DNA from: Candidatus Bathyarchaeia archaeon
Lineage (GTDB): Archaea > Thermoproteota > Bathyarchaeia > TCS64
Length of the DNA stretch: 64,000 nucleotides
NCBI GenBank assembly: GCA_050014495.1
Contig: JBEKDF010000005.1
Coordinates: 43,782 to 107,781 of the forward strand
Direction: 5' to 3'
Below the pieces are notes generated by a model that was not told the origin of the DNA, did not search any database, and worked only from the letters and a program-made list of their open reading frames with translations. Positions 1 to 64,000 of this stretch are shown here, in pieces. How positions within the stretch are numbered: the first letter of the stretch is position 1; each line of letters starts with the position of its first letter. The position numbers and the translations under genes are program-made.

Positions 1-2
1 TC

Positions 3-236
3 TTTGTGGCCCTGCCCCTCTCCGCGATCCTCACAGGTATCTTCTGCTTTAGAAAGAAGATGAGATTTTACACTCTGTTGTCATTGGGGACAGCGGTCCT
101 CGCTGCGGTCATATGGATACTCCCTTGGTCTGCAGTAGCCATTCCCGAAGCACTTTCAGTGGCTTACCTTGGGGTCTGGCAGATTTTGCTAGGCTATTGG
201 ATGTATAAAAGAGTCGATGGTAAGTCAGAAGGATAG
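3..236 (+). CDS. C-terminal part of a membrane protein (possibly DUF998-like), 5'-truncated by the window
   Basis: Open frame from the window edge, three hydrophobic segments, AIPE motif before the last helix. Confidence 0.5.
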   Translation, partial: FVALPLSAILTGIFCFRKKMRFYTLLSLGTAVLAAVIWILPWSAVAIPEALSVAYLGVWQILLGYWMYKRVDGKSEG

Positions 237-276
237 CTCCTCATCCAGTTCATTATTTAGGTGCTCCCCTTGCATG

Positions 277-1611
277 TCATTGAACACCCAGTTTTCGCAT
301 AGTGATCAAGGCTACGGCCTTAGCGCACTCTACTATCTCATCAACGCTAACATTTTCGTCCTGGCCATGGCCATTGCTGTATGGGCCACCAACGCCGAAG
401 TTAACACACGGCATGTTACCATCCACAACCTGATAATTCATGTCGGTGCTGGCGAGGGTGCCGGTGAACGGGAGCTTATTACCGACCGCCTCCTGGATCA
501 AGACTTGGCATTCTAGTGCATAGGGGTCTGTGGCGGGAATGACGTAGCCCTCGCGGAAGTTGATAGTCTCAATCTCGTATTGGAGGTCCACGTCGGTAGC
601 CTTGACACCGTCTAGGACTGCCTTAAACTCGGCCTGCGTACCCTCGTAAGTCTCGCTTGGTATCATGCCACGTAGCACCTCCTCCTCGCATAGGTCGGGG
701 ACGGTGGCACCCTGTACTCCGCCTCTGATAGTACCTATATTCAACATCCCCGTGGGGCACTCGATGCCCTTCGCCCTAAGTCCCTCGCCAAAGTCGATAC
801 CTGGGGTTGGGTATTTGCGTTTTAGTAGGACATTCCACCAGTAGTCGTTTAGGGCGACGTTTAGTTTGCTCATCTTCTCGATTGCGTTGACGCCGAGAAT
901 GGGTATCTGGCCATGGTAACTCTTACCAATGGTACGTATGAGGAAACGGGTCCTACCCATGGCGCTGAGGCCGATACCCATCATGGAGCCGTCGAGCTGG
1001 ATGCCGAGGTCCGCCTTCACTATTCCCTCCTTTATTAGGTAGCCGAGACCAGCGACGCCACCTATCTCCTCGTCACAGTTCGCGGTGACAATGATGTTCC
1101 CCTTAAGCTTGACTCCCGCCTCCTTGATTGCTTCTAGAGCTAGAAGTAAGGCTGCGGTCTCGCCCTTATCGTCGCCGACACCGCGACCCCAGATGTAGCC
1201 CCCGCCTTTATCAAAGGCGCTCTTCCCATACTTGCTCGTCTTCGTTATTTCACCGCCGAGGGGGTCGATGGTCCAGCCCTGCTTCTGGATGGCTGCGGTA
1301 TCTGTGTGGGCGCTTATGTGGAGTGTTGGGCCTCCCCCTGTGCCATTGAGTCGGGCGACGAGGTTCGTCCGGGGTCCGTCTAAACCGATGTGCTTCGCAC
1401 CGCTCAGCCTCATGTACTTATCAGTTGCCTCGTGGAGCGATGTCGCGTATCCAAGGCTCCTGTACTTCTCCTCGAGTATCCCGCAGATTCTGTCGTAGTC
1501 GTGCCCTGGTGGGACCTGTGTATCGAATCTGAGTATCTGCTGGAGAAGCCTGACCATACGATCCCTCTCCCCCTCTATCGCGTGAAATACATCTGTCTCT
1601 TGCTTTTTCAT
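277..1611 (-). CDS. M20 family metallopeptidase/deacylase (ArgE/DapE-like)
   Basis: AHTD, GRGVGDDKG, DEEIG and C-terminal HGQDE metal/catalytic motifs. Confidence 0.9.
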   Translation of the reverse strand: MKKQETDVFHAIEGERDRMVRLLQQILRFDTQVPPGHDYDRICGILEEKYRSLGYATSLHEATDKYMRLSGAKHIGLDGPRTNLVARLNGTGGGPTLHISAHTDTAAIQKQGWTIDPLGGEITKTSKYGKSAFDKGGGYIWGRGVGDDKGETAALLLALEAIKEAGVKLKGNIIVTANCDEEIGGVAGLGYLIKEGIVKADLGIQLDGSMMGIGLSAMGRTRFLIRTIGKSYHGQIPILGVNAIEKMSKLNVALNDYWWNVLLKRKYPTPGIDFGEGLRAKGIECPTGMLNIGTIRGGVQGATVPDLCEEEVLRGMIPSETYEGTQAEFKAVLDGVKATDVDLQYEIETINFREGYVIPATDPYALECQVLIQEAVGNKLPFTGTLASTDMNYQVVDGNMPCVNFGVGGPYSNGHGQDENVSVDEIVECAKAVALITMRKLGVQ

Positions 1612-1816
1612 GGGAAATCTTCAGCGTTCTCGGTATGTAATATTTTGGCATGATTCTGACCTTTTAACTGGATCAATTCAATATCTTTAGGCTAAACCAC
1701 CGGGACATTCGGTGGAATGAAGCTCGCTGGGAAAAGGCCCTCACGCCTGTTACGATAAAGGGCAATTATGTTCAACAGGGAAAGGTCGCGCGCGCGAATT
1801 ATTTAAAATTGATGAG

Positions 1817-3172
1817 CTAAGGGTAGACCCTGCGCATGTCCCTAGGGAATGGTATCGTGTCCCTGATGTGCTCAAGTTTGAGCATCCATGTTAGGACACG
1901 CTCGACACCCAGGCCGAAGCCACTGTGTGGTACAGTCCCCCACTTCCTCAGCTCCATATACCACTTGTAGTCCTCAGGATTGAGGTTGTCATCCAGCACA
2001 CGTTGGAGAAGTTGATTGTAGTCATGTACGCGCTGCCCGCCTCCGATGATTTCGCCGTACCCCTCGGGGGCGAGTAGATCACCCGACTTCGTAGTGTCTG
2101 GCCTCGCGGGGTCGGGCATGTGATAGAAGGGCTTGATCCCCGTGGGGAACCCCGTAACCCAGAAAGGTAGGTCGAAGTGCTGCGTCAGTGGAGCCTCCTG
2201 CTGCCAGCCAAAGTCGTCTCCCCAGAGCATCTCGACACCATCCTTCTGCAGTATCTCCACCGCCTCATCGTACTTTATCCTCGGGAAGGGAGTCTCGATC
2301 TTTAGTAGGTCCTTGGGGTCCCTGCCTACTGCTTGTATCTCCTTGGGCATCTTCTCCGCGATGTGGTGGGCGATGTGGGTTACCAGCGCATCTCCGACCT
2401 TCATGATGCCATCATGGTCGGTCCACGGCTCTTCGACCTCCATGTGCCAGAACTCAGTAACGTGACGGCGGGTCCTACTAGGCTCGGCCCTGAAGCTCGG
2501 AGCTATCGTGTATATCTTGCCGAGGCTGCTTATCATCGCCTCCGCGTAGAGCTGCCAGCTCTGGCTCAGGTAGACATTCTTTTTATCGAAATACTTGACC
2601 TCGAAGAGGGTAGAGCCACCCTCACATGCGGCACTGGTAAAGCTGGGGCTATGAGTCTCTGTGTACCCGTTCTCCGCGAACCAAGTCCTCGCCGCCTTTA
2701 GGAACTCGGCCTTTATCTTAAAGATGGTCTGCAACTTCGGGTCCCTGATCTGAAGGTGCCTGTTATCTAGTAGGAACTCGAGGCCGTGCTCCTTCTTCGT
2801 TAGGGGGAAGTCTGGCTGAGCCTCGTAGACTGTGCCGAGGTTATTGACGAAGAGCTCGTAGCCACCCGGGGCGCGCTGGTCCACGCGGACCTGACCCCCC
2901 AGTTCGAGTGTTGACTCCATCGGGAGTCTCTCGAGATTATTGAAGGTGGCTTCGTCGACGTTCCTCTTGTTCACGGTGCACTGTAGTACACCTGTGCCGT
3001 CGCGTATCTGGAGAAAGACAAGGCCGCCACTACTCCTACTGTTGTATAACCATCCGCGGATCTGGACCTGCTTCTCATCATGCTTTCCGCCAAGTATCTT
3101 GGCTATGTCCACGAAACCGGTCATATTGACCGAAGAGGATGCTACGGCCCATATATTATAGTCTTCTCCCAC
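1817..3172 (-). CDS. asnS: Asparagine--tRNA ligase (start possibly ATG 3124)
   Basis: OB-fold N-terminus, YLSQSWQLY, FRAEPSRTRRH motif 2, GEIIGG, PHSGFGLGVER motif 3. Confidence 0.93.
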   Translation of the reverse strand: MGEDYNIWAVASSSVNMTGFVDIAKILGGKHDEKQVQIRGWLYNSRSSGGLVFLQIRDGTGVLQCTVNKRNVDEATFNNLERLPMESTLELGGQVRVDQRAPGGYELFVNNLGTVYEAQPDFPLTKKEHGLEFLLDNRHLQIRDPKLQTIFKIKAEFLKAARTWFAENGYTETHSPSFTSAACEGGSTLFEVKYFDKKNVYLSQSWQLYAEAMISSLGKIYTIAPSFRAEPSRTRRHVTEFWHMEVEEPWTDHDGIMKVGDALVTHIAHHIAEKMPKEIQAVGRDPKDLLKIETPFPRIKYDEAVEILQKDGVEMLWGDDFGWQQEAPLTQHFDLPFWVTGFPTGIKPFYHMPDPARPDTTKSGDLLAPEGYGEIIGGGQRVHDYNQLLQRVLDDNLNPEDYKWYMELRKWGTVPHSGFGLGVERVLTWMLKLEHIRDTIPFPRDMRRVYP

Positions 3173-3238
3173 CCCATTGTAATTTTTACAGGTTCCAGGG
3201 AATAGAAATAAAGGAGTTGAGTGGGAGGGTTTTGCTTA

Positions 3239-3754
3239 ATGAGGATACTTGCATTGATCGGGAGCCCCCGTCGGGGAGGGAACAGTGACCTACTCGTAGA
3301 CGCTGCCCTAAGGGAGGCTGCGAAGCGTGGGCACCAGGGTGAGAAGCTCTACCTCTACGAATACGAAATGAAGCCCTGCGTTGACTGCCGCGCCTGCAAG
3401 CAGGAGGAGATGATATGCGTGTTAAAGGACGACCTACCCAAAATCTACAAGAGGATAGACGCCGCTGACGCCCTCGTTCTCGCCACCCCAATCTACTGGT
3501 ACGGCTCAACAGCCCAGATGAAATTACTAATCGATAGACTACGCCCATACATCGTTAACCGCCGCCTCGAGGGAAAGAAAGCCTACCTTATCGCTCCCTC
3601 CGAGGAGGGGCCAAGCGCTTGCGGGCCTCTGGTTGACAGTCTAAAGATGAGTTTCAATGCCGGGGAGGCGCTAGTAACTGCCAACGAGAAGGGTGAGGTT
3701 GCGAAGAAGCCGGAAGAGCTAGAGAAGGCGCGCGGCCTCCTTTCGGGACTCTAG
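3239..3754 (+). CDS. Iron-sulfur flavoprotein/flavodoxin family protein
   Basis: GSPRRGGNS FMN loop, CxxCxxC-x5-C, TPIYWY. Confidence 0.88.
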   Translation: MRILALIGSPRRGGNSDLLVDAALREAAKRGHQGEKLYLYEYEMKPCVDCRACKQEEMICVLKDDLPKIYKRIDAADALVLATPIYWYGSTAQMKLLIDRLRPYIVNRRLEGKKAYLIAPSEEGPSACGPLVDSLKMSFNAGEALVTANEKGEVAKKPEELEKARGLLSGL

Positions 3755-6315
3755 CGTGTAAAGAATGCTCCGAGCCCCGTTTGTCGTGGGCGCCCGACGA
3801 GTTCGTCGAAGCTCATGTCGAGGGCGTCGAGCACCTGTTCGAAGGTACCCTCGAGGTACTCCTCCATCTTGCCTATGTCAACGTCCTTCTTGCTCGCAAT
3901 CTGCACGGGTTTGACTCCATCTTTCGTGACTACGTAACTGATTATGTCCCCTTCCTTAAGCTCGTAGCCCTGCTCCTCGAGCATCCTACCCGCCCTGACG
4001 TGCTGGGGCGTTGTGTCGTAGCCTGCGAGGCCCTTTCCGAGCATCATGCTGAAGGCGACCTCCTCTATGTCAAACTCACGGTTCTTGAGGCGGTGGTTGA
4101 TGGTAGTAACGAGGTTCCTGATCTCCTCCTTAGCGAGGGGGAACTCTTCGGGACCCTCGACGTTGCTGAGGATATTAGTGAGTTTGATGAAAGCATCCTT
4201 AAGTATTGGTGGAATGTGGCGCTTCTTCCCCGTTAGTCCCTTTATATCGAGTTTACCGTCGGGGTAGACACCGAGGTAGTTCTTCTTCCTGCTGCTGAAT
4301 ATCGCATATCGGTACTGTTTGTCGACGTCGAGGTCGATACCAAGTTCCGCGTCTGCCCAGCCAACGAGGCCTTCGATCTGCTCTTTCGACGGCTTCTCTA
4401 GAAAGACTGAATCCGTGTCGCCATAGATGACCTCTATGCCAAGTTGTTGACTCTTGTCGACCGCCTTGGTCATCGCATAGCGACCGACGGCGGCGGTGCT
4501 CTCCGCCAGCGGGGGGCAGTAAAGGGGGAAGCTCTCGGAACCGAAGACCCCATAGCTGGCATTAAGGAAGACCTTGAGAGCCTGTGTGACGACGTCGTAA
4601 TACTGTCGCTCCTCGACGCTGAGGGTCTTATCCTTACTGAGGGGCTTATACCACTGGACCCTTAGGTCGCGTAGGCTACCAATAATGAGGCTCGTCATCC
4701 CGCGATTCTTCTTGCAGACCCAATGGGGGGTGCCGGGGACAAGGTTGTCCCTGCACTCTGGGTGGTTGCAGAGGATGGTGTCGTAGCTTAGGTTCCAGTT
4801 CCTGATGGCGCTGGGGTAAAGGCTGGCGAAGTCGCAGACGACGACACCGAAGTGTACGCCGGGTTTGGGGTCCCTAACTATTGCTCCCTGGTACTTCTTG
4901 CCCTTAATTATGCTAGTGGTGCTCGTCTGCCCCTTAACGTCTAGGATATCTTGGGTGTTGGGGATGAGCCAGCCTCGCCTACGATGTTCCCACTCCATGA
5001 GAGATAGTATCCACCGGCTCACACCGTTTCGTGTGACATCCTCCATTATCATTTTGCTGATTCGTGTGAGTAGAACTATAAGATTCATGGCGAGGTCGTG
5101 GTTGAAGGCGGTTAGCTGGTAGGTGAGGTCAGCATCATTTAGGCAGTACTGGGCAAGGTCCTGTATGTTCGCTGTCGTGATGTCTCCAATCTGAAGCTTT
5201 TCCATGTTGAGGAGGTTCTTGGATATCTCATTAAGTGTGTTTTCCCTGTAGCGGTTTCCGAAGGCGTAGCCCTGTATGCTCCTGTTCATGAAGAATTTGT
5301 AGAGATCGAGGTGGACGCCATTTCTGAGGAAGGCGAATCTTCGTCCCATGACTATGGGGTTCTCGGAGTCGGGGATACCGAGGTTCTTCGCCCTGTTACG
5401 CATGTAACGGAAGTCGAAGTCGTCGCCGTTGAACGTGAGGACGACGGGGTACTCGTCGAGGATCTGGAATGTCTCCCTGATTATGTCACGCTCGTCAGTG
5501 TAGACTTTGACTTCCGCGCCAAGGACGACGGGTGTGGGAACGTCATGGTCAGTGTCATTAAGGACGATTATCCTGCGGAAGCCATCGCTGGCTGAAAATC
5601 CTACGGCTGTGATTGGTTCCTGTGCCTCATTGGCATTAGGAAGCCTGTTCTGGACACTTGGACGGACCTCGATGTCGATCGCGACGCGCCGCAGCTTGGG
5701 AACTGGGCATTGTAGGAGGCGGGTCCACTCCTTCATGTTACCCCTGAACTCGGGCTCAATTTTCTCTAGGATATTGTCAATCTTCGCTTCCGTCTCCATA
5801 TCGAGGGTGTAACCGGCATCGACTAGGTTGCCGTTCTCGATCCTGTATGGCATTCCGGTGATGAGTTCGCGGTCGTAGATGTAGCACTGGTAGTACCTGA
5901 TTCGACTCTCCCAGCTGTCCCCAATGATACTCCTTATAGGTTGACCCCTGCCACCGCCTATGCTGAGAGGGTCCTTAGCGACGACCTTCGTAACCTTGAT
6001 CTCCTGGTCTGCGAGTGAGTCATGTTTGGGGACCTCCTCCATGAAGAAGTAGCCCTCGTGGCGGAGTAGGCGCTGGTTCTTCTCAAGCTCCTTGATAGGC
6101 TCCCTGCTTAAGCAGTATGGGAGGTGGCTCGTGTTATCGTACCAGAGGTAGACCTGCTGGCTCACGGGCTCGTAAAGTCGTAGGTACGCCTTCTGCTCCT
6201 CGCCATCGTAGCCAGCGCTGAGGAGATAGCTTGTGGGAAGGTTGTCAGGAGCAATCCGTCCCTTTGGTCTAATCTCCTCCTCGCTCTCGTCCATGATGAA
6301 GTCAGGAGCAGCCAT
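3751..6315 (-). CDS. polB1: Family B DNA polymerase (PolB1 type) with C-terminal PIP box
   Basis: DIE exonuclease motif, DFASLYPS, KVFLNASYG, YGDTDS; ends QTGLGAFF; no intein. Confidence 0.95.
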   Translation of the reverse strand: MAAPDFIMDESEEEIRPKGRIAPDNLPTSYLLSAGYDGEEQKAYLRLYEPVSQQVYLWYDNTSHLPYCLSREPIKELEKNQRLLRHEGYFFMEEVPKHDSLADQEIKVTKVVAKDPLSIGGGRGQPIRSIIGDSWESRIRYYQCYIYDRELITGMPYRIENGNLVDAGYTLDMETEAKIDNILEKIEPEFRGNMKEWTRLLQCPVPKLRRVAIDIEVRPSVQNRLPNANEAQEPITAVGFSASDGFRRIIVLNDTDHDVPTPVVLGAEVKVYTDERDIIRETFQILDEYPVVLTFNGDDFDFRYMRNRAKNLGIPDSENPIVMGRRFAFLRNGVHLDLYKFFMNRSIQGYAFGNRYRENTLNEISKNLLNMEKLQIGDITTANIQDLAQYCLNDADLTYQLTAFNHDLAMNLIVLLTRISKMIMEDVTRNGVSRWILSLMEWEHRRRGWLIPNTQDILDVKGQTSTTSIIKGKKYQGAIVRDPKPGVHFGVVVCDFASLYPSAIRNWNLSYDTILCNHPECRDNLVPGTPHWVCKKNRGMTSLIIGSLRDLRVQWYKPLSKDKTLSVEERQYYDVVTQALKVFLNASYGVFGSESFPLYCPPLAESTAAVGRYAMTKAVDKSQQLGIEVIYGDTDSVFLEKPSKEQIEGLVGWADAELGIDLDVDKQYRYAIFSSRKKNYLGVYPDGKLDIKGLTGKKRHIPPILKDAFIKLTNILSNVEGPEEFPLAKEEIRNLVTTINHRLKNREFDIEEVAFSMMLGKGLAGYDTTPQHVRAGRMLEEQGYELKEGDIISYVVTKDGVKPVQIASKKDVDIGKMEEYLEGTFEQVLDALDMSFDELVGRPRQTGLGAFFTR

Positions 6316-6347
6316 CGCGTAGACTTCGACTCGCTGGGATATATGGA

Positions 6348-7244
6348 CTATGAGGGGGAGCCACGGCGAGCTCTCTCAGCCAAGTAGAGGGTCTCGAGAA
6401 CGATGTAGGCTGCTTGGATCGCGGTTAAACCCGAATCGTAATTGGGGGAGACCTCGCTCAAATCAAATCCGACGAGGTGTTCATCGACGGCGGTAGCAAT
6501 CATGTCGAGTAGCTGGGTTACCCCGATGCCTTCTGGGCTGGGGTTGCCAACGGCGGGAGCCTCAGCGGGGTCGACTGCATCCATGTCGATGCTTAGATAG
6601 ACTGACTCAACTCCTTCGAGGGCTTCCTTGATCATTTCTTGGACGGGTTCGATACCAAACCGCTTTACGTCTTGCGCCGTGACGACGGTGACACACTTCT
6701 CCTTGGCGTATTCAATCTCCTCCGCAGAGAGGGCGCGTGCTGCGACGATTACGAGCTTAAATCCCTGCTCCTCATATGCCCTGCGTAGATAAGTAGCGTG
6801 ACATAGGCGCTCGTCAAAGAGGGTGTCCCTGAGATCGAGATGGGCGTCGAAAACTATGACCATGGCAGGGCAGAGGGCGCGTAAAGCGCCGAGTGTGATC
6901 GTGTGTTCACCTCCGAGCATGACTGGTAGCTTACCCGAACCCTTGATCTCTTCTACGAGCCTCCTGATTTTTTCTACGGTGGGCCCAACCTCCTCTACCT
7001 CGGCGATGTCGCCTATGTCGACGAGTTTGAGGTCCTCCCAGTCGAGGCCCGTCCTTACGCTGTAGCTCTCCATGTATTGGCTTACCTCCCTGATTGCGTT
7101 GGGGGCGAACCTGCTGCCGCTCCGGTAAGAGGCGGTCCGGTCCAGTGGTGCCCCGAAGAGTAAGTAGTCAGCATCCTCGGGTTCGCCTGACTTCTCGAAG
7201 AAAAGCTCGGGAACAGGATTCAGCAACTCGTCAAATATCTTCAT
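6348..7244 (-). CDS. speB: Agmatinase (ureohydrolase)
   Basis: GGEHT, DAHLD, SIDMDAVDP, EVSP motifs; ATG 7244 overlaps the upstream stop. Confidence 0.88.
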   Translation of the reverse strand: MKIFDELLNPVPELFFEKSGEPEDADYLLFGAPLDRTASYRSGSRFAPNAIREVSQYMESYSVRTGLDWEDLKLVDIGDIAEVEEVGPTVEKIRRLVEEIKGSGKLPVMLGGEHTITLGALRALCPAMVIVFDAHLDLRDTLFDERLCHATYLRRAYEEQGFKLVIVAARALSAEEIEYAKEKCVTVVTAQDVKRFGIEPVQEMIKEALEGVESVYLSIDMDAVDPAEAPAVGNPSPEGIGVTQLLDMIATAVDEHLVGFDLSEVSPNYDSGLTAIQAAYIVLETLYLAERARRGSPS

Positions 7245-7807
7245 ATCTGTACCTCCTTCCATCGGTAGCACTTGGTTAGATGGTCGTTTACGAGACCAGC
7301 TGCTTGCATGTAGGCATAACAGATGGTTGGGCCAATGAAGGTGAAACCCCGCTTCCTAAGGTCCTTGCTCATTGCGCGGCTCTCCTCAGTCTCCACGGGC
7401 ATATCCTTGAAGATGGTAAATGTGTTGACTTTCTGCTTGCCGCCGACGAAGCTCCAGATATACCTATCGAAGGAACCGAACTCCTTCTGGACCTCAAGTA
7501 AAGCGCGGGCATTCTTTACAGCTGCCTCGATCTTCCTACGGTTACGGATGATGCCGGGGTGATTCATGATTCTCTCTGTGTCTGCGTCCGTGTAGGCGGC
7601 GACCCTCTTAGGATCGAAGTTGTGGAAGGCCTCGCGGTAGGCTTCGCGCCTGTATAGGACGGTGCGCCAGCTGAGTCCCGCCTGGACGCCTTCGAGGACT
7701 ATAAACTCAAGGTGGAGCCGGTCGTCGTGGATTTGTACTCCCCACTCCCCGTTGTGGTAGGCCGTCATTAGTGGGTCGTTTGTGCCCCAGCCGCAAGTCT
7801 CCTTCAT
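7241..7807 (-). CDS. tag: DNA-3-methyladenine glycosylase I
   Basis: CGW..YH..EWG, LEGxQAGLSW, IIRNRRKI, GLVNDHLxxC. Confidence 0.92.
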   Translation of the reverse strand: MKETCGWGTNDPLMTAYHNGEWGVQIHDDRLHLEFIVLEGVQAGLSWRTVLYRREAYREAFHNFDPKRVAAYTDADTERIMNHPGIIRNRRKIEAAVKNARALLEVQKEFGSFDRYIWSFVGGKQKVNTFTIFKDMPVETEESRAMSKDLRKRGFTFIGPTICYAYMQAAGLVNDHLTKCYRWKEVQI

Positions 7808-7899
7808 GGGTTGAGCGAGGGGCGGTGGTCTCAAAAGGTTTACGAAAACTCACATCAATACTCTTAAATATATCGTTGTGATAAGCTTCTCAGATTATA

Positions 7900-8697
7900 A
7901 TGGCAAGCGCGAAGGAGATCAAGGAAGCAGTAAAGAAGAGATACACAGCAATAGCTGAGTCGAGCAGCAACGGGTCCGGAAGCGGTTGTGGCTGCGGCAG
8001 CGACGTGGATAGCGGGAGCTGCTGCGGAGGAGGCGTCAACCCTAAGCAAGCAGCGGCGATGATCGGGTACAACGTCAAGGAGCTTGATGAGATCCCACAG
8101 GAAGCAATACTCGGCCTAGGATGCGGGTCCCCAGTAGCCTACGTCGGGCTCAAGCCGGGGGAGACCATTCTTGACCTCGGTTCAGGTGGTGGCATAGACG
8201 TTTTCCTAGCCGCCAAGAAGGTCGGCGCTAAGGGCAAAGTCCTCGGCGTCGACATGAACGAGGCGATGATAAAGAGGGCGAGGGAGGCAGCGGAGGAGTA
8301 TGGCTTCAAGAACGTCGAGTTCCGCCTCGGAGAGATCGAGGAGATGCCCATCGAGGATAGCACTGTAGACGCGATAATCAGCAACTGCGTAATCAACCTC
8401 AGCCCGGATAAGCCGCAGGTCTTCCGCGAGGCCTACCGCGTACTCAAGCCCGGCGGCAGGATAACGGTCAGCGACATAGTCACAGAGGGCAGGATTCCCG
8501 AGGAGATCAGGCGCGACCTTGATTCGTGGGCGAGCTGCGTTTCAGGCGCTCTCCCCCAGGAGGAGTACCTCAAGGATATAGAGGCTGCCGGCTTCAAGAA
8601 ACCCAAGATACTTTTGGAGTCGTACTACGACACCAGTGAATATGATGTAGGCTTCAAGGTCAAAAGCATCACAGTTGAAGCCTACAAGGCAAAGTAA
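7900..8697 (+). CDS. arsM: Arsenite S-adenosylmethyltransferase
   Basis: LGCGSP, LDLGSGGGID, ISNCVINL, WASCVSGA. Confidence 0.88.
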   Translation: MASAKEIKEAVKKRYTAIAESSSNGSGSGCGCGSDVDSGSCCGGGVNPKQAAAMIGYNVKELDEIPQEAILGLGCGSPVAYVGLKPGETILDLGSGGGIDVFLAAKKVGAKGKVLGVDMNEAMIKRAREAAEEYGFKNVEFRLGEIEEMPIEDSTVDAIISNCVINLSPDKPQVFREAYRVLKPGGRITVSDIVTEGRIPEEIRRDLDSWASCVSGALPQEEYLKDIEAAGFKKPKILLESYYDTSEYDVGFKVKSITVEAYKAK

Positions 8698-8720
8698 TAA
8701 ATTCGTTATCTATTGCTACA

Positions 8721-10511
8721 TTATCCGGAATAGTAGTAGCGTTTGGCATCCTTTTGCTCCCGGTCGAGTCTGCTCCCCGGCTTGTTGACGCGTGGCCTCT
8801 TAGTGTCAGCGTCGCGGCGGAAAGTTACCCCCATCTGCTCGAGGAAGGTGTTCATCCCATCCTCGAGGCTGAGTGGTTGGCCCGCATGACCCCTCCGCCC
8901 TGCCTCACCCGTGAAGACCATGAGCTTATCTGCGATGAAATCCTGCGTGACTATGTCGTGCTCTACCACAAAAGCGGTTACGCCCCTCATCTTCGTGATG
9001 CGGCGTACAGCTCGAGCCACCGCCAGGCGCTCCTCCACGTCTAGGTAGGCACTCGGTTCGTCGAGGAGATAGATGTCGGCGTTCCTGCTAAGGCACTCAG
9101 CGATAGCGACGCGTTGAAGTTCCCCACCACTTAGGACCTTGACGTCCCTCTCCAGCATCCGTTTAACATGGAGGGGGTCTAACACCTCTGCGGTAAACCA
9201 CTGCTCCCCATACTTTTCCCCCGCTGCTTTCCTAAGCACCTGCTCGACGGTGCCAGGCACACTACTCTGGCTAATGTACTGGGGTTTGTAACTCACCTTA
9301 AGGGTCGGGTTGTTGACCGAACCTTCGTCGGGCTGTTCCAGCCCTGCAAGCATCTTGATGAACGTCGTCTTCCCGATCCCGTTCATACCGAGGATGCCAA
9401 CGACCTCCCCGATCCCTATTTTTCCCTCCTCCACGTCGAGACTGAAGCCATTATAGCGCTTCTTCAACTCGCTCCACTGGAGGAGAGTGCGTGCCCTCGT
9501 CCTGTCGACGTTCGGAGGCTTGTCATGGAAAATGATCGGGGTCTCCCTGAAGCGGATATTCTCGTCGGGGATATAGCCGTTTATGTAGATGTTTATGCCC
9601 TCACGGACGGTATGGATGTGGCTCACGATGCCGTAGACATCGGGTTCACCGTAAAGAAGAAAGACATCGTCGCTCATATAGTCGAGAACGGCGAGGTCGT
9701 GCTCCGCGGCGACAACCATCTTATCCGCGTCAACTAGGCCACGTATGACACGGGCCGCCTTTGTGCGCTGGTAGATGTCCAGGTGGCCGCTTGGCTCGTC
9801 GAATAGATAGACCTTGGCATCTCTGAGAACCGCTGTGGCTATTGCGACGCGCTGAAGCTCACCTCCCGAGAGGATGTCGAGTGGCCTGTCCATCAAGTTT
9901 TCGAGCTCAAGCTCCTTCGCAACCTGATCCATAACGCCCCGCTGGTCGAACCTCTTCATTACTTCGCCCACGGTGCCCTTGACTATCTTCGGAATCCTAT
10001 CGACATACTGGGGCTTTAGCACCACTTGCATGCGCCCACCATAGAGGGCGTCGAGGTAGTCGTACATGGGCTGTCCAGCATAGTTTTCCTCAACCTGCTC
10101 CTTAGTGGGAGGCTCCATGTAGTTACCTAAGTTTGGCACAAGTTCCCCGCTGAGGATGCGGAGGATTGTTGACTTGCCTATCCCGTTGCGGCCGAGGAGG
10201 CCGACGACACTCCCCTGCTTCAGTGTTGGGAGCCTGTAAAGGGTGAAAGCGTTTGGGCCGAAGCGGTGGGTGTGATCGGTCTTCAGTTCATCCGGGAGGT
10301 TGACTATCCGAAGAGCATCGAATGGGCACTTCTTTACACAAATACCGCAACCGCTGCAGATCATCTCCGCTACGTAAGCCTTACCATCATCGCCAATGCG
10401 AATCGCCTCCCTCCGAGTACGTACCATTGGGCAGAACCTTATGCAGACGAGGTCACACTTCTCCGGCTTGCAACGCTCCTTATCGACGACGGCGACTCTC
10501 AACACTGGCAC
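8721..10511 (-). CDS. rli: Ribosome recycling ATPase ABCE1/RLI
   Basis: N-terminal 2x[4Fe-4S] Cys motifs and two ABC domains (GRNGIGKS, GMNGIGKT, LSGGELQ twice). Confidence 0.96.
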   Translation of the reverse strand: MPVLRVAVVDKERCKPEKCDLVCIRFCPMVRTRREAIRIGDDGKAYVAEMICSGCGICVKKCPFDALRIVNLPDELKTDHTHRFGPNAFTLYRLPTLKQGSVVGLLGRNGIGKSTILRILSGELVPNLGNYMEPPTKEQVEENYAGQPMYDYLDALYGGRMQVVLKPQYVDRIPKIVKGTVGEVMKRFDQRGVMDQVAKELELENLMDRPLDILSGGELQRVAIATAVLRDAKVYLFDEPSGHLDIYQRTKAARVIRGLVDADKMVVAAEHDLAVLDYMSDDVFLLYGEPDVYGIVSHIHTVREGINIYINGYIPDENIRFRETPIIFHDKPPNVDRTRARTLLQWSELKKRYNGFSLDVEEGKIGIGEVVGILGMNGIGKTTFIKMLAGLEQPDEGSVNNPTLKVSYKPQYISQSSVPGTVEQVLRKAAGEKYGEQWFTAEVLDPLHVKRMLERDVKVLSGGELQRVAIAECLSRNADIYLLDEPSAYLDVEERLAVARAVRRITKMRGVTAFVVEHDIVTQDFIADKLMVFTGEAGRRGHAGQPLSLEDGMNTFLEQMGVTFRRDADTKRPRVNKPGSRLDREQKDAKRYYYSG

Positions 10512-10564
10512 CCAGTTGTCGATTATTGATGGAGCCCCTTATTTAAGCAGTAATCAACGGAGAG

Positions 10565-11707
10565 TTAGGAGAGCTTCCTTAGTTTCGTCCCCTTGGGTGC
10601 CCACGTCTTGGTCAAGGTCTCCTCGATAACGCCCCTGTGCCCTGCGGGATCATACATCGCTTCGACGAGGGCGTCGTAATCCAGGTCATTCACGATTTCG
10701 GCTCCCGCGTTGAGTGCGTTCATGTTGAGGACTATCGCCTTCTCGACGGGTAATCTCTCCGGGTTTATATCAATGCCATAGAAGCCAGAGTAAGCGTACA
10801 TCTTGAATACGAGGAGTGTAGAGAGCATCTGGTCGATGCCTAGGACGCCAGCGTTGAGGTCCTGGTCATAGTTGCCAAGAGGCTGGCTATTCCAGTGGCT
10901 ATGAGCGAGGCGCCCCTCTCGTAACACCGAAGCAAAGGCTCCGGGAAGGTCTTCGTGACCCATCAGCACGTGGCCCACCTCTGGGTTGAGCCCCAACATT
11001 GCATGTCCGTTTTCCAACAGCTTCAAGTTCTCCCTATGTTTGAGGAGCGCTTCGACGTTCCGGGCGAAGAGCAGCCCGTTCGCCGTATTCCTGTAGATGT
11101 TGTTCCCTCGGGGTTCGTAGGGCTTCGGCTCCATCGCCACCCTCATCCCGGGGACCTCATCCATAGCCTCCGCGACGGCTCCTTCGAAGCGACTCCACAT
11201 ACCATAGTAGTCGTGGCCGAACGGGTTCTCATATCCGTCTATACCTGGCCAGATGACGCAGATATCGGTCCCAAGTTCTTTATTGAGCCTGAGGCTCTCC
11301 TTAAGGCGATCCGTAGCTGCCTTACGGACCTTGACGTCGGGGTTGCTTAGGCTGCCAAACTCAAACTGCTTGTCAAAAAAGAGCATCGGGATGCAGGTGA
11401 TGAGCTTGATGCCCATCTCCTTCTCCAACGCCTTGTAGAGATAGACGTTCTCTCTGTTCACCTCGTTAGGGTAGTGTGCCTCAACACCGAGGGATGAGTC
11501 GACGCTACCTGCGTCCTTCATTTCCTTTATCTTCTCGATACAGTCCGCGATTGTGCCCTTCTCTACATAGGCGTCGTGGAATCGCCCACCGCCGGGGTAG
11601 AAGTACCAGACGCCGATGCTGAACCGTGGCTTAAGCTTCGACCTCTTGAGATGCCTGAGCATCTCATCAGGGGTCCTCTCCATTTTTTGGGGTCTCAAGT
11701 CTAGCAT
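10565..11707 (-). CDS. xylA: Xylose isomerase-like sugar isomerase
   Basis: W(Y)F, WPGIDG, EPKPYEP, NPEVGH, YDQDL motifs; directly downstream of xylulokinase. Confidence 0.75.
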   Translation of the reverse strand: MLDLRPQKMERTPDEMLRHLKRSKLKPRFSIGVWYFYPGGGRFHDAYVEKGTIADCIEKIKEMKDAGSVDSSLGVEAHYPNEVNRENVYLYKALEKEMGIKLITCIPMLFFDKQFEFGSLSNPDVKVRKAATDRLKESLRLNKELGTDICVIWPGIDGYENPFGHDYYGMWSRFEGAVAEAMDEVPGMRVAMEPKPYEPRGNNIYRNTANGLLFARNVEALLKHRENLKLLENGHAMLGLNPEVGHVLMGHEDLPGAFASVLREGRLAHSHWNSQPLGNYDQDLNAGVLGIDQMLSTLLVFKMYAYSGFYGIDINPERLPVEKAIVLNMNALNAGAEIVNDLDYDALVEAMYDPAGHRGVIEETLTKTWAPKGTKLRKLS

Positions 11708-11748
11708 GGGTTGAAGGTAGCTTGGAGTCCTAAAAACAGTTTTCCGAT

Positions 11749-13245
11749 TTATAAGGCGAAGGCGCCCCTGAGATCTACACTTATCCTATCCTGCAGCTGC
11801 TGGAGCCTTCGGTATCTCTCGATGTTGCCACTGTCGGGCTTGGCCCGAGTCGTTTCGTCGAGGTGGACGAATGAATCTGTTATCTCCGAGATGGGGATAC
11901 TGCAATCATGTGTCCAGAGTGCTTGTAGTGCTGCCCCATATGCAGCGCCCTCGTCTACTTCCAGGCATACGGTCTCGACACCGAAGACATCGGCGCACAT
12001 CCCCCTCCAGGCCCTGTTCTTTGAGCCCCCACCGGTGAGGCGGACCTCGCTCGGTTCTAAGCCCATCTCCTTGAGCCGATTGAAGCCAAAGTTGAGACCC
12101 ATTGTTGCGCCTTCCATGGCTGCGCGTAAGAGGTTCAGAGATGTGAAGTTCTCGGTGGTGAGCCCGTAAAGTACACCCTTGCCGTCTGGGACGTTTGGTG
12201 TTCGCTCCCCTGTCATATACGGGAGCAGGAGGACGCCATTCGAGCCAACAGGGGTCGTCCTCACCGCTTCCTCAAGCTCATCGTAGCTGAGGCCAAACAA
12301 TCCCCTCATCGCTTCAGTGGCCACTGTTACGTTCATCGTACATGCGAGGGGTAGCCATGCCCCGGTTGAGTCACAGAAGGCGTGTGCTTCACCAAGAGGG
12401 TCGATGACGGGCTTTTCCGAATAAGCGTAAATTGTACCCGAGGTTCCGAGGCTGATGGAGACGATGCCGGGTTTCGTGTTCCCCGTCCCAATTGCACCCA
12501 TCATATTGTCCCCACCACCGGCGCTTACGGTGATGTCCTCTGGGAGCCCAAGAAGCTTCGCCGCCTCACTTCTTAGGGTTCCCGCAGGCTCATTCGAAGA
12601 ATGTATCTCTGGCAGCTTCTCCATCAGAGCTGTATCGATAGCGTCGACGACCTCCCTCCTCCACCTTCTGGTCTTCACGTCCATGAGGGCTGTCCCAGAG
12701 GCGTCACCGGGCTCCATCGTCACCCTCCCAGTGAGCCAATAGTTGAGGTAATCATGGGGTAGGAGCACCTTTTCGAGGCGTGAGTAGTTCCGAGGTTCGT
12801 GCCTCTTCAACCAGAGAATCTTTCCAGCGGTGAAGCCGGGAAGGATCGTGTTACCTGTCAGTTTCACGACCTCCCTCACACCGCCGAGGTGCTCGATGAG
12901 ATATCTGCACTCCTCTGCGGTGCTTGTGTCGTTCCAGAGCTTCGCAGGGCGGATGATTTCGCCTTTCGCGTCGAGTGGGACGAATCCGTGCTGCTGACCC
13001 GAGACGCCGATTCCCTCAATAATGCCATCGATCCTCGCCTCAGATAGGGCGTCTCTCACCGACTTGATCATAGCCTCTACCCACGTGGATGGGTACTGCT
13101 CGCGGTAACCTGCTGGCAGCCCCTCGATCAACCCATACCCAATGTAGCCACTCCCAACTACAATTCCTTCCCCTCCGTCGACGACGACAGCTTTCGTCCC
13201 CTGAGAGCCGCAGTCGACACCCACATAGAAGCTCTTATGGCCCAT
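11749..13245 (-). CDS. xylB: Xylulokinase (FGGY family)
   Basis: GVDCGSQGTK, SGQQHG, LWNDT, GGGDN, SLGTSG, GERTP. Confidence 0.88.
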   Translation of the reverse strand: MGHKSFYVGVDCGSQGTKAVVVDGGEGIVVGSGYIGYGLIEGLPAGYREQYPSTWVEAMIKSVRDALSEARIDGIIEGIGVSGQQHGFVPLDAKGEIIRPAKLWNDTSTAEECRYLIEHLGGVREVVKLTGNTILPGFTAGKILWLKRHEPRNYSRLEKVLLPHDYLNYWLTGRVTMEPGDASGTALMDVKTRRWRREVVDAIDTALMEKLPEIHSSNEPAGTLRSEAAKLLGLPEDITVSAGGGDNMMGAIGTGNTKPGIVSISLGTSGTIYAYSEKPVIDPLGEAHAFCDSTGAWLPLACTMNVTVATEAMRGLFGLSYDELEEAVRTTPVGSNGVLLLPYMTGERTPNVPDGKGVLYGLTTENFTSLNLLRAAMEGATMGLNFGFNRLKEMGLEPSEVRLTGGGSKNRAWRGMCADVFGVETVCLEVDEGAAYGAALQALWTHDCSIPISEITDSFVHLDETTRAKPDSGNIERYRRLQQLQDRISVDLRGAFAL

Positions 13246-13389
13246 CGATCAATCTTTCTCTCAGGTTGCTAAAGAATTCAGGGGTCGAAATAAGTATCGA
13301 CCTGTATACATGGTAACCTATATACCAGTATATCATACACCTCTTTTCTTTCCCAACGCTGATAACGTAATAAGCAAATACTTGAATAG

Positions 13390-14802
13390 GTGTACCCTTT
13401 GTCGCGCCATGCCGAGCTGAGAGAGCTTCAATTACCCAACTTTGGCACCCCCACGGTGGAGCCGACCATCCCCCCCGAAACCTATCTCAATAGGATCGAA
13501 AAACTACGTACAAAGGCGCTTGAACGAGGATACGATTCGTTCATCGTTTATGGTGACCGGGAGCACTTCGCTAACGTCGCATGGCTCACCGGCTACGACC
13601 CACGATTCGAGGAGGCCCTCCTAATTATCGACCTTAAGAATGAAACGAAACCCCTCCTCGTCGTCGGTAACGAGGGTAAGGGTTACACGGGGATAAGCCC
13701 CATCGAAAAGAAGCTGCGAATTGCCATCTACCAGAGCTTCAGCCTCGTCAGTCAACCCCGGGGGGAGAGCAGACCCCTAAAGGCGATCCTCCGCCTTGGT
13801 GGGATCAAGAGAGGTGGCAAAGTGGGTGTAGCTGGTTGGAAGTACTTCACAGACATCGAGGTGAATGACTATGAGGCGACCTTTGAGATACCCAGCTACA
13901 TCGCCGACACAGTCAGAAAGATGGCGGGAAAGGGTAACCTTACTAACGCCAACGCCTTACTTATCCACCCCACCGAGGGTATCCGTGCAATCAATGACGT
14001 TGACCAGCTCGCCAGATTCGAGTATATAGGTACACAGACTAGCCAGGCGCTACGCGACGTTCTCTTCAACCTCCGCCCCGGCATGACTGAGTATGATGCT
14101 GTTCGCCTCATGAGGCTGAACGGCCTTCCCTTGAGCTGTCACCTGATGCTCAGCACTGGGCCGAGGGCATCAATGGGGCTGCCGAGCCCGTGCAGTCGGG
14201 TAATCGAGCGGGGCGATCCATTCACGATGGCATACGGGGCATGGGGAAGTCTGAACTCGCGTGCTGGCTTCGTGGTTGAGTCAGAATCAGAGCTACCGAG
14301 GGCGATCAGGGACTATATCCCCAAGTTGGTCGCGCCTTACTTCGAGGCGATAGCTGATTGGTACGAGAAGCTCAGGATAGGAGCCACAGGGGGAGAGCTC
14401 TGGAAGGCGATCCACGACCGCATCGGCGACCCTTTCTACGGGGTCTACCTAAACCCTGGCCACCTCACAAGCCTCGAAGAGTGGCTGAGCAGCCCATCAT
14501 ACAAGGGATCAAAGGAGAAGCTTGCCTCAGGCATGGCGATTCATGTTGACATAATCCCAGGTACGGGCACGAGGTACTACACGACGAACATCGAGGACGG
14601 GCTCTGCCTCACCGACGCTAAGCTAAAGAAGGAATTCGAGGGTAGATACCCGGAAGCGTGGGAGCGTATACAGGTACGCCGCGCCTTCATGACTGAGGAA
14701 CTTGGGTTGAGAATCGCCCCCGAGGTCTTACCCTTCAGCAACATACCTGCTTACCTCCCGCCCTTCATCCTTTCCCCCAACCGGGCAATGAGGATGGCTT
14801 AG
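13390..14802 (+). CDS. M24/creatinase-fold protein (Xaa-Pro aminopeptidase-like)
   Basis: Creatinase-N-like domain (YGDREH..WLTG) and pita-bread domain with PGH and IEDG; first two metal Asp not recognisable. Confidence 0.7.
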   Translation: MYPLSRHAELRELQLPNFGTPTVEPTIPPETYLNRIEKLRTKALERGYDSFIVYGDREHFANVAWLTGYDPRFEEALLIIDLKNETKPLLVVGNEGKGYTGISPIEKKLRIAIYQSFSLVSQPRGESRPLKAILRLGGIKRGGKVGVAGWKYFTDIEVNDYEATFEIPSYIADTVRKMAGKGNLTNANALLIHPTEGIRAINDVDQLARFEYIGTQTSQALRDVLFNLRPGMTEYDAVRLMRLNGLPLSCHLMLSTGPRASMGLPSPCSRVIERGDPFTMAYGAWGSLNSRAGFVVESESELPRAIRDYIPKLVAPYFEAIADWYEKLRIGATGGELWKAIHDRIGDPFYGVYLNPGHLTSLEEWLSSPSYKGSKEKLASGMAIHVDIIPGTGTRYYTTNIEDGLCLTDAKLKKEFEGRYPEAWERIQVRRAFMTEELGLRIAPEVLPFSNIPAYLPPFILSPNRAMRMA

Positions 14803-14844
14803 ATCGTCGACTGTTTTTTAAGTGGTTAAGTCTAAAACACCCCC

Positions 14845-16224
14845 ATGCAAGGCGTAATAGGCGTCTATTCTAAGGAGGATGTTGGGACGAAGAGCCTCTA
14901 CACCCTCTACGGCGTCCAGCATAGGGGGCAAGAGAGTGCTGGAGTCGCCGTGGCTGGGGACAGGAGCCTCAGGGTCTGGAGTGGGACGGGCCTCGTCTCA
15001 CGCGTCTTCGACGAGCGTTATACCCCCTTCAGCCACCCCGACGACTACGCTGTAATTGGCTGCGCCTCGGGGGAGAGTATAGAGGGCGGCCTTCCGCCAT
15101 ATGTCCTCGAGACCGAACGATACAAGATAGCAATCACCCTCGATGGCTATATCCCGAAGAAGCAGGGTGAGTCGAATGAGAATGCGTTCCTCAATATCCT
15201 CGAGGAGAAGCTACAGGTGACGAGTATAATCCCAGCTATGCGGGAATCAATGTGGAGCCTACCCACAGCCTACTTCAGCCTCGTCGCTGTCGCCCTGGAC
15301 AAGAAGGAGGAGGAAAGCACGCTCATCGCGGTACGTGACCCAAGGGGAGTGAGGCCTCTTCATGTCGCTCGTACGAAGACAAAACTCTTCCTCGCCTCCG
15401 AGTCTGCGCCTGTAGACGTCCTTGAGGAAATGGGTGAGTCTTTCGACGACAGGAGGGACGTTGTCCCTGGCTCGATGATTTACATGAACAAGGAGGGGAT
15501 CAGGGAAGAGCAGGTAATAGAGCCTCACCCCGCTCACTGCGCCTTCGAGTGGGTTTACTTTGGCCGCCCCGACTCCGTGCTAGAGGGGAAGAGTGTACAT
15601 GTCGCCCGCAAAAACCTCGGCCACGCACTAGTCAAGACACACGGCCTCAAGAGACTGTACAGCGTCGAAAAGGGACCTAAGAGCTACCTAGCTATCATTC
15701 CCGTCCCAGATTCCGGGAGAAGCGTCTGCACCGGAGTAGCCGAGGGCCTTGGGGTCCCTGCTGACGAGGGCATAATCAAGAACGCGTACCTTGGCCGTAC
15801 ATACCTCATCTACGATCCCTCCTTCAGGAAGACTGCTTCTGACCTGAAGCACAACGTGATACGTGCAACGGTGGGCGGGAAGAAGATAGCAATCTGCGAC
15901 GACAGCATAGTCAGGGGAACCGTTAGCGAGTCGGTCGCGAAGAGCCTCCGCAAGGCCGGCGCCACAGAGGTTGATTACCTAGTCAGCTATGCCCCCATAG
16001 TTAACCCATGCTTCAGCGACCCGGCCGACAAGCCTCTCGCTGCGAAGCCTTTCAAGGGGAAGAGCATCGAAGAGATCGGACGCCTCGTTGCTAAGGGGCT
16101 CCCCAGCATCGATCACATCCTCTACAACACACCTGAGAACGTAGTCGAGGCCATCGGCTTACCTCTTGAGAAGATATGTACATTCTGTATAACTGGCGTC
16201 AACCCCTTCAGGAAGGTCGAGTAA
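14845..16224 (+). CDS. purF: Amidophosphoribosyltransferase-like protein lacking the N-terminal catalytic Cys
   Basis: QHRGQES, RDPRGVRPL, CAFEWVYF, PVPDSG, DDSIVRGT, CTFC; starts MQGVIG. Confidence 0.85.
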   Translation: MQGVIGVYSKEDVGTKSLYTLYGVQHRGQESAGVAVAGDRSLRVWSGTGLVSRVFDERYTPFSHPDDYAVIGCASGESIEGGLPPYVLETERYKIAITLDGYIPKKQGESNENAFLNILEEKLQVTSIIPAMRESMWSLPTAYFSLVAVALDKKEEESTLIAVRDPRGVRPLHVARTKTKLFLASESAPVDVLEEMGESFDDRRDVVPGSMIYMNKEGIREEQVIEPHPAHCAFEWVYFGRPDSVLEGKSVHVARKNLGHALVKTHGLKRLYSVEKGPKSYLAIIPVPDSGRSVCTGVAEGLGVPADEGIIKNAYLGRTYLIYDPSFRKTASDLKHNVIRATVGGKKIAICDDSIVRGTVSESVAKSLRKAGATEVDYLVSYAPIVNPCFSDPADKPLAAKPFKGKSIEEIGRLVAKGLPSIDHILYNTPENVVEAIGLPLEKICTFCITGVNPFRKVE

Positions 16225-16505
16225 TCTATAGTGGGTAACTCTTCTCCTCTAAGAGGCAAAGAACCCCTATATATCTCCTTGATATCTCGGGATGCTCTAT
16301 CTTGACAGGATAGATCCCTCCGACCTCAAGGTGGCGAGGGCGTTACTTAGCTCACCCTTACTTACGCACAGTCGAGCAGTATTTTTTCCCACCTAATACC
16401 TACTGCCGTAGATCCGGAGCCTGACAATCGTAGAGACTCCTCGCTATGATTTTTGGCGTTGAAGTCGACGCAGGGGATATAACGGCGCGTCTTCAATTTG
16501 GGGGC

Positions 16506-17264
16506 ATGGGAGCACCGAGAACGGTCACCGTCGTTGGCTTCAAGGCCGCCAGAAAGACACAGGTCGTCGAGGCGCTAGTCGCTGAGTTGACGCGAAGAGG
16601 GTACCGAGTGGGCACATTGAAACACACGGCGGATGAACATCCCCTAGATAAGCAGTGGACGGACACTTGGCGTCACGTGGAAGCGGGTGCCGTCTCGTCC
16701 GCGATCCTATCTGACAATAGGACCGCTATATTCCTCAAGCGGGCAATGAGCCTGCAGAGGGCTGCGGATGCCCTTGGCGATGTCGACTTTATAATCATGG
16801 AGGGGTTCAAGGCCCTCGACGTAGCACCGCGGATCATGGTGCCAAGGACTCAAGATGAGGTCGCCACCCTAATGACGGGGCTTGAGATAGCTGTAGTTGA
16901 TGTCGAAGGAAATATGCTCGACACCGGTACTTTACCATCGATAAAACTAAGTGACACTGTTGCCCTCACGGACATCGTTGAGAAGCGGGCATATCCGATG
17001 CTTGCAGGGTTGGACTGTAAAGCGTGTGGTTTCCCGACGTGCAGAGAGCTGGGGAAAACAATTCTGACAGGGGAAAGAAAGGCGGAGAGCTGCGTTAAGT
17101 ACAGCCACGATGTACTCCTTAGGGTCGACAGTTCCGTAATCCCCCTGAACAAGTTCACTGGTAGCGCCCTCGTCAACGTCGTCCTCGGCTTCATGAAGAC
17201 CCTGAAAGGCTCCGAAGCCCCACACCAAGTAGAGCTGGAGTTCGAGGTGAAGAAAGATGCCTGA
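16506..17264 (+). CDS. mobB: MobB family protein with C-terminal Fe-S domain
   Basis: GTLKH, DTWRH, EGFK; DCKACGFPTC..C; ATG 16506 preferred over 16446. Confidence 0.8.
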   Translation: MGAPRTVTVVGFKAARKTQVVEALVAELTRRGYRVGTLKHTADEHPLDKQWTDTWRHVEAGAVSSAILSDNRTAIFLKRAMSLQRAADALGDVDFIIMEGFKALDVAPRIMVPRTQDEVATLMTGLEIAVVDVEGNMLDTGTLPSIKLSDTVALTDIVEKRAYPMLAGLDCKACGFPTCRELGKTILTGERKAESCVKYSHDVLLRVDSSVIPLNKFTGSALVNVVLGFMKTLKGSEAPHQVELEFEVKKDA

Positions 17265-17988
17265 GGAGCTGCACATCTGCGTCGACAGCAACGAGGCTAG
17301 CAGCCACCGAGACCTACTCAACTACCTACGCTTATCCGGCGTCACCGTCGACATCAAAAAGCTGACGGTCTGTGACTACGTCGTCTCCGATCGCGTCGGA
17401 GTGGAGAGGAAGGACGCGGGCGACTTCCTCGGTAGCATAATGGATGGACGTCTCTTCAGCCAGGCGAAGGCGATGGCGGAGGCATACGAGAAGCCGATAA
17501 TTATCCTGGAGGGGACAATAAGCAGGGCGCTGAAGAGGAGCGCTATAAAGCCCGCCTCCGTCTACGGAGCGCTGAGCAGCGTCGCCCTCGATTATGGTAT
17601 CAGTGTCCTCCCCACGGAGGATATCGACTCCACCGCCATGCTCCTGCAGCGTCTAGCTTACCGGGAGCAGGCGAAGGACAACCGCGCGATTCAACTACGT
17701 GCCGTGGACAGGAGCCTACCCCTAAACAAACAGCAGCTCTTCCTTCTCAGTGGGTTCCCCCAGATCGGGACTGCTTCGGCAGAGGATCTGCTGGAGAGCT
17801 TCGATACCCCACTTAGGGTCATCGAGGAACTCGCATCAGCCGAGATAAAGATCTCCGCTAGTGGGAAGACTAAGAAGCTCAAGGGGCCACTTACCGAGGT
17901 CGGAGGCATAGGCCCAACGATAGTGGAGTATGCGCAGACGCTCCTCAAGAGTAGCTACCGAGTAGCCTGCTCCGAGAACCTTGACTGA
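17257..17988 (+). CDS. xpf: Short XPF/ERCC4 structure-specific endonuclease
   Basis: DYVV..VERKxxxD, DGRLFSQ, ILEG, two HhH motifs. Confidence 0.88.
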   Translation: MPEELHICVDSNEASSHRDLLNYLRLSGVTVDIKKLTVCDYVVSDRVGVERKDAGDFLGSIMDGRLFSQAKAMAEAYEKPIIILEGTISRALKRSAIKPASVYGALSSVALDYGISVLPTEDIDSTAMLLQRLAYREQAKDNRAIQLRAVDRSLPLNKQQLFLLSGFPQIGTASAEDLLESFDTPLRVIEELASAEIKISASGKTKKLKGPLTEVGGIGPTIVEYAQTLLKSSYRVACSENLD

Positions 17989-18029
17989 CCCAGATCTGCT
18001 TTATTTTAAACGGAAAAATTGGATAATCA

Positions 18030-18310
18030 ATGGAGTCGTTTATCCACACGTTCTCGATTAAGATTCTTCTAGTACTTCTAAAGTCAAGGAGGCGGATGAC
18101 GCTGGAGGAGCTAGTCAAGGAGATGGGTGAACAGCACGGGAGCATAACCCACACTATCGATACTGTGAGAAGCAAGACTCGTCGCAGCTTTCTAGGCGAG
18201 GTGCACCACACGAGTAGGATGTCTACCTCACATCCATGGGCGGACGTGTTGAGAAGCTGAAGGAGATTGAGGACCTAGTGGGATGGACGAAGCTAGGCAG
18301 CATTTCCTAA
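18030..18310 (+). pseudogene. Probable frameshifted winged-helix regulator
   Basis: N-terminal HTH-like (KILLVL..MTLEELVKEMG); a second frame continues VYLTSMGGRVEKLKEIE (LTxxG wing) to TAA 18308-18310. Confidence 0.45.
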
Positions 18311-18870
18311 TACTGAATGCCCACAGTCGAGACGAAGGACTTCATCGCCTTAACCTCTTTGACCTCGTTGACGAAGTCGGCTCTGTCAATAAGTGAGTTA
18401 GGCGCGTATCTCCCGGTCAAAATGGCGTCCATCGCTGGTGGGAGTTTCTCGAGTAGGGCGATCACATCCACGCTCTCGACTATTCCCATATGAGCCGCGA
18501 GGCAAACCTCGTCAAGGATGATCAACTCGGGTGGATGATCTCCTAAGATTACCTCCTCGGCATACTTCAGCGCTTTCTTAGCTGCTACTTTGTCCTCCTC
18601 CGTTATACTTCTTAGGCTAGCCTTGAAGCCGCCCACATCGACATCAGTGCCAGCCTTTCCCATCTTTATCCAGCCGGGTCTACCAAACTGCTTAATCTCG
18701 TAGAGGGGAGCCAGGGTCTTAGCAGCCTTATACTCACCCGTCTTTTTCCAGTACTTTAGGAACTGGATAACGACTACGTGATGGCCATGGCCGAGGGATC
18801 TGAGGGCTAGGCCGAGGGAGGCGGCGGTCTTGCCTCCGCCTGTGCCGTAGTAGAGATATATATGTCCCAT
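18307..18870 (-). CDS. cobO: ATP:cob(I)alamin adenosyltransferase (CobO/BtuR)
   Basis: YYGTGGGKT, QFLK, ILDE, LTGR, ends GIQY. Confidence 0.9.
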   Translation of the reverse strand: MGHIYLYYGTGGGKTAASLGLALRSLGHGHHVVVIQFLKYWKKTGEYKAAKTLAPLYEIKQFGRPGWIKMGKAGTDVDVGGFKASLRSITEEDKVAAKKALKYAEEVILGDHPPELIILDEVCLAAHMGIVESVDVIALLEKLPPAMDAILTGRYAPNSLIDRADFVNEVKEVKAMKSFVSTVGIQY

Positions 18871-18875
18871 GGTTG

Positions 18876-20981
18876 TCACCCACAGACCTCGCAGCCCTCG
18901 ACGGGACGGCCACCGGCGTACTCAGCCTCAGCAGTTGCAACCTTCTCCTCGCCTCGGGCTTCAACGCCGAGGTTAAGGACTTGAGCGCCCTTGCTCCCGT
19001 ATCGATATATGGTTACTCCCTTGCAGTGGAGATCGTGGGCGAGGCGGTAGACACTCTCCACGTCGCCTATGCTAGCATCTTCGGGGAGGTTGACTGTCTT
19101 GGAGACGGCGTTCTCCGTGTACTTCTGCCAGGCCGCCTGTATCCTAACATGCCACTCGGGTTTTATATCATGAGCGGTGACGAAGAGGCGACGAATGTCC
19201 TCAGGGACGCCATTCACATCCTTGATGGTGCCATGGCTCACAATCTTTTCGAGGCTCTCGCCACCGTAGAAGCCGCGGTTCTTCGCCATCTTTTCAAAGA
19301 TGGGATGGAGTTCGAAGAGACGAGCTCCCTCGAGGACGTGGCGCATAAAGGCGATGGCGAAGAGTGGCTCGATGCCCGAAGAGCAACCAGCGATGATACT
19401 TATTGTGCCTGTGGGGGCGATGGTGGTCACTGTTGCGTTCCTACGGGCCCTGTACTTGCCCTTCCAGATGCTCCACTCGAAGTTGGGGAATGAGCCGCGC
19501 TTAAGTCCTAGCTCCTCAGAGGCATGCGCTGATTCCTCCTCAATGAACTTCGCTATCTCCTCGCCGATTTCTACAGCCCTCTCTGAGTCGTAGGGAACTC
19601 CAATGAGGATGAGGAGGTCAGCGAATCCCATGATCCCGAGGCCAATCTTCCTATTCGCCTTTGTGATTGCATCGGTCTCCTTGAGGGGATAGGGGTTTAC
19701 ATCTATGACATTGTCTAGGAACCTGATGGCAGTCCGTATCGTGGCGCGGAGTTTCTCCCAGTCGATTGAGGCGTCCACCTTTAGCATCTTGGAAAGGTTG
19801 ATGCTGCCGAGGTTGCAGGACTCGTAGGGAAGGAGGGGTTGCTCTCCACAGGGGTTCGTCGACTCCATCGCGCCGACCCTAGGGGTCGGGTTGTACCTAT
19901 TCACCTCGTCTATAAAGACGATGCCGGGGTCCCCGCTCCTCCAAGCGTTGTCGATTATTCTGTCCCATACATAGCGGGCGCTGAGCCGCTTCGCCGACTT
20001 TCCCGTCCTTGGGTTGATGAGATCGTAGTCTTGGTTTTTCTCTACGGCCTCCATAAAGGCGTCGGTTACAGTGACGCTTATATTGAAGTTGGTGAGGACG
20101 CCAGGGCGAGTCTTGGATGTCACGAATTCGATGATGTCGGGGTGGTCGACTCGGAGGATTGCCATCATGGCACCGCGGCGGCGGCCCCCTGCTTTTATGA
20201 CCTCGGTTGTGGCGTCGAATATCTTCATGAAGCTGACGGGGCCGGAGGCGACTCCCATCGTAGTCTTGACGACATCACCGGAGGGGCGGAGCCTGCTGAA
20301 GTCGAAGCCGACACCCCCACCCGTCTGTTCAATGAGGGCCATATTCTTTAGGGTAGTAAAGATACCCTCGAGGCTGTCCTCTACGGGTAGAACGTAGCAT
20401 GCACTAAGGGCGAAGCCCGTCTTCGTCCCTGCATTGAAGAGTGTGGGGCTATTGGGGATGAACTCCAGCCTACTCATGACTCCGTAGAATTCTTTCGCAC
20501 CCGCCTCTGGGTCGCCACCGTAGATCTTGTCAGCAGCGGCGATTGCCTTGGAGACCCTCCAGAACATGCCAGTAGGCGTCTCTATAATATCACCCTTCTC
20601 GTCTTTGAGGAGGTACCTCTTCTCCAGCACTTCGATGGCGTTGATGCTGAGTTTTGGCTCGTCTAGGATGCCCAGCTTCCCCCTGAGGATGCGTAACTCC
20701 GCCTTCTTCAGCCGATATGATTGATAGTCCTTCGCAACGGGATCGTGTCCCGTCTCGCGCAGAGTCTCTACGACGAGGTCCTGTATAGCCTCGACTGTCG
20801 GGGTCCCAGCAGGGTAGAGCCTATTCAGCTCCTCGACGACTCTGTCACTAATGACCTTCGCGGTTGCGCCGTCGCTACCCTCGACAGCGAAGAGAGCTTT
20901 ATAGATCGCGTTGGTTATCTTCCCCTGGTCGAAGTCCACGACCCTTCCATCCCTTTTTCTGACGCTCTTTACGGTAGACAC
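18876..20981 (-). CDS. nrdJ: Class II (adenosylcobalamin-dependent) ribonucleotide reductase with ATP-cone
   Basis: VRKRDG ATP cone, PNSPTLFNAG, LSAC, TNPCGEQ, SCNLGS, APTGT, C-terminal CxxC; no intein. Confidence 0.93.
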   Translation of the reverse strand: MSTVKSVRKRDGRVVDFDQGKITNAIYKALFAVEGSDGATAKVISDRVVEELNRLYPAGTPTVEAIQDLVVETLRETGHDPVAKDYQSYRLKKAELRILRGKLGILDEPKLSINAIEVLEKRYLLKDEKGDIIETPTGMFWRVSKAIAAADKIYGGDPEAGAKEFYGVMSRLEFIPNSPTLFNAGTKTGFALSACYVLPVEDSLEGIFTTLKNMALIEQTGGGVGFDFSRLRPSGDVVKTTMGVASGPVSFMKIFDATTEVIKAGGRRRGAMMAILRVDHPDIIEFVTSKTRPGVLTNFNISVTVTDAFMEAVEKNQDYDLINPRTGKSAKRLSARYVWDRIIDNAWRSGDPGIVFIDEVNRYNPTPRVGAMESTNPCGEQPLLPYESCNLGSINLSKMLKVDASIDWEKLRATIRTAIRFLDNVIDVNPYPLKETDAITKANRKIGLGIMGFADLLILIGVPYDSERAVEIGEEIAKFIEEESAHASEELGLKRGSFPNFEWSIWKGKYRARRNATVTTIAPTGTISIIAGCSSGIEPLFAIAFMRHVLEGARLFELHPIFEKMAKNRGFYGGESLEKIVSHGTIKDVNGVPEDIRRLFVTAHDIKPEWHVRIQAAWQKYTENAVSKTVNLPEDASIGDVESVYRLAHDLHCKGVTIYRYGSKGAQVLNLGVEARGEEKVATAEAEYAGGRPVEGCEVCG

Positions 20982-21059
20982 GCCGTTTTCCTCGGTAATT
21001 TGGGGATCATGGCTATATTAGAATCCACAGGTGTTTCAGGCATGGGTTAGAGTTGGCTA

Positions 21060-22217
21060 CTACTTCGAGAAGAGATCGAGAGGTGTCTGCCCCGTCATCT
21101 TCGACTCCTTGATTAGGAAGTCGCGTAACTCGCCTTCGTCCTTGAAAATCCTAGTGCTGTACCACTCGAAAAATGGACTGGGTTCGTAAGGGTAGTAGAC
21201 ATAGACGAGCTTGGCGAGGCTCTTAGCGTAGACCATCTCGCACATGACGCCGGCACTGATGCTTTGGCGTGGGTGGTAGACGACGACCATATGGCTGTTC
21301 TCTATAATCTTGTAGTCTCCGTCGATTATCTGGAACCTGAGGTTCTTTATAGCGGCCTCGACCTCGGCGGTGTCGAGTATGACCTCCTTAGGGCCATCGT
21401 GGTACTGGATACGTAATGGTATCCTGCTTGGGCGGGGTTCCCCAAGGTCGATAGCTGAATTGAGGGCATCGCGCCAGCACTCGACTATCTCCCAATCCTT
21501 GATCATTGATGGATCGTAGACTATGTAATAGTCCTTTAGGGCAGAGGCGAATTTAGTGAATTTCTTGAATGAGTCCTCGTCCTCGCCAGTGATTGGGTGG
21601 CTTAGGTAGAACTTCTCTTTGCGGGGGTTGAATATGATGTCACGGAGGAAGTCAGGGCCGTTCTCGTAAGCGACTATCTGCACCTCTTTGCGAGGGGTGA
21701 AGCTTCGTGCCTGCTCGTAGACGTCGGCCATCTCCTCACGGCGCCAGTTGGCTATCTCGCCAAGTGTATAATGGTGCTCCATCCACTGGGGGTCCTTGGC
21801 GAGGCGCTCCCTGACCCTGATTATATCGTCGAAGACGACGACGAAAAGGTCGGGGTCTAAGCGCTCCACATCGCCACGGTCGAGGCCCTTGAATCGGTTG
21901 CCCTTCCACTCGAAGTGATGGGGAGTGCTAATTATATTGACGCCACCGCGTTGTCTGATTTCGTTCTCTATGCGTGTGACTGCTGCTTCACGTAGAGCGT
22001 CCATCCTATCGGGTTGGCTGTCATAGAAGTCGAGGATGTTGAGCTTACTCAGATTCATGCCCTCAAGACGGGCCTGCTCGACTATGTACTCGAATAGATG
22101 ATAGTAGTGGAAACTCACCCTCTCCCTCATCTTGGTGAGCATCTCGTCGCGACCGTTCCCCGGCGGACCGGTGCAGATGATGACGCGCTTCATGGACATA
22201 GCTGAGACATAGTCCAA
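21060..22217 (-). CDS. Adenylate-kinase-like plus nucleoside 2-deoxyribosyltransferase-like fusion with C-terminal PIP-like motif
   Basis: GPPGNGRD P-loop variant and GL..VERLDPDLFVVV (AdkA-like); FYLSHPI ... SAGVMCEMVYA ... PSPF (NDT/DNPH1-like); ends QTPLDLFSK. Confidence 0.65.
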   Translation of the reverse strand: MDYVSAMSMKRVIICTGPPGNGRDEMLTKMRERVSFHYYHLFEYIVEQARLEGMNLSKLNILDFYDSQPDRMDALREAAVTRIENEIRQRGGVNIISTPHHFEWKGNRFKGLDRGDVERLDPDLFVVVFDDIIRVRERLAKDPQWMEHHYTLGEIANWRREEMADVYEQARSFTPRKEVQIVAYENGPDFLRDIIFNPRKEKFYLSHPITGEDEDSFKKFTKFASALKDYYIVYDPSMIKDWEIVECWRDALNSAIDLGEPRPSRIPLRIQYHDGPKEVILDTAEVEAAIKNLRFQIIDGDYKIIENSHMVVVYHPRQSISAGVMCEMVYAKSLAKLVYVYYPYEPSPFFEWYSTRIFKDEGELRDFLIKESKMTGQTPLDLFSK

Positions 22218-22290
22218 GCGCCTTTTATCTACATACCCTCTCTGGGAAGTTATTTCTAGCTGTGGAGCCTATTCGGATGGGTGGTTTAAC

Positions 22291-23484
22291 ATGTCCTTCT
22301 ACGAGCCTCTTAGGTCATTTGAGCTCCACATGCCGAGTAGAGTGCTGTTCGGCATCAATTCCGTCGAGAAGATAGGCATTGAGGCGAAACGTCTCCGTGC
22401 TGCGAAGGTTCTCGTCGTGACCGATAAGGGCGTCTCTATGACAGGAGCGCCAGAGAGGATTAGGGCCCTGTTGGTAAAAGAGAGCCTTATCGCTGAGGTT
22501 TGGAATAAAGCTGAGACTGAGCCCAGCATAGGCTGCGTCGTAGGGCTCCGCGACTACATTGTGGCGGGGGGATTCGACCTGATCGTTGGCCTCGGCGGTG
22601 GGAGCTGCATGGACGTGGCGAAGGCCGCAGCGGTCCTCTCACGGAATGAGGAGGATCCAGAGGACTACTTCGCTGGGGGAAAGAGGGAGTTCGAAAAAGA
22701 GGGAATACCATGCATCACGATCCCAACAACAGCAGGGACGGGGGCGGAGATAACGTGGGACGCTGTCGTCAAGGATAAGACAGGGATAAAGGCCGTCTAC
22801 GAGCACGCGTACGTGATTCCTTCACTGGCAATCGTCGACCCGATGATGTCGGCTAGCATGCCACCGAGGCTCACCGCCTCCTCCGGTGTAGACGCGCTCA
22901 GTCATGCGATAGAGTCTAGCCTCACTAAGTACACGAACCCGATCACCTTCGCCCTCGCCCTACAGTCTATTAGGCTCATCTCGGGAAACCTGAGAACCGC
23001 CGTCTACCAGCCGAACAACCTAGAGGCACGGTATAACATGGCTCTAGCGACGCTGATGGAAGCGTTCTCGGAGATGAATGCTGGGGATATTGAAGCTCAT
23101 GGCTTCGGTCACCTCATTGGCTCTGTTTACAGAATACCTCACGGCGTCGCCTGCGGGCTCGCGCTACCACACGCGATGGAGCATAATATAGTCGTCTCAG
23201 CCGATAGGCTCGCCATGATCGCGGAGGCGATGGGCGTAGACACCACTGGTATGACACTCAAGCAGGCCGCATATGTGGCAGTAGACGCCGTCATTGAACT
23301 CATTGAGGACGTGGGACTCCCCACCAGCCTGAAGGAGGTTGGCATAAAAAGGGAGGATCTTCCCAAGCTCGCCGAGCAGGCGGTCACTATCCCCTGGATC
23401 AAGGTCATGTTCAGCAACGCTATCCGCGATATGACGAAGGAAACTGCCCTTAAGTTCCTAGAAGAAATATACGGTGAAGAGTAG
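22291..23484 (+). CDS. Iron-containing alcohol dehydrogenase
   Basis: GGGSCMD, PTTAGTG, DALSHAIES, HGFGH, PHG. Confidence 0.9.
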   Translation: MSFYEPLRSFELHMPSRVLFGINSVEKIGIEAKRLRAAKVLVVTDKGVSMTGAPERIRALLVKESLIAEVWNKAETEPSIGCVVGLRDYIVAGGFDLIVGLGGGSCMDVAKAAAVLSRNEEDPEDYFAGGKREFEKEGIPCITIPTTAGTGAEITWDAVVKDKTGIKAVYEHAYVIPSLAIVDPMMSASMPPRLTASSGVDALSHAIESSLTKYTNPITFALALQSIRLISGNLRTAVYQPNNLEARYNMALATLMEAFSEMNAGDIEAHGFGHLIGSVYRIPHGVACGLALPHAMEHNIVVSADRLAMIAEAMGVDTTGMTLKQAAYVAVDAVIELIEDVGLPTSLKEVGIKREDLPKLAEQAVTIPWIKVMFSNAIRDMTKETALKFLEEIYGEE

Positions 23485-23536
23485 ACCCAAAATATTTTTT
23501 CTCTTATCTATGATGACACAAGTTCCTGATGCCCGT

Positions 23537-23551
23537 GGAAACGCTTTAAAA
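23537..23551 (+). promoter_or_regulatory. BRE/TATA promoter of tRNA-Arg (and probably argS)
   Basis: GGAAACGC followed by TTTAAAA about 30 nt upstream of the tRNA. Confidence 0.6.
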
Positions 23552-23577
23552 CCCTACACTTGAACCCTAGATGGTGC

Positions 23578-23653
23578 GAGCCCGTAGCCCAGCGGATAAG
23601 GCATCGGCCTCCGGAGCCGGAGAGCGTGGGTTCGAATCCCACCGGGCTCGCCA
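23578..23653 (+). tRNA. tRNA-Arg(CCG), intronless, CCA encoded
   Basis: Acceptor GAGCCCG/CGGGCTC, anticodon arm TCGGC-CTCCGGA-GCCGG, T-loop GTTCGAATC, ends GCCA. Confidence 0.96.
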
Positions 23654-23665
23654 CGGTGAACAAGC

Positions 23666-25597
23666 ATGTACAATCCCCTCGCGAAGCTGAGAGAGGAGTG
23701 CCAGCGCCAGCTTCTGGCGGCAATGGAGGCCGCCTACCCCGGCACAGCACTTCCAGAGTCCAAGTTCAGCCAGCCACCCGACCCCAAGATGGGCGAGCTA
23801 GCATCAGCTGCATCATTTCAGCTCGCGAAGCAGCTCAGGCAAAAACCAGTCGACATTGCTGTTAACATCGCTAAACATGTCAAACACGAGGGCCTAGTCG
23901 CCTCCGCCGAAGCGGTGAACGGCTACATCAACTTCCACGCCGACGAGGGCAACTACTATAGGCTCGTCTTCGAGACGGCCTCCAATGACAAGGAATACGG
24001 GTACCTGAAGGCGGAGAAGCCCCTCAAGGTTATGGTTGAGCACACATCGGCGAACCCGATCCACCCAATCACCATCGGCCACGCCCGTAACGCAATCATC
24101 GGCGCCTGTCTAGCCAACATGCTCCGTCTTCACGGTCACGGCATGAGTGTCCACTTCCTAGTAAACGACATGGGTCGTCAGGTAGCTCTCGCCACGTGGG
24201 GCTGGACACTCCTCGGCAAACCCGAGCCAGACACCCGCGGTGAGATATTCATCGGCGCTATATACGCCTCGACAAACGTCAACATGGAGCTTTTAAGAGT
24301 CAAAAAGGAACTCAAGGCCGCCGAGGAGAAGGCCGATGTCCCCATGATTGCTGAGCTCCAAGAGGAGCTGGAGAAGTTCGAAACCGCCGCAACTGACCTC
24401 GAGAAGACAAATCCCAAAATATACGTGGCCCTCAAGGAGAAAATTGCTGGCTACGATAACCCAACCGCCGAGATCGCCAAACTCAATACCGCTTACGAGA
24501 ACAATGATCCCGAGACCAAGATAACCGTAAGGCGCCTGGTCAATATATGCCTCGATGGCTTTGTCGAGACCATGGGGGAGCTCGGTGTACATTACGACTC
24601 ATTCGATTACGAGAGCGACTTGGTCTGGGAACGGAAGGCAGACGAGGTCCTAGAGGCGCTGAAGAACACGAACTTTATCGAGCATGACCAGGGCGCACTC
24701 GTTCTTAACTGCGACGAGGTCGCCACAGTCTATGCTCTCAAAGAGCGCTGGGGGCTGGCACCCTATCATGAGATACCCCGACTCGTCCTTGTCCGAAGCG
24801 ACGGCACCACACTCTACACCCTCCGAGACATGGCGTACAGCATCTACAAGTTCGGCACCGGTGTTGACAAGATAATAAACGTCATTGGACAGGAACAGGC
24901 ACTCGCCCAGCTTCAGCTAAGGATAGCCCTCGTCGCAATCGGCAAGCAGTCGATGGGCGACAACCAGCTACACTACGGCTACGAGTTTGTCAAGCTCCCC
25001 GAAGGTAAAATGAGTGGGCGCTTAGGCAGGTACGTCGCCCTAAACGACGTGATGGCTCGAAGCGTTGAGCTCGCCTACGAGGAGGTGACGAAGAGGACAC
25101 CGGACCTCCCTGAGGAGCAGCGCAGGAACATATCCCTAATGGTGGGCCATGGGGCTGTCAAGTACACCCTACTCAGCGTTGATGCCAGTAAGCAGGTAAT
25201 ATTCGACTGGGCGAAGGCACTCAACTTCGAGACAAATAGTGCACCCTTCATCCAGTACAGCTACGCCCGATGCTGTAATATCCTAAAACGCGCCGATGTA
25301 AAATCCGAGGCAGACTTCAGCCAACTAACTAACCCAAAGGAGAGAGAGATAGTGGGCATCGTCGCAAACTGGCCCGAGGTATTCGCCGAGGCAACTGAGG
25401 AGCTGAAACCTGGTACAATCGCCGCATATCTCAATAGCCTCGCCGACGGTTTCAACAGCTTCTATTCAAGCCTGCGCGTCCTTAACGCGGAGACTCCTGG
25501 ACTGATCGGTGCACGCCTCATCCTCGTTGACGCTGTCCGAATTGTCCTAAAAAATGGTTGCACAGCTCTTGGTATCGAGGCACCAGAGAGGATGTAG
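23666..25597 (+). CDS. argS: Arginine--tRNA ligase
   Basis: EHTSANP..IGH (HIGH-like), RSDGT.LY..RD, KMSGR, DALR domain ending APERM. Confidence 0.95.
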   Translation: MYNPLAKLREECQRQLLAAMEAAYPGTALPESKFSQPPDPKMGELASAASFQLAKQLRQKPVDIAVNIAKHVKHEGLVASAEAVNGYINFHADEGNYYRLVFETASNDKEYGYLKAEKPLKVMVEHTSANPIHPITIGHARNAIIGACLANMLRLHGHGMSVHFLVNDMGRQVALATWGWTLLGKPEPDTRGEIFIGAIYASTNVNMELLRVKKELKAAEEKADVPMIAELQEELEKFETAATDLEKTNPKIYVALKEKIAGYDNPTAEIAKLNTAYENNDPETKITVRRLVNICLDGFVETMGELGVHYDSFDYESDLVWERKADEVLEALKNTNFIEHDQGALVLNCDEVATVYALKERWGLAPYHEIPRLVLVRSDGTTLYTLRDMAYSIYKFGTGVDKIINVIGQEQALAQLQLRIALVAIGKQSMGDNQLHYGYEFVKLPEGKMSGRLGRYVALNDVMARSVELAYEEVTKRTPDLPEEQRRNISLMVGHGAVKYTLLSVDASKQVIFDWAKALNFETNSAPFIQYSYARCCNILKRADVKSEADFSQLTNPKEREIVGIVANWPEVFAEATEELKPGTIAAYLNSLADGFNSFYSSLRVLNAETPGLIGARLILVDAVRIVLKNGCTALGIEAPERM

Positions 25598-25723
25598 CAA
25601 ATCCCAATCGTTATGTAGACTCTCTATTCCTTTTGTGCGCTTTTTCCACGAATTGTCTTATGTAAGAGCGCATGCGCATTTAGTACACATCGGAACATCG
25701 TGAAGAGACTTCGGGCTCTTCAG

Positions 25724-26311
25724 TCAGCTTAAAAATTTTGCCAGTGCCGCCATATCCCTCTTCAAATCACCTAGCAGCCTTCGGTTGTAAATCGCTGCTG
25801 CAGGGTGATAGAGGGGATAAACAATAACTTTTCCCCAGGGAGCCTCAACTTTGTATGCCTCTCCATGTGCGGAACCTATCTGGGACTTTTCTATACCGAA
25901 TCTCTCGAAGACGTGTTCTAAAGCGCTGTTCCCCATTGGCGCAATTATTTCGGGCTCGATTATCTCTAATAGCCTCTCGATATGCGTTGAACAGGCCGTG
26001 ATCTCTTCTCTTCTTGGTTTTCTATTTCTCGGTGGCCGGCATCGAACCACATTCGTAATGAAAACTCCACAACGACTTAGGTTAACCCCGGTGAGGAGTT
26101 GGTCAAGCAGATTCCCAGCTGAACCAACGAAAGGACGCCCAGTCTCATCCTCCCTACGTCCAGGTGCCTCCCCAAGGAAGACTACATGGGAATCTAGGTT
26201 TCCCTCACCCATGACATGGTTCTTAGCCCCAGCGCAAAGCGAACAGGACTCGCAGGACTCTACTTCCCACGTAAGTTTCTCGAATTTTATCTTCTTGGAC
26301 GTAGGAACCAG
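25724..26311 (-). CDS. udg: Family 4 uracil-DNA glycosylase, probable CTG start
   Basis: GEAPG, GRPFVG, CRPPRNR, HPAA; in-frame extension above 26212 carries CESC Fe-S ligands; GAGGTG lies 8 nt before CTG 26311. Confidence 0.85.
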   Translation of the reverse strand: MVPTSKKIKFEKLTWEVESCESCSLCAGAKNHVMGEGNLDSHVVFLGEAPGRREDETGRPFVGSAGNLLDQLLTGVNLSRCGVFITNVVRCRPPRNRKPRREEITACSTHIERLLEIIEPEIIAPMGNSALEHVFERFGIEKSQIGSAHGEAYKVEAPWGKVIVYPLYHPAAAIYNRRLLGDLKRDMAALAKFLS

Positions 26312-26536
26312 CTTAAGGACACCTCTCGTGGATTACTATGCCTATGCACCACGGGAGGGTAAAAAGTTGAGTCTCGAACAATCTTCTTACAGCTAGTAGT
26401 AAAGTGGTTGGCAACATAATTAGCCAAGGTCGTCTTAATTCGAGGTCCTTCGAGGAAAAGAAGTTTACCGAGTGTAAACGAGCCAAAATGGCGATTACAG
26501 AAAAAGCATTTCAGCTGGGCCTCTATCTCTCCTACC

Positions 26537-26995
26537 ATGGAGCACAGTAAGCCTCACCCGGAGTTCAAGGTCTGGATAGAGACTGATGATGGCTACGTCT
26601 TTGGCCCAGGAGTATACAGCCTCTTAAAGAGGGTGAATGAGGTTGGAACCCTCAAGGAGGCTGCAATTCAACTGGGGATGAGCTATAGATATGCTTGGGG
26701 GCTCATTAGAAAAGCTGAGGAGAAGCTGGGGGAACCACTCCTCTTGGCACACAAGGGTGGTCGATCGGGTGGGGGAGGCGCTGAGCTCACTGAACGAGGC
26801 AAACACTTCTTGATAGAGTTTCAACGCCTCAGAGATCAGATGACACGCGCTTCGGAGGCGGACCCTGAGAAATTAATATCGGGAGTGGTTAAAGACATAA
26901 ATGTCTCCGATGGAGAGGTCGATGTAGTTCTAAGAATAAGTGCCTATGACCGGGTACGACTTCGAAAGGGGGAGAAGGTGAACCTTCAGCTGTGA
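26537..26995 (+). CDS. ModE-like winged-helix regulator
   Basis: FGPG..LL..GTLKEAA..LGMSYRYAW..KGG..GGGAELT. Confidence 0.85.
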   Translation: MEHSKPHPEFKVWIETDDGYVFGPGVYSLLKRVNEVGTLKEAAIQLGMSYRYAWGLIRKAEEKLGEPLLLAHKGGRSGGGGAELTERGKHFLIEFQRLRDQMTRASEADPEKLISGVVKDINVSDGEVDVVLRISAYDRVRLRKGEKVNLQL

Positions 26996-27006
26996 GTACT
27001 CTCTCT

Positions 27007-27327
27007 TCACCCTATCTCATCAACATCCATTATCTCCAAATATCTACCAAATTTCACTCTTAGGGCCTGTCCCTCGTCCGTCATTCTGTAAAAGCATTTT
27101 CCATCTGTTGACGAGTCTTCTCTTGTCAGATAGTTGAATTTGCAGAGGTCGTTCAAATGATGGTAGACGTTACCAATGTCGTTATCGTCTAGGTAGATGT
27201 GGAATTGATCCTTCATCGTCTTCCAAATATCATAACCGTATGATTCCTGACCATAATCGCCGTTTTTGTATATAATTGCAAGTATTTTCATCTTCGTAGC
27301 GCCGCATGAGCCCTGGGGTTTGGGCAA
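27007..27327 (-). CDS. PadR-like winged-helix regulator
   Basis: YGYDI..GNVYHHLNDL..YRMTDEG. Confidence 0.7.
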   Translation of the reverse strand: MPKPQGSCGATKMKILAIIYKNGDYGQESYGYDIWKTMKDQFHIYLDDNDIGNVYHHLNDLCKFNYLTREDSSTDGKCFYRMTDEGQALRVKFGRYLEIMDVDEIG

Positions 27328-27432
27328 TTCTTCTCGAAAGACTTATAAGCGGCCCCTATATATATAACTTACGTATATGTAAAATATACTCTTCTCAAGA
27401 CTAACTATCCAGGGGAGAAGTGGTAAGAAGGG

Positions 27433-28392
27433 ATGAAGATGGAAGTAGAATCACATAAGTGCCCAAAGTGCGGAGGCACAAATATAGTGAGCGATCCTGA
27501 GAATGGTGAGCGTGTATGCATTAAGTGTGGCCTTGTAATAGAGGAGTCGCCCATCGATATGGGCCCCGAGTGGAGGGCATTCACGGTCGCTGAGAAGGAG
27601 AGCCGGAGCCGAACAGGATTAGGAGAATCCCTGACGCTATATGATAAGGGGCTTTCGACCGTCTTCAAGGGGGATCGTGATGCCTCGGGGAGGAAGCTTG
27701 ATGGAAAGGCGATGCTTAAGATGGATCGCCTCAGGCGTTATGATAACAGGAGTAAGTTTGATGAGACTTGGCGTAGGAACCTGAGTGTTGCGATGGCGGA
27801 GCTTGACAGGATGTCAGCAATACTTCATGTTCCTAACAATGTCAAGGAACAAGCTGCTCATATCTACAGGAAGGCCTTGAAGGCGGATTTGATTAGGGGA
27901 AGGAGCATAGACGCCTTCGTCGCTGCTTCACTCTATGCTGCTTGTAGGGAGGCGGAGGTGCCGAGACCAATTAAAAAGGTGTCGGAGGCGAGCACGAGGG
28001 ATCACTCGGAGGTCGCGAGAACATATCGTCTCCTCATCAAGGAGCTGAAGATCAGGATGCCGGTGGACGGACCTATGAAGTTCGTGCCTAGCATCGCATC
28101 TAAGCTTAGACTCAGAAGGGACACTGAGCAGAAGGCAATCAACATCCTGAGGGCAGCCAAGATAAAGCAGGGACTAGTGGGGAAAGACCCACGCGGTCTG
28201 GCTGCTGCAGCGCTCTACATGGCATGTCTAGAGAACGATGATAGGCGAATACAGAAAGAGGTCGCTCGGGCTGCTGGTACAACGGAGGTCACGCTGAGGA
28301 ACAGACTTCGAGGTTTGGAGATTTCAATAACTCCGATGCAAGAATCGCCCCCGATTATCGATCTCACTAATTCAACCCTTGTCTCAATGTGA
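27433..28392 (+). CDS. tfb: Transcription initiation factor B
   Basis: CPKC/CIKC zinc ribbon, GPEWRAF, two cyclin repeats, GKDPRG, TEVTLRNR. Confidence 0.96.
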   Translation: MKMEVESHKCPKCGGTNIVSDPENGERVCIKCGLVIEESPIDMGPEWRAFTVAEKESRSRTGLGESLTLYDKGLSTVFKGDRDASGRKLDGKAMLKMDRLRRYDNRSKFDETWRRNLSVAMAELDRMSAILHVPNNVKEQAAHIYRKALKADLIRGRSIDAFVAASLYAACREAEVPRPIKKVSEASTRDHSEVARTYRLLIKELKIRMPVDGPMKFVPSIASKLRLRRDTEQKAINILRAAKIKQGLVGKDPRGLAAAALYMACLENDDRRIQKEVARAAGTTEVTLRNRLRGLEISITPMQESPPIIDLTNSTLVSM

Positions 28393-28457
28393 TCATTAGG
28401 CTTAGGAAATAGCTAATATTTTTAACTACAAGCCCACCTTCAACTTCGAGATTCGGC

Positions 28458-28730
28458 ATGCCCGAGGGGAAGAAGCCTATGAAGATTACTATCGAGGAGG
28501 CTTTTCGAAGAATTCGTCCACTCTTCATAATGATGATGATGTTCCCCCTCTTCGGCCTCGTCGCCACGATGATTCTGCTCTACGTTTTGAAGGTTAAGAA
28601 TCTCCTGCTCATCGAAGGGCTCGTCCTCTTTGCGATGCTAATCTACGTCTCCACGACATATCTCGTAGCTAGGAAGATGAGTCAAATAGGGCAGAGGGCA
28701 AAGCCAGAGGAGCCTGGGAAGGAACCCTAG
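28458..28730 (+). CDS. Small two-helix membrane protein
   Basis: Two hydrophobic stretches with charged ends; fills the tfb-atpI gap. Confidence 0.65.
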   Translation: MPEGKKPMKITIEEAFRRIRPLFIMMMMFPLFGLVATMILLYVLKVKNLLLIEGLVLFAMLIYVSTTYLVARKMSQIGQRAKPEEPGKEP

Positions 28731-28809
28731 AGGCGTTCCCCCTTCGGTACAAGTTCATTTTTGAGCCCTAAAGTTTTTAATGGGACGAACCGCATTAAAG
28801 TGAGTCGCC

Positions 28810-30978
28810 TTGATGAAAAAAGTCACGATCATCACCTTCCCGGAGTACGAGAGCCTGGTTCTCGACTCCCTCGGCGCGGCGGGGGTGACCCAGCTCAAGG
28901 AGGTCACAGGGCCCGACTACGACGATTATCGAAAGGAAGCCAAAGGCCCCGATTATAAGACACTTTTCGGCGAGATCGAGCCACGCTACAGGGAGCTCCA
29001 AAAACTCATCAACTTCAAGATCGACCGCACTATCCCAAGTCTGGAAGTACTACGTGACTACGCCAGGAACCCCGATGTTAAGGCGAAAGCTACTATTCAA
29101 CAACTAGACAGGCTTCTAGCGCAGCTGAAAGGCCCTAGGGAGGCCCAAACAATCGAAGTAGAGAGGATCACCAAGGAGCTAGACGAGAGGATCAGCAAGG
29201 GAAGTGCACTCTACCACGAGAAGAAGCGTAGTCTCCTCGACCAATACGCCCGCTGGAACATCAAAATAGAACTCATGAAGGCTCTGGGCTCAGACGATAT
29301 CAAGGGAAGCCTAGGATACGGAGTAGCAAACACAGAGTTCCTCAAGCGGCTGGAGCAACATCTGGCGAAGCAACCAGAGGTAAAAATCAAGGTGACGAGC
29401 ATCTCTCCCTCCGATAGCTTCATAGAAGTAAATGGGCCGCAGGAACTCGAAAAGTGGGTCCGCGATCTATTCATGGTGTTCGATGTCACCGACATAACTG
29501 TAATCCTTGGTGCAGAAGCGAAGACTATCATAGACCCAACAAAGAGGAGCAAGGAGCTTGACAAGTTCCAGAAAGAGATGACGGACTGGGTCGAGGGAAT
29601 ACAAGCCAGGGGATCTTCCTTTGAAGAGAAGATGTCCTCCTTGGAGACAGAGCACCAGGAGTCGATTAAGCTCCTCGAGGATGAGAAGACTGAGAAGCTC
29701 ACAGCATCGACTCAGCAGTGGACAGAGCGCGCAACAAAAGTCGAGGCTGAAGTCAAGGAGAAGGATATGAAAGCGCTGAGCGAGATCGCTTTCAACTACA
29801 ACCTTCTCCGACTAGGCGCAGACGATCGTGCACCGGTAATGAGGACGAAGGTCTTCAGCATCATGCAAGGCTGGACCCCAGAGGATAACGTGGGAGAGTT
29901 CAAGACCGCCCTCACAGATGTCGAGGCTAAAATCGGTGAGAAGATAATCGTCGATGTTGAGGATGTCGAACCTGGGACGAAGGGAGTACCGACACCAACA
30001 CCCAATATGAGACCAAAGATCCTATTACCAACTTGGAAGCTCACGACGCTTCGCGGTTGGCCAACGAACACCGAGTTTAACCCTGCTTACATCAGTGTAA
30101 TTGTCTTCGCATTCCAGTTTGGCTTAATGTATGGGGACGTAGGTCAAGGGCTAATCATCCTCATACTCGGATTCGTATTTACAAGTAAGTTCAAGCGTGG
30201 GATGCTGAAGTACCTTGGTGGCCTCTTCATCCCTATGGGCATAGCCGCCACGATATTCGGCTTCCTGTATGGCTCCTTTTTCCTCAACGAATCTCTTCTC
30301 CGGCAATTCTATGTGCCTATTATGCCCAACCCAATTCACCAGACGACGAAGTTGCTCTTACTCGTCTTCGAGATAGCAGCCATTGAGATTATACTAGGGT
30401 TGTGCATCGGTGCCTATAACCAGATAAAGAAAGGCAACCCTGTGGGCGCACTTGGAGAGCATGGTCTAGGCATGATACTCTACGTCGGGGGCCTCTATAT
30501 GACGGCTATATACTTCATATCGATTAAGATGAACTTCATGAAGGCTCTCAGCTATCCCGGCTTCTACGTGATGATTCTCGGGATGGTCCTGAGCTTCGCG
30601 GAGCCCGTCATTCACAGCATCCAACATGGTCATGGGGTTGGGATGGAGAGCATTGGTGAAGGCGTCGGGGGTCTATTGATGACCTTCGTCGAGGGACTCG
30701 CAAACTTGTTCAGCTATCTGCGTATAGCCGCGTTTGCTTTAGCGCATGCGAGCCTAGCGATAGCCGCTGATGCGCTTAATGCTGCCTTGCCTCTACCCAT
30801 TCCAATCCCAATCGGCCTCATAATCATGAACGTCGTCGCCCTCAGCTTCGAGCTTATATCCAGTACAGTTCAGAGCCTCAGGCTGCTATACTACGAGTTC
30901 ATGGGTAAGTTCTTCGACGGGCAGGGGCTCCCCTTCAAGCCTTTTACGGTACCGAAAGACAAGCGAATCACTGAGTAG
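28810..30978 (+). CDS. atpI: A/V-type ATPase subunit I (a)
   Basis: Coiled-coil N-terminus, GWTP, FGLMYGDVGQG, SYLRIAAFALAH, QSLRLLYYEF..KFF. Confidence 0.92.
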   Translation: MMKKVTIITFPEYESLVLDSLGAAGVTQLKEVTGPDYDDYRKEAKGPDYKTLFGEIEPRYRELQKLINFKIDRTIPSLEVLRDYARNPDVKAKATIQQLDRLLAQLKGPREAQTIEVERITKELDERISKGSALYHEKKRSLLDQYARWNIKIELMKALGSDDIKGSLGYGVANTEFLKRLEQHLAKQPEVKIKVTSISPSDSFIEVNGPQELEKWVRDLFMVFDVTDITVILGAEAKTIIDPTKRSKELDKFQKEMTDWVEGIQARGSSFEEKMSSLETEHQESIKLLEDEKTEKLTASTQQWTERATKVEAEVKEKDMKALSEIAFNYNLLRLGADDRAPVMRTKVFSIMQGWTPEDNVGEFKTALTDVEAKIGEKIIVDVEDVEPGTKGVPTPTPNMRPKILLPTWKLTTLRGWPTNTEFNPAYISVIVFAFQFGLMYGDVGQGLIILILGFVFTSKFKRGMLKYLGGLFIPMGIAATIFGFLYGSFFLNESLLRQFYVPIMPNPIHQTTKLLLLVFEIAAIEIILGLCIGAYNQIKKGNPVGALGEHGLGMILYVGGLYMTAIYFISIKMNFMKALSYPGFYVMILGMVLSFAEPVIHSIQHGHGVGMESIGEGVGGLLMTFVEGLANLFSYLRIAAFALAHASLAIAADALNAALPLPIPIPIGLIIMNVVALSFELISSTVQSLRLLYYEFMGKFFDGQGLPFKPFTVPKDKRITE

Positions 30979-31091
30979 CCCCCTCTAGAAAAAGGTTATA
31001 AACGAACCAGATGACGTATAGGAGAAAAAGGTGGAATATCGAATGATATACTCTGAGACTGCCCACCAATTGAGTGAGGGGAGGCTCGAAG

Positions 31092-31523
31092 ATGAGTGTT
31101 GATTTTCTCCCAGCGGCTATAGTCGTAGGCGCAAGTGTCATAGGTGCGGCCTACATAATGTCCCAAGGAGCGATCGTTGGGGCATCAGCCGAAGTGGAGA
31201 AGAAGAGCACCGTCTGGGGAGCAGCCCTGAACGCGTTCGGTGGCTTTATGATCGTTTTGAGCGTACTCTTTACGATCATTATAATTGCTGGAGGTGATAC
31301 TGGAGTGATACCTGATACTGCATGGCCCCTCCTGACTGGAGCTTTGACGATGATCGGAGCCGGCTTCGCCGCTGCTCTCTGTATCATGGTCGCTGCGAAG
31401 GCGGGTTCCGAGATGCTGAGCGAGAAGCCAGAGCTTTCGATTTGGGCTCTGCTCTTCATCGCTCTCGGTGAGGGTCTCGCTATCTACGGTTTGATCGTCA
31501 CCATCCTGATGGTGAATAAGTAA
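31092..31523 (+). CDS. atpK: A/V-type ATPase subunit K (c), duplicated hairpin with one carboxylate
   Basis: EKPEL..ALGEGLAIYGL in the second hairpin; first hairpin has AFGG; GGAGG upstream of ATG 31092. Confidence 0.88.
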   Translation: MSVDFLPAAIVVGASVIGAAYIMSQGAIVGASAEVEKKSTVWGAALNAFGGFMIVLSVLFTIIIIAGGDTGVIPDTAWPLLTGALTMIGAGFAAALCIMVAAKAGSEMLSEKPELSIWALLFIALGEGLAIYGLIVTILMVNK

Positions 31524-31528
31524 ACCGT

Positions 31529-31564
31529 AGGGCGGGACACCCCGACCCTCTCCCTTCTCTTATT
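31529..31564 (+). terminator. Putative hairpin plus pyrimidine tract after atpK
   Basis: AGGGCGGG-ACAC-CCCGACCCT followed by CTCCCTTCTCTTATT. Confidence 0.4.
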
Positions 31565-31695
31565 AAAAATTCTTCAAGAAGCAAAAAGCATCATTTTACA
31601 TGCATTATTCGTGTTAATCTTGCTGGGAAACCCTTTTAATATTTACACTATTATTTATACCAAGGGCTTTTAGCCTAATCATGGAAGGTTAACGC

Positions 31696-31947
31696 ATGAA
31701 GTTCAAAGCCTTCGTCTACGTCACCCTCAAGGCCGGGTACAGTGATCCGGAGGGGGAGACGACGGCCCACGCTCTGAGGGGGCTGGGCTACACTGTGGAT
31801 GATGTCCGATCAAGCAAGGCCTATGAAGTCAGTTTCGAGGCAGCTGATCGGGCGAGGGCAGAGGAACTGCTAGATGAGATGTGCCGACGCCTACTCACGA
31901 ACCCGACAAAGGACGATTATCGCTTCGAAATAAGTGAGAAGAGATGA
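31696..31947 (+). CDS. purS: FGAM synthase subunit PurS
   Basis: LK...DPEG, LLTNP. Confidence 0.93.
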   Translation: MKFKAFVYVTLKAGYSDPEGETTAHALRGLGYTVDDVRSSKAYEVSFEAADRARAEELLDEMCRRLLTNPTKDDYRFEISEKR

Positions 31948-34316
31948 GTAGAATCAAGAAGAGTCCGCTCTCATTCGAGCACTTTGAGATCGACCTCCTC
32001 AACGCAGGGGACGCTGAGCTTTCGGATATCGGGAAGGCCCTCGGCCTCGGCCTAAGCATCACTGAGCTCCAGTACATCAGGGACCACTACCTCATCAGGG
32101 AGCGGAAGGCGACCGATGTAGAACTCCAGACATACGATCAGACTTTCAGCGAACACTGCAGCCACAAGACCTTCAGGGGTTTCGTCGAAACGCGGGATGG
32201 AAGGGTCGATGGCCTTCTTAAGACATATATCAGGAGCGTCGTGGAGGAGCTAAAGCCATCTTGGTGTTACAGCGTGTTTGAGGACAACGCTGGGATAGTG
32301 GATCTCGAGAGAGACTACAAGGTCGCTATCAAGGTGGAGACCCATAACCATCCCTCAGCGATCGAGCCATTCGGTGGGGCCGCTACGGGCCTCGGTGGTG
32401 TCATCAGGGACATCCTCGGTGTCTGGGCTGATCCCATAGCCTGCACAGATGTTCTCTGCTTCGGTCCGCTAAACTATCCTTGGGAGAAACTCCCCGAAGG
32501 CATAATGCATCCATCCTACCTGTTCAACGGCGTTGTGGACGGCATTGGAAGCTACGGTAACAGTATGGGTATACCGACCGTCAATGGCGCAACTATCTTC
32601 GCGGATGAGTATACGGGCAACGTCGTGGTCTACGCTGGATGCATAGGCGTGTTGAAGGAGAGTCAATACCTCAGGGAGGCGAAGCCAGGTGACTATTGCC
32701 TCCTCGCTGGGGGTAGGACTGGTCTCGATGGCATACATGGTGTTACATTCGCCTCAGCAGAGCTGACTAAAGAGTCGGAGCAGGTTTCACGACCCGCTGT
32801 TCAGATAGCCAACCCGATTGAGGAGGAGAAGCTCAAACGTGCTATCCAGCAGATTAGCGAGCAGATGCTCGGATCCGCAATAACCGACATCGGGGGTGGA
32901 GGGCTGAGTTGCGGAGTATGTGAAACCGCTGATAAATATGACCTCGGAATCGATGTCGACCTCGATAAGATCCCCTTGAAGGCGGTGAATATGGCGCCTT
33001 GGGAGATATGGATCTCTGAGAGCCAGGAGAGGATGCTGCTGGTTGTTCCCCCGAAGAACCTGGAGCGCGTCCTCAAGATTTTCAGGGACGAGCAGACCGA
33101 GGCGAACGCTATCGGCCGCTACAACGACTCGGGGGTCGCGAGACTTACTTATAAGGGGGTCCTCGTAGCCAACATCGACCTGAAATCCCTCTTTAATCCG
33201 CCGAAAACGACGCGGATCGCGACTTGGTCAGACCCGAAGCTTATGGAGCCCGTCTTCGAGCAGCCGAGGGACCTCGGCGCGATCCTTCTCAAGCTACTCG
33301 CAAGCTATAATGTTGCCAGTAAGGAAAAGGTCGTGCGTAGGTACGATCAAGAGGTCAAGGGGCAAACTGTGATCAAGCCCATGCAGGGTTGGAACTCTGG
33401 ACCAAGCGATGGCGCTGTTGTGAAGCCTCTTGTCGATTCGATGATCGGGGTCTCCGTCTCATCCGGGATCAACCCAAGGTACGGGAGAATAAGCCCGTAC
33501 TGGATGGCAGCGAGCGTAATAGATGAAGCCATCAGGAACAACGTGGCGATTGGCGGACGGAGGATCGCCCTTCTTGACAACTTCACCTGGGGGAGCCCCG
33601 AGTATCCTGACAGGATCGGAAGCCTCGTGGAGGCATGCAAGGCCTGCCGAGACTTCGGAGTCGCATATGGGACCCCCTTCATCTCTGGAAAGGACAGCCT
33701 GTTCAACGAGTCTCCCCTGGGGCCGATCGTACCAACGCTGCTAGTCACTGCACTTGGGATTGTGCCCAGTGTCGGTGGCGCTATCACCATGGACCTGAAG
33801 GAGGTAGGAAACCGCCTCTATATTGTCGGAGAGACGTCCTTAGAGCTGGGGGGTTCTGAATACTATTACTTGTTGGGTCAGTTAGGGGCCTCAGTACCGA
33901 AACTAGACGCGTCGAGGGCCTCTATAGCCTATAAGCGGCTCACTGCCGCGATGGATGCAGGCTATGTTAAGAGTTGTCATGATGTGTCCGAAGGAGGACT
34001 GGCAGTCGCCCTTGCGGAGATGGCCTTTACTGGAGGTCTCGGGCTGGATGTGGATGTCCTCAAGGTGCCGGTCACGGGTGAGATGAGGGATGATCATCTG
34101 CTCTTTAGCGAGTCTAATGGGCGACTTCTTGTGGAGGTGTCCGTGAGCGACACGGCTAGGTTTGAAGAGCTGATGAGGGGCTCCACAGTGGCACGAATCG
34201 GTTCAGTAATCAAGAAGACACATCTCATCGTCAAGAAAGGTGACCGCATTTTATTCGATCTAGATAACAGTGAGACTATTGGGGCGTGGAAGACGCCCCT
34301 GGAGGCTCGACGATGA
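31944..34316 (+). CDS. purL: FGAM synthase subunit PurL
   Basis: SEHCSHK, KVETHNHPS, DIGGGG, SESQER, ISGKDS, LFSES. Confidence 0.95.
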   Translation: MSRIKKSPLSFEHFEIDLLNAGDAELSDIGKALGLGLSITELQYIRDHYLIRERKATDVELQTYDQTFSEHCSHKTFRGFVETRDGRVDGLLKTYIRSVVEELKPSWCYSVFEDNAGIVDLERDYKVAIKVETHNHPSAIEPFGGAATGLGGVIRDILGVWADPIACTDVLCFGPLNYPWEKLPEGIMHPSYLFNGVVDGIGSYGNSMGIPTVNGATIFADEYTGNVVVYAGCIGVLKESQYLREAKPGDYCLLAGGRTGLDGIHGVTFASAELTKESEQVSRPAVQIANPIEEEKLKRAIQQISEQMLGSAITDIGGGGLSCGVCETADKYDLGIDVDLDKIPLKAVNMAPWEIWISESQERMLLVVPPKNLERVLKIFRDEQTEANAIGRYNDSGVARLTYKGVLVANIDLKSLFNPPKTTRIATWSDPKLMEPVFEQPRDLGAILLKLLASYNVASKEKVVRRYDQEVKGQTVIKPMQGWNSGPSDGAVVKPLVDSMIGVSVSSGINPRYGRISPYWMAASVIDEAIRNNVAIGGRRIALLDNFTWGSPEYPDRIGSLVEACKACRDFGVAYGTPFISGKDSLFNESPLGPIVPTLLVTALGIVPSVGGAITMDLKEVGNRLYIVGETSLELGGSEYYYLLGQLGASVPKLDASRASIAYKRLTAAMDAGYVKSCHDVSEGGLAVALAEMAFTGGLGLDVDVLKVPVTGEMRDDHLLFSESNGRLLVEVSVSDTARFEELMRGSTVARIGSVIKKTHLIVKKGDRILFDLDNSETIGAWKTPLEARR

Positions 34317-35125
34317 GACGCGAGGACATCAGGGTCCTGCTCATGCGGGCTCCGGGTACAAACTGCGACCTGGAGACGTTGCGAGCCTTCAGGGACCTAG
34401 GCGTACAAGCTGAGCTCCGTCATACGCAGGACGTCTTTAAGACTAAGGACCTCCTAAACTATAACATCCTCGTCTTCCCCGGAGGCTTCAGCTACGGTGA
34501 CTATGTACGGAGCGGGGCAATCTGGGCTAAGGAGTGTGAGTATAGGCTTGGCCCCGAGCTAGAGAGGTTCGTGGACGACGGGCGACCAGTGTTGGGTATC
34601 TGCAATGGGTTCCAGCAGCTTGTGGAACTCGGCTTCCTACCTGGCTTCGAGGGGAAATCAAAGTATCCCCAAGCTGCGCTTGCGAACAGCAGTCACGGGT
34701 ACCAAAACCGCTGGATCAGGATGAAGTACGTTGGGCGTGGGAAATGCGGGATGATGGAGTACCTAGAGGCTGGCCACGTCCTCTCGTGCCCTGTAGCGCA
34801 CGGTGAGGGGCGATTCGTCTTCCCCAAGGAGAGGGAGGAAGAGATGCTTAGAAGCCTCTACGAAAGGGACATGCTAGTGTGGCGCTACGTGAAAGGGGAT
34901 GGCTCATTCGCTGAGGAGAGCTGGCCGGAGAACCCGAACGGTGCCTTCCACGATATAGCGGGGATATGCAACCCTGAGGGAACCGTGCTCGGACTTATGC
35001 CCCACCCTGAGAGGGCTTACGATGGCTGGCTGATGCCGGAGTGGACTCGAATGGGGCTCAAGCGTTATGGGGACGGGCACCCATTCTATGAGAGTATAGT
35101 GAAGTACACAGAGAAGCGCTTCTAA
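34313..35125 (+). CDS. purQ: FGAM synthase glutaminase subunit PurQ
   Basis: PGTNC, GGFSYGD, GICNGFQ, AHGEG, MPHPER; ATGA overlap with purL. Confidence 0.95.
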   Translation: MRREDIRVLLMRAPGTNCDLETLRAFRDLGVQAELRHTQDVFKTKDLLNYNILVFPGGFSYGDYVRSGAIWAKECEYRLGPELERFVDDGRPVLGICNGFQQLVELGFLPGFEGKSKYPQAALANSSHGYQNRWIRMKYVGRGKCGMMEYLEAGHVLSCPVAHGEGRFVFPKEREEEMLRSLYERDMLVWRYVKGDGSFAEESWPENPNGAFHDIAGICNPEGTVLGLMPHPERAYDGWLMPEWTRMGLKRYGDGHPFYESIVKYTEKRF

Positions 35126-35139
35126 CTCCCTCATTTTAT

Positions 35140-35580
35140 TTAACTTTGGGCACGTTTTCGCCTATATTCTTGGAGTCGCTCTTCTAGGTGTTTGTCCGAT
35201 AGGGATAGAATTTCTATGGCTAGGAAAGCGGCGTTCTTTGCACCGTTGATTGCGACGGTGGCTACTGGGACACCAGTGGGCATTTGGACGATGCTCAGCA
35301 GGGAGTCGATGCCCCCTAGCATGACCTCCTTGGGTACCCCGATGACGGGTTTGATGGTCTGAGCTGCGACGATGCCTGGGAGGGCTGCAGCTAGGCCGGC
35401 TATGCATATGAAGACCTGCGCGTCCGTGGCCTCAATGTACTGTGTGAGGGCCTTGAGGTTTCTATGGGCGGAGAGAGTTTTCTGTTCGTGGTCTATCCCG
35501 AACTCTCTGAGGATTGTGGAAGCGGCTTCACTTAGTTCCTTGTCGGAGTCGCTACCGACTATGATGGCGACCTTTGGCAT
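35140..35580 (-). CDS. purE: N5-CAIR mutase/AIR carboxylase
   Basis: GSDSD, SAHR, AGLAAALPG, QMPTGVPVATV. Confidence 0.93.
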   Translation of the reverse strand: MPKVAIIVGSDSDKELSEAASTILREFGIDHEQKTLSAHRNLKALTQYIEATDAQVFICIAGLAAALPGIVAAQTIKPVIGVPKEVMLGGIDSLLSIVQMPTGVPVATVAINGAKNAAFLAIEILSLSDKHLEERLQEYRRKRAQS

Positions 35581-35681
35581 GGAATAGAATTGGGTGGTCC
35601 ACTTATGAAAGTAGTCCCGGATTGGCGCGTGCGCTCAGGTAACCCTTATCCCCATCCTCCTTTTCCTATGGTTCGATATCC

Positions 35682-35861
35682 GTGTTAGGAATAGTATTCT
35701 TCCCGATGGGAGTTTTCCTCGTCTTCATCGGTGCCATACTCGCCCTCGACTCCCCAATTATGAAGGAGACGTTGGATAGCGTGGAGTTCCTCCGGAAGAA
35801 TAAGCATGTAGCTGGGACATTGATGGTGATTATCGGGTTCATTGCGATGGCGCTAAGCTAA
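35682..35861 (+). CDS. Small two-helix membrane protein (59 aa, below the ORF-track cutoff)
   Basis: Read from sequence: GTG..LGIVFFPMGVFLVFIGAILAL...AGTLMVIIGFIAMALS*. Confidence 0.5.
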   Translation: MLGIVFFPMGVFLVFIGAILALDSPIMKETLDSVEFLRKNKHVAGTLMVIIGFIAMALS

Positions 35862-35915
35862 GAATGGCGAAACCATCATCTAAATGATCTGTCTCCTTGA
35901 CTATCGGAGATTTAG

Positions 35916-36245
35916 ATGATATACGAATGGAGAGTCTATGAGGCATATCCCGGTAGGATGGATGCTCTCAACGAGCGCTTCGCCAAGATCACACTCAAGT
36001 ACTTTGAGAAACATGACATCAAGGTGATCGGGTTCTGGATTGCTATCATCGGCACAAGCAACGTTCTCTATTATATGCTTGCATTCGATGACCTCGCTCA
36101 TAGGGAGACTGCGTGGAACGCCTTCTCGACGGACCCTGGATGGGTAAAGGCGCGAATCGAAACAGAGCAGAGAGCCGGAGGTCCACTCACAGAGAGGATC
36201 ACGAATATGATCCTCAAATCTACTGATTACTCCCCCATGAAGTAA
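35916..36245 (+). CDS. NIPSNAP family protein
   Basis: IYEWRVY..PG, LYYMLAF..LAHRE.AW.AF..DP.W. Confidence 0.88.
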   Translation: MIYEWRVYEAYPGRMDALNERFAKITLKYFEKHDIKVIGFWIAIIGTSNVLYYMLAFDDLAHRETAWNAFSTDPGWVKARIETEQRAGGPLTERITNMILKSTDYSPMK

Positions 36246-36267
36246 TCGCGAGTTGAGTCTTGCAAGT

Positions 36268-37719
36268 CTATAGGAGTCTGTTAGCCTCAGCTATTCGCTT
36301 GAAGACCTCTGCCGAGGGCTTTGGCGTTCTCTTCTTAGTGACAGGGTCTACGGAGCAGAGCCCAAACTTGACTCCATATCCACTAGACCATTCAAGGTTG
36401 TCCATGAGGCTCCAGTGGAAGTAGCCGCGCACCGGAACGCCATCGAGCTCCACAGCCCTTTGGATCGCGTCGAGATGCCCGATGATGTATTTCTCCCTCA
36501 TCGAGTCTGAGGCATCGGCTATACCGTTCTCCGTCACATATATGGGCCTCCGATATCGGCTATAAGCCCAGTCACAGGCCCACCTTAGCCCTTCAGGATA
36601 GTTATCGAAGCCTATGTCGCTCGGGTTCATTGGAGGGGCGAAGCTGTAGTTGAAGTGAGGGTTCCCTCCCTTTGCTTCGTACTTCACTCGTCTCCTCATG
36701 TAGTAGTTTATTCCGATCCAGTCACACCCCTTAACGAGATGTGGAAGCATCTCGTCTCCTTCGACGAGTCCATCTGCGTTCATATCGTAATCTCCTCGGA
36801 AAATGGCATTTAGACTCCATTCATTGAAGAGGTAGTCGTTGAACATCGTTGCTTTGACATCCGCATCGCTCGAAGGATCAACGGGCTCGTGGTAATGGAG
36901 GACAGCTATAATACCAATGCTCGATGGCCCAAGTGGCCCAGCTGAGGCAGTGTCCCACTTCTTCACCTGCTCATAAGCCAGACCATGTGCCATAGAGAGG
37001 TGCCTCATCGAAACCATGAACGCTCCGAAGTCGTTCAGTCCAGGAGGGAATTCGCCACTATCGAGGAACCCGTGGTCGGACACAATCTTCACTTCGTTTA
37101 TCGTACCCCAGAGATCAACTAGGTCCCCGAAGATGTGTGCTACATACGCGCAATACTTCACAAACTCAATAAGGGTCACTTCGTCGAGCCAACCCCTTTT
37201 CCCAATGGGTGCCGTGCCATCGCGTGTCATTATTGGGTCGTGCAGCCAGAGAGGTATAGGCCAATGATAGAGGGTGACCATTGGCTCCATGTCCTGCTTC
37301 CTGCACTCGATGAGGATCTGCCTATATCTTCTAATCGCCGCCTTATCTGCGAGCTTGCTGAGCTCACGCATCGTTCTCTCTTCTACATGGACCTTCTCAA
37401 TGTTCCCATACTTGTCACGGTAAACCTCGACTACTGCCCCCTCAGTGGACTTGGGAAAGATTCGAGCCCAGTCAAGGCTCATCCGAAACGCATTACATCC
37501 AAGCCTTCGTGCTAAGCCAAAGTCCTGCTTATATAGCTCCCAGAATCCTGGCCCGTTCTCGGGGAAATCGCCACTTACCCATCCCCTTCGCTTATTCTCT
37601 GCGTTGTGAACCCAAGCCCACCAATCGGACCCATTCGCCACATTCCCCCTCCCCATCTCCACTTGGAAGGAGGATGTAGCCACTCCCCACAGGAATCCCT
37701 CAGGGAAATTGCCACTCAA
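36268..37719 (-). CDS. Glycoside hydrolase family 1 (beta-glycosidase)
   Basis: FPEGFLWG, WARIFP, TINE acid/base, VTENG nucleophile, WSLMDNLEW. Confidence 0.93.
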   Translation of the reverse strand: MSGNFPEGFLWGVATSSFQVEMGRGNVANGSDWWAWVHNAENKRRGWVSGDFPENGPGFWELYKQDFGLARRLGCNAFRMSLDWARIFPKSTEGAVVEVYRDKYGNIEKVHVEERTMRELSKLADKAAIRRYRQILIECRKQDMEPMVTLYHWPIPLWLHDPIMTRDGTAPIGKRGWLDEVTLIEFVKYCAYVAHIFGDLVDLWGTINEVKIVSDHGFLDSGEFPPGLNDFGAFMVSMRHLSMAHGLAYEQVKKWDTASAGPLGPSSIGIIAVLHYHEPVDPSSDADVKATMFNDYLFNEWSLNAIFRGDYDMNADGLVEGDEMLPHLVKGCDWIGINYYMRRRVKYEAKGGNPHFNYSFAPPMNPSDIGFDNYPEGLRWACDWAYSRYRRPIYVTENGIADASDSMREKYIIGHLDAIQRAVELDGVPVRGYFHWSLMDNLEWSSGYGVKFGLCSVDPVTKKRTPKPSAEVFKRIAEANRLL

Positions 37720-37840
37720 AACACATCGATTAACGCTTCACCGAGGCCCCATATAACACCTGAGCCTCACTTCTCCTCCATCACACTTTATTCTGGGGAT
37801 ACTGATCAATGTTTTATCCGCCTATAACCCGTCCAATAGT

Positions 37841-38770
37841 ATGCCTGAATTCGGAGTTACTCACGAGTCTGCTGAACTGAAAAGAGTCCTTGTCCACCAC
37901 CCGGGCAGGGAGCTCGAACTCGCCAACAGGGATCCAGTTGCCCACCACTTCGACTGCGCTGTCGATATAGAACAGTTTCAGAGAGACCATCGAATGCTCA
38001 TGGACGCCCTAACTGAGGCTGGAGTCGAGGTTCTCGACGTTGGTACCCTCCTAGCCGGAGACAAACAGATGCAAGGCCTCATTCAACACGCACCTAACCT
38101 AGTCTTCACACGCGACTCAAGTACCGTCACAGAGGCGGGTGCCATCCTCTTTCGGATGGGACTCCCCAGCAGACGGTCGGAGACGCCCATTATCAGGGCT
38201 GCCCACGAGGCTGCAGGTACACCAATTGCCCACCAGTTAAAGGATCCCGAATCATTCGAGGGAGGTGGCTTTGCCCTCCTTGAGGGGCGGGTCGCTGTCG
38301 CTGGACTCTGCGATCGTGCAACTCAGGGTGCTCTCAATGACCTAGGCGACTTCGTCCTTAAGGAACAGATCGTGGACCAATTCATCCAACTTAATATGCC
38401 CAAAGGCTATGTTCATATAGATGGCGAGTTTGCGGAGCTACCCGGAAAACGCGCCATCGTTCACCGAATTTCCCTTGAGGAGAATCCCGCCTCATTTCGC
38501 ACACGAACTGAGGCTTGGGACGGCAGCTTCCTCGAGTGGCTTATAGACGATGACTACGACATCATAGAGATTACTGACAAGGAGTGTAATGATATGGCAG
38601 CTAATTTCCTTACCGTCCATAGTGACCTCTGCATACATTATACTGGGAACCTACGTGTTATGCAGGAGGTCAGAGAGCGGGGTATCGAGGTTGTTCAGAT
38701 ACCCGGAGACGAAATGCGAAGGGGTTGTGGCGGCATACACTGCATGACATGTCCGGTCCTAAGAGTTTAG
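37841..38770 (+). CDS. Arginine deiminase/amidinotransferase (pentein) family protein
   Basis: LKRVLVH.PG.E, FTRD, EGG, HID, GGIHCMT. Confidence 0.85.
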   Translation: MPEFGVTHESAELKRVLVHHPGRELELANRDPVAHHFDCAVDIEQFQRDHRMLMDALTEAGVEVLDVGTLLAGDKQMQGLIQHAPNLVFTRDSSTVTEAGAILFRMGLPSRRSETPIIRAAHEAAGTPIAHQLKDPESFEGGGFALLEGRVAVAGLCDRATQGALNDLGDFVLKEQIVDQFIQLNMPKGYVHIDGEFAELPGKRAIVHRISLEENPASFRTRTEAWDGSFLEWLIDDDYDIIEITDKECNDMAANFLTVHSDLCIHYTGNLRVMQEVRERGIEVVQIPGDEMRRGCGGIHCMTCPVLRV

Positions 38771-38820
38771 ATCTATTTGTTTTCAAGATAGGGAACACTA
38801 ATCCAATTACTTTCTTGAGT

Positions 38821-40122
38821 CGCGCGCGCTGGCTCGTCCCTAAAATATGCACACACCCAGCAGCCACCAAAACTTAAAGAACAAAATCACCAAACCGACG
38901 ACCCAAGTGACCACCAATCAGCCAAACGAGCACACGGCCAGCACAGCAACCCCCAGAAAACGGACGAACCCACGCAGACAAGCAGAACACACACTAGCCA
39001 CACCACGCAGACCCGAGACCAGCCCTCACACGTTAAAGAACGTTGGAGACAACGCCTTATCCGGCCTACCCAGATTCTCCGCCGCCTCCCTGTTCAACAC
39101 AAGGCACAGCACACTCAGCAACGCGTAGACACCCACGTTCACCAAGCCCCGAACCCTGTTCACCGTCAACCCATACTGGTTCTTCACGAAGGCGAACAGC
39201 GCCTCAACAGCAGGCCTCTTCCTGTACTCGGCCACCAGCTCCGCCGGACCATGAGTCCTGAACCACCTGTCCACCCGGAGCACATCCTCCCCACGCTGGT
39301 TAGCCGTGTACGGGATCACCGTCCGCTCCGCCAGGCCCCTGACCCTACGGCTGCTGTACTGGCTGTCCCCGATCAGGCACCTGATCCTGGCATCGGCCCA
39401 ACCCAGCACCGCCCTCGTCCTATCCACAAGCCACGGCGCGTGCCTCTTCTCGTTCTCGTTCGCCGGAGCCATCACCGCGGCCAGCGGCAGGATACGCCTC
39501 GGCTCCACCGAAGTGTGAAGCTTGTACCCGAGACCGTAGCTCCTCCCGTTCCTGCCTACACGCGCATCCGGGTCCGAGAGACCAATCTGGTTGTCTGCTG
39601 GGTTTCTGATGCTCCAAGCCTTAAGGAAGCTGGCGTCGAGGACCACATCCACCTCTGTGACTCCGCTTCTCCTGAGGAGCATTATGACCTTCTCCTCGAT
39701 GATTAGCCTCAGCGTCTCTGCTCCGACTCTGTGGGTGAAGCGGCTGATGACTGACCTCGGGTAGCCGCCCTCGTCAGTCTCTATTAGGCAGAGCCGTCTA
39801 ATGCGCTGGTCTATGTCGAGGATCCTGGTGAGCTCCCGTAGGCTGCGGATTCCCTTCAATCGCATTATGAGGAGGGCTCTGAGGATGCCGAGTGGGTTCC
39901 TCGGTGGTCTTCCGGGTCCGGTTGTGTGGTAGCAGCCGAGTAGCTGCTTCTGGGCAATGCTTAAGTCGACGTTTCTAAAGAGTGTTTCAAGGGTCTCGTG
40001 TTCATCTTGTCCTAAGTGAACTCACCTCCTAGGGTTGGACAGACCATTTGGGGACGAGACCCCAACTGTTAAGATAAGCTTATTCTAGCCTGGATGAATT
40101 TCGGGACAGGCCAGCGCGCGCA
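38821..40122 (-). mobile_element. IS5/IS1182-like insertion sequence with (CG)n-extended inverted ends
   Basis: Left GCGCGCGCTGGCTCGTCCCTAAAAT versus reverse complement of right GCGCGCGCTGGCCTGTCCCGAAATT, enclosing one DDE transposase. Confidence 0.85.
39026..40015 (-). CDS. DDE transposase; frame is open above ATG 39865 to about 40015
   Basis: GRPPRNPLGILRALL (upstream extension), VLDAS, GYKLH, GDSQY, YRKRPAVE; AGGAGGTGA 6 nt before an in-frame TTA at 40015. Confidence 0.85.
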   Translation of the reverse strand, partial: LGQDEHETLETLFRNVDLSIAQKQLLGCYHTTGPGRPPRNPLGILRALLIMRLKGIRSLRELTRILDIDQRIRRLCLIETDEGGYPRSVISRFTHRVGAETLRLIIEEKVIMLLRRSGVTEVDVVLDASFLKAWSIRNPADNQIGLSDPDARVGRNGRSYGLGYKLHTSVEPRRILPLAAVMAPANENEKRHAPWLVDRTRAVLGWADARIRCLIGDSQYSSRRVRGLAERTVIPYTANQRGEDVLRVDRWFRTHGPAELVAEYRKRPAVEALFAFVKNQYGLTVNRVRGLVNVGVYALLSVLCLVLNREAAENLGRPDKALSPTFFNV

Positions 40123-40290
40123 TATATAAACTGAAGCGATCCACACTTTCGACTATAATCACTATATGAATTAACCATTTGATTCAATTCATCAATTTGG
40201 CAGCGGGAGCCAGCCTGCTATTACTAGTTCTTCGCGTACACCGAGTTATCAGCTGCCATTGACAACTATAAAGGGGGATAATGGTTCTCC

Positions 40291-40309
40291 TTTAATAACA
40301 GTTATTAAA
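40291..40309. promoter_or_regulatory. Perfect palindrome upstream of the integrase (putative operator)
   Basis: TTTAATAAC-A-GTTATTAAA. Confidence 0.45.
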
Positions 40310-40333
40310 TCCATAATGGGATAATTTATTAGC

Positions 40334-41599
40334 TTGCAAAGTCTCCTTAATCCTATGGCAAAAAGAGAATACAAGTCTATTTCTCAACATCTGGGGCAAT
40401 TTTCAAGCCCCAGAACCAAAATGACGTACCTCTCTGGGATTGGTGGCTTTTTCCGATTCATCAACCCCGATGTGAAGGACTTGGATGCCTACTCTATTTC
40501 TTACTTGAAGTCACATTCTCAGAGCCAAATCGAGTCTGACATAGTGAAGTTTCGAGACTCGATGTTGACCAGAGTAGCAAAGACCAGAACAGGGTACTTG
40601 AAATCGACTCTGGGATTCTTCGATGCGAATGATGTAACTTTCAAACGGAACTGGAAAAACAACATTATCGGTAAAGATACCACGGCTGTTTCTGAAGAAA
40701 GTATACCCACACAACAGGAACTTGAGAGGATTCTAAACTTTATGCCGCTAATTGGCAAGGCAATAACCCTTTTTCTTTGCAGCTCCGGTGTGCGTGTAGG
40801 TGAACTACTCCAACTCAAAGAATCCAATATTGACCTCACGAAAAACCCAGTAATGGTAACTCTACCAGCCTCCATTACTAAGACCAAGAAAAAACGAGTG
40901 ACATTCATCTCGATGGAAGCAAAGAAGATGCTTCAGGAGTGGTTGGAATACAAACCAAAGTGGCTGGAAACAACATCGACCAAAAGCCCCACACCCTTTG
41001 ACACGACCCGTATATTCCCATTAACCGACAACGGATACCGAGAGCTTTGGGATCGTGCTGTTGAGAAAGCCAAGTTAGCGGAGAAAGATCAGACAACAAA
41101 CCGACTTCAACGCAGAATTCACGCACTGCGGAAATTCTTCAGGACTTACGGCAAGTGGCAACAACCAGACATAGCGGAAGCCCTGATGGGTCATTTGGGT
41201 GGCATAGAAGAAATCTATACTAGATTCACAGAGAACCAGCTTAGAGAAGCCTACCTTACGGCGGAACCAAATTTGACCATTGTGGGTTCAGCGCCGAATC
41301 TGAAGGAGTTAGAGGCAAAGGTTGAGGCTAGGTATCAGGGTGTGGACAAGTTAATTGCTGATCTGTCAATCAAGAACCAAAGATTGGAAAATATTATTCA
41401 GAAAAGGGACACAGAGTACAAAGAAATGATGGAAATCGCATTGAAACCATACTTGGAAACTTTTTCAACACTTAAAGATAGGGTAGATGCACAAGAGTTG
41501 GAAATTGACAATATGAGAAAGGCAGGGGAACTTCGGGATCAAGAAGAGGTATTGAAAATAATACCAGCGGAACTAAAAATTAAAAAAGATGAAGTGTAA
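40334..41599 (+). CDS. Tyrosine recombinase/integrase with C-terminal coiled coil
   Basis: SSGVRVGEL (R), TKTKK (K), HALRKFF (HxxR), LMGH, IY (Y). Confidence 0.9.
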   Translation: MQSLLNPMAKREYKSISQHLGQFSSPRTKMTYLSGIGGFFRFINPDVKDLDAYSISYLKSHSQSQIESDIVKFRDSMLTRVAKTRTGYLKSTLGFFDANDVTFKRNWKNNIIGKDTTAVSEESIPTQQELERILNFMPLIGKAITLFLCSSGVRVGELLQLKESNIDLTKNPVMVTLPASITKTKKKRVTFISMEAKKMLQEWLEYKPKWLETTSTKSPTPFDTTRIFPLTDNGYRELWDRAVEKAKLAEKDQTTNRLQRRIHALRKFFRTYGKWQQPDIAEALMGHLGGIEEIYTRFTENQLREAYLTAEPNLTIVGSAPNLKELEAKVEARYQGVDKLIADLSIKNQRLENIIQKRDTEYKEMMEIALKPYLETFSTLKDRVDAQELEIDNMRKAGELRDQEEVLKIIPAELKIKKDEV

Positions 41600-41657
41600 G
41601 ATGATTCTGATTATGGGTTTCTTTTCTCCTAGTTGAAACGTCTGCTCATTGGTGTTG

Positions 41658-41879
41658 TCAGTGGGTCGGTGAGTGTAGTTTGTCATATTTCGTGCGCGGC
41701 TCCTCCTGCACCTTGATCTTCGGATAGGCCCTCTCAATCTCCCTGACCTTCTCCGTGAAGGCTGCCTTGCAAAACCTGCTAACCTCATCGTGGCTAAAGC
41801 CAGCCATGCACGCGCGCATTATTTCGCGTTGTATTCTAAAGAAACCGCTAAAAAAATTAATCCCTTTTTTCATTTTCAT
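41658..41879 (-). CDS. Small hypothetical protein convergent on the integrase
   Basis: 73-aa ORF with AT-rich upstream region; no recognised family. Confidence 0.35.
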   Translation of the reverse strand: MKMKKGINFFSGFFRIQREIMRACMAGFSHDEVSRFCKAAFTEKVREIERAYPKIKVQEEPRTKYDKLHSPTH

Positions 41880-41897
41880 AGTGGATAAGACGGGCCA

Positions 41898-41923
41898 GAC
41901 TTATACCTATACGGGTATAAGTC
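41898..41923. repeat. 10-bp inverted arms with 6-bp spacer (att/dif-like site or operator)
   Basis: GACTTATACC-TATACG-GGTATAAGTC. Confidence 0.6.
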
Positions 41924-42146
41924 CAAATAATACGTTAATCGTATACGCTCTAACTATCAAATAAATCTATCGAAACAACTGATCAAGTGATTCGACGTTT
42001 AACTTCTTAGCATTTTGGTCCAGAAGAATTAGTTGTTGGGCCCGAAGGGACCTAACCTATTTAGGTTAAGAACCTATTTCATTCAGGGTTCGTGTCGCTT
42101 GCGCAGCACTAGCTTTTGATACTATGCGCACTGAGCAGACTATTTG

Positions 42147-43421
42147 CTAAGAGACGTTCAAAACCAATAAGCCACGGATAGCGAGGTTGCGTGCGAGATC
42201 AAGCGCCCCTTTCTCAAGCCCCTGAACCTTATTCGCTGGCAGCATTACGTTTGTGAGATAACCAAGCTGGGGGGAACCAATCCTAACGATGTCCCCCTCC
42301 TCATGAGTAAACTCCGCACCAGTATCGTCTTTCAGTGGAACCGTCATCGTACCCAGGAACACTGCGACTCCGTCATTGTGTTCCCGCTCCTCATCCATCG
42401 CAGCAGCGACAATATCCTCTGGCTTACGGCTTATCTTACCCATCTTGTTCGATCCCTCGAACTTTAAAGAGCCGTCGACCCTCCACACCTCCAACCTCAC
42501 TTTGGTATCCAGTAGGGAATCAAGGCTAAACCCCTCATCGAAGACCCGGATGAAAGGCCCGACAGCCGTGCTCCCCTTCTTGACTTTCGCTCGATGAAGG
42601 AGGAGAGAAGACTTTCCCTCCTTCCCACGATCGTTAACATCGTTGCCATTGGTAGCGCCAATTATTCTGCCCTTTGAGTTGGCGATGAGCACTATCTCCG
42701 GCTCCGGATTTACCCAAGGTGACACATCTGAACTGTACCCAGCCTGAGCACCGTGCCCCACTGAAGTCGCTGGCGAAGCCTTCGAGAATATCTCGCCCTC
42801 CTCCCCGAGCCCGACCTGCGGATAAATAGTAGACATGCCGAGTTCTTTCATGCGTCTTAGGATTTCCAAAGCTACTTTTGAGCCTGGCTGAATCTTAGAG
42901 AAATCTGCATCACCCACGATCTCCTCAACTTCGCCACGGATCTTTTTTCGAACCTCGTTCAACTTATTCTGATCAAGTCCTCCATCGGAGTCCCTTGGAA
43001 CCACCTTCATAACGGCCTCCTCCACCATGCGCTCCACCATAGACTCGACGAAGGTCACTCCAGCCGCCTCGATTTCCTGAAAGTCTAAAGGCGACAGCAG
43101 GTATGGCTGGTCAGCGCCTCGGAGGGAGGAGTTGGCGATGATCTCGGACGCCTTACCAATTTTTTTACCCCTTAAAGCAGCGATGCGGACTGCCTTTGCT
43201 GGACTCTCCAACTCAAACAAGTCTCTTGTCGTGGCAAATATGTGTGAAACATCAAGAAGATCGCCGTTAGGGTCGACGATTACGACGGATGGACCTATGT
43301 TTGGCAGCATCACTCTACCGACCAATGAGGCTTGTCTCCAGTCCGCTGGGAGAGTCCTCTCGAGAGTCAACTCGCTCATCGGGACCAAATGGATAGCTTT
43401 TGTCTTCAGGGTTCCAGACAT
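42147..43421 (-). CDS. Fumarylacetoacetate-hydrolase-family protein, XylX/KdxD-like
   Basis: LLSP.D.Q...AAGVTF..S..ER..EE, EIFSK, NPEPE, GNDVN.R..EG.S.LLL..AK, FLGTM. Confidence 0.8.
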   Translation of the reverse strand: MSGTLKTKAIHLVPMSELTLERTLPADWRQASLVGRVMLPNIGPSVVIVDPNGDLLDVSHIFATTRDLFELESPAKAVRIAALRGKKIGKASEIIANSSLRGADQPYLLSPLDFQEIEAAGVTFVESMVERMVEEAVMKVVPRDSDGGLDQNKLNEVRKKIRGEVEEIVGDADFSKIQPGSKVALEILRRMKELGMSTIYPQVGLGEEGEIFSKASPATSVGHGAQAGYSSDVSPWVNPEPEIVLIANSKGRIIGATNGNDVNDRGKEGKSSLLLHRAKVKKGSTAVGPFIRVFDEGFSLDSLLDTKVRLEVWRVDGSLKFEGSNKMGKISRKPEDIVAAAMDEEREHNDGVAVFLGTMTVPLKDDTGAEFTHEEGDIVRIGSPQLGYLTNVMLPANKVQGLEKGALDLARNLAIRGLLVLNVS

Positions 43422-43493
43422 TATCTTAATCTTAACAATCGTAAGAGATAAGAAGTAATACTGAGCGCTGAGAAAATATTTGCGTTGCGCGCA

Positions 43494-43602
43494 CGCCTGA
43501 GATGCCGTGCCTCTCGATTAACTGCTGAGGGACGACGTACTTGTCCCTGAATGCACGCGTAGCAGGGTTCAGCTCATCGCCCGGATGTACGTCCACGCTC
43601 AT
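43494..43602 (-). pseudogene. 5' stub of a gene apparently cut at a TGCGCGCA tract
   Basis: ATG 16 nt after the previous stop; MSVDVHPGDELNPATRAFRDKYVVPQQLIERHGISG; GC-rich composition ends at 43486-43493. Confidence 0.4.
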
Positions 43603-43618
43603 GATGGCTGGTATCCCC

Positions 43619-44614
43619 TTATCCTCCCCTGCGATAGTCCGCGAAGTATTCTTCTACTGTGACCCTGCGGCTCGTAAGCCCCAGCCGGAAGGCTTCGCCG
43701 GTGAACATATCGATTTGCTCCCGGTTTCGATCGATCCCGAATGGGTGAAAGTTCTCACCCATGAGCGCTACTGTCTCCTCCAGCTCAGCCTCGAGCCACG
43801 GGGTGGCATAGGGGAAGCCCTCCTGTGCTGCGGTGAAGCAATCGTTCGCAGCAATGAACGCCTCAGTGAGGCTCTTAGCTATCCATGGGTTCGCCTCCCA
43901 CACCTCTCGTCGGAGAACGATCAGATGCTCGGGAGGAAAGGCACCGGTCTTACGGAAGTACCCCTGCTCGATTGGCCGGAAGTCCGGAAACATACGAACG
44001 ATGGGGCCGGTTTTGGGATGGAAAGCCGTTGGGTGCGACGGGCTGTAGATGGCCTCTAATTCGCCTGAGATAAGCATGTCAGATAAGGAGCGTCCGGGCG
44101 AAGGCGAGCTGAATCCTGGAGGCAGAGACTGGACCATCAGCTTCGTGGACACCGGCGTGTCGATATCTCCGATCCACCACTGGATGCTGGTCGGGTCAAG
44201 TCCCAAGTATCGGAGGAAGTGGCGGTACCATATGGATCCGGTCGCGCTGTGGCTATACATACCAATCCGCTTCCCGGCCAAATCTTCAGGGTGCCGGATT
44301 GGACCGCCCTGACGAACATAAAGGTCACGCGCCCCAAAGTCCCGTAGCACAAATACTGGCAGGCCAACATAGTTGTGGTCACCCTTGTCGATACGGTAGA
44401 GATACTGTGCCATCGACCACTCGCCGCCCTGCACATTCGGATCCTGCACAGCGCGTCTGAGCATCTCCGCACGGGCTGGCCACGAGCCGCAGCTACCGAG
44501 AATCATGGTGAGCGCAATTCCTCGTGGCTTCACCATACCGGTCGCCAGCGGCATGACGCGAGCATAGTCAGCGCAGGTTAGGGTGATTGGGACCATCTTG
44601 TTAACAGTGGACAT
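43619..44614 (-). CDS. 4,5-dihydroxyphthalate decarboxylase-like (periplasmic-binding-protein fold)
   Basis: ITLTCADY.R..PL..G.V, LPVF..R.F, I..P.DL.GKRIG, YF..TG.FP..H. Confidence 0.78.
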   Translation of the reverse strand: MSTVNKMVPITLTCADYARVMPLATGMVKPRGIALTMILGSCGSWPARAEMLRRAVQDPNVQGGEWSMAQYLYRIDKGDHNYVGLPVFVLRDFGARDLYVRQGGPIRHPEDLAGKRIGMYSHSATGSIWYRHFLRYLGLDPTSIQWWIGDIDTPVSTKLMVQSLPPGFSSPSPGRSLSDMLISGELEAIYSPSHPTAFHPKTGPIVRMFPDFRPIEQGYFRKTGAFPPEHLIVLRREVWEANPWIAKSLTEAFIAANDCFTAAQEGFPYATPWLEAELEETVALMGENFHPFGIDRNREQIDMFTGEAFRLGLTSRRVTVEEYFADYRRGG

Positions 44615-44870
44615 ACCGATCTCCTCTTATTATCGATGCACGCGCGCTTATGAATGAAGATGATATCCACTTGTTTCTATTGAGAGTGGGGTCACATGGC
44701 ATTTTTAGGTCTCAGATTATTCCTAAATTGGAAAGACAAGATAATTAAATTCGATTTAGGTCATAGCAAATAATTCCTAGGGGTAACCATTCTCATAAAA
44801 TCCGCGTGCATCGGTGATCAAAGCATAAGATGAAAATTGCTTAATCGTGAAAAGTCGCTACTTGTGCAAA

Positions 44871-45185
44871 CTATAAAGAGAAGAATTGATCAAGGTACAA
44901 AATAAGGGCAAAAGAAACGATTCCAAATAGCATTGGGATAAGATTAATCAACTCTTGACTTCTAGTTTTTCTCCTGATTAAATAAAATCGTATCTGAATC
45001 GATACGTGGCTGGTGAATATCGCCATCATGGGCAAGGTAAGTTGTCTATGAAGAATTAACCCCCACGACCTATCTATGAAGCCCTTGGTGATCATGTATC
45101 CACTAATCATGAAAACGAAGAAAAGAACTAGCAGAGCGACACTAACCCAACGATCTATGTCCTTTAAAGTGATGTTCAAGCTCAC
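44871..45185 (-). CDS. Small three-helix membrane protein, putative partner of the Mo-enzyme
   Basis: Three hydrophobic segments with two membrane His; 12 nt downstream of the oxidoreductase. Confidence 0.65.
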   Translation of the reverse strand: MSLNITLKDIDRWVSVALLVLFFVFMISGYMITKGFIDRSWGLILHRQLTLPMMAIFTSHVSIQIRFYLIRRKTRSQELINLIPMLFGIVSFALILYLDQFFSL

Positions 45186-45197
45186 GAATTTTCACCA

Positions 45198-45863
45198 CTA
45201 ATAATACCTGTCATTCTTCCATGGATCAGCGGTGTTACTGTAGCCATTCTTCTCCCAGAATCCCAATTCGAGCTTATCAGTGAACTTTATCTTCCTAATC
45301 CACTTCGCACTTTTATATCCATATTTTTCAGGAACCACTAGCCTGAGCGGTCCACCGTGTTCTGTTGATAACTCACTGTCCTCTAGTCGATATGCGAGAA
45401 GGACATCATCTTTCGAGAGATCAGCGACCATTAATTGTGTTGTAAAACCGTTCTCACTCTCGAACGTGGCGTATGTTGCCGCAGCTTGGGAAACAGCCAT
45501 ATTCATGATGTCCCTGAATCTAACCCCCTCCCATGTGTTCCCGAGCTTGCTCCAGCCTGTCACACAGTGAAAGTCGGATATACTAACTACTGTAGGGATG
45601 CTTCGGAATTCAACGTAGTTTAGATTGAGGGGCTTATCCACAAGTCCATAGACTTCGAGATTCCATGTGGTTTTATCAGGAGAAGGGATGGAGCCCTCGT
45701 TAAGAACAGGCATATTAAATACCTGGTACTGTCCAGGGGGAAGCAGGTTGGATACTGAGTTCTTCGCGGTGTCTGGCAGATTGTTAATTATTGCACCGGA
45801 GGCTCCCGCCACTATCCCTATGCCGACCAGCCATTTTATGAATCTTCTACGGCTGATATCCAA
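45198..45863 (-). CDS. Tat-exported sulfite-oxidase-family molybdopterin oxidoreductase
   Basis: SRRRFIK Tat signal, DFHCVTGWS, HGGPLRLVVP..YGYKSAKW, GFWE..GY. Confidence 0.88.
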   Translation of the reverse strand: MDISRRRFIKWLVGIGIVAGASGAIINNLPDTAKNSVSNLLPPGQYQVFNMPVLNEGSIPSPDKTTWNLEVYGLVDKPLNLNYVEFRSIPTVVSISDFHCVTGWSKLGNTWEGVRFRDIMNMAVSQAAATYATFESENGFTTQLMVADLSKDDVLLAYRLEDSELSTEHGGPLRLVVPEKYGYKSAKWIRKIKFTDKLELGFWEKNGYSNTADPWKNDRYY

Positions 45864-45972
45864 AATACATCATTTTAAGCATTTTAGGCGGCTAATTTAA
45901 ATCAGATTAAACTAATGTGCTTTCGCAACTTGGCCTTTATTCCGTCAATACGAGCGAATTCGTAGCCATTCC

Positions 45973-46905
45973 CTATTTCTTAAAATAAAGAACTTTCATA
46001 CCCGTGTCCCCGATTGAATCCTTCAGCATTGTGTCATAATGCACCTTCTCAGGCAGATCGTAGGACACGTAGACCGCCATAGTGAGCTTATCCCTCCAAT
46101 TTGCTAGTGCAGCCTCCCAACCATTTACTCTTAAATATTCAGCGAGCTGCCTAGGGCTAAATCTCTGCCCAGTCACTCCATTTGCGTTTTGGAGGGCTAG
46201 AAAGCTCCAAGCCTCCGAGAATGCCTCAACCATTTCGTCGTCACTTGCATAACCTGACCTCACATCTTCAGGCAATTTAGCCTCATCACCCGGCTTGAGT
46301 CTGCTGGGCTTAAGCCTTTTACCCTCAGTGGCGGCTACACTAAGTGAGTTCACAGCGACATTATACTGATAGAGTTCCATGGCCAGGCACTGTGTTAGGC
46401 CCTCTAAACCATACTTTGACGGGCAATACGCTGTCTCAGCGACAAAGCCCCTTGTCGCAGACCCAGAGGAGATATTCATAATGCTGCCTTTTCCCTGCTT
46501 CTTCATCATTGGCAGGAATAATTTACTGAGTATGAACGGTGCACGCAGATTAATTGAAATCGATCTGTCCCATTCCTCAATCGTCGTCTCCTCGAAGAGT
46601 TTCCAGAGATTATCCGCTGCACAATTTACCAGCGTATCTATTCTCCCATACTCATTCTCAATAAGATCCCTTAGTCTCGTAATATCCTCCATCTTAGTTA
46701 GGTCGGTGGGAAGAATTGAACAAGTACCCTCCCACCCTTTTAGATCAATGTTCTCCTTAAGAGCCTTCAATTCATCTAGGGAACGAGATGCAGCTACAAC
46801 CTTGGCGCCTTGGGAAACAAGTCCCATGCACAGGTACTTACCATAACCGCGCCCAGCACCAGTAAGGACGACCACCTTGCCACTTAGTCTACCCATAAAA
46901 GCCAC
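45973..46905 (-). CDS. Short-chain dehydrogenase/reductase
   Basis: TGAGRGYG, NISSG, YCPSK. Confidence 0.9.
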   Translation of the reverse strand: MAFMGRLSGKVVVLTGAGRGYGKYLCMGLVSQGAKVVAASRSLDELKALKENIDLKGWEGTCSILPTDLTKMEDITRLRDLIENEYGRIDTLVNCAADNLWKLFEETTIEEWDRSISINLRAPFILSKLFLPMMKKQGKGSIMNISSGSATRGFVAETAYCPSKYGLEGLTQCLAMELYQYNVAVNSLSVAATEGKRLKPSRLKPGDEAKLPEDVRSGYASDDEMVEAFSEAWSFLALQNANGVTGQRFSPRQLAEYLRVNGWEAALANWRDKLTMAVYVSYDLPEKVHYDTMLKDSIGDTGMKVLYFKK

Positions 46906-47209
46906 GAGTTTTCCTAAATGTACCTAGCTTTTAAAATTATTGCCTAAATAGTCAGCGATCAGATCGACAATCTATTTTTATTTATAATATCAAAAAAAAC
47001 CATTATTGATGTGAGTTCTTAACACTATTATGAAAAAAGGATCTGATTTTCCAATGCCTCATAAAAATAAATAATAGATTAATGGAAAAATATGATAAAT
47101 AGTTGATGAAAAACTTATTTAGTTATTATAATTATTTAATAACGGATAGGACGCGCACCTCTTCATACCAGCTAGTGTCGTACGCCAAGTTATCGCCCTA
47201 TCCAAATAA

Positions 47210-47941
47210 CTAAGGCAGGTTTGGTTGATTACCCATTTCCTTGAGTGATTTATCCTGCTCGGTGAACTCGAAGGCAACGTACTGAAGAGGCAAATTATCA
47301 CTCGTATTCAGAATTGAATGCGGCTCACCCTCCGGGGTATATACAAGCGAACCCGGACTAACCCTATATTTTGATGTCCCGCTCTCAACCACCCCCTCAC
47401 CCCTAAGGATGTACCCGAACTCCTCGGGATTTCTATGGATAGGAAGCAGTACACTTGGTGAATGTGTCTGAACCTCAACAGAATGCATTCTGCGAGCACC
47501 CATGAGCATGTGCTCTTCCTCGGTGAAGAGCTGATGTGCGATCATGCCCGAGTATGTTGCCTCAACTTCGTTCAGATTCTTAATCCGTGGCTTAGCCCAC
47601 TTGAAGTTAGGGTTCGACATGCAGTAAATCGCTGACAAAATTCTGAGTTCACCCTCACCAGAATGTACGATCTCGTGCTCATTTATCTCTCCAAAGTGGG
47701 TGTTCCCAGGCACAAAGATGCTGGTGTCGCCATGCACATATTTTCCTCTGTATAAACCTGAGCCGGATATTATATAGTGTTGAAACTCTCTGTTGGCGCC
47801 TCTAAATGTAACCTTCCCACCTAAGAGTGTATGATGAAGGACTAATAGCTGACCTTTAACTCCCGATCTTTGAAGCAGGGTTCGCTTTGTGACCCCTTCA
47901 CTCACTGATTCTATGGCAACGTCTCGAATATTGACGTGCAA
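47210..47941 (-). CDS. Bicupin protein
   Basis: Two cupin repeats; HRNPEEFGYILRGEG and PEGEPHSI.N. Confidence 0.8.
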   Translation of the reverse strand: MHVNIRDVAIESVSEGVTKRTLLQRSGVKGQLLVLHHTLLGGKVTFRGANREFQHYIISGSGLYRGKYVHGDTSIFVPGNTHFGEINEHEIVHSGEGELRILSAIYCMSNPNFKWAKPRIKNLNEVEATYSGMIAHQLFTEEEHMLMGARRMHSVEVQTHSPSVLLPIHRNPEEFGYILRGEGVVESGTSKYRVSPGSLVYTPEGEPHSILNTSDNLPLQYVAFEFTEQDKSLKEMGNQPNLP

Positions 47942-48031
47942 ATTGCCTCAATGTAAATGATACCTCAGAATTAATAGATTTCCAGAGTTGAAAGAGATAG
48001 AACTTTAAAGTAAAAAAACGGAGAGAACTGT

Positions 48032-49282
48032 ATGCTCTCCAGAACAGTAATAAAAGCGAGAAGATTAATCGACGGAGTTGGCGAAGAATCAATCGAAGAT
48101 CCGATTCTTGTTGTTGAAGGCGGCCTCATCAGGGAGGTTCATACGAGAGGAGAGGAGCCCCAAATCCGAAGCGACGACGAGGTAATTCTCTTAGGTGATT
48201 GCACCATTTTGCCGGGTTTAATCGACTCCCACATACATATGACGCTAGGAACTTCGGAGAACTACTATGAGGTTGTGAGAGAGTCGGATGGAATACACCT
48301 CGCCGCCGGCATCACAAACTGTAGATCCGCCTTAAGATCCGGCATAACAAGCATCGTCGATGCAGGGTCAAGGAACCTGGTAGCACACGACCTAAGAGAG
48401 GCTGAGAAGAGAGGCATAATCGAGGCCCCCAATCTAATCATAGCTGGTCGACCACTCACCATAACTGGGGGCCACTTTTGGTTCTGCAACGATAACGAAG
48501 CCGATGGAATAGAACAGGTGCTTAGGAGAGTACGTCAATTCGTCAAAGAGGGTATTGATATTCTCAAGCTAATGGCTTCGGGTGGAGGATCAGCGACACA
48601 GGGTTCGATGGGTGGACCCACGGCAGCCATGGTAGCATTTAGTAAAGAAGAGTTGGAAACCGCGGTAAAAGAAGCGCATAAATTTGGCAGAATAACCACA
48701 GCCCACTGCGAGGCATACGAATCCGTTTACAACGCGGCTTCCGCTGGAGTCGATGTGTTGGCCCACTGCGGCTTCATCAGGCCTGATGGAGAGAGATCAT
48801 TCGACGATGAAGCTGTCAAACTCATGGCTGAGAAGAAGCTGTTCTACAACCCCACACTCCAAACAGGGTCGGCGAGGTACGATGAGCTTAAAACGAGGAA
48901 TAAGATGGGAAGCCTCTCCCCTAAGGAAAAAGAGGCTCTAGAGGTACTAGAATACAAGTTCAATAGAAAATACGAGAACCTCAGAAAAATGCTCGCATAT
49001 GGAGTAGAAATAGTCGCTGGTTCCGATTCCACTGGCCTCGGCAAATCCACTAGATTACTCAGGACACTGGAAATGATGCATGAATCCGGCATGTCCCCGA
49101 TCCAGGTTATTAAATCGGCGACCTCTAATGCAGCAAAGGCACTTAAAATTGAAAATAAGGTTGGCTCAATACACGAAGGGTTGAGAGCAGACCTAATTGT
49201 GGTGGAGGGAGATCCAGCAAAGGAGATCAGTGACCTAAAAAAGACCAAGTTGGTTATGAAATCGGGAAGAATCGTGAAATAG
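48032..49282 (+). CDS. Metal-dependent amidohydrolase (Xaa-Pro dipeptidase-like subgroup)
   Basis: PGLIDSHIH, TGGH, K.MASGG, AHC, AHCG, GSD, ADLIV. Confidence 0.88.
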   Translation: MLSRTVIKARRLIDGVGEESIEDPILVVEGGLIREVHTRGEEPQIRSDDEVILLGDCTILPGLIDSHIHMTLGTSENYYEVVRESDGIHLAAGITNCRSALRSGITSIVDAGSRNLVAHDLREAEKRGIIEAPNLIIAGRPLTITGGHFWFCNDNEADGIEQVLRRVRQFVKEGIDILKLMASGGGSATQGSMGGPTAAMVAFSKEELETAVKEAHKFGRITTAHCEAYESVYNAASAGVDVLAHCGFIRPDGERSFDDEAVKLMAEKKLFYNPTLQTGSARYDELKTRNKMGSLSPKEKEALEVLEYKFNRKYENLRKMLAYGVEIVAGSDSTGLGKSTRLLRTLEMMHESGMSPIQVIKSATSNAAKALKIENKVGSIHEGLRADLIVVEGDPAKEISDLKKTKLVMKSGRIVK

Positions 49283-49340
49283 TTCCTCTCCTCCCCCGTT
49301 AAAGTAAATATTCATTAATTTGTATTAATTTCAAATAATC

Positions 49341-49724
49341 ATGAGATCATACATTAAAATAATGGGTCCACCGTTGGGGAAAGCACTCAAAGAATTAGAA
49401 AAAATTGCGATAGACATGCCGCAAGTCTGCATAATGGATGAAGCCATCATGCATGGTATTCCCAAAGAACTGAGCGAAGATGTCGGTGAGTCGGTTAAGT
49501 ACTCAGAGCACGTAGGAAACTTATTCGCTGAAAGAACAGGGGTCGTCGTCGAAACCGAGAGATGTAGTAAAATAATTAGCAAATCCGACAGAGTCCTTGG
49601 AGAATATGACTTTTTTTTTGAATGGTTCAAGAAACCAAGAATAAACGATCTGAATGACCTCATCCAAAAAGTCGACGACATCCTTGCCCCGCTCGGAGTC
49701 CACTACACGATTACTACAAAATGA
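49341..49724 (+). CDS. Hypothetical protein (decayed paralog at 52189-52376)
   Basis: Clean 127-aa ORF whose 3' half recurs downstream with codon-like divergence. Confidence 0.75.
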   Translation: MRSYIKIMGPPLGKALKELEKIAIDMPQVCIMDEAIMHGIPKELSEDVGESVKYSEHVGNLFAERTGVVVETERCSKIISKSDRVLGEYDFFFEWFKKPRINDLNDLIQKVDDILAPLGVHYTITTK

Positions 49725-49795
49725 AGACTCAACAATCACACATCTTCGAGCAAGTGAAAAACTGCTCAATAACAGTGGATCTATTAAACCCCTCA

Positions 49796-50115
49796 TTACT
49801 TCTTGGGGATGGCTTCAACAATTTTCTCAATCACAGATTCCCTGAAACGAGGACGACTCTCACTATTACCATTCTCATTACCCTGCCGAACCACAACAAG
49901 ATCTAGGCTCGGAATAACGTAGCAATCATTCGCGTTATTACCCTGAATCATAGAAGCGTCATTCGGCACGTTCCTCAGATTATCAAGGATCCAATAGGCG
50001 TAGCCATAGTTACTGGGGAATTCACCATTATCTCTCACAAATCTATTAGTTGCCTTTTCAACCAGGTCTTCGGGATAAGCTGTCGCTCCCCCCATCGACC
50101 ATTATTCAGCCACAG
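49796..50115 (-). pseudogene. 3' fragment of the serine hydrolase paralog
   Basis: Matches 52424-52748 (NYGYA.WILD.LRNVP.D..M.QGNNANDC); 1-nt frameshift near 50073; homology stops at TGCGCGCAC 50117. Confidence 0.88.
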
Positions 50116-50160
50116 ATGCGCGCACTGAGCGACGACTAAAGAGCTGTGCCTCTTTATGTT

Positions 50161-51201
50161 TTAGTATTGGAGGTTCATATTAAACAAGTTCCGAAGTGGT
50201 AATCCTTTCAAATATAGACTTAGATTTTCGCAGAAAAGTTTCACCAGTTCAACGTTCTCGCTGTCCACATTGCTGGCTGAGTGGGGGCTCAAAAGAACCT
50301 GGGGCAATTCCCATAGGGGGCTATCGTGGGGGAGGGGTTCCGTCGTTTGGACATCGAGGGCAGCTCCTAAGAGTTTGCCCGAATTCAGAGCTCTAATTAG
50401 AGCCGCCTCGTCCACTATGGCTCCCCTAGCAATGTTGATCAATACGGCGCTTGATTTCATGGCAGCTAGCTCTTCTTCTCTTATCAGACCCGTCGTCTCT
50501 AATGTTTGAGGGATGCAAAGTACTACGAAGTCGGCCTGACTGAGCATGGGCTTGAGGTCTGTCCATGGATATAGGCGTTCAACTCCCAAGGAGGCTGAGT
50601 TAACCCCCTCAGTATTGCGTTTTGTTCCAATTACATGCATGCCAAAGCAATTTGCAAGCTTAGCTACCTCTTGGCCTATTTTTCCCAAGCTGATAATAGC
50701 AACTGTCTTCCCCTTTAATGTGGTTCCAGCATATCTCCCCCAGTGCCTGCTCCCTTTCTCCTTGATCATACGTGGAGCATCCTTCACGAACCAGAGCATG
50801 GCCATGATGGAGAACTCTGCCAAGGGTGTAGCATGTATTCCACTAGCGGTCGTAATAGGAATATTCAGATCGGAGAAGCCTTTTAGCTTGACCCATTGGC
50901 CAACTCCGGCACTAGGAGATTGCACCCATTTAAGGCAGGGCGCAGTTTTGAAAAGCTCTTTCACATCCGTGTGTAACACGTATCCGAATAGAACTTCGGT
51001 CTGGGACAGCAATTCTAGCCAGCGTTTCTTTTGTGTAGGAGAATGTTGAATTTGGGTCCCATGCTGATCGCAAAGATATCTAGGCCTACCAAGGAGATCC
51101 GGTTCATACAATACTTCAATACGAGGATCCACTTCCTCTATTTTTTTGATCAAATTCGTTTCTATAGTAAAAGTGATCAGAACCTTTACCTTCTCTGACA
51201 T
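50161..51201 (-). CDS. D-2-hydroxyacid dehydrogenase
   Basis: SAGV, LAEF, SLGKIG, INIARG, LDV...EPL, SPHSA. Confidence 0.9.
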   Translation of the reverse strand: MSEKVKVLITFTIETNLIKKIEEVDPRIEVLYEPDLLGRPRYLCDQHGTQIQHSPTQKKRWLELLSQTEVLFGYVLHTDVKELFKTAPCLKWVQSPSAGVGQWVKLKGFSDLNIPITTASGIHATPLAEFSIMAMLWFVKDAPRMIKEKGSRHWGRYAGTTLKGKTVAIISLGKIGQEVAKLANCFGMHVIGTKRNTEGVNSASLGVERLYPWTDLKPMLSQADFVVLCIPQTLETTGLIREEELAAMKSSAVLINIARGAIVDEAALIRALNSGKLLGAALDVQTTEPLPHDSPLWELPQVLLSPHSASNVDSENVELVKLFCENLSLYLKGLPLRNLFNMNLQY

Positions 51202-51356
51202 TACTTAAACACTAATAGAATTGAGAATAAAACTCTTCTCGAGCGCGTTTCCAGTAGGGCGTGCATACCCTGTAGATATTTTCTCAACATACTATCGATT
51301 TGTCGAGTGAGCAGAGGGGGCCTCTGCGTTGTGTGAGGGATAAGATTATGGTGGAT

Positions 51357-52124
51357 CTATTTCTTAAAGTATAGAACCTTCATCCCAATATCGCCGATCG
51401 TGTCCTTCAGCATGGTATCATAGTAGACCTTCTCGGGTAGATCATAGGACACGTAGACCGCCTTTGTGAGCTTATCCCTCCAGTTAGCAACAGCAGCCTC
51501 CCAGCCATTAGCCCTCAGGTAATCAGCGAGCTGTATGGGGCGAATCTCTGACCGGTGATACCATGCGCGTTTTGGAGGGCTAGGAAACTCTAGGCCTCTG
51601 AGAAGTTCCCAACCATCTCATCGTCGCTAGCAAACTTTAACCTCAACTCCTCAGATAACTTGGTCTCGTCACTCAGTGTGAGTCTGCTTGGTTTAAGCCT
51701 CTTACCCTCAAGGGCGCTCACACTGAGTGAATTCACTGCGACATTGTACTGGTAGAGCTCCATCGCCAGGCACTGGGTTAAGCCCTCTAACCCATACTTT
51801 GATGGGCAATACGCTATCTCAGCGACGAAGCCTGTCGTCGCAGACCCAGAGGAGATGTTTACGATGCTACCCTTGCCCTGCTTCTTCATCATGGGCAGAA
51901 ACAACTTAACACAAATGGTGCACGAAGGTTGATCGAGATCGACCTATCCCACTCCTCGATAGTGCGCGCGCGAATCCTTCAAAGCCTTCAACTCCGCCAG
52001 GGAACGAGACGCGGCTACGACGTCGGCACTCTCAGAAGCAAGTCCCATAGACAAATACTTACCATAACCACGTCCAGCACCCATCACATGGACCACTCTG
52101 CCAAAGTCTACCCATTAAAGCCAC
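51357..52124 (-). pseudogene. Decayed SDR paralog of 45973-46905
   Basis: End-to-end similarity; TGG>TAG at 51590, small frameshifts near 51541 and 51910, about 170 bp deletion at GTGCGCGCGCG 51962-51972. Confidence 0.9.
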
Positions 52125-52188
52125 GACACTCTAAAATGTCACCAGCTTTTAAAATGATTACTGAAAAAAAATATGAGTCACTCGCGCA

Positions 52189-52376
52189 TGGGCATTGCTG
52201 TTGAAACCGAGAGGTGTAATAAAAACATCAGCAAATACGGGAGGGAACTCGGGGAGTATAACTTCTAACTTGAATGGTTTAAGAAGCCAACACTGGATTA
52301 ACTGAATAACCTCATCAAGAAGGTTGATGAAACACTCGCGCTCCTAGGTGTTCTCTACACGCTCACAACGAAGTAA
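52189..52376 (+). pseudogene. 3' fragment paralog of 49341-49724
   Basis: VETERC..ISK, EWFKKP, LIKKVD..LA.LGV.YT.TTK* with stops and a frameshift; begins right after CGCGCA 52183-52188. Confidence 0.85.
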
Positions 52377-52423
52377 AAACCTCAGTTGTGCGCACTCATT
52401 CATATGGCGCCATTTAACCTCCA

Positions 52424-53731
52424 TCATTTCTTCTTGGGGAAGGCCTCAACGATCTTCTCTATCACGGACTCCCTGAAGCGGGGTCTGCTCTCACTATTGC
52501 CATTCTCGTTGCCCTGACGAACCACGATGAGATCCAGGCTCGGAATGATGTAGCAATCGTTCGCGTTGTTGCCTTGAGTCATAAATGCGTCCTTCGGAAC
52601 GTTCCTCAAATCGTCGAGGATCCAGAACGCGTACCCATAGTTGCTGGGAGTTTCACCGTTGTCTCGTATGAACCTCTTAGACGCCTTCCTTATCCACTCC
52701 TCGGGGACAAGCTGTCGACCCCCCCAACGACCTTTATTCAGCCACAGGTAACCCATCCTAGCATAGTCTCGGGCCGTGCATGGGAATGTGCTTGAAACAA
52801 TCGTGTTGTAACCATACTTACTGAAGCTTCTATCCGCTCCATACGCGTTACAACCCGTGCTCCCGCCCCTAAACCACCCCGGCTCATCTCCAAAGTTGAA
52901 CTTCTTATCGCTCCTATAGGGAACCTCCCTGAAATCATTATCCCGGATCCCCACGGGCATTCCAATGTGCTTCATTATGTGGTCATACGCATAAGGCCCA
53001 ACCTCCTTACCCGTCATGTTTCGTATTGCGAGAGCCAACAACTCTAACCCAAAGCTGCTGTAATTGAACCCCTGTCCCGGCTCGAACATCAACGTGTGAT
53101 GTGAGGGTATACCCTCAAAGTGCCACCAGCCAAAGCAATACTCATACATCTGGAAGGAGCCCGAGTAATCCGGATAGAAGTGGCGGGGAGTCGGGGCCAG
53201 CCAGGGCTCGTTTCCCTCATGCCCAGACGTCATGGAGAGGACGTTTTTCACCTTGATCTTCTGCTTCCTCACATCCGTGAGGGGCTGATCCCATATCTGT
53301 GGAATAAGCGAATCCTCGTGACTCTTTCCCACGAGCAGCGTGTCCAGGCTAACTCGGTCCTTATACTCCTCAAGAAACACCCCCACAGCCGAGCCGAAGA
53401 CCGACTTCGCGGAGGACTTCATGTCATTGCATGTGCGTGTGGTCCATGGCTGAGGCCCACCCTCCGTCCCAGTGACGTAGCTCTCTCCGATGATGTGCCC
53501 TTTGTAAATTATGACGAGGGCGCCACCAAACTTCTTGGTGTAGGTCTCCTCAGTATCGTGGAACTTGATTGCATTACTTAGTTTACCAGCATCTACCCCC
53601 AATGAACCAGGATCTCCAACGCGCCAACCCCCATCCTTTTCGGATGGCGGAAAATACTCTTCAGCTAAGGTACAACACCTGCAATAACAAACATCCTTTA
53701 GATAGAAAAAATGTACGCGTCGCGTCCACAA
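52424..53731 (-). CDS. Serine hydrolase, beta-lactamase/AmpC-like (true start probably near 53668)
   Basis: SSAK (SxxK), LSMTSG, PG.GFNYSS, TARDYARMG.L.L..G.W, YGY.FW. Confidence 0.88.
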   Translation of the reverse strand: MWTRRVHFFYLKDVCYCRCCTLAEEYFPPSEKDGGWRVGDPGSLGVDAGKLSNAIKFHDTEETYTKKFGGALVIIYKGHIIGESYVTGTEGGPQPWTTRTCNDMKSSAKSVFGSAVGVFLEEYKDRVSLDTLLVGKSHEDSLIPQIWDQPLTDVRKQKIKVKNVLSMTSGHEGNEPWLAPTPRHFYPDYSGSFQMYEYCFGWWHFEGIPSHHTLMFEPGQGFNYSSFGLELLALAIRNMTGKEVGPYAYDHIMKHIGMPVGIRDNDFREVPYRSDKKFNFGDEPGWFRGGSTGCNAYGADRSFSKYGYNTIVSSTFPCTARDYARMGYLWLNKGRWGGRQLVPEEWIRKASKRFIRDNGETPSNYGYAFWILDDLRNVPKDAFMTQGNNANDCYIIPSLDLIVVRQGNENGNSESRPRFRESVIEKIVEAFPKKK

Positions 53732-53763
53732 GCTAATTGGAGATCATCACAGACCTAGATTCT

Positions 53764-55110
53764 TCACCCCTTTGCTGAACTAGTTGCCTTCACCGACTCC
53801 TCCATAATCCCCATTGCTACGTCACTCTCCTCCTCAGAGATCACTAAGGGGGGAGAAAGCCTGATCACCTGATTATACGTGCCCACACGTCCCACCATCA
53901 ACCCCCTCCTAAAACACTCCAGCAATACCCTCTCAGCTGCAGATGGGGCTGGTTTCCTGCTCCTCGGATCCTCCACAAATTCTAACCCTAGGAGCAGTCC
54001 ACTACCTCGCACATCCCCAATCAACTCGTATCGTTCCTGCATCTCACTGAGCCTTCGGATGATGTGTTCACCGACTCTAGAGGCGTTCTCAACAAGCTTC
54101 TCCTCCTGAATCTGCCTAATCGTGGCCAGAGCAGAGACACAGGAGATCGGGTTACCAGCAAACGATCCGCCCCTAACCACTTGTAACTGCTCCTCCTTCT
54201 CCATGATCTCCTTGCTAGCCAACACACCCGCCATCGATATTCCATTCGCGAATCCCTTACCCAGGAACATCACATCGGGTTCTACACCGCTGTGCTCGAT
54301 GCCGAACATCCTACCCGTTCTACCAAACCCAGCTGCGACCTCATCATCAACAAAAAGTATGCCATGCTCATCGCACATTTTCCTAAGCCTCTGAAGGTAA
54401 CCCTCAGGCGGAATAACAACCCCCGCCACCTGCTGGAGGGGCTCCACGAATATCCCAGCTACCTCGTCTGGAGGAGCGAGAGTGTCAAAAACGTAACTGA
54501 GATACTCCAAGCAGCGGTAGCCACACTCAGGATGCTCCTGACCGAAGGAGCATCTGTAGCAGTTGGGGTAGGGGATGTGCTCTACGCACGGTATCAAGGG
54601 TTGGCAGAACCTCCTATTCTCCGAGCGATCGGCAAGCAGCGACAGCGTCCCGATGCTGTAGCCGTAGTGTCCACCAAGGTAAGAGATCAGAATAGGTTTA
54701 CTCGTGTAGGCTCTAGCCAGCTCCATAGCGAACTCTGAGGCGTCTGAGCCAGTGTTACAAAACTCGAATCTTCCCTCCGAAAGACCCCCTGGCGCTATCT
54801 CCCTTATCTTCTCCATCAACTCAATCTTTTGAGGTATAGAGCCTCGGATCATGCTGACGCAGCTCTTATCTAGTTGTCCCTGGACGGCGTCGATTATTCT
54901 CTGGGATCTGTGCCCAACGCTGATGTTTAGGTCAGCCAAGTTAATGTAAACATTCTCATCGACATCCTTCACATAGATGCCTTCACCCTCAGAGAGCACA
55001 GTCAGGCTGGGCTGTTGAGGAGAGCAGCGCCTCCATCTCTCCAACCATAACCTCGACTTAGGCCCGGGAGGAGGAACAATGATATTAGGTCCTTTCAAAT
55101 AAGTCTCCAA
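53764..55110 (-). CDS. Class III PLP-dependent aminotransferase (GabT-like)
   Basis: PPGPKS, TGSDASE, HYG, EP.Q..AG, DDEVAAGFGRTG, LGKG, RG.GL..G.E, IRLSPPL. Confidence 0.9.
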   Translation of the reverse strand: METYLKGPNIIVPPPGPKSRLWLERWRRCSPQQPSLTVLSEGEGIYVKDVDENVYINLADLNISVGHRSQRIIDAVQGQLDKSCVSMIRGSIPQKIELMEKIREIAPGGLSEGRFEFCNTGSDASEFAMELARAYTSKPILISYLGGHYGYSIGTLSLLADRSENRRFCQPLIPCVEHIPYPNCYRCSFGQEHPECGYRCLEYLSYVFDTLAPPDEVAGIFVEPLQQVAGVVIPPEGYLQRLRKMCDEHGILFVDDEVAAGFGRTGRMFGIEHSGVEPDVMFLGKGFANGISMAGVLASKEIMEKEEQLQVVRGGSFAGNPISCVSALATIRQIQEEKLVENASRVGEHIIRRLSEMQERYELIGDVRGSGLLLGLEFVEDPRSRKPAPSAAERVLLECFRRGLMVGRVGTYNQVIRLSPPLVISEEESDVAMGIMEESVKATSSAKG

Positions 55111-55445
55111 AATAAAACTTGTTCAAGCTAATAATTATCAATTATCAGACTATCTAGTACAAAACTAATCCCTGACCTGCACGGCGTGTGCTTTGCTTGT
55201 GCGTGTACCCTACGTCAATAAAATCAAGGCGTTCGGCAGGAATCGGTAGATACAATGTGATCCGCCTCTGCTTGGAACTCCAAGATATCTGAACAATCAG
55301 TATGGCGAACCCATCATTAGACTAAAAAACAAGAGAATAGGTTCAGGCATACGCGAATTATCATACAGCACAAGGACGAGTTCATATACGCCAGGGCAGC
55401 TTCCTCGAGGCTTGAATGAGGAGTATCCCAAAATTGTATATTATT

Positions 55446-56489
55446 TCAATAGAGGAGCTTTTTATCAAGAACACTATTGAGGGGTTTACTCGCTAAGTAT
55501 CGGTGTAAGTTATCTACGAATACATCTGTTAATCTCTCATTCTGTTTATCGTCAGTGCTGGCTGAATGAGGACTGATGATGACTCTAGGCATATTCCAGA
55601 GCGGACTCTCTAGAGGTAGAGGTTCGGTGCGGAACACATCGAGCGCAGCCCCACCCAAATGACCTGAGAGTAGTGCATCCACAAGCGCATCCTCATCAAC
55701 AACTGCTCCCTTTGAAATGTTAATTAGGACTGCACCCGGCTTCATGTAAGTTATCTCTTCCTTACCAATTAGTCCCCGAGTTTCCTCGGTTTCAGGACAA
55801 ATTAGGACCAGAAAGTCAGCATCGGTAAGCATCGGTTTCAAGTTTTTGTTGGAGTAGATGGCATCCACATTCAAATTAGCGGGATCAACTCCATCAACCG
55901 TACGCTTCGTGCCGATAACGTGCATCCCCAGACATTTAGCTAGTTTGACAATTTCTTTCCCCGCCTTTCCAAGGCCAACTATTGCTAGGGTTTTTCCACT
56001 AAGATCAGTTGAACAGTTCCTCGCCCAGTGCTTTTTCTCCTTTCCCTCGGCCATCAAAAAGTAGTTTTTAGTAAACATCAACATCGACATTATGCAGAAC
56101 TCTGCGAGAGGAATGTTATGTACACCACCAGCAGTTGTGAATGTAATATCAGTCTCTATGAGACCGCTCTCTTTCGCTCCCCAACCTATTCCTGCGCTTG
56201 GCGACTGATTCCATCGCAGCTTTGGAAACCATTTTTTGATATCTCGACCACCATATCCCGTCGGCAAGTATCCAAAGAGGATCTCAGTCTCAGCCATCAT
56301 AGACTGCAGTTTTTGGTCTTGCTCAGGGGAACGCTTTATCGGACCACCGTGCTGATCGCAGGTATATCTAGGTTCACCTAGTAGAGATGGATCATAAAGG
56401 ATCTCTATTTTTGGATCCACTGATTTAATCTTACTCAGGAGCTCAGGGGCAATATGAAACGTTATAAAAATTTTGATTTGATCTTTCAT
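55446..56489 (-). CDS. D-2-hydroxyacid dehydrogenase (paralog of 50161-51201)
   Basis: Shared PRY.CDQHG and QSPSAG; GLGKAG, INISKG, EPL, SPHSA. Confidence 0.9.
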   Translation of the reverse strand: MKDQIKIFITFHIAPELLSKIKSVDPKIEILYDPSLLGEPRYTCDQHGGPIKRSPEQDQKLQSMMAETEILFGYLPTGYGGRDIKKWFPKLRWNQSPSAGIGWGAKESGLIETDITFTTAGGVHNIPLAEFCIMSMLMFTKNYFLMAEGKEKKHWARNCSTDLSGKTLAIVGLGKAGKEIVKLAKCLGMHVIGTKRTVDGVDPANLNVDAIYSNKNLKPMLTDADFLVLICPETEETRGLIGKEEITYMKPGAVLINISKGAVVDEDALVDALLSGHLGGAALDVFRTEPLPLESPLWNMPRVIISPHSASTDDKQNERLTDVFVDNLHRYLASKPLNSVLDKKLLY

Positions 56490-56612
56490 ACATTTAAGTT
56501 CAATATCTCCTTTAAAATATTTATCTCATAGATTATTTCATAATACTAATTTATTACATCATTACGTAAAAAGTAGGCATAATTAAATGGAGATTTTTAT
56601 TGATGAGTTCAA

Positions 56613-57710
56613 TCAAGTTCTTCTGAATAATTCAGTTGTATGCTTTATATTATTTTTTTCTAATGATTTTATAGTATAATAGAATAGCTCTCCAACATTC
56701 TTCACATCGTTGAGTGAGACAACTTCGTTAGCAGAATGCATATATTTACTCGGCATTGATAGTAGGCCACATATAGAGCCGCCTTTAACTACCTGCAGTT
56801 CCCATGAATCATTCCCGCTTCTATCCGGAACCACTCTCCTTTGGTAGGGAATATTATTCAGCTTAGCTTCCTTTTCCATTAGCTCACAGAGCTCCTTTGA
56901 GAAACAAGGACCAAATGCGATCGCCGGACCATTCCCAAGTTTGACATCACCGACTCTTGAAATGTCAACGCCTGGCGCGATCGCGCTTGTAGTATCTGAG
57001 TTAATTGTATATGTTGGATTGAGGTTATAGCCAGCAACATGCGCGCCTCTCGAACCAATTTCCTCCTGAACTGTGGCGACGGCGTACACTTTGAGCCCTC
57101 TAGGTGGATTTTCCTTCAATTTTTCTAGAGTCTTTATCACTGAAACGATAGCGCTAACATCATCTAGAGCGGGGCCAATGACGAAATCGGACCCTTTTGC
57201 ACCGACATAATCCATCAATATCGCAGGTGTGCACATCGTACCCGAATGCACCCCCATTTTTTCTGCCGACTCCCTGCTACTCGCACCGAAATCTATGCGC
57301 ATGTCATTGAATCCCACAACAGCATCTCTTTCCTTCGCCTCAGTAACTTGAGGAGGTTTTGTACCTATTACGCCAATTAAATAGTCCTTAGGCTCATTTC
57401 CAATCCAAACTTTTACTCTTTCACCATAGGCGACTCTTGGATCCCAGCCTCCAACCGGAGAAAAATAGGCATACCCTCTTTCATCAATGTATCTTATGAT
57501 GAATCCTAATTGGTCGTAGTGTCCAGAAATCATTACAGAACGATCATCAGTGCCTACACTTCCTATGACATTTCCCATGAAATCAACAGATACAATATCA
57601 CAGAATTTAGTAAAATAATTAATTATGAGTTTCCTTCTCTGTTCCTCATGACCGGTAACCGCAGGTGATTCTGTTAATTCTTTTAAAATATCATAAATAT
57701 TTAAGGTCAT
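56613..57710 (-). CDS. M42 family (TET-like) aminopeptidase
   Basis: GHYDQLGF, GGWDP, ALDD, QEEIG, YMHS..E. Confidence 0.9.
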   Translation of the reverse strand: MTLNIYDILKELTESPAVTGHEEQRRKLIINYFTKFCDIVSVDFMGNVIGSVGTDDRSVMISGHYDQLGFIIRYIDERGYAYFSPVGGWDPRVAYGERVKVWIGNEPKDYLIGVIGTKPPQVTEAKERDAVVGFNDMRIDFGASSRESAEKMGVHSGTMCTPAILMDYVGAKGSDFVIGPALDDVSAIVSVIKTLEKLKENPPRGLKVYAVATVQEEIGSRGAHVAGYNLNPTYTINSDTTSAIAPGVDISRVGDVKLGNGPAIAFGPCFSKELCELMEKEAKLNNIPYQRRVVPDRSGNDSWELQVVKGGSICGLLSMPSKYMHSANEVVSLNDVKNVGELFYYTIKSLEKNNIKHTTELFRRT

Positions 57711-58017
57711 TTCATTAAGTTTATCACAGAAATATATTTAAGGTTTTGGCGCGCATGAAGAGCCATTATTTGAGAATTGATGAAGACCACTTTTTATCTT
57801 GTCATAATAGTAATTATAATCATACACATCGGTAAATTATCAATCGGTTATTAAAGTAGTTAAGGTCCACAAGCTCTATTATGTCTTAGTACTCGAACTT
57901 GAATGGTGACCGTTTTTCTGTAATTCAAGAATTGAAATATCGCCTGAGTTTCTATATTTTTTACTTATAAAAAGAAAAACCTTATTTTTTATCAACACAA
58001 ATAATGTTGAAATTAAT

Positions 58018-59151
58018 ATGACCTTTGCTGAAAATAAAAATTCAAGTTATCAATTCATGTTGGGTAATCACGCGATTGTTGAAGGCGCAATAGCTGCTGG
58101 CTGCCGCTATTTCGCAGGTTACCCAATAACACCGGCGAGCGAAATCTCCGAGAGAATATCAGATCGATTACCCGAGGTAGGAGGCAAATTCATTCAGATG
58201 GAGGACGAACTGGGATCTATTTACTCAGTTATTGGTGCCTCCTTGGCAGGTGTAAAATCCATGACTGCTACAGCGAGCGCAGGATACGATTATATGCAGG
58301 AGGGAATTGAGTTCGCAGTGGCAACGGAGACACCTCTAGTCATAGTCGACGTGATGAGACTCAGAGGCGCAGAGCAAGCGACTCAAGCCGACATAATGCA
58401 GGTACGTTGGGCGGCAGCAGGAGATCATGAGATGATTGTGCTTGCCCCATCATCCGTACAAGAACTATTTGACTACACAATTGAGGCATTCAATCTCTCC
58501 GAGACTTATAGAAACCCCGTTGTTGTTCTCTCAGAGATGACCCTTAGTTTAATGAGGGAACGTGTGAAAATTCGGGACCCAAGTCAGATACGGATAGTAA
58601 ATAGGAAGCATCCTAAAGTCTCTCCTGAAGAGTTCATACCTTTCCTAGGGGAACCTGATGGAGTTCCTCCCATGGCTAAATTTGGTGAGGGATATAATGT
58701 CCTTTACACGATAAACCCTCATGATAAGCGAGGGATGATAACTGGGGACATGGAAGAATACGATCAACTGTATAAAAGAATAACTGGTAAGATCACACGA
58801 TCCATTAACGACATTGTGAAATACCAAACCTACTATCTGGACGATGCTGACATAGCTGTAATTGCATATGGTAGTGAATCAAGATCCGCCTTAGAAGCTG
58901 TGAGAAAGGCCAGAGAAGAGGGAATAAAAGCGGGTCTTCTTAAACTTGTGACTGTTTGGCCATTCCACGAAGCGCTGATTCGAAGCGTAGCTGAGCGAGT
59001 GAAAAAGATAGTCGTTCCAGAGATGAACCTGGGAAGATATGTTAATGAGATCGAGAGAGCTAGTGAATGTAAGACAAAAGTTCTCTCACTGCCCCTCAAC
59101 AAAGGCCGAATGCATACCTCAGGTGAAATTTTACATGGTATAAAGATGTGA
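58018..59151 (+). CDS. korA: 2-oxoacid:ferredoxin oxidoreductase alpha subunit
   Basis: GNHA, AGYPITP, QMEDE, PEMNLG. Confidence 0.88.
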   Translation: MTFAENKNSSYQFMLGNHAIVEGAIAAGCRYFAGYPITPASEISERISDRLPEVGGKFIQMEDELGSIYSVIGASLAGVKSMTATASAGYDYMQEGIEFAVATETPLVIVDVMRLRGAEQATQADIMQVRWAAAGDHEMIVLAPSSVQELFDYTIEAFNLSETYRNPVVVLSEMTLSLMRERVKIRDPSQIRIVNRKHPKVSPEEFIPFLGEPDGVPPMAKFGEGYNVLYTINPHDKRGMITGDMEEYDQLYKRITGKITRSINDIVKYQTYYLDDADIAVIAYGSESRSALEAVRKAREEGIKAGLLKLVTVWPFHEALIRSVAERVKKIVVPEMNLGRYVNEIERASECKTKVLSLPLNKGRMHTSGEILHGIKM

Positions 59152-59987
59152 TTAAAATGGATACACCTATTGGGCATCCAAATTTAAAGTATCTGAGAAA
59201 AGGCTCCTTACCACATATGTTTTGCCCTGGTTGTGCTTGCGGACAAATAATGAATAATTTTCTTTACGCAATAGATGATCTCGGTTTAGATCCTAATAAA
59301 ATAGTTACAATTGGGGGAGTCGGTTGTACAGCAAGAATCCCAGCCTACCTGAATATGGATACCATCCATGGTATCCACGGGAGGACCCTGGCTTTTGCGA
59401 CTGGTGTCAAGCTAGCGAACCCCCAACTGACGGTCGTGATTTTAACGGGTGATGGTGACGTTGCTGCAATTGGGGGCAACCATCTGATTCAGGCTGCACG
59501 AAGGAACCTAGATGTAACATTAATAGTAAATAATAATGGAAGCTATGCAATGACAGGTGGCCAAGTATCTCCTGTAACCCCATTTGGAGCTAGCACGACA
59601 ACCACAACTAGGGGAAACATAGAGACCCCATTTGATTTATGTAAGCTTGTGGAGGCTGCTGGAGGAACATACATTTCCAGGTGGACAACAGTGCATTCAG
59701 CCCAGTTAACCAATGCAATCAAGGAGGGTATACTGCATAGAGGATTTTCCTTCATAGAGGTGGTTGGACAGTGCCCTACGATATATGGCAGATACGTCCT
59801 CAAACTACGTGAGCCAGTTGACAACATAAAGTGGCTTAAAGAAAACTCAGTCACAAAGGCACAAGCTGAAAAGATGAAAACAGAGGAGCTAGAGGGGAAA
59901 GTAATTATCGGTAACTTTGTAAAAAAGAATTTGCCTACACTCAATGATAGATACGAAGCCTTGGAAAGCCGAGTGAAATCAGGTTGA
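59148..59987 (+). CDS. korB: 2-oxoacid:ferredoxin oxidoreductase beta subunit
   Basis: CPGC, GVGC, HGR, GDGD..IGGNH..NN, MTGGQ, QCP. Confidence 0.9.
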   Translation: MIKMDTPIGHPNLKYLRKGSLPHMFCPGCACGQIMNNFLYAIDDLGLDPNKIVTIGGVGCTARIPAYLNMDTIHGIHGRTLAFATGVKLANPQLTVVILTGDGDVAAIGGNHLIQAARRNLDVTLIVNNNGSYAMTGGQVSPVTPFGASTTTTTRGNIETPFDLCKLVEAAGGTYISRWTTVHSAQLTNAIKEGILHRGFSFIEVVGQCPTIYGRYVLKLREPVDNIKWLKENSVTKAQAEKMKTEELEGKVIIGNFVKKNLPTLNDRYEALESRVKSG

Positions 59988-60553
59988 TGAATATGGTTAA
60001 GCGATGGGAAGTTAGATTCGGAGGGTTCGGGGGACAGGGAATTGTACTCTCCTCCGTTGTTCTAGGGCTTGCCGCCGTCTACGATAACAAATGTGCCGCG
60101 CAACGAGCCTCCTATGGTTCGGAAGCCAGAGGGGGAAAATGTAAATCCGAAGTAATAATATCGAATGAAGAAATCGATTACCCCCTGATCGATAACCTCA
60201 CGACACTGATAATCATGTCTCAACAGGCATACGATAGCTACATAAACGAACTCAAACCAGGGGGACTATTAATCATTGATCCAGACATGGTAAAAGGCTT
60301 TGAAACACGAACAGACATACGAATTCTCCGAGTGCCTGCAGCTAGCCTAGCCGATAAGTTAGGGAACAGAATTATTGCTAATATGATTATGCTGGGAGCC
60401 TTACAAGCTGAAACTGAAATAGTCTCTCTTAACTCCCTTAATAAAAGTGTAAAGGAATATGTTGCAAAAAGATTCGTTGACTTGAATTTAAAGGCAATAG
60501 ATGAGGGACGAAAAATGGTTGAGCTAAAAAATACTAGCATAATTAGCAGGTGA
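59984..60553 (+). CDS. korC: 2-oxoacid:ferredoxin oxidoreductase gamma subunit
   Basis: GFGGQG, YGSEARGG, NMIMLGA. Confidence 0.9.
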   Translation: MMNMVKRWEVRFGGFGGQGIVLSSVVLGLAAVYDNKCAAQRASYGSEARGGKCKSEVIISNEEIDYPLIDNLTTLIIMSQQAYDSYINELKPGGLLIIDPDMVKGFETRTDIRILRVPAASLADKLGNRIIANMIMLGALQAETEIVSLNSLNKSVKEYVAKRFVDLNLKAIDEGRKMVELKNTSIISR

Positions 60554-60556
60554 TTC

Positions 60557-61729
60557 ATGCTGAGATTATTCGAGTTCCAAGCTAAGAGAATATTTGCAGA
60601 GAATGGAATTAAAGTACCGAGAGGAATAGTGGTTCACTCATCTCTTGAAGTACGGGATATTTTAGAAAATTTTGGAGCACCAGTGATAATAAAAGCCCAA
60701 GTACTTGTGGGAGGAAGAGGACGAGCAGGCGGAATTAAATCTCCTTCAGATCATTATGAGGCTCGTCAAATCATAGATCAATTTATTGAGGGCTCACTGA
60801 AAAATGAGAAAATTTATTCAGTGCTCATCGAGGAGAAACTATCCATAGAAAAAGAATACTTTGCTGGAGCACTGATAGATAATCAAGTTAAAGCACCTAT
60901 TATTATTGCTTCATCAAAAGGTGGAGTCGATATAGAATCAATAGCTATAGAAAATCCCAAAGAAATCATTATGGAAAAAATAAATGATGAAATTGGTTTT
61001 CCAGATTATCTAGCTAGGCGAATGGCTAAATCTATAGGTCTTAAGGGAAGAGCTATGCTCTCGTTTGCCAATATACTTCAATCCATATATGAGATACTAA
61101 AGAATTATGATGCCACTTTAGTAGAAGTTAATCCTCTAATATTAACGACCGAAGGAACATTCATTGCCGTTGACGCCAAAATGACACTTGATGATAATGC
61201 ATCATTTAGACACAATGAACTTTTTACAAGCCTCAAATTAGAGAGATATGAATTAATTCAAGAGCCAAAATCGAGAAAAGCACTTGCTGAAAAAGCTGAA
61301 ATACCGACATACATCGAACTCGATGGAAACATGGGAATCATTGCTGATGGTGCAGGAACAGGTATGTTAACTCTAGATTTAATTAATGATTATGGAGGTA
61401 AAATTGAGTCGTACTGCGAGCTTGGAGGCAGAGCCACACCTAAATTAATAGAGGAAGCTATGAATATTGTTTTGTCTAATGAAAAAGTCAAAGTACTCCT
61501 GATAAATTTAATAGGAGGTCTTAATAGGATGGATGAAATGGCACAAGGTATCAACTCCTATATGGTGAATAATGGTAAAGAGGTAATTAAGGATAGGAGA
61601 ATAATTGTACGGATGTCCGGTACTCTAGAGGAGGAAGGCAGAAATATACTCACATCCATAGGTGTATCATCCTTCGATAACATTTATGACGCAATAGAAA
61701 AAGCAATTGAATCTTCTAGGAGACATTAA
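60557..61729 (+). CDS. sucC: Succinyl-CoA-ligase-like beta subunit (ATP-grasp)
   Basis: LFEFQAK, KAQV..GGRGRAGG, GGVDIE, EVNPL, DAK..DDNA.FR, GAG. Confidence 0.87.
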   Translation: MLRLFEFQAKRIFAENGIKVPRGIVVHSSLEVRDILENFGAPVIIKAQVLVGGRGRAGGIKSPSDHYEARQIIDQFIEGSLKNEKIYSVLIEEKLSIEKEYFAGALIDNQVKAPIIIASSKGGVDIESIAIENPKEIIMEKINDEIGFPDYLARRMAKSIGLKGRAMLSFANILQSIYEILKNYDATLVEVNPLILTTEGTFIAVDAKMTLDDNASFRHNELFTSLKLERYELIQEPKSRKALAEKAEIPTYIELDGNMGIIADGAGTGMLTLDLINDYGGKIESYCELGGRATPKLIEEAMNIVLSNEKVKVLLINLIGGLNRMDEMAQGINSYMVNNGKEVIKDRRIIVRMSGTLEEEGRNILTSIGVSSFDNIYDAIEKAIESSRRH

Positions 61730-61730
61730 A

Positions 61731-62591
61731 ATGTGTATACTGGTGGATAAAGAAACACGAGTCATTATTCAGGGAATAACTGGAACAGTGGGATATTTTC
61801 AATCGAAGGTTATGTTGGACTACGGCACAAACATCGTTGCAGGCGTAACACCAGGTAAGGGAGGAGAGTATGTCCACGGAATTCCAGTTTATGACTTGGT
61901 TGTGGATGCCGTGGCTGAACATGGGGGAGATGTGGTTCTGAGTTTTGTTCCTGGTGCCTTCTCGGCTGACGCGGCTATGGAATCCATACAGGCTGGCTCA
62001 AAGCTAGTAATCATGACAGCGGAGGCAGTGCCTATTCACGACACAATGCGGGTCATGAATCTCGCAGCAAGAAAAGGAGCTATGCTCATCGGTCCAGATA
62101 CAGCAGGAGTAATATCCCCGGGGAGAAGCAAGGCGGGCGTTCATCCCAACAAATTATTTAGAGAGGGTAATATTGGAGTTGTCTCGAAGAGTGGCGCTCT
62201 ATCATATGAAGTCTCAAAAACTTTAACGGAGGCGGGATTGGGTCAGTCGACTGTTGTGGGTATTGGCGGCGGACCTATTTGGAGCTTCACTCAGATCGAT
62301 GCTTTAAGGCTCTTCGAGGAAGATAATGAGACAGAAGCAATCGTTTTATTGGGAGAGATAGGCGGCACTATGGAAGAGGAAGCTGCTGATTACATTAAAA
62401 AGAATATTACTAAACCTGTAGTTTCCCTGATTGTTGGAAGACACGCACCAAGAGGAGAAAGAATGGGTCATGCGGGTGCTATAGTACAGCATGGGAAGGG
62501 GTTGGCTGAAGATAAGATAAGTGCATTACGTTCAGCTGGTGTCCAGGTGGTAAAGGGGCCACGCGATATTCCCCTCGCATTAAAAGGTTAG
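61731..62591 (+). CDS. sucD: Succinyl-CoA-ligase-like alpha subunit
   Basis: QGITG, GVTPGKGG, SKSG.L.YE, GEIGG, MGHAGA phospho-His. Confidence 0.9.
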   Translation: MCILVDKETRVIIQGITGTVGYFQSKVMLDYGTNIVAGVTPGKGGEYVHGIPVYDLVVDAVAEHGGDVVLSFVPGAFSADAAMESIQAGSKLVIMTAEAVPIHDTMRVMNLAARKGAMLIGPDTAGVISPGRSKAGVHPNKLFREGNIGVVSKSGALSYEVSKTLTEAGLGQSTVVGIGGGPIWSFTQIDALRLFEEDNETEAIVLLGEIGGTMEEEAADYIKKNITKPVVSLIVGRHAPRGERMGHAGAIVQHGKGLAEDKISALRSAGVQVVKGPRDIPLALKG

Positions 62592-62601
62592 AAGGGATCA
62601 A

Positions 62602-62823
62602 ATGACCATAAAAGTAGAGAAGATACATGTCGATGAAAAGCTGTGCAAGGGTTGCTATTACTGTATAGATGTGTGCCCTAAGAAAGTTTTAACCAAATCA
62701 ACCAAGATGGGTCCAAAAGGCTATATCGTGGTGGAAATCGAAAAACCAGAAGAATGCATCGAGTGTAGGTTATGTGAAAGAATATGTCCTGACTTCGCTA
62801 TCTCAGTACAAATAAAGAAATAA
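62602..62823 (+). CDS. korD: 2[4Fe-4S] ferredoxin-like OFOR delta subunit
   Basis: CKGCYYCIDVCP and CIECRLCERICPDFAI. Confidence 0.88.
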   Translation: MTIKVEKIHVDEKLCKGCYYCIDVCPKKVLTKSTKMGPKGYIVVEIEKPEECIECRLCERICPDFAISVQIKK

Positions 62824-62906
62824 AAAAAAGCACGACACTCAACGATCTTCATATTAAACCTAGATCCCTAACATCTCAACGTGCATACGGATATTTTGTT
62901 CTTATT

Positions 62907-63827
62907 TTATCCCAATTTAGGTTTCCATGCCCCAGGCTTTCCAGGAATCACTGTTCCCTTTGCTCGGTTCTTAGACTGTTTTGCTTCTGGATAATACCTA
63001 TTAATCGTCTCAACAACTCTCATAGCTTGATAAAACTTGTCATCCAGAGTGATACCTGAGCCAAATAAACTCACCTTAAAGTAGACAGGCGCAGCCACTC
63101 TCACGATATCCGGGGTATCAAGAGTTCGAGCCAAATTTGTGCCCCAATACGCATGAACATCCATAGGTTGATCAGTGACGGCCCTCATGGCTGCAAGCAT
63201 GGGTAGAGTCATATCTCTAATTGGGTTTAGGCTATCGTTAGGACCTAACTCGGCTTTAGATATCCAGAACTTTAGCGCTAACGGATTGGACACGGAGATA
63301 CATGCTGAAACCTTGAAGGTTGTCTCCGGCGGAATCAATTTATCACGTCTTAGCTGAGCAATGATAGTCATCATGCCCTCGTCATAAACCAAGAATCCCC
63401 TGCAGCCAAACTCTATGCATCTCATCATGTCGGCTACATTCCTTACGAGCATATCCATTCCTCTCGACTTCCCCTCCACGAGAGCTTTAACGGCCATCTG
63501 GTGACTCACATCAACTTGGTGCTCGCCAGACCCGGGGGACATTACCAGCTCTGCACCTCTTTCTCTGCACAATTCAACTTTTTTTATAATTTCCTCATCC
63601 GTGTCGAACATTGCTCCACGGGTATCAGTTATCTTGTTTCCCTCGAAATTGTACTTGTCGCAGAGTTCGAACACTCTCTCATACTCTTTTACTGTCGTTG
63701 GGAGGAGCTCTGTTCTATAATGGGAGCCATCTGGAAACCTCACCTTTGAGGAGGGAATGCTATACAGGTCACGACCCGGCACATTAAGTTTCTTTTCTAT
63801 ATAATTACTGATTTCGTCTATTGACAT
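62907..63827 (-). CDS. U32-peptidase-like TIM-barrel protein of unknown function
   Basis: PG.DL...P.S..RFPDG.HYR.E, G.RGFLVYDEG, FKVS, AAPVYFK resemble proteins commonly labelled U32 family. Confidence 0.55.
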   Translation of the reverse strand: MSIDEISNYIEKKLNVPGRDLYSIPSSKVRFPDGSHYRTELLPTTVKEYERVFELCDKYNFEGNKITDTRGAMFDTDEEIIKKVELCRERGAELVMSPGSGEHQVDVSHQMAVKALVEGKSRGMDMLVRNVADMMRCIEFGCRGFLVYDEGMMTIIAQLRRDKLIPPETTFKVSACISVSNPLALKFWISKAELGPNDSLNPIRDMTLPMLAAMRAVTDQPMDVHAYWGTNLARTLDTPDIVRVAAPVYFKVSLFGSGITLDDKFYQAMRVVETINRYYPEAKQSKNRAKGTVIPGKPGAWKPKLG

Positions 63828-63877
63828 TTCTGGTCAAACTTCAGATTACTTTGAAATGTTTTAAATTTATGCACTTT

Positions 63878-64000
63878 TGCGCGCGCTGCCTTGTCCCGTT
63901 ATTGGTGTAAAATGGTTTTAAATACACATTCCCGTTTTCAGCCAATAATAGAGCGTATTGACGAGAAGGATCATGAACCCGCTGATAGACCCATAAAGAC
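63878..64000. mobile_element. Probable end of a second related IS, cut by the window edge
   Basis: GCGCGCGCTGCCTTGTCCCG matches both ends of the 38.8-40.1 kb IS. Confidence 0.55.

Follow-up and report, generated by a model that had tools for sequence, protein, structure and literature searches.

A Bathyarchaeial protein joining an adenylate kinase-like fold to a DNPH1-like fold, with a clade-specific PIP-type tail, as a candidate dNMP N-hydrolase

The window, that is, the whole 64,000-nucleotide stretch of Candidatus Bathyarchaeia archaeon DNA that was analysed, carries an open reading frame on its minus strand (21060..22217), which encodes 385 aa counted from the TTG at 22217; residues are numbered from this TTG throughout. 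Relatives start at residue M7 (ATG 22199), and because these homologs begin with MSxRRVI, the ATG is taken as the likely start. The short motifs on which the original prediction was built are all present in this ORF, namely GPPGNGRD (residues 17-24), FYLSHPI (203-209), SAGVMCE (321-327), PSPF (346-349) and the C-terminus QTPLDLFSK. Co-directional with the fusion gene are nrdJ, whose start lies 78 bp downstream and which scored 718 bits with TIGR02504 (cut-off 400), and cobO. The features of the locus are as follows.

18307..18879, minus strand: cobO, corrinoid adenosyltransferase (PF02572), overlapping the stop of nrdJ
18876..20981, minus strand: nrdJ, class II ribonucleotide reductase with an ATP cone (TIGR02504), a genus-level neighbour
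21060..22199, minus strand: fusion gene, likely start ATG 22199, 379 aa; the ORF reaches TTG 22217
21066..21089, minus strand: PIP-type tail Q377-T-P-L380-D-L-F383-S384, from conservation, pLDDT below 50 and co-folding with PCNA
21099..21623, minus strand: NDT/DNPH1-fold domain, residues 199-373, with an insert of ~60 residues (about 236-296)
21177..21179, minus strand: Ser347 in the SPF loop, putative equivalent of DNPH1 S128', aligned to an Asn of the NDT 7o62
21237..21257, minus strand: S321-x-G-x-x-x-E327, predicted phosphate-binding Ser and nucleophile Glu (DNPH1 S98/E104)
21315..21317, minus strand: Asp301, aligned to the catalytic acid D80 of DNPH1 (9da1)
21606..21608, minus strand: Tyr204, putative equivalent of DNPH1 Tyr24 (deoxyribose selector), aligned to the first-strand Tyr of 7o62
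21624..22193, minus strand: AdkA-fold domain, likely catalytically degenerate, residues 9-198, from the 6ln3 match, the family profile and residue comparison
22143..22169, minus strand: altered P-loop GPPGNGRDE, whose AdkA counterpart is GxPGxGK[TS]T

A promoter and terminator scan with a bacterial consensus gave matches at chance level. The fusion protein matched none of the families in the PADLOC 2.0 defence models, and a defence-system reading was rejected on this ground; two of ten other proteins had weak, unrelated PADLOC 2.0 matches (E about 0.007).

An AlphaFold2 model of the fusion protein was built from 66 close homologs, with a mean pLDDT of 89.5 and values below 50 only at residues 1-7 and 376-385, and a fold search with this model (VIA-align) was run against 48,161 PDB representatives. 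In the predicted model, residues 9-198 aligned with Aeropyrum AdkA 6ln3 (Z 20.2, rmsd 2.2, 185 aligned), AdkA structures also being the top Foldseek matches for the N-domain, and residues 198-373 aligned with the nucleoside 2'-deoxyribosyltransferase (NDT) 7o62 (Z 16.9, rmsd 2.1, 128 aligned), followed by other NDTs, MilB (4ohr, Z 13.2) and Rcl (2khz, Z 12.1). The C-domain fold is shared by TIR/SLOG-like domains too, at lower Z. Single-sequence Pfam evidence was weak, with PF13207 at 1e-7 for the kinase half and PF05014 (NDT) below the Pfam cut-off for the C-domain (20.4 vs 28.8 bits); the family profile matched AdkA strongly (E 9e-20) for the kinase half. As modelled, then, an AdkA-fold domain is joined to an NDT/DNPH1-fold domain in this protein, and both fold assignments of the original prediction were borne out.

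Homologs of this fusion are widespread. The profile search returned 649 representatives (50% identity clustering) at E <= 0.001, a count whose weaker matches may include single-domain relatives, and 71 at 1e-30. Among the 401 Thermoproteota genomes sampled, 66 had a match at E <= 1e-28, homologs being present in complete genomes from other Thermoproteota families, and within the window's own family a strong match was found in 51 of 64 genomes, not counting two more at E about 1e-4. Atlas clusters at 0.96-0.97 take in members from Planctomycetota and Chloroflexota, so that the family occurs in bacteria as well. In some variants the kinase domain is duplicated (about 600 aa), and one distant homolog (P0260) has a NUDIX domain at its C-terminus; longer fused forms of 750-2140 aa were not found among 7989 candidates scored, which is weak evidence, and a Pfam scan of 30 longer representatives gave no extra domain of note. 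The database labels 'adenylate kinase' and 'AAA ATPase' on this family are mislabels. No description of the fusion was found in the literature at title and abstract level, and annotation tables such as arCOG lists may name the family.

The active site of the C-domain was compared in a distant alignment of 121 rows, consisting of the query and 120 representatives of at least 320 aa (150 in total, 30 shorter ones dropped). Y204, G323 and E327 were invariant in 121/121 rows; D301 was found in 120, P348 in 116, S321 in 112 and S347 in 103. The C-domain profile placed D301, S321 and E327 on human DNPH1 (9da1) and on the CMP N-glycosidase 4jen, with matches that are individually weak (E 0.02-0.6) and depend on the fold match. 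DNPH1 has a catalytic triad of Y24, D80 and E104, and holds the phosphate of its substrate with S98 and S128' (PMC10603095); the equivalence of S347 with S128' was drawn through 7o62. Hence the NDT fold, the Tyr/Asp/Glu set and two putative 5'-phosphate serines, all characters of DNPH1/Rcl-type dNMP N-hydrolases, were found together at Y204, D301, E327, S321 and S347. The proposed NMP N-glycosidase residue set is thus conserved, in the form that matches the dNMP-hydrolase type.

Related enzymes differ at these very positions. Nucleoside 2'-deoxyribosyltransferases (7o62, the best structural match, and 1f8x) and phage DmtZ (PMC12884076) share Tyr, Asp and Glu with the fusion protein, but the Asp/Asn with which nucleoside-using NDTs bind the 5'-OH are Ser321/Ser347 here (DDGVAFE/NNPM in 7o62 vs SAGVMCE/PSPF), and the C-domain stays below the PF05014 cut-off; NDT hydrolases have uncharged 5' pocket residues (PMC12884076). 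The CMP N-glycosidases MilB and BcmB (4ohr, 4jen) share the fold and SxGxxxE. In MilB, according to PMC10603095, F17 selects ribose, F17Y moves the preference to deoxyribose, and the second phosphate-binding Ser is missing. By contrast, the fusion protein has the invariant Tyr204 and the second Ser, and its gene lies outside any antibiotic cluster context; thus the rule of a Tyr and a Ser loop, originally applied to DNPH1 and MilB alike, holds for DNPH1 and fails for MilB. The invariant Tyr204 argues for deoxyribose, and the two serines argue for a 5'-monophosphate. Since Y204, D301, S321, E327 and S347 match the catalytic triad and phosphate-binding serines of DNPH1, the C-domain is likely a 2'-deoxy-NMP N-hydrolase, judged from sequence. 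Unlike DNPH1, the protein carries an AdkA-fold domain and a PIP-type tail, and the insert of ~60 residues takes the place of the region in which DNPH1, a 5-hydroxymethyl-dUMP (hmdUMP) N-hydrolase, has its base-recognition helix and loop (H56, R30 and E55 for hmdUMP), with conserved surface motifs distinct from DNPH1 (DW241-242, W248 and KNLRFQ). The residue set suggests that the protein likely works like DNPH1, and a pool-sanitising role like that of DNPH1 is likewise likely.

The gene neighbourhood was compared at 78 Bathyarchaeia loci, in genomes that are kin rather than independent cases and with many loci incomplete. The linkage with nrdJ-cobO, which is co-directional at the window's locus, was not general: nrdJ lay directly downstream at 13/78 loci and was convergent at one more, and with the window's nrdJ as query, nrdJ was found in 16/64 family genomes. 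By genus, nrdJ was found in 11 of the 16 own-genus genomes besides the window's and in 2 of the 30 of the largest sister genus; within the own genus, it adjoins the fusion in 11/11 genomes with both genes, the window's included. Loci L009 and L012 have an intermediate order, DUF6899-fusion-nrdJ-cobO. The nrdJ-cobO linkage is a genus-level addition, and the general linkage originally proposed was rejected.

In the older order, NUDIX comes first, followed by DUF6899 and then the fusion, with genes for an ABC transporter and a metallophosphoesterase facing them. The NUDIX gene was counted at 17/50 tail-bearing loci, DUF6899 at 35/78 and the ABC ATPase, the commonest neighbour overall, at 42/78. 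This NUDIX protein is MTH1-like, with MTH1 as its best PDB match (E 7e-24), and among the 25 family genomes in which both genes were found, 17 have it upstream in the same orientation at no more than 5 kb, 6 on another contig and 2 far away. An MTH1-like NUDIX gene was not found in the window genome with this query. A search of the same genome with DUF6899 had no match, as did the control query; the DUF6899 model has three helices, with no Foldseek match at E <= 0.001 and two phage homologs only. At sister loci that lack the tail, an HD-domain gene with weak SAMHD1-type matches stands alongside in 16/25, and a HAD gene beside some of the others. Among frequent neighbours are metallophosphoesterase and HAD genes, and cobO and Moco genes also occur. 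Thus the expected link of homologs to nucleotide metabolism was seen in the MTH1-like NUDIX and the genus-level nrdJ, but in other Thermoproteota outside Bathyarchaeia, neighbours of the fusion are variable and mostly not nucleotide-related.

The original prediction had further read the C-terminus as a PCNA-binding motif. Of the 264 close homologs found, tail counts cover 120 among the matches listed, and all 120 have Q377, L380, D381 and an aromatic at 383, i.e. QxPLDx(F/Y), with P379 in 118. The PIP residues Q at position 1, an aliphatic at 4 and an aromatic at 7 are accordingly present in 120/120 of these; the second aromatic of the canonical PIP at position 8 is absent, this position being S in 78, N in 23, T in 12, another residue in 5 and the end of the protein in 2, and position 3 is Pro. 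The tail hence agrees with a relaxed form of the PIP motif and departs from the canonical one. The archaeal PIP consensus QSTLDSFF has the same register (PMC4929162), and one of the aromatics is missing from 43% of confirmed PIPs (PMC6881253). Single-aromatic C-terminal motifs are also present on NreA, PolD DP2, a Hel308-like helicase and RusA of this genome. PolB1 of the window (3751-6315, minus strand), said earlier to end in QTGLGAFF, has this motif, but its real end, QTGLGAFFTR, lies two residues further.

Presence of such a motif is in itself not informative, as 26 of 2865 ORFs of the window genome have a relaxed QxxLxxF in the last 20 residues vs 20 expected by chance. What exceeds chance is the conservation of the tail motif: mean conservation was 0.80 at residues 372-383 vs 0.33 at residues 7-10 and 0.26 at residue 385. 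The folded core (11-371) is as conserved as the tail (mean 0.77), and because the whole protein is equally conserved, the tail could also serve oligomer packing. Residues 376-385 have pLDDT below 50, low confidence serving as a proxy for disorder.

Co-folding of residues 354-385 with the single PCNA detected in this genome gave 0.73 vs 0.08 for the best of three controls, none of which was a PIP-like decoy peptide; the mark for a co-fold was attained by 116/157 solved pairs and 2/215 mismatched pairs. Contact agreement between runs was 100%, and partner pLDDT was 70-73. The predicted tail contacts on PCNA were residues 40-47, 125-129, 227-228 and 243-250, with L380, F383 and Q377 placed against 40-47, 227-228 and 243-248, a region that we take to be the usual PIP pocket. 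The predicted complex thus agrees with the original reading of the tail, although the score may reflect memory of solved PIP-PCNA complexes. On balance of conservation and the predicted complex, the tail probably binds PCNA.

Conservation of the tail is confined to one clade. Across the 78 Bathyarchaeia GTDB loci, it is present at 50, absent at 25 and unreadable at 3; any QxxLxxF within the last 30 residues was found in 6/150 representatives, 4 of them from the tail clade, and none of the distant full-length homologs and loci examined has the tail. In an IQ-TREE tree, a single gain accounts for the tail (SH-aLRT 99, in a quick run on 71 hand-picked full-length rows with tail columns left in). 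Judged from these sequences, the tail is one gain in one Bathyarchaeia clade. A family-wide PIP was rejected, since the sister clade and distant homologs lack it, and because 25/78 Bathyarchaeia loci and all distant full-length homologs examined lack the motif, the enzyme does not need the tail.

These data leave room for a reading in which the protein serves ordinary dNMP catabolism or pool balancing and its tail, without PIP function, is peculiar to the clade and serves oligomer packing, capping of the active site or the binding of another partner. In some NDTs, the C-terminal aromatic of a neighbouring subunit works in the active site, and such a use of the tail would suit a family in which most members lack it, a relaxed motif at chance level and a polar position 8; moreover, the ABC transporter, metallophosphoesterase and HAD genes frequent alongside fit uptake and breakdown of nucleotides. 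Against this, Q, L, D and the aromatic stand in PIP register in every one of the close homologs listed while their flanks vary, the monomer model shows no structure for the tail, and the tail is predicted to dock in the canonical PCNA pocket with a score well above controls. We therefore consider this reading unlikely.

Residues of the N-domain were compared between 20 AdkAs from other Bathyarchaeia and 88 distant, 20 sister and 30 tail-clade rows of the fusion family. The N-domain resembles AdkA (6ln3, 1nks, 6pjw) in fold, homology, P-loop glycines and an Arg aligned to the adenine-stacking position, R138 being retained with the glycines. Unlike in AdkA, most of the AdkA-invariant catalytic residues are replaced: where all 20 AdkAs agree, the P-loop K is changed to R and [TS]T to DE, along with R58>K, R62>L, Q72>M, Q76>R/H, DTH>STP, E129>F, R139>L and R167>Y. 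The LID Arg pair is missing (M146/E147 in the query, in a gapped region); the adenylate kinase of M. igneus relies critically on LID Arg138/140 (PMC10883716). The catalytic marks by which an AdkA is recognized are thus all lacking, namely P-loop [TS]T, Arg/Gln/DTH at the AMP site and the two LID arginines, and NF003122 scored 18 bits vs a cut-off of 155. Residues newly conserved are F102, W104, D130, W158, R159 and E162. No variation occurs within the tail clade at the P-loop glycines, at R23/D24 or at the arginines R134, R138, R159 and R160, and H99 and R76 are conserved across the wider family; P-loop positions past the Gly are poorly conserved across the whole family. Methanococcal AdkAs are also without the P-loop Lys (GVGGTT).

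The window genome has a separate bacterial-type Adk (E 2.6e-50) and no AdkA over cut-off was found in it, and AdkA and the fusion co-occur in genomes of family f16; the fusion as a replacement of a housekeeping AdkA was rejected on these grounds. As the N-domain has lost most AdkA-invariant residues for phosphoryl transfer and a separate Adk is present, the idea that the enzyme supplies dNMP or dNDP, part of the original prediction, is unlikely and found no support. We consider the N-domain a fairly probable pseudokinase, with a nucleotide-binding or oligomerizing role.

Some kinase activity is still conceivable, because methanococcal AdkAs also do without the P-loop Lys and the clade has invariant arginines. 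In the bifunctional reading, which takes up the supply part of the original prediction, an active (d)NMP kinase with a rebuilt active site would salvage normal dNMPs, and the C-domain would destroy others or, like DmtZ, exchange their bases, thereby supplying precursors near the fork. Such a protein would fit the invariant P-loop glycines and R23/D24 of the clade and the wider conservation of H99 and R76; NDT domains are repeatedly found joined to kinases of other families (in Atlas rows under 0.9, which serve as leads only), DmtZ is a known dNMP transferase of the NDT family (PMC12884076), and nrdJ is adjacent in all same-genus genomes with both genes. Yet the Thr/Ser that binds Mg, Arg/Gln/His at the AMP site and both LID arginines are lost, the P-loop varies after the Gly across the family, the window genome has a separate Adk, and other lineages retain AdkA beside the fusion. 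A bifunctional enzyme is accordingly doubtful.

A C-domain acting on something other than free dNMP, such as a cofactor or signalling nucleotide, a ribonucleotide or the terminal nucleotide of a DNA strand offered by PCNA, and coupled to a sensing N-domain, would accord with the insert and surface motifs unlike DNPH1, with the fold shared with TIR/SLOG-like domains, with core archaeal PCNA partners that act on DNA or RNA (PMC4929162) and with cobO and Moco neighbours, but is improbable in view of the invariant Tyr that points to deoxyribose, the two Ser that point to a 5'-monophosphate, the lack of any PADLOC match of the window protein, and the NUDIX linkage and NUDIX fusion.

Our preferred reading is that of a dNMP N-hydrolase putatively held at the clamp by its tail in this Bathyarchaeia clade, to which, taken jointly, we give a probability of roughly 0.4. 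In this mechanism, Glu327 would attack C1' of the dNMP, Asp301 would protonate the base, Tyr204 would keep ribose out and Ser321/Ser347 would grip the 5'-phosphate, releasing free base and deoxyribose-5-phosphate as in DNPH1, so that non-canonical or surplus dNMPs would be destroyed and could not be rephosphorylated. One source of dNMPs might be damaged dNTPs processed by the MTH1-like NUDIX whose gene precedes the fusion in most relatives. dNMPs are also set free by polymerase proofreading and by repair nucleases, and such release at the clamp might be a second source. The N-domain would bind nucleotide and/or build the oligomer, thereby regulating the hydrolase, and the tail would hold the enzyme at PCNA in this clade. 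That a Bathyarchaeia lineage recruited a soluble-nucleotide sanitizer to the clamp, as a pseudokinase-regulated DNPH1-like hydrolase downstream of an MTH1-like enzyme that would remove damaged dNMPs at the very sites where nucleases of proofreading and repair, bound to PCNA, set them free, is a more tentative proposal.

Non-core PIP proteins of archaea, NreA, NucS and TIP, have a C-terminal QxxLxx-aromatic tail, and TIP is lineage-restricted like the present tail (PMC4929162). In that review, however, nucleic acids are the substrates of all core archaeal PCNA partners, and the archaeal partners it describes either work on DNA or are inhibitors of PCNA, with no soluble-nucleotide enzyme among them. 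The reported case of a PCNA-bound nucleotide sanitizer is human MTH2/NUDT15 (PMC5739673), a NUDIX protein whose fold is unrelated to the fusion protein.

If the tail binds PCNA, control of the archaeal nucleotide pool would be placed at the replication fork, and if the clamp-recruited sanitizer is real, archaea would have a PIP partner whose substrates are free nucleotides, not DNA. The fusion protein would then also be the first characterized member of a family spread over Thermoproteota and several bacterial phyla, a large family that is mislabelled in databases and now gains a testable chemistry. Tail-bearing and tail-less sister clades, together with homologs from other Thermoproteota, offer a natural comparison for sanitization local to the clamp.

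Within the family in which an AdkA-fold domain is fused to an NDT/DNPH1-fold domain, the kinase-like domain was found duplicated in tandem in six homologs of ~600 aa (P0156, P0165, P0176, P0187, P0203 and P0240), and one further member, P0260, carries a NUDIX domain at its C-terminus. Two copies carry taxonomic labels that differ from the clades holding them in the tree: a Patescibacteria-labelled contig (L018) falls within the Bathyarchaeia clade with the PIP-type tail, shares that clade's neighbours and is likely mis-binned, and an Asgard (Borrarchaeum) copy (L050) falls within the tail-less Bathyarchaeia clade, reflecting either transfer or mis-binning.

Among the neighbours, a DUF6899 gene adjoins the fusion in 35 of 78 loci (e.g. 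L012:5727-5990). Its three-helix product of 87 aa has an invariant end, YRR..PYED.KI...GDV, gave no Foldseek match at E ≤ 0.001, and is possibly a partner subunit. In several non-sister lineages, a small glutaredoxin-like gene lies divergently upstream of the fusion (12 of the distant loci compared, some of which overlap):

L120, L121, L137, L138, L140, L142, L143, L146, L148, L150: glutaredoxin-like gene, divergently upstream of the fusion, weak PF00462

The genome carrying the window holds a second, stand-alone NDT-family gene on contig C24 (L118:1357-1857; PF05014, 85 bits), which likely encodes a nucleoside-type enzyme, because in its DSGTASE motif Asp replaces Ser at the 5′ position. In other Bathyarchaeia (L161-L164, e.g. 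L162:6113-7240), a glycerophosphodiester phosphodiesterase and an NDT-like domain with an SPW loop are joined in one protein, and this is a second NDT fusion, independent of the AdkA-fold one.

Elsewhere in the same genome, a DUF2797 protein (C17:12861-13784, L210) ends in QVGLESFLKK, a near-canonical PCNA-binding motif, and is, judged by sequence, a candidate for an unlisted PCNA partner; a PIP-like tail, QINIEEFTKQ, is carried by a RusA-family nuclease (C34:26445-26873, L211), a Holliday junction resolvase homolog.

Glutamine amidotransferases use an N-terminal Cys, and the PurF-like protein of the window (14845-16224, + strand; TIGR01134, 224 bits, under the cut-off of 350) starts MQGVIG, without this residue; it could have degenerated or could depend on ammonia.

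Stand-alone AdkA was seen in most other Bathyarchaeia families; in the genome carrying the window, no AdkA scored over the cut-off and a bacterial-type Adk was found (C35:17888-18445, L115; PF00406, E = 2.6e-50), which appears to be the form used by the family of this archaeon.

Follow-up and report, generated by a model that had tools for sequence, protein, structure and literature searches.

Short alternating C-G tracts at breakpoints in Bathyarchaeia genomes, probably written as filler by end-joining repair

What places short alternating runs of C and G at the points where the genome of an uncultured archaeon has been broken and rejoined? This question is raised by the window analyzed here, a stretch of 64,000 nucleotides from the genome of a peat Bathyarchaeia archaeon (labeled G000; 3143 genes in the gene calls of this analysis). 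We think it likely that the runs (about 6–10 bp), which mark sites of DNA breakage, loss, or exchange and are missing from intact copies, are filler written by end-joining repair. The tracts are real and genome-wide, and they are also found in many relatives. All 12 motifs spelled out in the first-pass annotation of the window lie where it placed them, and the other eight places that it named are alternating runs. As that annotation expected, the motifs are far above a Markov background in spacers. Genome-wide, GCGCGCGC has 854 counts on both strands of the spacers (427 sites), compared with 4.0, 34, and 189 expected under Markov orders 1, 2, and 3, respectively, and GCGCGC has 2246 counts compared with 92 expected. 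The weaker motifs exceed, by 2.4- to 54-fold, a Markov null that was built once the tracts had been removed, with TGCGCA (169 vs. 50), TGCGTGT (62 vs. 25), and ACGTGCAT (22 vs. 9) being individually uncertain. No other dinucleotide repeat is enriched in the spacers of this genome. Pure alternating runs fall steeply beyond 10 bp (111 ten-mers and five eleven-mers), and the distant genome G107 has a similar length limit (98 ten-mers and 17 eleven-mers). Transitions dominate at position 4 of GCGCGCGC (C>T 135, C>A 27, and C>G 6), in agreement with the proposed ageing through CG>TG/CA. The first-pass annotation proposed a search for CG methyltransferases; C5 cytosine methyltransferase (PF00145) was found in none of five genomes searched, such that the ageing needs no methylation.

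Several tracts in the window coincide with changes in gene content. A tract at 38821..38829 lies at the boundary between core and island, with the matches of relatives to the upstream gene stopping just before it. It forms the left flank of an insertion sequence (IS; 38830..40113, minus strand) that has the inverted ends TGGCTYGTCCC, sits in a GCGCGC target, and contains a transposase gene (39026-39865; DDE_Tnp_1 and DUF772). The right flank is the tract at 40114..40121, which is bridged by a contig of run X7, and the outermost C/G bases (38829 and 40114) may be part of the IS. A tyrosine recombinase gene (40334..41599, plus strand; 13 such matches genome-wide) is located between tracts and is not required for the signature. 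The aged tract at 41807..41818, bridged by an X9 contig, marks a breakpoint, position 41818 being where the sequence starts to match a tract-free copy on contig C61. Further aged tracts separate modules (43486..43496, 44637..44647, and 47151..47158), occur at 52387..52395, or lie where gene order differs from that of the relative G005 (53711..53725 and 55198..55207). The tract at 57749..57757 is upstream of an M42 peptidase gene that is absent from G005 here. A weak aged alternating run is found at 62879..62886, and the tract at 63878..63886 flanks another IS end at the contig end. Core spacers contain an intact ten-mer (1787..1796) and two aged tracts. At one of these (25668..25677), G002, G008, G012, and G015 have 1–3 kb of extra DNA; the other (35625..35634) is colinear in G008 and G012 and coincides with a synteny break in G015 and G016.

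The first-pass annotation claimed that at three breakpoints (50117, 51962, and 52183) homology stops exactly at the tract and the intact copy has no tract. Comparison confirmed that the intact copies are tract-free at all three, but the exactness holds for only two of them because the junction at 52183 is approximate. At 50117, a truncated duplicate of the 52200-52747 stretch (49548..50115, minus strand), comprising a small gene and the 3′ end of a serine-hydrolase gene, is cut off at AT-GCGCGC-AC (50116..50125). Homology ends 2 nt before GCGCGC, contigs of X7 and X5 bridge this truncation point, and the tract is lacking in both the window paralog and the G005 ortholog. The gene beside it (50161-51201) has one identical copy in metagenomes, and all other relatives are at 83% identity or less, with no close strain. 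At 51962, GCGCGCGCG (51964..51972) fills an internal deletion of 167–169 bp that broke a short-chain dehydrogenase gene. The 3′ part (51357..51963, minus strand) and the tract-bounded 5′ part with its upstream region (51975..52159, minus strand) are both colinear with the intact paralog, and the lost part of this paralog contains no seed. Homology to the G005 ortholog ends precisely at the left edge of the tract and within about 2 nt of its right edge. The aged tract at 52183..52190 is near, not exactly at, the junction of two paralogous segments, where homology ends about 10–20 nt away on either side.

The filler is new sequence, limited near 10 bp. This is seen in 11 two-sided cases, few in number and mostly with paralogs at 70–90% identity as partners, namely eight intragenic deletions, two lossless insertions, and one strain-level deletion in the window. 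The tract is new sequence in all eight intragenic deletions (44–472 bp), with no seed of at least 5 bp within any of the eight deleted segments. The two lossless insertions (7 and 9 nt) are in genes of G107 and have neither a duplication nor a seed at the site. In the strain-level case, a freshwater relative at strain level (run X19) has TACGCGCGC in place of 64 bp of the window (55352..55415), an allele represented by one contig at a depth of 2.8. Two more cases are ambiguous, one being a same-length replacement in G107 and the other a 3-nt in-frame gain in G000. On a broader scale, 28 of 172 self-alignment ends at 95–100% identity fall on a tract, many of them IS ends, compared with 0.2% of controls. 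Among the 63 non-IS junction ends, 47 are clean, and 28 of these 47 have microhomology of at least 1 nt (C/G in common with the intact allele), compared with 23% expected (p = 8e-8); the run is often in register with the last 1–2 flank bases. This junction list was pre-filtered for tract-free partners and therefore says nothing on the frequency of tract-bearing partners. The bases just outside the run vary by lineage, with AT in the window genome and TA with an added A in G107. An unmatched A precedes the run in five of the 17 G107 junction ends that have a tract-free partner, and the co-occurrence of TA on the left and right of a run is at the level of chance (54 vs. about 50 of 235). Synteny comparison with G107 was uninformative (0/11 vs. 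8/64, and 3/10 vs. 4/21).

These findings support the earlier suggestion that some process leaves or writes (CG)n at the junctions of deletions and insertions. Among the candidates then put forward, end joining fits best, and footprints of the window's IS family are not supported. In the end-joining explanation, an enzyme would extend each broken end with (GC)n, the ends would anneal over a few G:C pairs, and fill-in and ligation would follow. Given that (GC)n is self-complementary, all ends treated in this way would be cohesive with one another. The same route would serve for deletions, for lossless breaks, and for captured fragments, and IS elements that target GCGCGC may later use the scars as safe landing sites. 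A bolder version, which we advance tentatively and hold at rather less than even, is a dedicated "universal sticky end" system. Here, a polymerase or nucleotidyltransferase would write a self-complementary oligomer (ATGCGC... or TAGCGC..., about 10 bp once joined) on any end without a genomic template, letting foreign fragments ligate in and driving mosaicism of the accessory genome, and several IS families would have come to use the product as a target.

The tracts may instead be footprints of mobile elements, an explanation that we consider unlikely. An IS would enter GCGCGC, duplicate CGCG, and excise (6 + 4 = 10 bp, in agreement with the length limit), with deletions running from the scars; alternatively, the agent would be an unrecognized element or recombinase with (CG)n ends. 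Two IS families indeed abut GCGCG(C) at nearly all of their ends, and among 43 related IS loci in other Bathyarchaeia, all 33 with a detectable end pair abut GCGC(G) bar single mismatches. The window's IS is presumably of the IS5/IS1182-like type, a label that we take from its Pfam domains; elements of this type have palindromic targets. It resembles them in occupying GCGCGC sites, as its MITEs do, and in probably duplicating CGCG; because a search of metagenome contigs for an empty-site allele gave 0 matches, the duplication length is only an indirect estimate (4 bp favored, 6–8 bp possible). However, this IS uses GCGCGC as an insertion target with no outer duplication, and such elements appear to be users of the tracts, their presence being neither needed nor sufficient. 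Ends of the window's IS are missing from 18 of the 27 tract-rich genomes, and G240 has 20 such ends and yet one ten-mer. Over the 251 genomes compared, tract abundance does not follow this IS, which speaks against the first-pass candidate of footprints from this family. Elsewhere, homologs of either transposase are absent from the 82% of G107 that was read, no repeated element ending in (CG)n was seen in 1.62 of its 1.98 Mb, DDE_Tnp_1 was not found in G015, G079, G054, and G013, and the single-contig genome G021 has no match to tyrosine recombinase/integrase (PF00589). The eight deleted segments and the two insertion sites without a seed also argue against footprints, and targets of 7–10 bp would yield many 11–14-mers, lengths that are rare. 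Left and right tract lengths in 21 complete IS copies are not anticorrelated (rho 0.32, p 0.16). Free tracts in G000 have no excess of flanking target duplications (direct or inverted repeats 0/459 vs. 0.55 expected; 8/644 vs. 8.1 expected in a second count), and a P-nucleotide (inverted flank) test was negative. Three observations count against end joining, the last of them also favoring footprints. These are a small excess of flanking repeats in G107 (7 vs. 2.4 ± 1.8, and 7 vs. 3.2 ± 1.5, of 365), the coincidence within the genus of the IS-richest genomes (G000, G016, and G011) with the tract-richest, and an insertion in the X19 strain (site 55293..55299) of 18 extra bases including CGCGCGC, where a 6-bp repeat on each side (AACAAT) resembles a target duplication. 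The patchy spread of tracts over the class also fits a mobile agent, and the IS may be lost once the scars are left.

Pre-existing tracts acting as fragile sites or resection stops (prone to Z-DNA or hairpins), with the run derived from the partner side of the joint, would be compatible with one-sided junctions, and the window allele does have a CGCG seed where the X19 deletion begins. This explanation is quite improbable, since both flanks in the two-sided cases derive from a single gene that has no tract between them, and it accounts neither for the 10-bp limit nor for how hundreds of tracts arose. A still weaker candidate is a selected functional motif of spacers, such as a terminator, a regulator, or a chromatin-protein site. 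Tract density per kb is 1.86 in convergent, 0.94 in tandem, and 0.77 in divergent spacers; tracts are commoner in the first 30 nt past stop codons (33/112 vs. 17.1 expected) and shun the 40 nt before start codons (6/112 vs. 22.8 expected). The convergent excess and the avoidance of start codons are what selection on random junctions would leave, and they speak against the gene-plus-promoter cassettes envisaged by the first-pass annotation. Moreover, runs are found inside broken genes and IS fragments, which largely refutes a functional motif; their flanks and spacing are not conserved, they decay through transitions, and they differ between near-identical copies. Finally, an assembly or library artefact, with chimeras joined through a linker, is a concern for a metagenome assembly with 7.5% contamination, but we regard it as practically negligible. 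Contigs of X5, X7, X9, and X10, four runs not flagged as possible sources, bridge 15 places (40114, 41805, 42125, 43486, 44637, 44803, 47151, 50117, 51243/51259, 51962, 52183, 52387, 53711, 55198, and 57749) and refute the artefact there. The single-contig genomes G021 and G107 carry the same signature, and the tracts show mutational ageing and lineage-specific flanks.

For the end-joining explanation, no gene examined tracks the signature, which counts against it. G000 encodes a Pol-Ku-Lig/PE operon and PolX, but neither Ku nor LigD, to which the first-pass annotation had pointed, follows the tracts across genomes: Ku was not found in G021 and G022 and is present in the tract-poor G001 and G010, and the LigD-type polymerase was not found in any of the four genomes of genus g5 and is present in 16 of 30 genomes of the mostly tract-poor g8. 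PolX (PF14791) occurs in 18 of 27 tract-rich genomes but also in the tract-free G051-G053 and G027-G030, and PolB2 has strong matches in 14 of 27 but also in the tract-free G001, G051-G053, G108, and G187. Reverse transcriptase RVT_1 (PF00078) was found in none of five genomes searched, three of them tract-rich, although a very divergent enzyme could escape. Integron-like cassettes were rejected given the missing PF00589 in G021 and the lack of conserved flanks beyond 2 nt. The best lead is the replicative primase PriSL, a doubtful candidate even if end joining is accepted. PriS is present in G000, G107 (where PriL adjoins it), G021, and 20 of 20 further genomes searched; its presence explains nothing because it is equally present in tract-poor genomes. 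The short C/G microhomology at 28 of the 47 clean junctions agrees with primase-mediated joining. Two extra PriS-like genes of G000 do not track the signature either, having only weak matches elsewhere that are probably canonical PriS. G000 and G107 share 768 reciprocal hits, 430 after filters, and nothing stood out among the first 150 scanned against Pfam.

Filler nucleotides at joints are also known from Ku/LigD non-homologous end joining (bacterial and Methanocella type) and from N-nucleotide addition by TdT/Pol mu, in which the filler is short or random. Neither the operon nor PolX tracks the signature here. Telomerase adds telomeric repeats at break junctions and, like DRT3, synthesizes a set repeat that has no template in the genome; no RVT_1 was found in the five genomes here. 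DRT3 synthesizes a dinucleotide repeat, free (GT/AC)n for defense, and its product, as described, is not junction filler (PMC13314766, PMC13174585). Closest in kind is primase end joining in Sulfolobales, which is archaeal and Ku-independent, matches ends by added nucleotides, and has C/G-biased insertions (PMC3333859, PMC12019639). There, PriSL carries out terminal transfer and polymerization across discontinuous templates, anneals ends over 2–4 G:C pairs (PMC3333859), and takes part in repairing breaks in vivo (PMC12019639). The products reported there are G tails in vitro and mostly 1–2 bp indels in vivo, including single-C insertions, with no (GC)n (PMC3333859, PMC12019639), unlike the fixed 6–10 bp (GC)n palindrome here, for which PriS is a candidate. 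Microhomology-mediated end joining in Haloferax volcanii likewise produces deletions at breaks with short-homology joints, but its homologies are >2 and <50 nt, and the word "insertion" is absent from the main text (PMC12281630), whereas the joints here have 0–2 nt plus new sequence. Bathyarchaeia are unnamed in the main text of a Z-DNA survey (PMC12776410).

A CG-patch repair signature is apparently undescribed, as neither a published account of it nor a description of sequence-defined filler at prokaryotic junctions was found in the open-licence PMC and bioRxiv literature. It bears on how Ku-less archaea rejoin broken DNA. If the end-joining reading holds, each tract would be a datable record of a break, such that single genomes would suffice to count and map rearrangements and DNA uptake in an abundant uncultured class. 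New biochemistry, and possibly a tool for cloning, would come with an enzyme able to render any pair of ends cohesive, and the occurrence of tract-rich and tract-poor genomes in single genera offers a direct route to the responsible gene. Paired tracts were also matched in viral contigs (62 matches, 58 of them at ≥55% GC), and these matches were attributed to chance.

Short alternating C-G runs (tracts) form a real, class-wide junction signature in Bathyarchaeia. The assembly under study (G000; archaeal, 3.1 Mb in 92 contigs, with TFIIB, ERCC4, and PolB genes found by domain search) contains tracts at all positions listed in the first-pass annotation of the window. Based on gene calls made in this analysis, its intergenic DNA contains 854 copies of GCGCGCGC (both strands), compared with 4.0, 34, and 189 expected under Markov models of orders 1–3, which confirms the proposed enrichment. 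Pure runs of 6, 7, 8, 9, and 10 bp number 481, 186, 192, 144, and 111, respectively, followed by only 5, 4, and 3 at 11, 12, and more bp. When one transition is allowed, there are 162 ten-mers and 36 eleven-mers, compared with one of each in the null. Most variants at one interior position carry a transition (C>T 135, versus C>A 27 and C>G 6), in agreement with the earlier view that tracts age in this way. At G000:C24:1435 and L025:2887, two genomes have identical flanks but a single G>A between their tracts, a hint that tracts may accumulate mutations more quickly than the DNA around them. The signature is not an assembly artifact: 15 of the listed places are spanned by contigs from four metagenome runs that are not flagged as sources, and it recurs in G021 and G107, each assembled as a single contig. 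In a class-wide sample of 251 genomes, GCGCGCGCGC occurs in 99, and 27 genomes in seven families have at least 20 ten-mers (both phases counted; hereafter rich genomes).

Tracts are concentrated at breakpoints. In G000, self-alignments end on a tract in 28 of 172 cases at 95–100% identity (a class that includes many IS ends), 32 of 479 at 85–95%, and 55 of 1534 at 75–85%, compared with 0.2–0.4% in shifted controls. From a list of 69 junction ends preselected for a tract-free partner copy, six were removed (IS end on the homologous side, decayed partner tract, or no run in range), and the 47 of the remaining 63 with a clean upstream match were kept. In these, the run starts directly at the break and has 0, 1, 2, 3, or 4 bases in common with the intact allele in 19, 18, 8, 1, and 1 junctions, respectively; at least one base is shared in 60%, compared with 23% expected (p = 8e-8). 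The earlier claim that homology stops exactly at the tract holds at 51962 and to within 2 nt at 50117, but only approximately at 52183. At the core tract at 25668, four congeners hold 1–3 kb more DNA, although the gap in two other genomes (G011 and G009) is similar in size to that of G000. Fragments of 70–250 bp with a tract at both ends are recurrent, as expected if end joining captures loose DNA. At G000:C10:50368, a tract lies just before a duplicated tRNA-like 3′ end with its partner about 5 kb away, an arrangement resembling the edge of an integrated element.

The run itself is new sequence. In eight two-sided cases, six of which involve G000 and G005–G016 loci at 70–90% identity, both flanks are colinear with one intact gene or IS, and an alternating run of 8–17 bp replaces the lost DNA (44, 112, 121, 169, 317, 416, 455, and 472 bp), in which no (CG)n of at least 5 bp was found. 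Two-sided protein matches were available for five of 359 tracts in G107; two of these show an insertion (9 and 7 nt) without loss or duplication, and the others are a same-length replacement, an ordinary substitution, and an unalignable case. These seedless deletions and lossless insertions uphold the central proposal that some process writes (CG)n at deletion/insertion junctions. In addition, TACGCGCGC replaces window positions 55352–55415 in a freshwater sister strain represented by a single contig of depth 2.8 (metagenome run X19); at this site, however, the window allele does start with CGCG.

What stands at the breaks is new sequence that is palindromic, limited in length, and in register with its flank. 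The signature behaves like end-joining filler and lies outside every family tested. In such a process, (GC)n would be added to both broken ends, which would anneal through it and then be sealed; a fixed short tail with an overlap of at least two bases would yield runs of 6–10 bp. The outer bases vary by lineage: G000 favors T (62%) or AT (159 of 574), G107 favors A (before G in 78%) or TA (277 of 585), and five other genomes (G128, G136, G192, G206, and G272) resemble G107. The preferred ten-mer phase is also species-dependent. An unmatched A is present at five of 17 G107 junction ends. Several times in G107, TAGCTAGCTA lies immediately 5′ of GCGC (TAGCTA in 12 of 580), hinting at a possible second product by (TAGC)n slippage. 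The nearest experimental precedent is the Sulfolobus primase PriSL, which is reported to add terminal nucleotides, anneal ends over 2–4 G:C pairs and extend across them (PMC3333859), and to promote break repair in vivo with C-biased insertions (PMC12019639). However, the excerpts of both papers do not report the alternating CG found in bathyarchaeal tracts. Microhomology-mediated joining in Haloferax uses longer homology, with insertions unmentioned in its main text (PMC12281630), and DRT3 is reported to show that dinucleotide repeats can be protein-templated (PMC13314766, PMC13174585). No description of a (CG)n junction signature was found in open-licence PMC and bioRxiv.

Alternatively, the tracts may be scars of mobile elements, left by IS entry or excision or by an unrecognized element with (CG)n ends. 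The window's IS family (window 38830–40113; L019–L054; L141–L197) has a DDE_Tnp_1 transposase, 380–500 bp MITEs, and a GCGCGC target, which a second family with CTAAACA-type ends shares; GCGCG(C) adjoins nearly all ends of both. All 80 loci kept for relatives of the transposase are in Bathyarchaeia records, and metagenome runs matching it come from peat, wetland, and freshwater. The flanking runs of 21 complete copies are mostly 5–10 bp each (sum at most 18) with no outer duplication, and in other Bathyarchaeia an end pair is detectable at 33 of 43 related loci, with runs mostly 6+6. The simplest reading of these sequences would be a GCGCGC target plus CGCG duplication; no empty-site allele was found in metagenome contigs. 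The IS uses the tracts. As the source of the tracts, mobile elements appear unlikely. The IS-richest genomes of the genus of G000 are likewise tract-rich, and an IS may be lost after scarring, but the ends of the window's family are absent from 18 of 27 rich genomes and G240 has 20 IS ends but one ten-mer, which speaks against the suggested footprints of this family. Moreover, G107, the richest in tracts, has no homolog of either transposase in the 82% of its genome read. Flanking duplications of free tracts are absent in G000 and in slight excess in G107. Only one observation resembles a target duplication, namely an 18-nt insertion after 55298 in the X19 contig set, with AACAAT on both sides.

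For end joining, which remains the favored explanation, no candidate enzyme follows the tracts. A polymerase-Ku-ligase operon is present in G000 (C3:64206-67463; L071), encoding a complete LigD-type polymerase, Ku, and ligase-phosphoesterase followed by a putative DUF72-like gene; such operons are common in the family of G000 and went undetected in the 16 remaining genomes of the Ku search. However, searches for Ku were negative in G021 and G022 but positive in the tract-poor G001 and G010; the LigD-type polymerase went undetected in genus g5, yet many genomes of the tract-poor genus g8 carry it. PolX and PolB2 occur in 18 and 14 of the 27 rich genomes, respectively, and also in tract-free genomes. 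Neither a reverse transcriptase nor a C5 methylase was found in five genomes searched, leaving the suggested CG methyltransferase unsupported. G021 (single contig, 2.3 Mb) has no Phage_integrase match and therefore no recognizable XerA. Two additional, divergent genes resembling PriS are present in G000. The first (C20:26047-27366, L317) lies among core genes and encodes 439 aa, extended at the C terminus; the second (C53:7058-7864, L318) is on an integrase-bearing contig. They are not common to other genomes. Among the proteins shared by G000 and G107, 430 passed filters, and a Pfam scan of the first 150 revealed no conspicuous candidate. The agent may therefore be a universal enzyme whose output depends on the lineage, or else an accessory gene.

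Tracts per kb of 60–400 bp spacer number 1.86 in convergent, 0.94 in tandem, and 0.77 in divergent spacers. In tandem spacers, six of 112 tracts lie within 40 nt of a start, where 22.8 would be expected, and 33 lie no more than about 30 nt from a stop, where 17.1 would be expected. These distributions contradict the notion of gene-plus-promoter cassettes; the junctions that spare genes and promoters are simply those that survive. Tracts of at least 7 bp occur in 263 of 1141 accessory spacers and 14 of 106 core spacers. The window corresponds to G000:C5:43782–107781; its part from about 38.8 kb onward is an accessory island with catabolic genes, fragments of genes, an IS, and an integrase. Two long ORFs at window 42147–43421 and 62907–63827 (424 and 306 aa) have no Pfam match at E 0.001. 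Another abundant repeat in G000 intergenic DNA, with the words AGGATAAG, CAGGTGGA, and GTGGAAGT, is a separate multicopy element with ends not linked to (CG)n. Finally, tRNA-Arg(CCG) at window 23578–23653 lies immediately 5′ of the arginyl-tRNA synthetase gene.
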